Of a stretch of 21,602 bases of DNA, positions 1 through 21,602 are shown in pieces (the first letter of the stretch is position 1; each line of letters starts with the position of its first letter). This DNA is from an uncultured archaeon. GTDB taxonomy: Archaea; Asgardarchaeota; Heimdallarchaeia; Heimdallarchaeales; Heimdallarchaeaceae. A program made the position numbers and the translations under genes. Where the stretch lies: the NCBI GenBank assembly GCA_964534625.1, contig CAZHRF010000047.1, forward strand, positions 1 to 21,602, written 5' to 3'. The notes beneath the pieces were generated by a model, which saw nothing but the letters and a program-made list of their open reading frames with translations, was not told the DNA's origin and ran no database searches.

Positions 1-227
1 AACTCTCACTTTTCCCGACAAAAAAGGTATTCATAAAAAAGTTACCAGTAATAGGATATGTCCCAAAGAACAAGAGCGTTTTACCGTTTACAGCACTTTC
101 AGTTTCTCAGTGTTCAGTTAAAAAAGTTGGAGTTTTGGTTGCTTATCCCCCATAAATCTATGTGCTACGTTCGTTCCTTTTTTTATGGTGTTTCTTAGTC
201 ATCACTAAAGGAGGGTGAAACACTTAC
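1..227 (+). mobile_element. Right end of an IS66-like element (terminal repeat GGAGGGTGAAACACTTAC)
   Basis: 210-227 matches the repeat at 18014-18032 (TAGGGGATGAAACACTTAC), and subterminal sequence (cataaat..gtgc; ttagtc..ctaaa) is also shared. The reverse complement starts GTAAG, the usual IS66-family end. Confidence 0.55.
3..155 (+). CDS. 3' end of an ORF entering from upstream of the window, possibly the transposase of the IS66-like element ending at 227
   Basis: Frame 3 is open from the window edge to TAA at 153-155 (…KKVGVLVAYPP*) and is followed about 55 bp later by the conserved element end. No diagnostic motif is visible. Confidence 0.3.
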   Translation, partial: LSLFPTKKVFIKKLPVIGYVPKNKSVLPFTALSVSQCSVKKVGVLVAYPP

Positions 228-835
228 GGATATTATAAATTAAAATGTTAAATTATTAACCTATGATAGCAAGCATTTTTGAAGGTTTTTTATCATATTG
301 AGTATTTTTACCATTCATTCATATTCTTCAAACGGATTTAACTCGGTTTTTTGAACCATATGAATTAATATTTGGCTCTATTTTAGAAAAATGGTACTAG
401 TATTTAATTCAATAGCTAGAACGGTTTGAAAATTAATCTAGTTTCATCAAGATTTAGAAATATCATAACTTGCAAATATGTTTGATAAATGATTGTATTC
501 TTGCATATTACCAAAAGCATATTCAAAAAACTCTTAGGACTTTCTTCCATCAGAACTCAAGTACAGATGGAAATTGTACTGGAAGAAATACAAGAGAAGC
601 TGCTTGCGTTTTTACAGAGGTAGTCGTTCACGTAACAGAACCAACCCAAGTTTGATGAATCCGAAGACATGCTCAACCGCTTCATTCAGACCAATACGAA
701 AGGTCTTTTTCGATAATTCTGGAAAGGGAAAGGTATAAATGAATTGACCGGTCACGTGCGGAATCGGTTTTATGATCTACCTGGTTTGATTTTGGTTCCG
801 ACATTATTTATGAGCCTACAGTTTTTGAACATGTT

Positions 836-1702
836 TTACCAATTAAATTTATAACCTAATAATTCATATAATTCTTCATTTAAAGGCTCATAATATTTTG
901 CTAATTTATTGTATATTTTTAAATCTATAGGTGGATATTTATTGGTGTTAAATGCTTTAAATTCATTTAAGTTTATGGGTGGCAAGTTAAGAAATTTTAG
1001 AATGTGTAAATAGCTGATATCCGTATCACTAAAGAAATCTTCACTCTTTATTATCAAAATTTGATCTCTTTTGAAGTATTTAAACCATTTTTTCAGATGT
1101 TTTGCATAATAACCTGTATCAAGATAGCTATAATGCTGATGTTTGATACTAAAATAAAACTTGTTTCTCTTAAATTTTTCATATTCTTTCTTTAGTCTTT
1201 CTCTTTCCTTTTTCAAAGCAGATTCTATAGACAATCTTTCATAACCCTTGCTTCTTTCATGATAATAATGAGAATAGGCTCTATATATAGGGTTTCTTAG
1301 CATAATAATTACCTTCACATATGGTATATCTATACTCATTCTTTCTGGTACAAAAGGACAGTTAAAATAATAGGGTGTTGACTCACCAGTAATCACATTC
1401 TTTTTATTAAATACTTTTTTATAAACTGTTCTATAAATACTAGAAGGAAAGTTCGATTTATACCAATCAAACCCTTTATAATAATTTCTGTCATAATAGT
1501 GAACTTCTTTTGTTTTTGAAGCTAAAAAATTAGGATGTTCTAATAAATATCTATAAAGTGATGTTGTACCGCATTTTTGAGGACCAATTATTACAAATTC
1601 TGGTTTTTTAAGCTGATTTTTTATTACTTTTTTTGATAGATTACGAATGGAAAAGCAAAATAAGTACAGTCCTAGTTTCATTTTTTTAAGCACAATAATC
1701 AA
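836..1702 (-). CDS. PAPS-dependent sulfotransferase (Sulfotransfer_1; heparan sulfate N-/3-O-sulfotransferase-like domain)
   Basis: 5'-PSB loop IIGPQKCGTTSLY, KEVHYYD, GESTPYY, 3'-PB motif MLRNPIYRAYSHY, and C-terminal YYEPLNEELYELLG..FNW. The true start may be the ATG at 1681. Confidence 0.93.
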   Translation of the reverse strand: MIIVLKKMKLGLYLFCFSIRNLSKKVIKNQLKKPEFVIIGPQKCGTTSLYRYLLEHPNFLASKTKEVHYYDRNYYKGFDWYKSNFPSSIYRTVYKKVFNKKNVITGESTPYYFNCPFVPERMSIDIPYVKVIIMLRNPIYRAYSHYYHERSKGYERLSIESALKKERERLKKEYEKFKRNKFYFSIKHQHYSYLDTGYYAKHLKKWFKYFKRDQILIIKSEDFFSDTDISYLHILKFLNLPPINLNEFKAFNTNKYPPIDLKIYNKLAKYYEPLNEELYELLGYKFNW

Positions 1703-1763
1703 GAAAATAATACTGTGTTACATATATAAGTATAATGCTGTTAATCAATTTTTTAATCAACTA

Positions 1764-3089
1764 AGAGTACCCTAACAAAAATTTCGTCCACTTTTGTCTC
1801 AGAAGTTCGGTCCCCCTTGTGAGTAGATAAGACACAGCAGTACAATCTTCAACAACAAACAAAATTCCGACAAAAATAAAGATGTGAGTACGAATTGTAC
1901 AGTATGAAAAGTGCACAAACGATACTCACATGTGAACAAGTGAACCAGCTTTATGAACTTTTAGATGACATCCAGATAGACGACAGCGTGAAGAAACGAG
2001 CAAGAATTGTCCTTTTACGGGAATATAACGGATATTCTCAAACTCAGGTACAAAAAAGAATAGCAACGAATCCAAAACAAATACGGAAATGGGTTGAACG
2101 GTTTTATGCAGAAGGTACAGTCGGGGTGTACGATAGAACACGATCTGGGCGACCCACAACTATCACCCACAAAGAACAAGCAATAATAGAGAAGGTACTT
2201 CGACACTCGCCTGGTGAATCGAAGATTGACGCCCCGGTACGGACTTGGTCATTAGCCAGTCTCAGTACCTATTTACACGAGGATTACAGCATCATTTGCA
2301 GCCGAGGGCATCTCGGACGATTATTACACCAATGGGGCTGGGTGTATAGGAAAGTGGAAGACGATTTTGTTCGCCGAGATCCCGACTATGAGGTGAAAGC
2401 AGCAAGAGTACAAAAATTGATCGAAAATCCACCTCCTAGGTGCCGAGTGATAAGTGTAGATGAAAAAGGACCAATTTCGGTACGATTTCATCGTGGGCGC
2501 CAGTGGCAAAGAAAAGAAGAACGTGTTGCTATCCCAAAAAATGCAAACAAAACGCATGGAAAAACAGTTTTATTCGGAGCATGGGATGTCCATTCTCGAG
2601 AATTTTGGTCCGTTTTTTCGCCTAAGCGTGACACCGTAGGGTTTTTGGCGTTATTGGACACCTTAGTTATGGAAAGAATTGATTCAGGTTTTGATGCAGT
2701 CTACATTCTCTTAGATAATCTTTCTGTTCACAAGGCAAAGAAAGTAAATGCTTGGAAACGAGACCATCCAAAGTTTAAGTTTGTCTTTCTTCATACCTAT
2801 TCCTCCCAATTACAACCTATAGAAGGATTGTTTAGTGTTTTACAACGTGAAGTCCTAGACAACTACTGGTGGAGTAGTGTTGATGAGATTCACCAAGCCA
2901 TTACAACCTGGAAATATTTCTACAATTCCGACCGGCGAACTATCCATTCTCGTCTTCCACACCGCCCTCGCGCGTCAAGAGTGTTGTATACTCCACATCC
3001 TCCTTAGACCGTGACGCCACAACGTTTTCACTTGGGGTGTTCCCAACTTCTGAGACAAAGGATGGACGAAACTTATGTAAGGGTACTAC
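1764..3089 (+). mobile_element. IS630-family insertion sequence, apparently intact
   Basis: Imperfect TIRs of about 42 bp (1766-1807 AGTACCCTAACAAAAATTTCGTCCACTTTTGTCTCAGAAGTT; 3045-3087 is the reverse complement). Flanked by TA at 1762-63 and 3090-91. One full-length transposase ORF. Confidence 0.92.
1895..3007 (+). CDS. IS630-family transposase (HTH + DDE_3)
   Basis: N-terminal RARIVLL…KWVERF…RSGRP HTH region. Catalytic motifs SVDEK, LLDNLSVH, SSQLQPIE. Alternative ATG start at 1904. Confidence 0.95.
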   Translation: MYSMKSAQTILTCEQVNQLYELLDDIQIDDSVKKRARIVLLREYNGYSQTQVQKRIATNPKQIRKWVERFYAEGTVGVYDRTRSGRPTTITHKEQAIIEKVLRHSPGESKIDAPVRTWSLASLSTYLHEDYSIICSRGHLGRLLHQWGWVYRKVEDDFVRRDPDYEVKAARVQKLIENPPPRCRVISVDEKGPISVRFHRGRQWQRKEERVAIPKNANKTHGKTVLFGAWDVHSREFWSVFSPKRDTVGFLALLDTLVMERIDSGFDAVYILLDNLSVHKAKKVNAWKRDHPKFKFVFLHTYSSQLQPIEGLFSVLQREVLDNYWWSSVDEIHQAITTWKYFYNSDRRTIHSRLPHRPRASRVLYTPHPP

Positions 3090-3161
3090 TAAGATCGATT
3101 GTTCACTAAACCAACATCGTTAACAATATAAAGTGAAGTTACCCTGAGCATGTGATAGAAC

Positions 3162-4093
3162 ATGAAAGAACAACGTAACTTCGACAAAATTAGGAAAAGA
3201 GTAGTTAAAAAAGCTTTGGAAGGAGCGAATAAAACACAACTTGCAAGACAATATATGGACAGCACGAACTTCATATACAAGTGGATAGGACGATATATGG
3301 AAGATCCAACCGGAGCATGGTGGAAAGAACGACCAAGGGCATCCAAGAATCCTAAACGGAAACTAACACCTGAAATACAAGAGAGGATACTACACGCACG
3401 AAAAAAATGGGGATTAAACATCGTAAAGATTGCAGTGGTGTTACAACGAGAAGGAATAAAGCTGAGTTATACAACCATTTGAAAAGTGCTTGAAAAAGTA
3501 GGAGAAGAGAATTGGAGTAGAAGAAAAAAGATCTATGTCAGGTATAAACAGTTTGAACGAGAAACACCAAATGATCTGTGGCAAATTGATCTCAAAGGAC
3601 CAGTGTGGATAGAAGAACAAGGACAACATATACACGTGATGACGATGATTGATGATCACTCACGCTTTTTAGTACTAGCAAAGTTCTATACGCGTCCTAT
3701 ACATCATGACGATATTCTTACAGAAATCGATAGATGTGTTCGTTCATATGGTAAACCGCGACAAATACTGACAGATAATGGGGTATAATTTTATGCGGTG
3801 AGAGGTGGAACTAGTAACTTTACCAGACAGCTACGCCAACAAGGAATTGAACATATCCGGTCTCGAGTGAATCATCCCCAAACCTGTGGGAAAGTCGAAC
3901 GCCACATGGAACGATTTTTAGGGAACTACCCAGGGTAGGATTAACCTATTGTAATTATGATTTGGCCCAATATCGTGATTATTATACCTTCTTCCGTCCT
4001 CATCAAGGGATCTCCTTCCTTACTCCCTGTGAAAGGTTTATGAATGTACCCCCTAGACCTATTATACTCAAAAGTGTAATCGATCTTAGTTGA
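3162..4093 (+). pseudogene. IS481-family transposase pseudogene
   Basis: HTH region, then PNDLWQID, IDDHSR, LTDNG*F, HPQTCGKVER and RPHQGISFLTP. In-frame stops at 3480-82 and 3786-88, a frameshift near 3905, and a final TGA at 4091-93. Confidence 0.9.
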
Positions 4094-4146
4094 GTTAACA
4101 GAGGTACTAGACTTACAGAAAAATTAATAATAAAACAAATCAATTC

Positions 4147-6135
4147 ATGTCAATGAATGAAGCGAATTGTAAATGTTCCTTTAACTTGAAAAAATCAATA
4201 ATGAATAACTTATTTATAATAAAGATATTCGTTAATATGTTGGTCTTATCTTTATTTGTATTAACAACCTTATTTGGTATATATAATCCCTTTGACCCTT
4301 TTTACTTATGGAAAACTTTACCGCCTCTACAAGGCAGTGATGGGTTAACCTCATTTAATGAAATTATATTCGCAATCTTTAAAATAAATATTTTTAATTT
4401 ATTAATTAGTTTAAGTGTTATTATAGTAAATATTTATCTTTTGTTTACGCTTTGGAATTTTGAACAAAAAAAAGAACGCCTATTCTTTTTTATAATGACC
4501 TTTCTATTACTTTATGCTTTTTCAATTTCTCCAAATTTATATACTTTTAGGCTTTGGTCTACAGATTCTGCATTTCATTTGTCACTAATTAATAAGTTTA
4601 AACAAGTGTCAAACTATATTCCTCCAAAAGTTTATTATCAATATGGAAATTTTCTCTATCATAAATTTTTTGCACATATCTCCAACTGTTTTAATATAAA
4701 TTCTCATACTCTATTATTGTTTCTACCTCAATTATTAACAAATACTATATTTTTTATAGGTCTTTATTTACTATTATTCTCAAAAAATAATCAATTATTT
4801 GAATTAATTAATGACAAAAGGCGTATCTTTGTTATTATACTGTCTCATCCATTATTGCTTCGCTATATGTCAATACCCGCTCCTTTTAATTTAGTACTAG
4901 CATTTGCTCCTTTAGTAATTTATTTTTCACTAAATATTTTTGAAGCCCACATATATAGCTTATTATTATTTTTGACCATCTATCTTACAATAAATATCCA
5001 TGTTTATGGTTACTTTTATATCCTAGTTTCAATCCAGAGTGTTTTTGTATTAATATTGTTTAAATATCATATAACTAGTAACAATATTACTTCATTTTTG
5101 TTAATCAGTAATTTATCTATTTTAATTACTTTAATCTTTCTTATATTTCCAAGTCTCCTTATCAATATGTTCATAACTGTTTTTAATATGATCCCTGGCG
5201 AAACAAATATCTTCATAAAAATAACGGGAAGCCTTGATTATGGTGGAAAAATGTTAAACTATTATTTTCAAATATATTCATTATATTCTTACCTAAAGAT
5301 ATTTGAATTAATCCTATATTTTGGTCCAGTTCTTTATATTATTGTACATAATCAATACTGCTATTATAAAATATATTTCAACAAGAAATGTAGTAGTAAG
5401 GTTAATGGTTTAAGACTCTTTTGTGATGTTTTTTTTCCTTCCGTTATACTTGGTTATTTTTTTGGTGAGGAATTAGCGTTTCAGAGAATGACTCTTTTTT
5501 CAATTTTTATTTACTATATATTGTTTCTTAACGAAATAATTCCAAAAATTAAACGATTTTTAAGAAAAGTACTACATTGGTTTCGAAAGACAGTCTTTCG
5601 TGAGCAATATAAGGTTATAAATATAAACAAAATCAAGATTTTTAACAAAAAACTAAAAATAAAAGAAAATATTTTTTATGTATCTGTAATTATTATCATG
5701 TTATTACTTCCATTTATCCAAAGCCATCCTTATAGTTCTACACAGTATCATGCTCTTGAGTGGATAAAAAACAATACACCCCATGATTCAACAATATTAA
5801 CATGTGCAAATAACTTTGATTCTCTGACAAATGCAATTACTGGAAGGGTTGCAACTGGTTATAGTTGGATATTATTCGATAATGATAGCAAATATGATGA
5901 AGAATATCGAATTAATGAATATATTGAGCGATTTGTTGATGGGAAATATCTTTATCTACTATTGTATTTTGATAGAGGACATATATACTATACAATAAAT
6001 GCCGATAGAATGCGTGTAGAGGCCTTTTTTATACATCAGTATATTTCAAATTCCTCTAACTTCCATTTGGTTTATACTAATCCAAATACAGAGATATATC
6101 AAATTGGTATTGTAAGTGTTACATCCCTTTTTTAG
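4147..6135 (+). CDS. Multi-pass membrane protein, GT-C fold (AglB/STT3-like architecture), putative lipid-linked-sugar glycosyltransferase
   Basis: About 12-14 hydrophobic segments, a loop motif STDSAFH resembling the D-x-x-(Y/F)H motif of AglB/STT3, and a C-terminal soluble domain starting ALEWIKNNTPHDSTIL…AITGR. It lacks WWDYG. The start may be 4153 or 4201. Confidence 0.65.
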   Translation: MSMNEANCKCSFNLKKSIMNNLFIIKIFVNMLVLSLFVLTTLFGIYNPFDPFYLWKTLPPLQGSDGLTSFNEIIFAIFKINIFNLLISLSVIIVNIYLLFTLWNFEQKKERLFFFIMTFLLLYAFSISPNLYTFRLWSTDSAFHLSLINKFKQVSNYIPPKVYYQYGNFLYHKFFAHISNCFNINSHTLLLFLPQLLTNTIFFIGLYLLLFSKNNQLFELINDKRRIFVIILSHPLLLRYMSIPAPFNLVLAFAPLVIYFSLNIFEAHIYSLLLFLTIYLTINIHVYGYFYILVSIQSVFVLILFKYHITSNNITSFLLISNLSILITLIFLIFPSLLINMFITVFNMIPGETNIFIKITGSLDYGGKMLNYYFQIYSLYSYLKIFELILYFGPVLYIIVHNQYCYYKIYFNKKCSSKVNGLRLFCDVFFPSVILGYFFGEELAFQRMTLFSIFIYYILFLNEIIPKIKRFLRKVLHWFRKTVFREQYKVININKIKIFNKKLKIKENIFYVSVIIIMLLLPFIQSHPYSSTQYHALEWIKNNTPHDSTILTCANNFDSLTNAITGRVATGYSWILFDNDSKYDEEYRINEYIERFVDGKYLYLLLYFDRGHIYYTINADRMRVEAFFIHQYISNSSNFHLVYTNPNTEIYQIGIVSVTSLF

Positions 6136-6151
6136 GAAGAAAATTAAAGAA
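6112..6151 (-). mobile_element. IS66-like terminal repeat relic overlapping the last codons of the membrane protein gene
   Basis: GTAAGTGTTACATCCCTTTTTTAG matches the reverse complement of 18009-18032 at 21/24 positions. Confidence 0.65.
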
Positions 6152-6186
6152 TGACTTGCTCCTAATCAGTCGAGATAGGGTCAAAA

Positions 6187-6515
6187 TTAACGTATAGTTA
6201 TCACCAATACAGCTGTTTATTTAGTTAATCACCCCCTTGAGTTAAGCTTTCAGTAAGAAACGTTCTAAACTTCTGACGAACAGTAGAGGGATGGAATGAA
6301 AGTAGACTACGAGTAAAAGACTTATACCGACGTTTTGCTGCCTCCTCTTGACTGAACGATAGAACAGCTATAATCCAAGTAGAAAGCGGAAAGGACGAAA
6401 AAAGGTCTTTAAAAGATTCAACATCAGTAAATGACCGTAAACTGACAAGAAAAGTCAGTGCTGGTGCTACCCAATCAAACGTACTTGGTGTATGCATACG
6501 ACCACCCTGTGACAA
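6187..6515 (-). mobile_element. Relic of an unclassified IS: transposase C-terminal tail (ORF 6225-6515) plus conserved end, copy 1
   Basis: The last 90 aa align without gaps to ORF 11223-11495 (47/90 identical). The sequence after the stop is shared, including an identical 17-mer (TTAACGTATAGTTATCA, 6187-6203). Confidence 0.7.
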
Positions 6516-6599
6516 GTCACCTATCCCAAAGTAATTTTTTTATTCAAAATAAGATAAAAAGATACAAAAAATATCGACACATACGCTTTTGTATATATT

Positions 6600-7328
6600 T
6601 CAAACATCATTGATTATTCTGTCATATAAAATATAAGCATTTTTTAACTTTATTTTATGTTTATTAGAATCAAGTTTTTGTATATAGTACATCTTCAATT
6701 TTTCTTTATATTGTGATGGTCTTGATATTTGGTTTCTAATATTATTACCATATATCTCATTTGATTTTTTAATAAGTTGTGATACTTTTTTTTCATTTTC
6801 GATAGTTGGATGATATATTTTGAAGTTTGTTGAATATTTGCTATTTACTTCCTTTATTGTAGAACCAAAATCTTGAATTACTTGATCAAAATGACCAATT
6901 ACTAATTTTTTTCTATTTCTATAAATTTCTCTATGGTATTGAATATAGTAATTGATTAGGATATTAATGTTGGAACCTTTATAAGCAACTAAATTAGATA
7001 AAATTGCTTCTAAAGGATTCCTTACTAATACTAAAGTTGGAATACCAAATTTGATTGATTTTTCTATTTGAGCTATCACGTGTAAATGATGAGCAACTTT
7101 AACTTCTTTTTCTTGACCAACCAAAAAAGCACAATACGCATAGGTATTCGCTGAACGGGGATATCCTTCAATAGTTATATCAGTGTCTTTATTCACATAC
7201 CACAATTTATGTCTTTTCCGACAAAATGCATAAAAATTATACAATTTAACACTAGTTCCAATATACGTCCTAAATATGTTAGACAAATCAAAAAGATATT
7301 TTTCCAATTTCGACATTTTCAAACACAA
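6600..7328 (-). CDS. Sulfotransferase-fold protein (second, divergent family)
   Basis: 5'-PSB-like ITIEGYPRSANTY and 3'-PB-like LVLVRNPLEAILS. Likely start is the ATG at 7316. Confidence 0.78.
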   Translation of the reverse strand: MCLKMSKLEKYLFDLSNIFRTYIGTSVKLYNFYAFCRKRHKLWYVNKDTDITIEGYPRSANTYAYCAFLVGQEKEVKVAHHLHVIAQIEKSIKFGIPTLVLVRNPLEAILSNLVAYKGSNINILINYYIQYHREIYRNRKKLVIGHFDQVIQDFGSTIKEVNSKYSTNFKIYHPTIENEKKVSQLIKKSNEIYGNNIRNQISRPSQYKEKLKMYYIQKLDSNKHKIKLKNAYILYDRIINDV

Positions 7329-7366
7329 AACACCAAGTAAGTTTATGTTCTTTCATTCTTTTAAAT

Positions 7367-7394
7367 ATATATATTACTGAATATATATTACTGA
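7367..7394. repeat. Perfect 14-bp tandem duplication (ATATATATTACTGA x2) upstream of the second sulfotransferase
   Basis: Read directly at 7367-7380 and 7381-7394. Confidence 0.85.
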
Positions 7395-7986
7395 AATACT
7401 CTAATATAACGATTAGTTATTCTCTCCGTGTATGAACACAACTATATTCTATGAAGCCATTTAATTGTCGTCAGTACCCGTTTCTTTCTTCCCATTATAA
7501 TGATAACTCAGAAATGTAACTTTCTCCTCATTTAATAATGAGATGGTACGTTGAGGAGAAATCGCACCGAATGTTTTTGTCGGAACATTCTACCTCAACA
7601 TATGAGTTTTAGCACGAACTCAGGTTCACTTGTGAGCAAGTACAATTTCAATGTTATGGAAGTGAAAAACAAAGGAACAAAAAATGGTTCCAACCAATGT
7701 TACGTGTTTTCCTAGACGGAAATGGAAAAAATAAAACAAGACAAGATAAACTAAGCATCCCATATGAACGTTTTACTCGTTTTACTCTCCTTGCTGATCA
7801 CTTCCGTTTACAGAGGAAAATACGGGGTAGTTTCCTAGATAAACTAGAAGACATAGCTGAGAGGTAGACATCGTTAGGTTAGGGGAGTTTTACAAACTAT
7901 GATTCCGAATTAAGAGAAAATTTAAAGGTTCTATTGTTCTAGAAGGCATTTTTACCTATGCTAAAAAATAGGTCATCACAGCTGTG

Positions 7987-8002
7987 TGCTATTTCGGAAG
8001 TA
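7987..8002 (+). repeat. Dispersed repeat TGCTATTTCGGAAGTA (second copy 14798-14813), probable IS-end relic
   Basis: 16/16 identity with 14798-14813, and weaker similarity continues for about 45 bp downstream. Confidence 0.6.
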
Positions 8003-8065
8003 ATAATGTTTTAGTAACATTTATTAATTAAATTATTTTGTTGTTGGTATAGAGGTAATAATTAG

Positions 8066-9334
8066 ATGAATATTTTACTACTTGCTTATAACTTTCCACC
8101 TAGTAAACGTGTAAGTGGTTTTCGCCCTTATAGTTTTGTAAAATATCTTCCCGAATTTGGTATAAATATAACTCTACTCACAAACCTAAATGAAGAAGAG
8201 AAAGAAACACTTTTAACAAATATTTATATTGATAATATTTTTACTGTTGAAAACAGCGTACTTCATAAATTTTTATATAAATTAAAGATTTTACATGCTT
8301 GGAAAAAAGGGAAGTTTAACAGATTATTACTTTTACAAAACAATTGTTTTTCTTGGGTTAATAGGTCCTATAAGGTAGGTAAAAAAATACTGAAAGAAGA
8401 ACAAATTGATGCTATTATGGCGATAGGTGAGGATTTTAAGACATTTATTTTAGGATATAGGCTTTCAAAAAAATTTGGCGTTCCTTTAATACTTGATTAT
8501 CAAGACGCTTGGTCTGAGAAACCTTTTGATATTTATCGTTTAAAATGGTTTGAAAAAGTGGTAAAGAGAAGAGTAAAAAAACATGAAAAAAAAATTATAG
8601 ATAAAGCCAATATATTGATAGCTGTTGGACCAGAGTATGCGAAACATATTGCCAAAAACCTGAATATCAATGCAGAAGAATTTAAAATTGTTTACAATGG
8701 TTTTTTTGAAAATTATCAACAGAAAAACATTGTAGATAAAAGTAAAAAACCATTTAGTATTTCATATTTTGGTAGCATTTATGGTAACCGAAAAAATATC
8801 GCAGTGAACTTCTTACAAGGACTTAAAAAAATGATTGCAATTAATGGGCTTGATTTAGAAGATATTGAATTTAGATATGCTGGTATAACCTCACGCCGTA
8901 TTATTGAACAAATGGTTAAAAATATCGAAATAGTAGAACACTATAAAGATTGCGGATATTTCGATCAAGATAAGTTTATGGAAAACGATGAGTACATGAA
9001 AGCGATACAAAATTCAACTATTTTAGTTACTTTTGCACCAAAAGGTGCAGAATTTGTTATTCCCACGAAAATCTATGATTATGCAGTGGGAAATTCCCAT
9101 ATTCTGGTTATTGGGGAAGATGGAGCAATATCTTCTTTATGTAATAATATGGAACAAGAATATACTTTAGTTTCCAATGATGTCCATAAGATTTCTGAAA
9201 CCCTAGATCGGTTATATAAAAAATGGAAAAATAACTCTCTTAAGTTTGGTTGTAATATTAATAAATTAAGCAAATATAATAGACGTTATCAGGCAAAAAT
9301 ATTGGCAGAACATCTTAAAAATGATTTAAAATAA
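8066..9334 (+). CDS. Glycosyltransferase, GT4/GT-B fold
   Basis: N-terminal ILLLAYNFPP, PLILDYQDAW, IVYNGF, ISYFGSIY, IPTKIYDY and C-terminal YNRRYQAKIL. GAGGT SD upstream. Confidence 0.9.
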   Translation: MNILLLAYNFPPSKRVSGFRPYSFVKYLPEFGINITLLTNLNEEEKETLLTNIYIDNIFTVENSVLHKFLYKLKILHAWKKGKFNRLLLLQNNCFSWVNRSYKVGKKILKEEQIDAIMAIGEDFKTFILGYRLSKKFGVPLILDYQDAWSEKPFDIYRLKWFEKVVKRRVKKHEKKIIDKANILIAVGPEYAKHIAKNLNINAEEFKIVYNGFFENYQQKNIVDKSKKPFSISYFGSIYGNRKNIAVNFLQGLKKMIAINGLDLEDIEFRYAGITSRRIIEQMVKNIEIVEHYKDCGYFDQDKFMENDEYMKAIQNSTILVTFAPKGAEFVIPTKIYDYAVGNSHILVIGEDGAISSLCNNMEQEYTLVSNDVHKISETLDRLYKKWKNNSLKFGCNINKLSKYNRRYQAKILAEHLKNDLK

Positions 9335-9402
9335 AATAGATAATATTTCATGTTTATTTTTATCGGAATTTTACCGATCTACAACTATCTCACTCTGTTT
9401 CT

Positions 9403-10359
9403 TTAGGATATACAAATAGTTCTTACTAATTCATACTTAACCCACGATAATGAATTTTCATTACTTCCAACAAATACTCTTGGAATTTTAAATAAGTTCA
9501 AGGGCTCATTTATCCTAATCCACCTTCTGCCAATTATAACCGCGGTTTTATATCCAGCTTTTCTTACTGCTTCTACTATTTCTTCGTTAAAATCTCCATT
9601 AGGATAGGCAAAATGTTTTATTTCATGTTTTAATAAATTTTCTAGATGTTTTTTGGATTCAACTATCTCCTTTCTGGCTTCTTGAATTGAAATATTAGTT
9701 AAACAAGGATGATTGACTGTATGAGCACCTATTGTAATACTATCATGCTTATCAATCTCTTTTATCTGATCATTTAACATAACATCAGATGTTGTTGATT
9801 CACAATTATATTCTCGTTCTTTTTTTTCTATAATTTTTAGGGAATCATGGAAAGGGATCTGTTTTAAATGTTTCTTGTCTATACATGCCCCTTTTTCAAT
9901 TAATCTATCTACTCTAGAAAACCAAAACTCATAAAAACCATCATTTTTTATTCCACCAGTAGTAATGTAATGAATTACAGGAATTTCTTCCTTTTTTATA
10001 ATTGGAAAGATATTTTGATAAAATGATCTACTTCCATCATCAAAAGAAATAACTAATGATGGCTTCGTTATTTCTTCATTATTTTTAAATTGTTCATAAA
10101 GCTCATTAAATGAGATGAATTGAAATTTCTTTTTTAGAAATTTTAAGTGTCTAGCAAATCTTTCTTTTTTACATTCATGGTACAATAGAATACCAATTTT
10201 TGAACTTAAATTTCTATTTAACACTTTAAAAATTAAATCAAAAAATCTACAATTATCAAGGAATTGAATACTAAGTCCAAATACTCTTTCTTTTTTATTA
10301 AGCATAAAATTAATAGAGATCGTCTTTATTTTAATTTTCCCATGAACTTCAAAGTTCAT
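9403..10359 (-). CDS. Polysaccharide deacetylase (NodB/CE4, IcaB/PgaB-like)
   Basis: ILLYH, ISFDDG, IGAHTVNHPCL, HFAYPNG and IPRV motifs. The start could be 10305. Confidence 0.93.
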   Translation of the reverse strand: MNFEVHGKIKIKTISINFMLNKKERVFGLSIQFLDNCRFFDLIFKVLNRNLSSKIGILLYHECKKERFARHLKFLKKKFQFISFNELYEQFKNNEEITKPSLVISFDDGSRSFYQNIFPIIKKEEIPVIHYITTGGIKNDGFYEFWFSRVDRLIEKGACIDKKHLKQIPFHDSLKIIEKKEREYNCESTTSDVMLNDQIKEIDKHDSITIGAHTVNHPCLTNISIQEARKEIVESKKHLENLLKHEIKHFAYPNGDFNEEIVEAVRKAGYKTAVIIGRRWIRINEPLNLFKIPRVFVGSNENSLSWVKYELVRTICIS

Positions 10360-10491
10360 CTCAGTGCATTATAAGGTGTTACAACAGCCTAGAGCGGTGG
10401 TTTGGCGGTCTTTTGTGTATTACTACGGATATGAAAGACAGTAACAAGAAATAAGTTGATTATAATTCTTATTTGTCCGAAGTAAATAGTT

Positions 10492-10837
10492 TTTCACTAA
10501 ATCAACACTGTTAACACTATAAAATGAAGTTACGCTGAGCATGTGATAAAGCATGAAAGAACAACAGAACATTGGAAATGATTAGGAAAAGAGTATTTAA
10601 AAAACTTTCGAAGGAGCGAATAAAACGCATCTTGCATGAGAATACCTGATCGGTCGGTAGATGATCTATAAATGGATAGAAAAATATAAAGAAAATGTAA
10701 CATGAGACTAGTGGGAATAACGCTCGCGGGCACCAAAAAACCTCAAACGAAAAGTAACCTTAGAAATAAAAGAGAAAATTCTCCAAGCACGAGAAGAAGG
10801 AGAGTTAAATATCGTAAAAATCCCGGTCGTCTTACAA
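10492..10837 (+). pseudogene. Second, more degraded IS481-like relic (5' portion)
   Basis: Collinear nucleotide similarity to about 3101-3447 (ttcactaaa.caaca..gttaaca.tataaa.tgaagttac.ctgagcatgtgata; gaaggagcgaataaaac), with stops and frameshifts. Confidence 0.85.
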
Positions 10838-11110
10838 ATAACTGATGAAAACCTTTTCCGTTTTGATAGACAACGTACACCATAATTCAACTGCACCTTG
10901 TGGGTGTTTTTCGTTAAAAACTAGTTCCATACGTTCCATACTGATTAGAGTGTGTGGGAGAATGATCTTTAATACTGTCGGTTCATTCGTTTAAAATGTA
11001 TTAGAATGGCTTTCAAAAATAGATCCGAGTATAAATAAGTAAAAAAATGGTATACGCTGTTTTTCACCTTGTTATTTTTATCATCTATGGATGTTCTATT
11101 TTATGTTTAA

Positions 11111-11532
11111 AAAAAGTTTCGTACGGTATGGTATGGCAGACTACCGTATCCCCGCACAACGTCCATTTTAGAGGGTCTCCACAGCAAAGTCAAAAAAACG
11201 TTAGGTAAATGGGGGTGGATTAATGAACACTCAAAGTACGTTTCACTGGACTGCAATTACTCTCTCGTTTCTGGATTGCTTACAATCATTTACTGGGGTA
11301 GAATCGTTTCGTTACCTCTTTTCTTTGTTTCCCCTTCAGTATTGGTTAATTGCGGTTCAAACTATTCGGAACCGAATAGTAGCAAAACTTCGCCACCAAC
11401 AATTTGCCTCGCACCTGCTTTCTTTCAGTCCCTCGACAGTTTGGGTTAAACTTGGGCAGTATCTCACTCAAGCCTTACCTCAAGGGGGTGGTTAACTAAA
11501 GAAACGTCTGTATCATGATAACTATACGTTAA
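11111..11532 (+). mobile_element. Relic of an unclassified IS: frameshifted transposase C-terminus (includes ORF 11223-11495) plus conserved end, copy 2
   Basis: The upstream frame reads YGRLPYPRTTSILEGLHSKVKKTLGKW, a PRT(T/N)xxLE transposase-like motif. It joins GGLMNTQST… by a 1-nt shift in the G5 run at 11211-11215. The end 17-mer TGATAACTATACGTTAA is at 11516-11532. Confidence 0.72.
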
Positions 11533-11546
11533 AATTACTAAGATTG

Positions 11547-12716
11547 TTACTTAAAAGAACTCGTTCCTTTTATAATGCTTTTATATTTATCATACATTTT
11601 TTCACCTATTTCTTTCCAAAGAAAAACTTTGCATTTTTTCTTTTTCTGCTTTGTCTTTGCTAATTTATTGAATATTTTTACAAGTTCATTTGGTTTTTTG
11701 GGATCAAATAAAAAATCAGTTTTTTCTTTGAAATATCTAGCACATCCCACATCACTTGATATAAATGGGGTAACATAGTACTTTGCTTCTAATAATGCTA
11801 GTTGGCATGCCTCACTATAACTAGATGAAATATAGTAATCACCGTATTTATAGAATGCTATTAAATCTTCGAAATCTACTCTACCTAAGATAACAGCGTT
11901 TAGTTTTTCTGTTCTTATTAATTTTTCTAAACACTTTTTATAATAAGCTCCAACACAGTATGCTTTTGAACCTATTATAAAGAATTTTATTCTGATATTA
12001 TTACTAATAGATAGTGCTTTTAGAGTTTCATGTTGAGCTTTTCTATAAGATAATGCCCCAACCGAAAAGGTTACTATCTCATTTTTCATGATATTATATT
12101 TTTTTTCAAACTCTTTTTTACTTATTGTAGGCTTTGGTAATTGTTGTATACCATTCGGTAAGAAATATATGTTCTCTTTCTTGATTCCATATCGAGTTAA
12201 ATCAGTTTTAATTTTCTTTGACATTGCGTGATAAAAGTATGTTTTATCTAAGTTTTTCAAACGGTACCATCTACAAACATTTGACCATAAAGTGTCAATA
12301 AATCCAAAAATCCCTGGTACAATGGTGTTTTTATATGAAAATGATGGTAGGTCATGAAATGTTATCAATATATTAGTTTTTTGGCTTTGTTTAATTTTAA
12401 ATGAAAAACCTCCATAAGAGTGAACATGTACAATATCATAATCCTCTAACTTTATTAGTTTATTTATTTTTCTTCTAATAATTATATTTTCATATATAAA
12501 ATTGAAAACAGGTATTTTTAGTCTTGGATTGTATGTAATTATTTTTATCTTATTTTTTTTATACTCGTGTAATATTTTATTATTTATTTTTATTTTATCA
12601 GTTATTATTGTTATATCCAATTTTTTTGATAATAGTGATCTTAATAAATTGTAAGCTGCAAATTGAGCCCCACCCGAGGGGTTCAATAAACCTTTTGAAA
12701 AATATAAAACTTTCAT
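11547..12716 (-). CDS. Glycosyltransferase family 4
   Basis: MKVLYF…GGAQ, DIVHVH, ITFHD, LPNGI, VGALSYRK and EX7E motif EACQLALLE. The ATG at 12716 is preferred over GTG 12764. Confidence 0.93.
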   Translation of the reverse strand: MKVLYFSKGLLNPSGGAQFAAYNLLRSLLSKKLDITIITDKIKINNKILHEYKKNKIKIITYNPRLKIPVFNFIYENIIIRRKINKLIKLEDYDIVHVHSYGGFSFKIKQSQKTNILITFHDLPSFSYKNTIVPGIFGFIDTLWSNVCRWYRLKNLDKTYFYHAMSKKIKTDLTRYGIKKENIYFLPNGIQQLPKPTISKKEFEKKYNIMKNEIVTFSVGALSYRKAQHETLKALSISNNIRIKFFIIGSKAYCVGAYYKKCLEKLIRTEKLNAVILGRVDFEDLIAFYKYGDYYISSSYSEACQLALLEAKYYVTPFISSDVGCARYFKEKTDFLFDPKKPNELVKIFNKLAKTKQKKKKCKVFLWKEIGEKMYDKYKSIIKGTSSFK

Positions 12717-12737
12717 GAGATTTTTTATTACTTTATC

Positions 12738-12744
12738 TTTAAAA
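12738..12744 (-). promoter_or_regulatory. Putative archaeal TATA box (TTTTAAA) for the leaderless GT4 gene
   Basis: About 22 bp upstream of ATG 12716 and preceded by an A-rich BRE-like stretch. Confidence 0.4.
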
Positions 12745-12974
12745 GTTTTAGCAAATAAAAACACAATTCACATATTTGGTTGCCTTAAAAATTACCATGT
12801 TAATAAAGGGTATTCAAACACCTTAGATTGTATTTCGATTAAACCATAAGCGGAAACTAAAATTGTATTGGAAGAAATACAATACCAAACGTTTATGCTG
12901 TTGTAAAGTGATGCGTTTACGTAAGGGAACGAGTATGAGTTTGGTAAAGCAAAAGACATGTTCAACAGCTGCTT

Positions 12975-13330
12975 TAAGGCCTATTCTAAGCACTTTTTAC
13001 CAGTAACGTCCGACAACTGGTATAGGTGGTATAGAGTCGAACTGGGCGGTCTCAGGGTGAATCTGTTTCCTAGTCACTATAATTGGATTTTGGTTCAATG
13101 ACAAGGTAAACTCCTTCTTTAGTAAATGTCCATCAAATTTTTCATGTTGGTGGATTCTATCTCCATAAAACCATTTGAATGATTTGATCACACTTTTCCC
13201 CAATCTTTTTAAAAACTTTGGAACTTCGTTTTGTACCTATTTCTCGTAAGTCACAAATGCATTTCTAATCCCTCAGATTTTCCCTTGCTTCTAATGGATT
13301 CACCTCAAACTAGGGGTGAAAAAAACATAT
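12975..13330 (-). mobile_element. Degenerate IS66-like left end with decayed internal sequence
   Basis: 13311-13330 TAGGGGTGAAAAAAACATAT resembles the reverse complement of 17879-17897. The adjacent DNA has higher GC and broken reading frames. The inner boundary is uncertain. Confidence 0.4.
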
Positions 13331-13431
13331 AATATATTTCCTTTAAAGAAAAACAACTAACTCCTTTAATATTCAAAACATTCTAGATTTCAAACTAAAA
13401 TAGTATTTCTAGATTTTAGAATCATTTTACT

Positions 13432-13446
13432 AGAAAGATTTTATAA
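13432..13446 (+). promoter_or_regulatory. Putative archaeal BRE/TATA promoter (AGAAAGA-TTTTATAA)
   Basis: The TATA ends about 23 bp before ATG 13469 and there is no SD, consistent with a leaderless transcript. Confidence 0.55.
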
Positions 13447-13468
13447 TGCTGCCACCATCTTTTGTTAA

Positions 13469-14659
13469 ATGACTAAATTTAAGGGAAAAATAGAAAAATT
13501 GTTTCCAGGATTGTTTTTTATAGTATTAATTACTTTTTTTATTTGGATTTTTTTTGAAGGTTTTAAATTTTATATCACCTCAATAATCTCTGTCTTTTAT
13601 TGGGAAGGCTTATCAATTATAAATGGCATTATTCTTATAATTTATATATTACTTTATTCTATATTATTAATATACTTGCTTCTTTTAGTTTGGGAATTTT
13701 TCTTTACAAAACATGATCCTATTTTACTACCTAAAATTAAATATGAATTATCAGATAAAGAAAAAGAGAAATTATTTGTGATGATACCTGCTTACAATGA
13801 GGAAGATTCAATCGAAACAGCAATCCATGATGTTCGGAAGCATTGTTCTCAAATTGTTGTAGTTGATGATGGTTCAACCGATAGTACATACAATAAAGCC
13901 AAATCTACAGGCGTGGTAATAGTCAAGCATTCTATGAATATGGGTTTAGGTCAAGCTTATAAAGATGGTTTAAATAAGTGCATTGATCTTGGTGCAGAGA
14001 TTGTAGTGGTTTATGATGCAGACAGACAGTTTCTTGCTGAAGATATTCCAATTATGGCTTATTATATTCTAAATCAAGATTATGAATTAATACTTGGATC
14101 TCGTTTCAAAGGTGAAATAGAAGAAATGTCATCATTCAAGAAAATTGGGAACAAAACTTATACTCAATTAGTAAGGTTTTTAACTAAAACAGGCTATAGT
14201 GACGCACAAACAGGTTTTCGTGCTATTAGATCTGATTTTGCAAGAAGATTGACTTTAAGAGGTGGTTTTAATATTGCCCAAGAAATGCTTATTGAAGCAT
14301 ATTATAAACGAGCTAAGATTGGAGAAATACCTGTAATAGTTGAAAAAAATAAAAGAGAAGATGGAAAATCTCGATTAATAAAAAATCCTCTTGATTATGC
14401 TTTCAAAACTAGTCATCACTTGTTGAAGGTTTATTTGGATTTAAAACCATTATATATTTCATCAATATTTTTTTCAGTCTTGTTCATTAATGGGAGCATA
14501 TTGATATTTATAACAATCATCAATGCAACCATCTATCAAATTCAAAGTTTAAGTTTCTTGCTTATTGGTTTGATATTGATACTCCTCTCATTTTTCATAA
14601 TAATAATCGGTTATTATTTTGAAGCTAATAGTAAAACGAGACAATTTTATATTGAATAA
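13469..14659 (+). CDS. Glycosyltransferase family 2, dolichol-phosphate glycosyltransferase (DPM1-like), with N- and C-terminal TM segments
   Basis: IPAYNEE, VVVDDGSTD, NMGLG, YDADRQ, ILGSRF and DAQTGFRA motifs. Confidence 0.92.
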   Translation: MTKFKGKIEKLFPGLFFIVLITFFIWIFFEGFKFYITSIISVFYWEGLSIINGIILIIYILLYSILLIYLLLLVWEFFFTKHDPILLPKIKYELSDKEKEKLFVMIPAYNEEDSIETAIHDVRKHCSQIVVVDDGSTDSTYNKAKSTGVVIVKHSMNMGLGQAYKDGLNKCIDLGAEIVVVYDADRQFLAEDIPIMAYYILNQDYELILGSRFKGEIEEMSSFKKIGNKTYTQLVRFLTKTGYSDAQTGFRAIRSDFARRLTLRGGFNIAQEMLIEAYYKRAKIGEIPVIVEKNKREDGKSRLIKNPLDYAFKTSHHLLKVYLDLKPLYISSIFFSVLFINGSILIFITIINATIYQIQSLSFLLIGLILILLSFFIIIIGYYFEANSKTRQFYIE

Positions 14660-14667
14660 TTTTTTTT
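14660..14667 (+). terminator. Putative oligo-U terminator
   Basis: T8 run immediately after the GT2 stop codon. Confidence 0.35.
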
Positions 14668-14710
14668 GTTTAATCGTTCCTGAATCCTCATGAATTTTTT
14701 CTTTTAATTT

Positions 14711-14815
14711 AGTACTTCCAAACTAAGAAAAAATATTAGTTAAAAAATATGTAGATGATGGTTTAATCCCTTTTTCAATAAACTTGATGGATGGAGCTGC
14801 TATTTCGGAAGTACT
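14711..14815. mobile_element. Possible ~105-bp MITE-like relic with AGTACTTCC inverted ends
   Basis: AGTACTTCCAAACTA (14711-25) versus the reverse complement of 14801-15, AGTACTTCCGAAATA (13/15). The right end recurs at 7987-8002. CAGTAC ends resemble the ISH3 family. Confidence 0.45.
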
Positions 14816-14937
14816 GATTTTTCAATAATATTCATATCAATTAGATTGGTTTCTTGTATTAGATTCATAATAATAATACCTTTTATAATCCGTCAAAAAA
14901 GAATTAGGGTGAAATCTTTGACAATTTCATCAGATAA

Positions 14938-16173
14938 TCACTGAGAATTCTGATTTATCTCCTCCAATAAAGCATTGACTTTTTTCTTTATGACTTTAAT
15001 TGAATAATTTTCTTCTATATATTTTTTTCCTGTGTCCAAAAAAGTTTTGTAGAATTTCTGATCTTCATACATTTTGATAATCAATTCTGCAAATTCTTCT
15101 GGATTATGACTTGTTGTTAATCCAACATTTGATTTTTCTATTATCTTTTCAACATCTCCACCCTTTGTTGCTATTATAGGTTTGTTCAACATCATATACG
15201 TAAAAAGCTTTGCTGGTATAGCTGTTTTATTAAAGATTCCCTTTTTCATCGGCAAAACGGATATAGAAACACTTTGTAGAAACTCATTATAATCTTCGAG
15301 TGTGAAATGCTTATTTATTACATTAACTCTATTTAATCCTAATTCTTTGATTCCTTTTTCTATATAGCCCTTCAATGGTCCTTTTCCATGAATGATACAA
15401 TTTATATTATAGTTCTTTGACTCAATTATTTGCATCATGTCTAAAATCAATTTAAAATCATACCCTGGTCCTAATATTCCGCTATATACTATATTAAAAT
15501 TCTTATTGGGGTTGCTTATAGTTTCAATATTCTTATTTTTCTTTATAAATCCATTAACATCAAAACCTACCTCTATCAAATGTATTTTTTTAGAGTTTAT
15601 GTTATATTTTTCTATTACTGCTTGCTTTATATTAGAACTAATTGGTGTTATGTAATCACAGTAATTATATGCAAATTTATTGAAGATATCTGCCAATTTT
15701 ACAAGAAAGTTATCTTTTATTAATCCTAATGATACAATTACATCTGGCCAAAAATCATCAACATTCAGTATTAAAGGCTTCCCCATAATCATCTTGTAAA
15801 ATATCCCTGTAATATTCCCAAAGAAATTTGGATTTGTAACCCAGATTAAATCAATGTTTTTAACATATTTAATTGCTTTAGTGGACTTATAACAAAACAG
15901 CAGATAATTGATCATTCTTGCTGAAAATGAATTATGGGGGATTGAAGGCATCTTTAATCTAATAATTGTGATATTATCACTAATATTTTCAAAAAAGATT
16001 TTCTTTTTTTTGTATTTTTCAGGTATGACCCCGTCTGGATAATGTGGTATGGTTGTTATAATGGTTACTTTATATTCTAGTTTTTCAATGCATTTCAGTA
16101 AGTTATTTAATCTTGTAACAGAACCTGCAACATCGGGACTGAAATGTTTTGCTATTATACAAATCTCTTTCAT
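14938..16173 (-). CDS. Glycosyltransferase family 4 (WbuB-like)
   Basis: HFSPD, TTIPHYP, LNVDDFWPD, YSGILG and IPAKLFTYM..KPII motifs. The ATG at 16173 is preferred over TTG 16188. Confidence 0.92.
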   Translation of the reverse strand: MKEICIIAKHFSPDVAGSVTRLNNLLKCIEKLEYKVTIITTIPHYPDGVIPEKYKKKKIFFENISDNITIIRLKMPSIPHNSFSARMINYLLFCYKSTKAIKYVKNIDLIWVTNPNFFGNITGIFYKMIMGKPLILNVDDFWPDVIVSLGLIKDNFLVKLADIFNKFAYNYCDYITPISSNIKQAVIEKYNINSKKIHLIEVGFDVNGFIKKNKNIETISNPNKNFNIVYSGILGPGYDFKLILDMMQIIESKNYNINCIIHGKGPLKGYIEKGIKELGLNRVNVINKHFTLEDYNEFLQSVSISVLPMKKGIFNKTAIPAKLFTYMMLNKPIIATKGGDVEKIIEKSNVGLTTSHNPEEFAELIIKMYEDQKFYKTFLDTGKKYIEENYSIKVIKKKVNALLEEINQNSQ

Positions 16174-16192
16174 AAGTTTAATTAGCAAACCA

Positions 16193-16200
16193 TTATAAAA
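16193..16200 (-). promoter_or_regulatory. Putative archaeal TATA box (TTTTATAA)
   Basis: About 20 bp upstream of ATG 16173. Confidence 0.45.
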
Positions 16201-16335
16201 GACTTATTTTTTCATTTACTATTTTTTAGCTAACATACTTAAGTTAGAAAAATAGAAGATATAACGACCTATTAATGCCTAGAGTCTGTTTTATCATTTT
16301 ATCGTTTCATCAACCAATATGAATTATGGAGTATA

Positions 16336-16498
16336 TTAGTGCCATAAACTAAGTTTCGTCCACCTTTTGTCAGATAAATAAGGAAACCCCCCTTAGTTAA
16401 CTCCCGCTCATAGTCGTTAGAACATGTGGTGGATAATATATTACTCTGGAGTGTCTAGAAAGTTTTGGAAGTCGAAGTGAAATAGAGGCTGGATGGTT
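16336..16498 (-). mobile_element. Right-end relic of a related IS630 element
   Basis: TA followed by ttAGTGCCATAAACTAAGTTTCGTCCACCTTTTGTC resembles the IS630 TIR. The minus strand encodes SISLRLPKLSRHSRVIYYPPH, similar to TIHSRLPHRPRASRVLYTPHP at the end of the intact transposase. Confidence 0.75.
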
Positions 16499-16688
16499 AC
16501 TAGCAACACTGAGTACGTGTCTAAGAGAATTATATAACAATAAATAAGTAGAGTGTACTTAAAACAACTTTTATATACATGAGGATTGATATTAGGGAAG
16601 TAGAAGAACATTCCATCCGTCATTTATAAACGGATTATTTATATATCGGTCTAAATTATTACAGTAAACAAATGTGAGTTGTTAAGAA

Positions 16689-17651
16689 ATGAAAAAAGTT
16701 TTAGTTTGCGGTGCAGGTGGTTTTATTGGTTCTCATTTGGTTAATAAGTTAAAAAATGAAGGTAATTGGGTAAAAGGTGTAGATTTAAAACGACCCCAAT
16801 TCTCAAAAACCAAAGCAGATGAATTTGTAATTGGCGATTTAAGAGAACAAACTGTTGTTCGTAGTGTCATAGATCAAGATATCGACGAAATATATCAGTT
16901 AGCAGCTGATATGGGTGGAGCAGGTTTTGTATTTACTGGTGATAACGATGCAGATATCATGCATAATTCTGCATTAATCAATCTTAATGTTCTTGAACAA
17001 AGTGTTAAGATGAACATTAAGAAAATTTTTTACTCTTCCTCGGCTTGCATTTATCCAGAGTATAATCAACTAGACCCAAATAATCCTAAAACTAGTGAAG
17101 AATCTGCTTATCCAGCTAATCCTGACAGTGAATATGGCTGGGAAAAATTATTTAGTGAAAGAATGTATTTAGCTTTTCATAGAAACTATGGATTAAATAT
17201 TAGAATTGCAAGATTTCACAATATTTTTGGACCTGAAGGTTCTTGGAATGATGGTAGAGAAAAAGCTCCAGCAGCTTTATGTAGAAAAATAGCAATGGCT
17301 TCAGATGAAATAGAAATTTGGGGGGATGGTTTACAAACAAGATCATTTCTTTATATAGACGAATGTTTGGAAGGTGTTCAGAGATTAATGGATTCCGATT
17401 TTATTGGACCTGTTAATATTGGTTCTGAAGAGATGATATCTATAAATCAACTGGCAGAAATAATTATGGACATAGCAAACAAACAATTAAAAATTAAACA
17501 TGTACCAGGTCCAGAAGGTGTTAGAGGACGGAATTCGGATAATAAACTAATTGAAGAAAAATTAAATTGGAAACCCAATTATCCTGTCAAAGAAGGGTTA
17601 AAGAAAACCTATAAATGGATAAAAGAACAAGTAGAAAAAACTAATAAGTGA
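16689..17651 (+). CDS. NAD-dependent epimerase, GDP-mannose 3',5'-epimerase (GME)-like extended SDR
   Basis: GAGGFIG, QLAADMGGAGF, SSACIYPE, YGWEK, RFHNIFGP, GREKAPAALCRK and GPEGVRGRNSDN, which are signature segments of GME-like proteins. Confidence 0.92.
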   Translation: MKKVLVCGAGGFIGSHLVNKLKNEGNWVKGVDLKRPQFSKTKADEFVIGDLREQTVVRSVIDQDIDEIYQLAADMGGAGFVFTGDNDADIMHNSALINLNVLEQSVKMNIKKIFYSSSACIYPEYNQLDPNNPKTSEESAYPANPDSEYGWEKLFSERMYLAFHRNYGLNIRIARFHNIFGPEGSWNDGREKAPAALCRKIAMASDEIEIWGDGLQTRSFLYIDECLEGVQRLMDSDFIGPVNIGSEEMISINQLAEIIMDIANKQLKIKHVPGPEGVRGRNSDNKLIEEKLNWKPNYPVKEGLKKTYKWIKEQVEKTNK

Positions 17652-17878
17652 GGACACCAATTTAATTTTTTTTCTATCCTTCGTTTATTACTAAATTATA
17701 TATATGGAATATATAAAAGGGATCCCAATTCTTTTTGTATTATCCTAGACTTTTCATCATTTTTACTTTCTATATTTAGGTATGTTAATTAGCATTATTA
17801 ATGTTAAAAACTCAAGATTTTTTGGTCTACTTAAATTTTTAAAATTTAAAACTCTGTTCTATACTATACACACACAGA

Positions 17879-18032
17879 GTACGTTTTTCACCCCCTAGGA
17901 GTCAGTTGAAGGGAGAACTGTTGGTGAATATTTCATAAAGTCCGAGTTTTATTGGAAATTGTTTATTTTCTTTACATAAATGTGCCTCCGTTTCTTTATT
18001 AGTCTAATCTAAATAGGGGATGAAACACTTAC
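17879..18032. mobile_element. 154-bp MITE, IS66-like ends
   Basis: 19-bp imperfect TIRs (GTACGTTTTTCACCCCCTA / GTAAGTGTTTCATCCCCTA, 16/19). The flanks CACACAGA and CATATAGA look like a decayed 8-bp target duplication. No ORF. Confidence 0.75.
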
Positions 18033-18124
18033 CATATAGATTTTTTTCTTTCTTTTCCTCATTTTATTTGAGCAGTTTAATTATTCATAATGGATGGAAT
18101 TAAGATAATTTTTCAGATTTGCTT

Positions 18125-19087
18125 TTATGTTGAAATATATTTGAAATATTCAATAGTTTTAACTAATCCTTCTTCTAATTTAATTTTAGGTTCATATTCC
18201 ATATATTTTTGTGCATAATTTATATCAGCCAATGAATCTCTTACATCTCCTGGTCGTTCTGGTCCATGCTTGACCTCTGATGTTGATCTTGTTTTTTCTT
18301 TTATTATTTCTGCCAGTTTATTTATGCTTATTCTCTCCCCACAGCCTACATTCATAATTTTTCCATCTGATTCTGTTGTCAATAATGCCTTTATATTTGC
18401 TTGACAAGCATTTTTTACATAGGTGAAATCTCTTGTTTGTTCTCCATCCCCGTTTATGGTTATTGGTTCATTTCTTAATGCTTTTCTTATGAACAACGGA
18501 ATTACTGCTGAATATTCTGAGTTTGGATCTTGATACGGTCCATAGATATTAAAATATCTTAGGCTTGCGGTTCTTACCAATCCATTATCGTTGTATACTT
18601 TTCCATAGTGCTCTCCTGTTAATTTTGTTACTGCATACGGTGATAATGGGTCTGGTTTCATATCTTCTTGTTTTGGTAATGTTGGTGTATCTCCATAGAC
18701 ACTTGATGACGATGCGAATATCACTTTTTTCACTTTATATTCTGCTGCCAGCTGTAATACATTAAGTGTTCCTGTTACATTTGCTTTATTTGATGCTAGC
18801 GGATCTTTAAAACTTCTTGGTACGCTTGGTATGGCTGCTTGATGTGATATATACTCTATATTATTTTTTTCAAACACTTTTTCTAGTTCTTCTTTATGTG
18901 CTATATCACACATATTTAATTGTACTTTTTCTTCTTCTAGTAGTTCTTTTATATTTGCGAATCTTCCTGTTGACAGGTTATCTACTATCACCACTTTTTC
19001 TGCTAGTGGTATTAGTTCTCTTACCAAGTTTGATCCTATGAATCCTGCTCCTCCTGTTACCATTACTTCCGTAAATTTTTCTTCCAT
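18125..19087 (-). CDS. UDP-GlcNAc(A)/UDP-glucose 4-epimerase-like SDR (WbpP/TviC-like)
   Basis: TGGAGFIGS, HQAAIPSVPRS, ASSSSVYGD, SPYAVTK, RYFNIYGPYQDP and GDGEQTRDF. ATG 19087 has an AGGTG SD. Confidence 0.92.
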   Translation of the reverse strand: MEEKFTEVMVTGGAGFIGSNLVRELIPLAEKVVIVDNLSTGRFANIKELLEEEKVQLNMCDIAHKEELEKVFEKNNIEYISHQAAIPSVPRSFKDPLASNKANVTGTLNVLQLAAEYKVKKVIFASSSSVYGDTPTLPKQEDMKPDPLSPYAVTKLTGEHYGKVYNDNGLVRTASLRYFNIYGPYQDPNSEYSAVIPLFIRKALRNEPITINGDGEQTRDFTYVKNACQANIKALLTTESDGKIMNVGCGERISINKLAEIIKEKTRSTSEVKHGPERPGDVRDSLADINYAQKYMEYEPKIKLEEGLVKTIEYFKYIST

Positions 19088-19162
19088 TTTTACACCTATG
19101 ATTGTTTTTTTAATAACCACTTTTTTTCTGTTTAAATTTTTAAATATTTTAAATATTAAATG

Positions 19163-20521
19163 TTAAATTTCTCTTTCTTTTCTTGAACTTCCCAGACCTC
19201 TATATCTAAACTCTTTAACCATTCTTTCTTTATCCAATTTTCTTCTCCCATCTATTAATACTATTTCCTTATTCTTACTTCTTTTTTTGATCTCTAGTAT
19301 CTTCTCTTCTGTAAACTCTTTATGATGGGTAATTAGCATTATTGCATCTATTTCTTCTTCTTCTTGTATGTCTTCTACTTTTTGTACGACTTTTACTCCC
19401 CACAGTTCTTTTTCTTCTATGAACGGATCGACTAGTATCATTTCGCTTCCTTTTTTCTTCAATTCTTCTACCACTATTTCTGTTGGCGCTGATCTCAAAT
19501 CTCCTGTTTCTTCTTTATAGGCTGCTCCTAGTATGACTATTTTCCTTTTTTTCAACGCTTTTTCTTGTTCATTCAGTTCTTCTTGTAATAGTTCTACCAT
19601 ATGTTTTGGCATGGTATCATTTATTCTTCTCCCTGCTAATATCACATATGGTTCATAGCCTAGTTCTTTGGCTTTCATTGTTAGATAGAACGGATCATGT
19701 GGCAGACAATGTCCTCCTACTCCTGCTCCTGGATAATATGGCACAAAGTTCCATTTTGTTTTTGCTGCTTCTATCACATCCATTACATCTATCCCTATTT
19801 TTTCACATATTAGTGCTATTTCATTCATTAATGCTATATTCAGATCTCTTTGGGTATTTTCTATGACTTTTGATGCTTCTGCTGTTTTTATGTCTCTTGC
19901 CACATGTATTTCTGCTTTTATCACTTTTCCATATATTTTTGCCAGATATGCTGCTATTTGTTCATTTTCTCCACTTATCACTCTATTTACTGTTATTATG
20001 GTATGTTTTTCATCTCCCGGGTTATATCTTTCTGGCACATATCCCATATAGAACTCTTTTCCTTGCTTTTTTTTGGAGAATTTTTCTATTGTTGGCGCTA
20101 ACACTTCTTCTGTCGTTCCCGGGTATACTGTTGATTCTAGGACTATTATTGCTCCTTCCTTTAGGTTCTTTCCTATCTGTTCTCCTGCACTTATAATATA
20201 TTTCAGATCGGGTATTTTTCTTTCATCTACTGGTGTTGGTACTATGACTAGTATTACATCACTTTCTGCTATTTTTCTTTCATCTGTTGTAAACGTTATT
20301 TTTTCTGTTTCTCTTGCATCATCATAATTTACTTCTAATCCTACATCAAAAAAGGGTAGTTTTCCTTCATTTAACATTGCTATTTTTTTCTCATCTACAT
20401 CGAACCCTAGTACCCTAAACCCATTTTTTGCAAAATGCAATGCTGTTGGTAATCCTACATATCCTAATCCCATCACACATATAACTGGATCTTCTTTTAA
20501 TACAATTTCTTCCTTTTTCAT
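19163..20521 (-). CDS. Nucleotide-sugar 6-dehydrogenase (UDP-N-acetylhexosamine dehydrogenase, WbpO/TviB/WecC family)
   Basis: GLGYVGLP, VPTP, LESTVYPGTT, PERYNPG, KVIENTQRDLNIA and catalytic GGHCL. GAGGT SD upstream. Confidence 0.95.
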   Translation of the reverse strand: MKKEEIVLKEDPVICVMGLGYVGLPTALHFAKNGFRVLGFDVDEKKIAMLNEGKLPFFDVGLEVNYDDARETEKITFTTDERKIAESDVILVIVPTPVDERKIPDLKYIISAGEQIGKNLKEGAIIVLESTVYPGTTEEVLAPTIEKFSKKKQGKEFYMGYVPERYNPGDEKHTIITVNRVISGENEQIAAYLAKIYGKVIKAEIHVARDIKTAEASKVIENTQRDLNIALMNEIALICEKIGIDVMDVIEAAKTKWNFVPYYPGAGVGGHCLPHDPFYLTMKAKELGYEPYVILAGRRINDTMPKHMVELLQEELNEQEKALKKRKIVILGAAYKEETGDLRSAPTEIVVEELKKKGSEMILVDPFIEEKELWGVKVVQKVEDIQEEEEIDAIMLITHHKEFTEEKILEIKKRSKNKEIVLIDGRRKLDKERMVKEFRYRGLGSSRKEREI

Positions 20522-20619
20522 CTTTTTACCTCAATCTACACAAAACGTAAGAATACCCATTAAAAATATTTGCTTTTAATATCGTTGTTTTTCACTTTTC
20601 TTTATCATCCTTTTTCCTG

Positions 20620-21600
20620 CTAATTTTTTAGAACCTCATTATAGTTCTTATTGTGCTTTAGATATTCTTTTGTCCTTATTTCTTCCAACCACTGTTCATT
20701 TTCTATATACCATTCTATCGTTTCTTTTATCCCTTCTTCAAACCTTATCTTTGGTTCCCATCCCAATTCTTCTTTTATTTTCGTTGGATCTATTGCATAC
20801 CTTCTATCATGTCCCAACCTATCTTCTACATGTTCTATTAGTTCTTCATTTATGTCTCTATCTTTTGTTTTTTCTTGTAAATAGTTTATTATTGTTTTTA
20901 CCACTTCTATATTTTCTTTCTCATTCTTCCCCCCTATATTATACACTTGTCCCTCTTTTCCCTTCTTCATTACTAATTCTATTGCCTCACAATGCTCTTT
21001 TACATGTATCCAGTCTCTTATTTGTTTCCCGTCTCCATATACGGGTAATTTTTCTTTTCTTTTTGCTTTCATTATTATTAGTGGTATTAATTTTTCTGGG
21101 AATTGATATGGTCCATAGTTATTCGAGCATCTGGTTATATTTACTGGCATTCCATATGTATCATGATATGCTTGTACTATTAGATCCGCCCCTGCTTTAC
21201 TTGCTGAATACGGGCTATGTGGATCTATTGGTGTTTTCTCTGTAAATACTCCTTCTTTTCCTAATGCCCCATACACTTCATCTGTCGATATTTGTATATA
21301 CTTTTTCTCTTCTTTCCACTCGTTTTTATTATACCAATGTTGTTTACTTACTTCCAACAATGTTTGTGTTCCCAATATATTTGTTTTCAAGAACACTTGT
21401 GGTTCTTCTATTGACCTATCTACATGCGATTCTGCTGCAAAATTTATTACCTTGTCTATCTTTTTTTTACTGAATATGTTATCTATTAATTCCCTATTGT
21501 TTATATCCGCTCTGTAAAATGTTACCCTCTCTTTTTGTTCTTTTGTTAATTTCTTGAAATTATTCACATTTCCTGCATATGTCAGTTTATCTATTCCTAT
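20620..21600 (-). CDS. rfbB: dTDP-glucose 4,6-dehydratase (5' end outside the window)
   Basis: The frame is open to the window edge (IGIDKLTYAGN). Motifs NFAAESHVDRSI, ISTDEVYG, SPYSASKA, RCSNNYGPYQFPEKLIP and DRLGHDRRY. Confidence 0.96.
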   Translation of the reverse strand: MGIDKLTYAGNVNNFKKLTKEQKERVTFYRADINNRELIDNIFSKKKIDKVINFAAESHVDRSIEEPQVFLKTNILGTQTLLEVSKQHWYNKNEWKEEKKYIQISTDEVYGALGKEGVFTEKTPIDPHSPYSASKAGADLIVQAYHDTYGMPVNITRCSNNYGPYQFPEKLIPLIIMKAKRKEKLPVYGDGKQIRDWIHVKEHCEAIELVMKKGKEGQVYNIGGKNEKENIEVVKTIINYLQEKTKDRDINEELIEHVEDRLGHDRRYAIDPTKIKEELGWEPKIRFEEGIKETIEWYIENEQWLEEIRTKEYLKHNKNYNEVLKN

Positions 21601-21602
21601 TA

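Follow-up and report, generated by a model that had tools for sequence, protein, structure and literature searches.

Two different sulfotransferase-fold genes and a CE4 deacetylase gene in a glycan-biosynthesis island of a Heimdall-group Asgard archaeon

The contig of 21,602 nt analysed here (hereafter the window) carries genes that, by family assignment, form a glycan-biosynthesis island encoding two different sulfotransferase-fold enzymes, ST1 and ST2, together with an apparently catalytically complete CE4 deacetylase, and the likely product is a sulfated, partly de-acetylated, HexNAc-uronic-acid heteroglycan built on dolichol phosphate. The original prediction had assigned the stretch to a probable archaeon and read it as a candidate pathway for a sulfated, deacetylated, uronic-acid glycan of a glycosaminoglycan-like type. 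Every gene it listed lies at the positions given, and Pfam, NCBIfam and PDB searches bore out CE4, the UDP-HexNAc-type 6-dehydrogenase and 4-epimerase, three GT4s and the Dol-P-type GT2. The host is an Asgard (Heimdall-group) archaeon, supported by an archaeal 16S and a true actin (442 bits) in the source genome, and the contig belongs to this genome, with insertion sequence (IS) termini and dispersed repeats common to many other contigs and a tetranucleotide correlation of 0.986. The original prediction overlooked a GDP-mannose 3,5-epimerase, an RmlB at the contig end and a PAPS module on another contig, as well as three IS elements or remnants by which the locus is divided.

ST1 (836–1702, reverse strand; start likely at 1681, giving 281 aa) was assigned to the PAPS-type sulfotransferases, within the HS3ST/NDST-like clade of Sulfotransfer_1 (Pfam PF00685, E 1e-20). 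Its best solved relatives in the PDB were HS3ST3A1 (6e-25), HS3ST5, the bacterial 3rnl and NDST1 (4e-19), and full-length alignment with HS3ST1/3A1/5 and the NDST1 sulfotransferase domain (E 6e-25 to 4e-19, ~30% identity) bore out the kinship with NDST and heparan sulfate 3-O-sulfotransferases that had been proposed from motifs, as all share the PSB-loop Lys (GPQKCGTT), Glu-x-His-x-x-Asp, RNPxxRAYS and the C-terminal PPID...Y..LLG..F.W. ST1 lacks the ~20-residue insert that precedes the C-terminal motif in the HS3ST3A1 chain. Whereas the animal enzymes are Golgi-lumenal, with NDST fused to a deacetylase, ST1 is stand-alone and cytoplasmic, with hydropathy showing no transmembrane (TM) segment or signal peptide apart from a weak stretch at the N-terminus of the longest ORF, and comes from a large prokaryotic radiation (>588 loci in species genomes) within which Asgard copies are scattered. 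The 920 ST1 homologues, ~45% identical, were mostly bacterial, in keeping with the earlier caveat that such homologues also occur in bacteria, and all close homologues with genomic context (4/4) lay in glycan clusters.

ST2 (6600–7328, reverse strand) had zero sequence matches in Pfam, NCBIfam or the PDB, and was recognized from an AF2 model (pLDDT 94.7) for which the top 50 Foldseek and top 19 VIA matches (Z 8.4–10.4) were exclusively PAPS sulfotransferases, upholding the view that this is a second, unrelated sulfotransferase-fold gene. On the strength of the model, ST2 is a member of a large sulfotransferase-fold family that lacks a Pfam model (3023 cluster representatives), with weak Sulfotransfer_1 matches in 6 of 65 members. 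Its motifs, with invariant residues examined across the family, comprise a PRSANT P-loop (Arg54), HHLH and the 3'-phosphate-binding R99-x-P101...S107, and hydropathy indicated neither a TM segment nor a signal peptide. Cytosolic small-molecule SULTs, Stf9 and tyrosylprotein sulfotransferases are among the best structural matches of ST2, and substrates cannot be read from family membership, such that both enzymes could act on proteins, lipids or small metabolites and simply be located in a glycan island. Among 80 bacterial ST1-family loci, few had neighbours resembling the glycan proteins of the window, as judged by tblastn, which is insensitive. Yet every close homologue of ST1 or ST2 that was examined sits among glycosyltransferase, flippase and nucleotide-sugar genes, ST2 homologues were found within glycan clusters, and ST2 relatives occur fused to GT2 and to Wzx flippase, so that non-glycan acceptors appear very unlikely.

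As the original prediction stated, the window holds no PAPS-synthesis or flippase gene. A search for sat/cysC elsewhere in the genome identified a module on contig C45 with a 584-aa PUA-ATP sulfurylase-APS kinase (Sat-CysC) fusion, a CysQ-like inositol phosphatase and two TauE transporters. The genome thus makes PAPS, and the lack of PAPS synthesis that had been named as evidence against a sulfated product was not found. Among the 31 genomes of the family, Sulfotransfer_1 genes occurred in 26 and a ~580-aa frame with an APS-kinase domain in about 20, the Sat domain having been checked in the copy of the source genome only. Also outside the window are AglB, on contig C1, 2–3 Wzx flippases, and a second sulfation/glycan locus, on contig C11, which includes Wzx, at least two intact sulfotransferase genes, a sulfotransferase fragment with a stop, NeuB, a sulfatase-fold gene and a 45% paralogue of the first GT4 of the window (tblastn).

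Four genes for nucleotide-sugar enzymes point to the composition of the glycan. The UDP-N-acetylhexosamine 6-dehydrogenase (19163–20521, reverse strand) is TviB/WbpO/WecC-like, scoring 428 bits with the NCBIfam NDP-sugar dehydrogenase model and 329 bits, below cut-off, with TviB, and its PDB matches (4r16, 3g79, Cap5O) include UDP-ManNAcA and GalNAcA dehydrogenases. It adjoins a WbgU/WbpP/TviC-like UDP-HexNAc(A) 4-epimerase (18125–19120, reverse strand; PDB WbgU 1e-66, WbpP 8e-65; NCBIfam TviC 239 bits, below cut-off). The same adjacent pair supplies UDP-GalNAcA for Vi antigen and O antigen (TviB/TviC, WbpO/WbpP, WbgU), but the window scores fall below equivalog cut-offs, and at the family level the pair would supply a UDP-HexNAc uronic acid that may be GlcNAcA, GalNAcA or ManNAcA. 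A GDP-mannose 3,5-epimerase (GME; 16689–17651, forward strand), which matched Arabidopsis GME over its full length (PDB 2c59, E 1.7e-107, 363 bits), would provide GDP-L-galactose or GDP-L-gulose, and RmlB, a dTDP-glucose 4,6-dehydratase whose N-terminus is lost at the contig end (20620–21600, reverse strand; NCBIfam TIGR01181 437 bits, cut-off 365 bits), would provide a dTDP-6-deoxyhexose. GME and RmlB point to a heteroglycan over a glycosaminoglycan-like repeat. The sulfated, deacetylated, uronic-acid glycan of the original prediction is likely, while "glycosaminoglycan-like" was overstated, because the locus has no glycosaminoglycan-type polymerising synthase and has genes for L-galactose and deoxyhexose; a glycosaminoglycan-like, N-sulfated reading would have gene adjacency as its sole support.

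Assembly of the glycan could involve three GT4s, in none of which hydropathy indicated a TM segment or signal peptide (8066–9334, forward strand, Pfam Glyco_transf_4; 11547–12764, reverse strand, Pfam Glycos_transf_1 1e-20 and Glyco_transf_4 6e-17; 14938–16188, reverse strand, Pfam), and a GT2 resembling the polyprenyl/dolichyl-phosphate sugar synthases AglJ, PpgS and GtrB (13469–14659, forward strand; Pfam PF00535; below cut-off in NCBIfam, with 108 bits for AglJ and 104 bits for PpgS), with five predicted TM segments, three N-terminal and two C-terminal (hydropathy). A 662-aa polytopic membrane protein, MEM662 (4147–6135, forward strand), had ~11 TM segments and a 130-aa C-terminal soluble domain by hydropathy, no match in the Pfam search and an AF2 model with pLDDT of 45. 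Its neighbours in a protein language-model atlas carry weak PMT_2, DUF2206 or DUF6541 labels, and a 35% homologue lies within a glycan cluster of Ca. Lokiarchaeum ossiferum; MEM662 is a candidate Dol-P-sugar-using transferase or polymerase, and the GT-C-like label given to it in the original prediction is tentative. A GtrB/AglJ-like membrane GT2 and a large polytopic protein in one locus recall three-component Dol-P/Und-P sugar decoration (GtrA/B/C, ArnC/ArnT, AglJ-type), but a GtrA-like flippase was not seen in the locus and the counterpart role of MEM662 is putative.

The CE4 de-N-acetylase (9403–10359, reverse strand; Pfam PF01522 Polysacc_deac_1, E 2e-23) is of the PgaB/IcaB/PplD-like subtype, with IcaB and PgaB as best NCBIfam models, both below cut-off, and PDB matches to 6dq3, 4wcj and PgaB. 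It shares the metal triad, catalytic Asp and N-terminal His of these enzymes (the alignment shows conservation of FDDG, HTxxH and YPNG, as well as of the His in the N-terminal YHE and a C-terminal Arg) but has a ~60-residue insert between motifs 1 and 2, and, while PgaB, IcaB and PplD act outside the cytoplasm, no signal peptide or TM segment was found by hydropathy. The original prediction proposed that CE4 and ST1 could work as a split NDST-like module on a HexNAc/HexNAcA glycan, with ST2 adding O-sulfate. In such a module CE4 would free the amine of HexNAc or HexNAcA and ST1 would N-sulfate it to give an N-sulfo-hexosamine glycan. Besides the homology of ST1 to the NDST1 sulfotransferase domain, support came from the locus of the closest ST1 homologue (L017, 54%), in which the sulfotransferase gene overlaps the CE4 gene by 11 nt and a gene for a 650-aa membrane protein follows, and from five other pairing loci: L114 (directly adjacent), L092, L169 (adjacent), L234 and L152, the last in Asgard genome G383, where the partners of CE4 are a Sulfotransfer_3 enzyme and a protein homologous to the membrane protein of L017. 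Elsewhere among Asgard genomes, members of this CE4 subfamily adjoin GNAT acyltransferases or an ATP-grasp enzyme, which fits a free amine capped by a variable neighbour enzyme. However, such linkage was rare, being seen at 2 loci among 80 of the ST1 family and at 2 among 80 CE4 loci (49 of the latter ≥5 kb long), the 10 Asgard ST1 loci all lacked a CE4 within 10 kb, and ST1 and CE4 are separated by 7.7 kb in the window. ST1 also resembles 3-O-sulfotransferases more closely than NDST, carrying E-x-H-x-x-D and scoring 91 bits against the former and 72 against the latter in the PDB search, and N- versus O-sulfation is not predictable from sulfotransferase family membership. Finally, although NDST1 chains were in the PDB set searched, CE4 did not match the NDST deacetylase domain in sequence, and one paper places that domain nearer CE18 (PMC13353177). 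The pairing loci leave the split module conceivable, but on this evidence we regard it as doubtful.

Mobile elements interrupt the island. An IS630-family insertion sequence (1766–3087, forward strand; Pfam DDE_3 and HTH domains), single-copy in the assembly and with a GC of ~43%, has terminal inverted repeats of 46 nt and encodes a 370-aa DDE_3 transposase that is intact (ORF 1895–3007). Next to it lies a degraded IS481-like element (3099–4102, forward strand; Pfam HTH_32 and rve), broken by an in-frame TGA at 3483–3485 and a frameshift near 3788, with termini that recur at many contig ends (blastn: C106, C96, C91, C27, C40, C21, C20). Without these two elements, MEM662 and ST1 would be adjacent and divergent; they occupy the shared promoter region and may silence both genes. 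Repeat and BLAST searches also revealed the decayed 5' part of a second IS481-like element (10490–10837, 75% identical to 3099–3446) followed by a repeat remnant at 11205–11513 (together 10490–11513, forward strand), and a related remnant at 6207–6515 (reverse strand; repeat search, tblastn, blastn), where ORF 6225–6515 is probably spurious, with a 63-nt dispersed repeat at about 6509–6573. A MITE-like 155-nt dispersed repeat without a pathway role (17879–18035; blastn) had at least 17 genome copies and showed terminal inverted pairing but no unusual fold. This debris, the two insertions between ST1 and MEM662, and a composition that is the most atypical among 57 contigs ≥15 kb would suit a decaying, IS-bombarded remnant that no longer has a defined product. 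That reading has little probability against the state of the genes themselves, as the 13 pathway ORFs are without exception intact, full-length and conserved in their catalytic motifs, and the sole broken gene is the IS481-like transposase.

PAPS is cytoplasmic, and in the pathway that we propose for the sulfated heteroglycan the GT4 enzymes would build a dolichol-phosphate-linked oligosaccharide on the cytoplasmic side, CE4 would strip some N-acetyl groups, and ST1 and ST2, with PAPS as donor, would each sulfate a different position of the lipid-linked glycan, most likely a hydroxyl. A Wzx from another contig would then flip the glycan, and MEM662 would decorate it further outside the cell from a Dol-P-sugar, before transfer by AglB or polymerisation, yielding an acidic, sulfated heteroglycan and not a glycosaminoglycan-type repeat. 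A close parallel is an archaeal glycan cluster of Halobacterium salinarum, in which two different enzymes, Agl30 and Agl31, sulfate two positions of a uronic-acid-containing glycan (PMC11980604), an arrangement likewise proposed for the window. Agl30 and Agl31 have a sulfatase (alkaline-phosphatase) fold (PMC11980604), whereas the window enzymes have a PAPS-sulfotransferase fold backed by the Sat-CysC module, and the window cluster is not anchored by AglB. The sulfatase-fold gene in the C11 locus recalls the fold of Agl30 and Agl31. The N-glycans of P. syntrophicum, the only Asgard ones analysed so far, have not been reported to be sulfated (PMC11284389).

Across 400 Asgard genomes, ST1 occurred in 13, ST2 in 2 and CE4 in 8, overlapping only in the source genome and in one weak case on separate contigs, and the 30 other genomes of the same family had no ST1, ST2 or CE4 beyond weak sulfotransferase paralogues. 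The co-occurrence of deacetylase and sulfotransferases in relatives, which the original prediction had put forward as a check, was thus not observed. The three genes are patchy in Asgard archaea and do not move as a group, so that chance may have brought these glycan-tailoring genes together, and with alternating gene directions and IS debris between the genes, co-regulation is conjectural. Taking the sulfated-heteroglycan model as a whole, we judge it somewhat more probable than its alternatives combined that the window represents a surface-glycan island, accessory and horizontally shuffled, in this Heimdall-group archaeon.

We found that the 21,602-nt contig carries a set of glycan-assembly genes interspersed with mobile elements. 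Pfam searches identified ST1, a Sulfotransfer_1 gene (836–1702, − strand), the deacetylase gene CE4 (9403–10359, −) and three GT4 glycosyltransferases (8066–9334, +; 11547–12764, −; 14938–16188, −), and Pfam, NCBIfam and hydropathy together identified an AglJ/PpgS-like GT2 with five TM segments (13469–14659, +). A UDP-HexNAc 6-dehydrogenase (19163–20521, −) adjoins a WbgU/WbpP/TviC-like 4-epimerase (18125–19120, −; both from NCBIfam and PDB comparisons), and MEM662, a polytopic membrane protein of 662 aa (4147–6135, +), was delimited by its ORF and hydropathy. Several features came in addition to the first sequence-only reading: a gene for GDP-mannose 3,5-epimerase (GME), rmlB, an IS630 element, an IS481-like element and further IS or repeat remnants. 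The product of 16689–17651 (+) is predicted to be GME from its full-length alignment with the Arabidopsis enzyme (2c59; 363 bits, E 1.7e-107, residues 3–318, PDB search), and RmlB (20620–21600, −; NCBIfam) is truncated at the contig end. The IS630 element (1766–3087; Pfam, blastn) is intact, and the IS481-like element beside it (3099–4102) is degraded, with an in-frame TGA at 3483–3485 and a frameshift near 3788; ST1 and MEM662 would be divergent neighbours without these two side-by-side elements. Repeat searches and blastn placed the remaining remnants at 6207–6515, 10490–10837 and 11205–11513, and ORFs at 6225–6515 (96 aa) and 11223–11495 (90 aa) were discarded as genes, being repeat remnants. 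Scanning the window for Rfam families and tRNAs gave no matches.

The contig is one of 120 in the 3.37-Mb host genome (32% GC, ~90% complete), which we identify as that of an Asgard archaeon because it holds an archaeal 16S rRNA gene and a true actin (442 bits), in agreement with the original prediction of a probable archaeon. At least eight other contigs of the genome end in termini of the IS481-like element, which is thus a main cause of its assembly breaks. Two dispersed repeats of the contig are common to at least 15 contigs: a MITE-like 155-nt repeat with short terminal inverted repeats (17879–18035; at least 17 copies in the genome, 72–94% identity), which had no unusual RNA fold (z −0.28), and a 63-nt repeat (6509–6573; at least 15 copies, several close to contig ends). 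Mis-binning was ruled out by the shared IS termini and dispersed repeats together with composition, and the contig belongs to this genome. Its tetranucleotide profile correlated with the rest of the genome at 0.986, the lowest value among 57 large contigs, in line with the status of an accessory island. Relatives of the IS481-like element also flank an ST2 homologue on a metagenome contig (L018), and one terminates another (L017).

The claim that the motif set of ST1 is the one common to NDST and heparan sulfate (HS) 3-O-sulfotransferases was borne out by alignment. ST1 matched PF00685 (Sulfotransfer_1) at 74.7 bits (gathering cut-off 22), and GPQKCGTT, KEVHYYD and LRNPIYRAYS fell in register with 1t8t. 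It aligned with HS3ST and NDST structures at the Lys of the 5′-phosphosulfate-binding loop, at E-x-H-x-x-D, at the Arg and Ser of the 3′-phosphate-binding element and at the C-terminal motif, and the Lys, the Arg/Ser and the catalytic Glu were invariant or nearly so across 43 homologues. The closest solved relatives were HS 3-O-sulfotransferases (E 6e-25), with the bacterial 3rnl and the sulfotransferase domain of NDST1 (4e-19) coming next. ST1 is therefore predicted to be a PAPS-dependent member of the HS3ST/NDST-like clade of Sulfotransfer_1, and appears closer to 3-O-sulfotransferases than to NDST.

The ST1 family was mostly bacterial in a word-indexed search (920 matches), and species genomes held more than 588 loci at 38–47% identity in Cyanobacteria, Chloroflexota, Actinomycetota, Bacillota and others. 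Among Asgard genomes, 13 of 400 had a match at E ≤ 1e-20, and 30 genomes of the same family yielded nothing beyond a weak paralogue. In a tree of 114 non-animal sequences, ST1 grouped with two metagenomic sequences but had no supported place in any wider clade, and the scatter of the Asgard copies calls for at least three to five origins. This patchiness and scatter indicate that ST1 is an accessory, transfer-prone gene. We found no evidence in these comparisons for a vertical link to the animal enzymes, and a distribution this patchy, with bacterial sequences interleaved, speaks against vertical descent of the animal HS enzymes from Asgard archaea.

The second sulfotransferase-fold gene, ST2 (6600–7328, −), had no sequence match in Pfam, NCBIfam or PDB; phmmer and a 65-sequence profile against PDB both returned noise only, and weak PF00685 matches occurred in just 6 of 65 relatives (best E 9e-4). 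An AF2 model from the 65-sequence alignment (pLDDT 94.7) retrieved PAPS sulfotransferases throughout the Foldseek top 50 and the VIA top 19 (Z 8.4–10.4), with generic P-loop kinases ranking below them. The model thus points to a PAPS-sulfotransferase fold with the strand-loop-helix of the phosphosulfate-binding loop and the strand-helix of the 3′-phosphate-binding element, and invariant residues fit the expected elements: PRSANT directly follows the first strand (47–51), and R99, P101 and S107 lie at the 3′-phosphate-binding strand (94–98) and helix (101–111). The Arg of PRSANT presumably corresponds to that of tyrosylprotein sulfotransferases, and the catalytic base may lie in an HHLH motif. 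The original prediction of two unrelated sulfotransferase-fold genes accordingly stands as to the fold of both, but ST2 falls in no curated sulfotransferase sequence family.

An exhaustive search returned 3023 cluster representatives (50% clustering) of the ST2 family, for which Pfam has no model. Three relatives (P0196, P0213 and P0200) show C-terminal fusion, with a GT2 glycosyltransferase or a Wzx-type flippase as the partner, and homologues are located in glycan clusters, which together indicate that ST2 belongs to a Pfam-unmodelled family tied to glycan synthesis. The Asgard genome G074, which belongs to the host's class, carries two ST2 homologues in tandem (L153, C52:177000–196000) next to a 53%-identical GME, two dehydrogenases of HexNAc type and a Dol-P GT2, and ST2 may on account of this neighbouring GME be tied to an L-galactose/L-gulose glycan.

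MEM662 may be a GT-C glycosyltransferase, a class with a conserved acidic motif in the first loop. Its AF2 model reached a pLDDT of 45 with an alignment of the three available homologues, Pfam searches relaxed to E 10 produced no informative match, and a PMT_2 label was carried by 17% of one cluster of its atlas neighbours. Two other loci encode a 650-aa polytopic membrane protein family that has no Pfam model (L017:11784–13736 and L152:11563–13497; 22% identity, E 1e-20) and lies beside a CE4-sulfotransferase pair in both, though the sulfotransferases are of different families. This family appears unrelated to MEM662 (hhalign probability 0.2%).

CE4 matched PF01522 at 83 bits (cut-off 23) and best resembled PplD, IcaB and PgaB (NCBIfam, PDB). 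Its alignment retains FDDG, HTxxH, YPNG, the N-terminal YHE His and the C-terminal Arg, and F106-D107-D108-G109, H213, H217, H61 and R294 were invariant in four sulfotransferase-linked CE4s; H61 presumably acts as the catalytic acid, as its counterpart in PgaB does. The product is predicted to be a carbohydrate esterase of family 4 with a NodB domain in which the Asp-His-His metal triad and the catalytic Asp and His are complete, and hydropathy gave no export signal.

It had been proposed that CE4 and ST1 jointly do what animal NDST does as one protein, namely N-sulfate a de-N-acetylated hexosamine. Gene pairs elsewhere speak for this split arrangement: in L017, which holds the closest ST1 homologue (54%), the sulfotransferase gene overlaps a separate CE4 gene by 11 nt and the 650-aa membrane protein follows; the two genes are directly adjacent in L114 and 4 kb apart in L092; loci of CE4 relatives include sulfotransferases in L169 (adjacent) and L234; and the Asgard genome G383 (L152) groups a CE4 with a Sulfotransfer_3 enzyme and with a relative of the membrane protein seen in L017. 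A stop-to-stop frame spanning both genes of L114 was ruled out as a fusion, the sulfotransferase match lying in a different frame. In four Asgard genomes (G366, G321, G373 and G383; L149, L150, L151 and L152), the same CE4 subfamily has GNAT acyltransferases as neighbours in two cases and, in the others, a second CE4 with an ATP-grasp/LMW-phosphatase fusion or the Sulfotransfer_3 enzyme, which fits an amine that is freed and then capped by whichever enzyme adjoins.

Linkage of this kind is nevertheless rare: it occurred in 2 of 80 loci of the ST1 family and in 2 of 80 for CE4, and none of the 10 Asgard ST1 loci showed it. In the window the two are separate genes 7.7 kb apart. The expectation that deacetylase and sulfotransferase would co-occur in relatives failed, as ST1-like, ST2-like and CE4-like genes were found together in no other Asgard genome, save for one weak instance in which they lie on different contigs. 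The likeness of ST1 to 3-O-sulfotransferases also weighs against an NDST role, as does the lack of detectable relation between CE4 and the NDST deacetylase domain: phmmer against PDB returned CE4 enzymes only, despite full-length NDST1 chains in the set, and that domain has been placed nearer CE18 (PMC13353177). We consider a split NDST possible but unlikely. The wider reading, in which this archaeon and a few other prokaryotes whose sulfotransferase and CE4 genes overlap or adjoin make N-sulfated hexosamine glycans with a two-protein NDST equivalent, is improbable; ST2 would, as a separate matter, define a new and widespread glycan-sulfotransferase family that has no Pfam model. To our knowledge natural glycan N-sulfation is not known outside animals, and such a two-protein system would be the first case if true; the pair would then be a ready-made N-sulfation enzyme set expressible in prokaryotes. 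It would also be of interest for making heparin biotechnologically, a field in which producing NDST in bacteria has been named as a bottleneck (PMC13353177).

The gene families of a glycan pathway were identified, and its order, each step of which we infer, would run as follows. Cytoplasmic GT4s would assemble an oligosaccharide on dolichol phosphate with UDP-HexNAcA, GDP-L-Gal/GDP-L-Gul, dTDP-deoxyhexose and HexNAc as donors, CE4 would remove part of the acetyl groups, and ST1 and ST2 would sulfate two positions with PAPS as donor. A Wzx encoded elsewhere would flip the glycan, MEM662 would use a GT2-made Dol-P-sugar outside the cell, and the product would end on proteins via AglB or as a polymer. 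The description of this glycan as glycosaminoglycan-like was not supported: the window, an incomplete contig, has no processive synthase of the HAS, KfiA/KfiC, PmHS or chondroitin-synthase type, a GT2 of the Dol-P type and three GT4s being its glycosyltransferases, and the sugars supplied are of mixed kinds. The locus is of a known kind, the surface-glycan cluster of prokaryotes that includes tailoring sulfotransferases.

Among archaea the closest precedent comes from Halobacterium salinarum, in which two enzymes of sulfatase fold sulfate two N-glycan uronic acids (PMC11980604), whereas the enzymes of the window are PAPS-type, and two unrelated glycan-sulfation chemistries in archaea would follow. 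The sole Asgard glycoproteome did not report sulfate (PMC11284389), and the literature searched held no papers linking Asgard or Heimdall archaea with sulfotransferases.

PAPS supply, sought beyond the window, was located on another contig of the host genome (C45:5614–9654; L136), where a PUA_2-ATP sulfurylase-APS kinase fusion (584 aa) lies with a divergent CysQ-like inositol-phosphatase gene and two TauE/SafE transporters. In two other genomes of the family, an APS-kinase gene lies 3.5–4.5 kb from a strong Sulfotransfer_1 gene (G029:C32:17168–21548 and G035:C55:23599–28774). The host genome has about eight Sulfotransfer_1 genes, and AglB and further flippases are encoded elsewhere in it. A second glycan and sulfation locus (C11:52742–64759; L134, L135) contains a paralogue (45%) of the GT4 at 8066–9334, a Wzx flippase, a hexapeptide acyltransferase, NeuB, a CMP-sugar synthase fused to a PseG-like domain and at least two intact Sulfotransfer_1 genes, a third match being a fragment with a stop. 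It also encodes a protein of sulfatase fold whose SGSH_C domain is of the sulfamidase type; this protein may act as a sulfamidase or else as a sulfotransferase like Agl30/31.

Across the family, Sulfotransfer_1 genes were present in 26 of 31 genomes (1–9 each), and in about 20 of the 31 a frame of ~580 aa, resembling the host genome's Sat-CysC fusion, matched APS kinase strongly, the Sat domain having been checked in the host genome. These multi-copy PAPS sulfotransferases and the APS-kinase gene suggest that sulfation is a trait of the lineage, such that sulfated surface glycans, as distinct from the window's particular genes, are probably characteristic of this Heimdall-group family, and such glycans would be something that glycoproteomics can look for.
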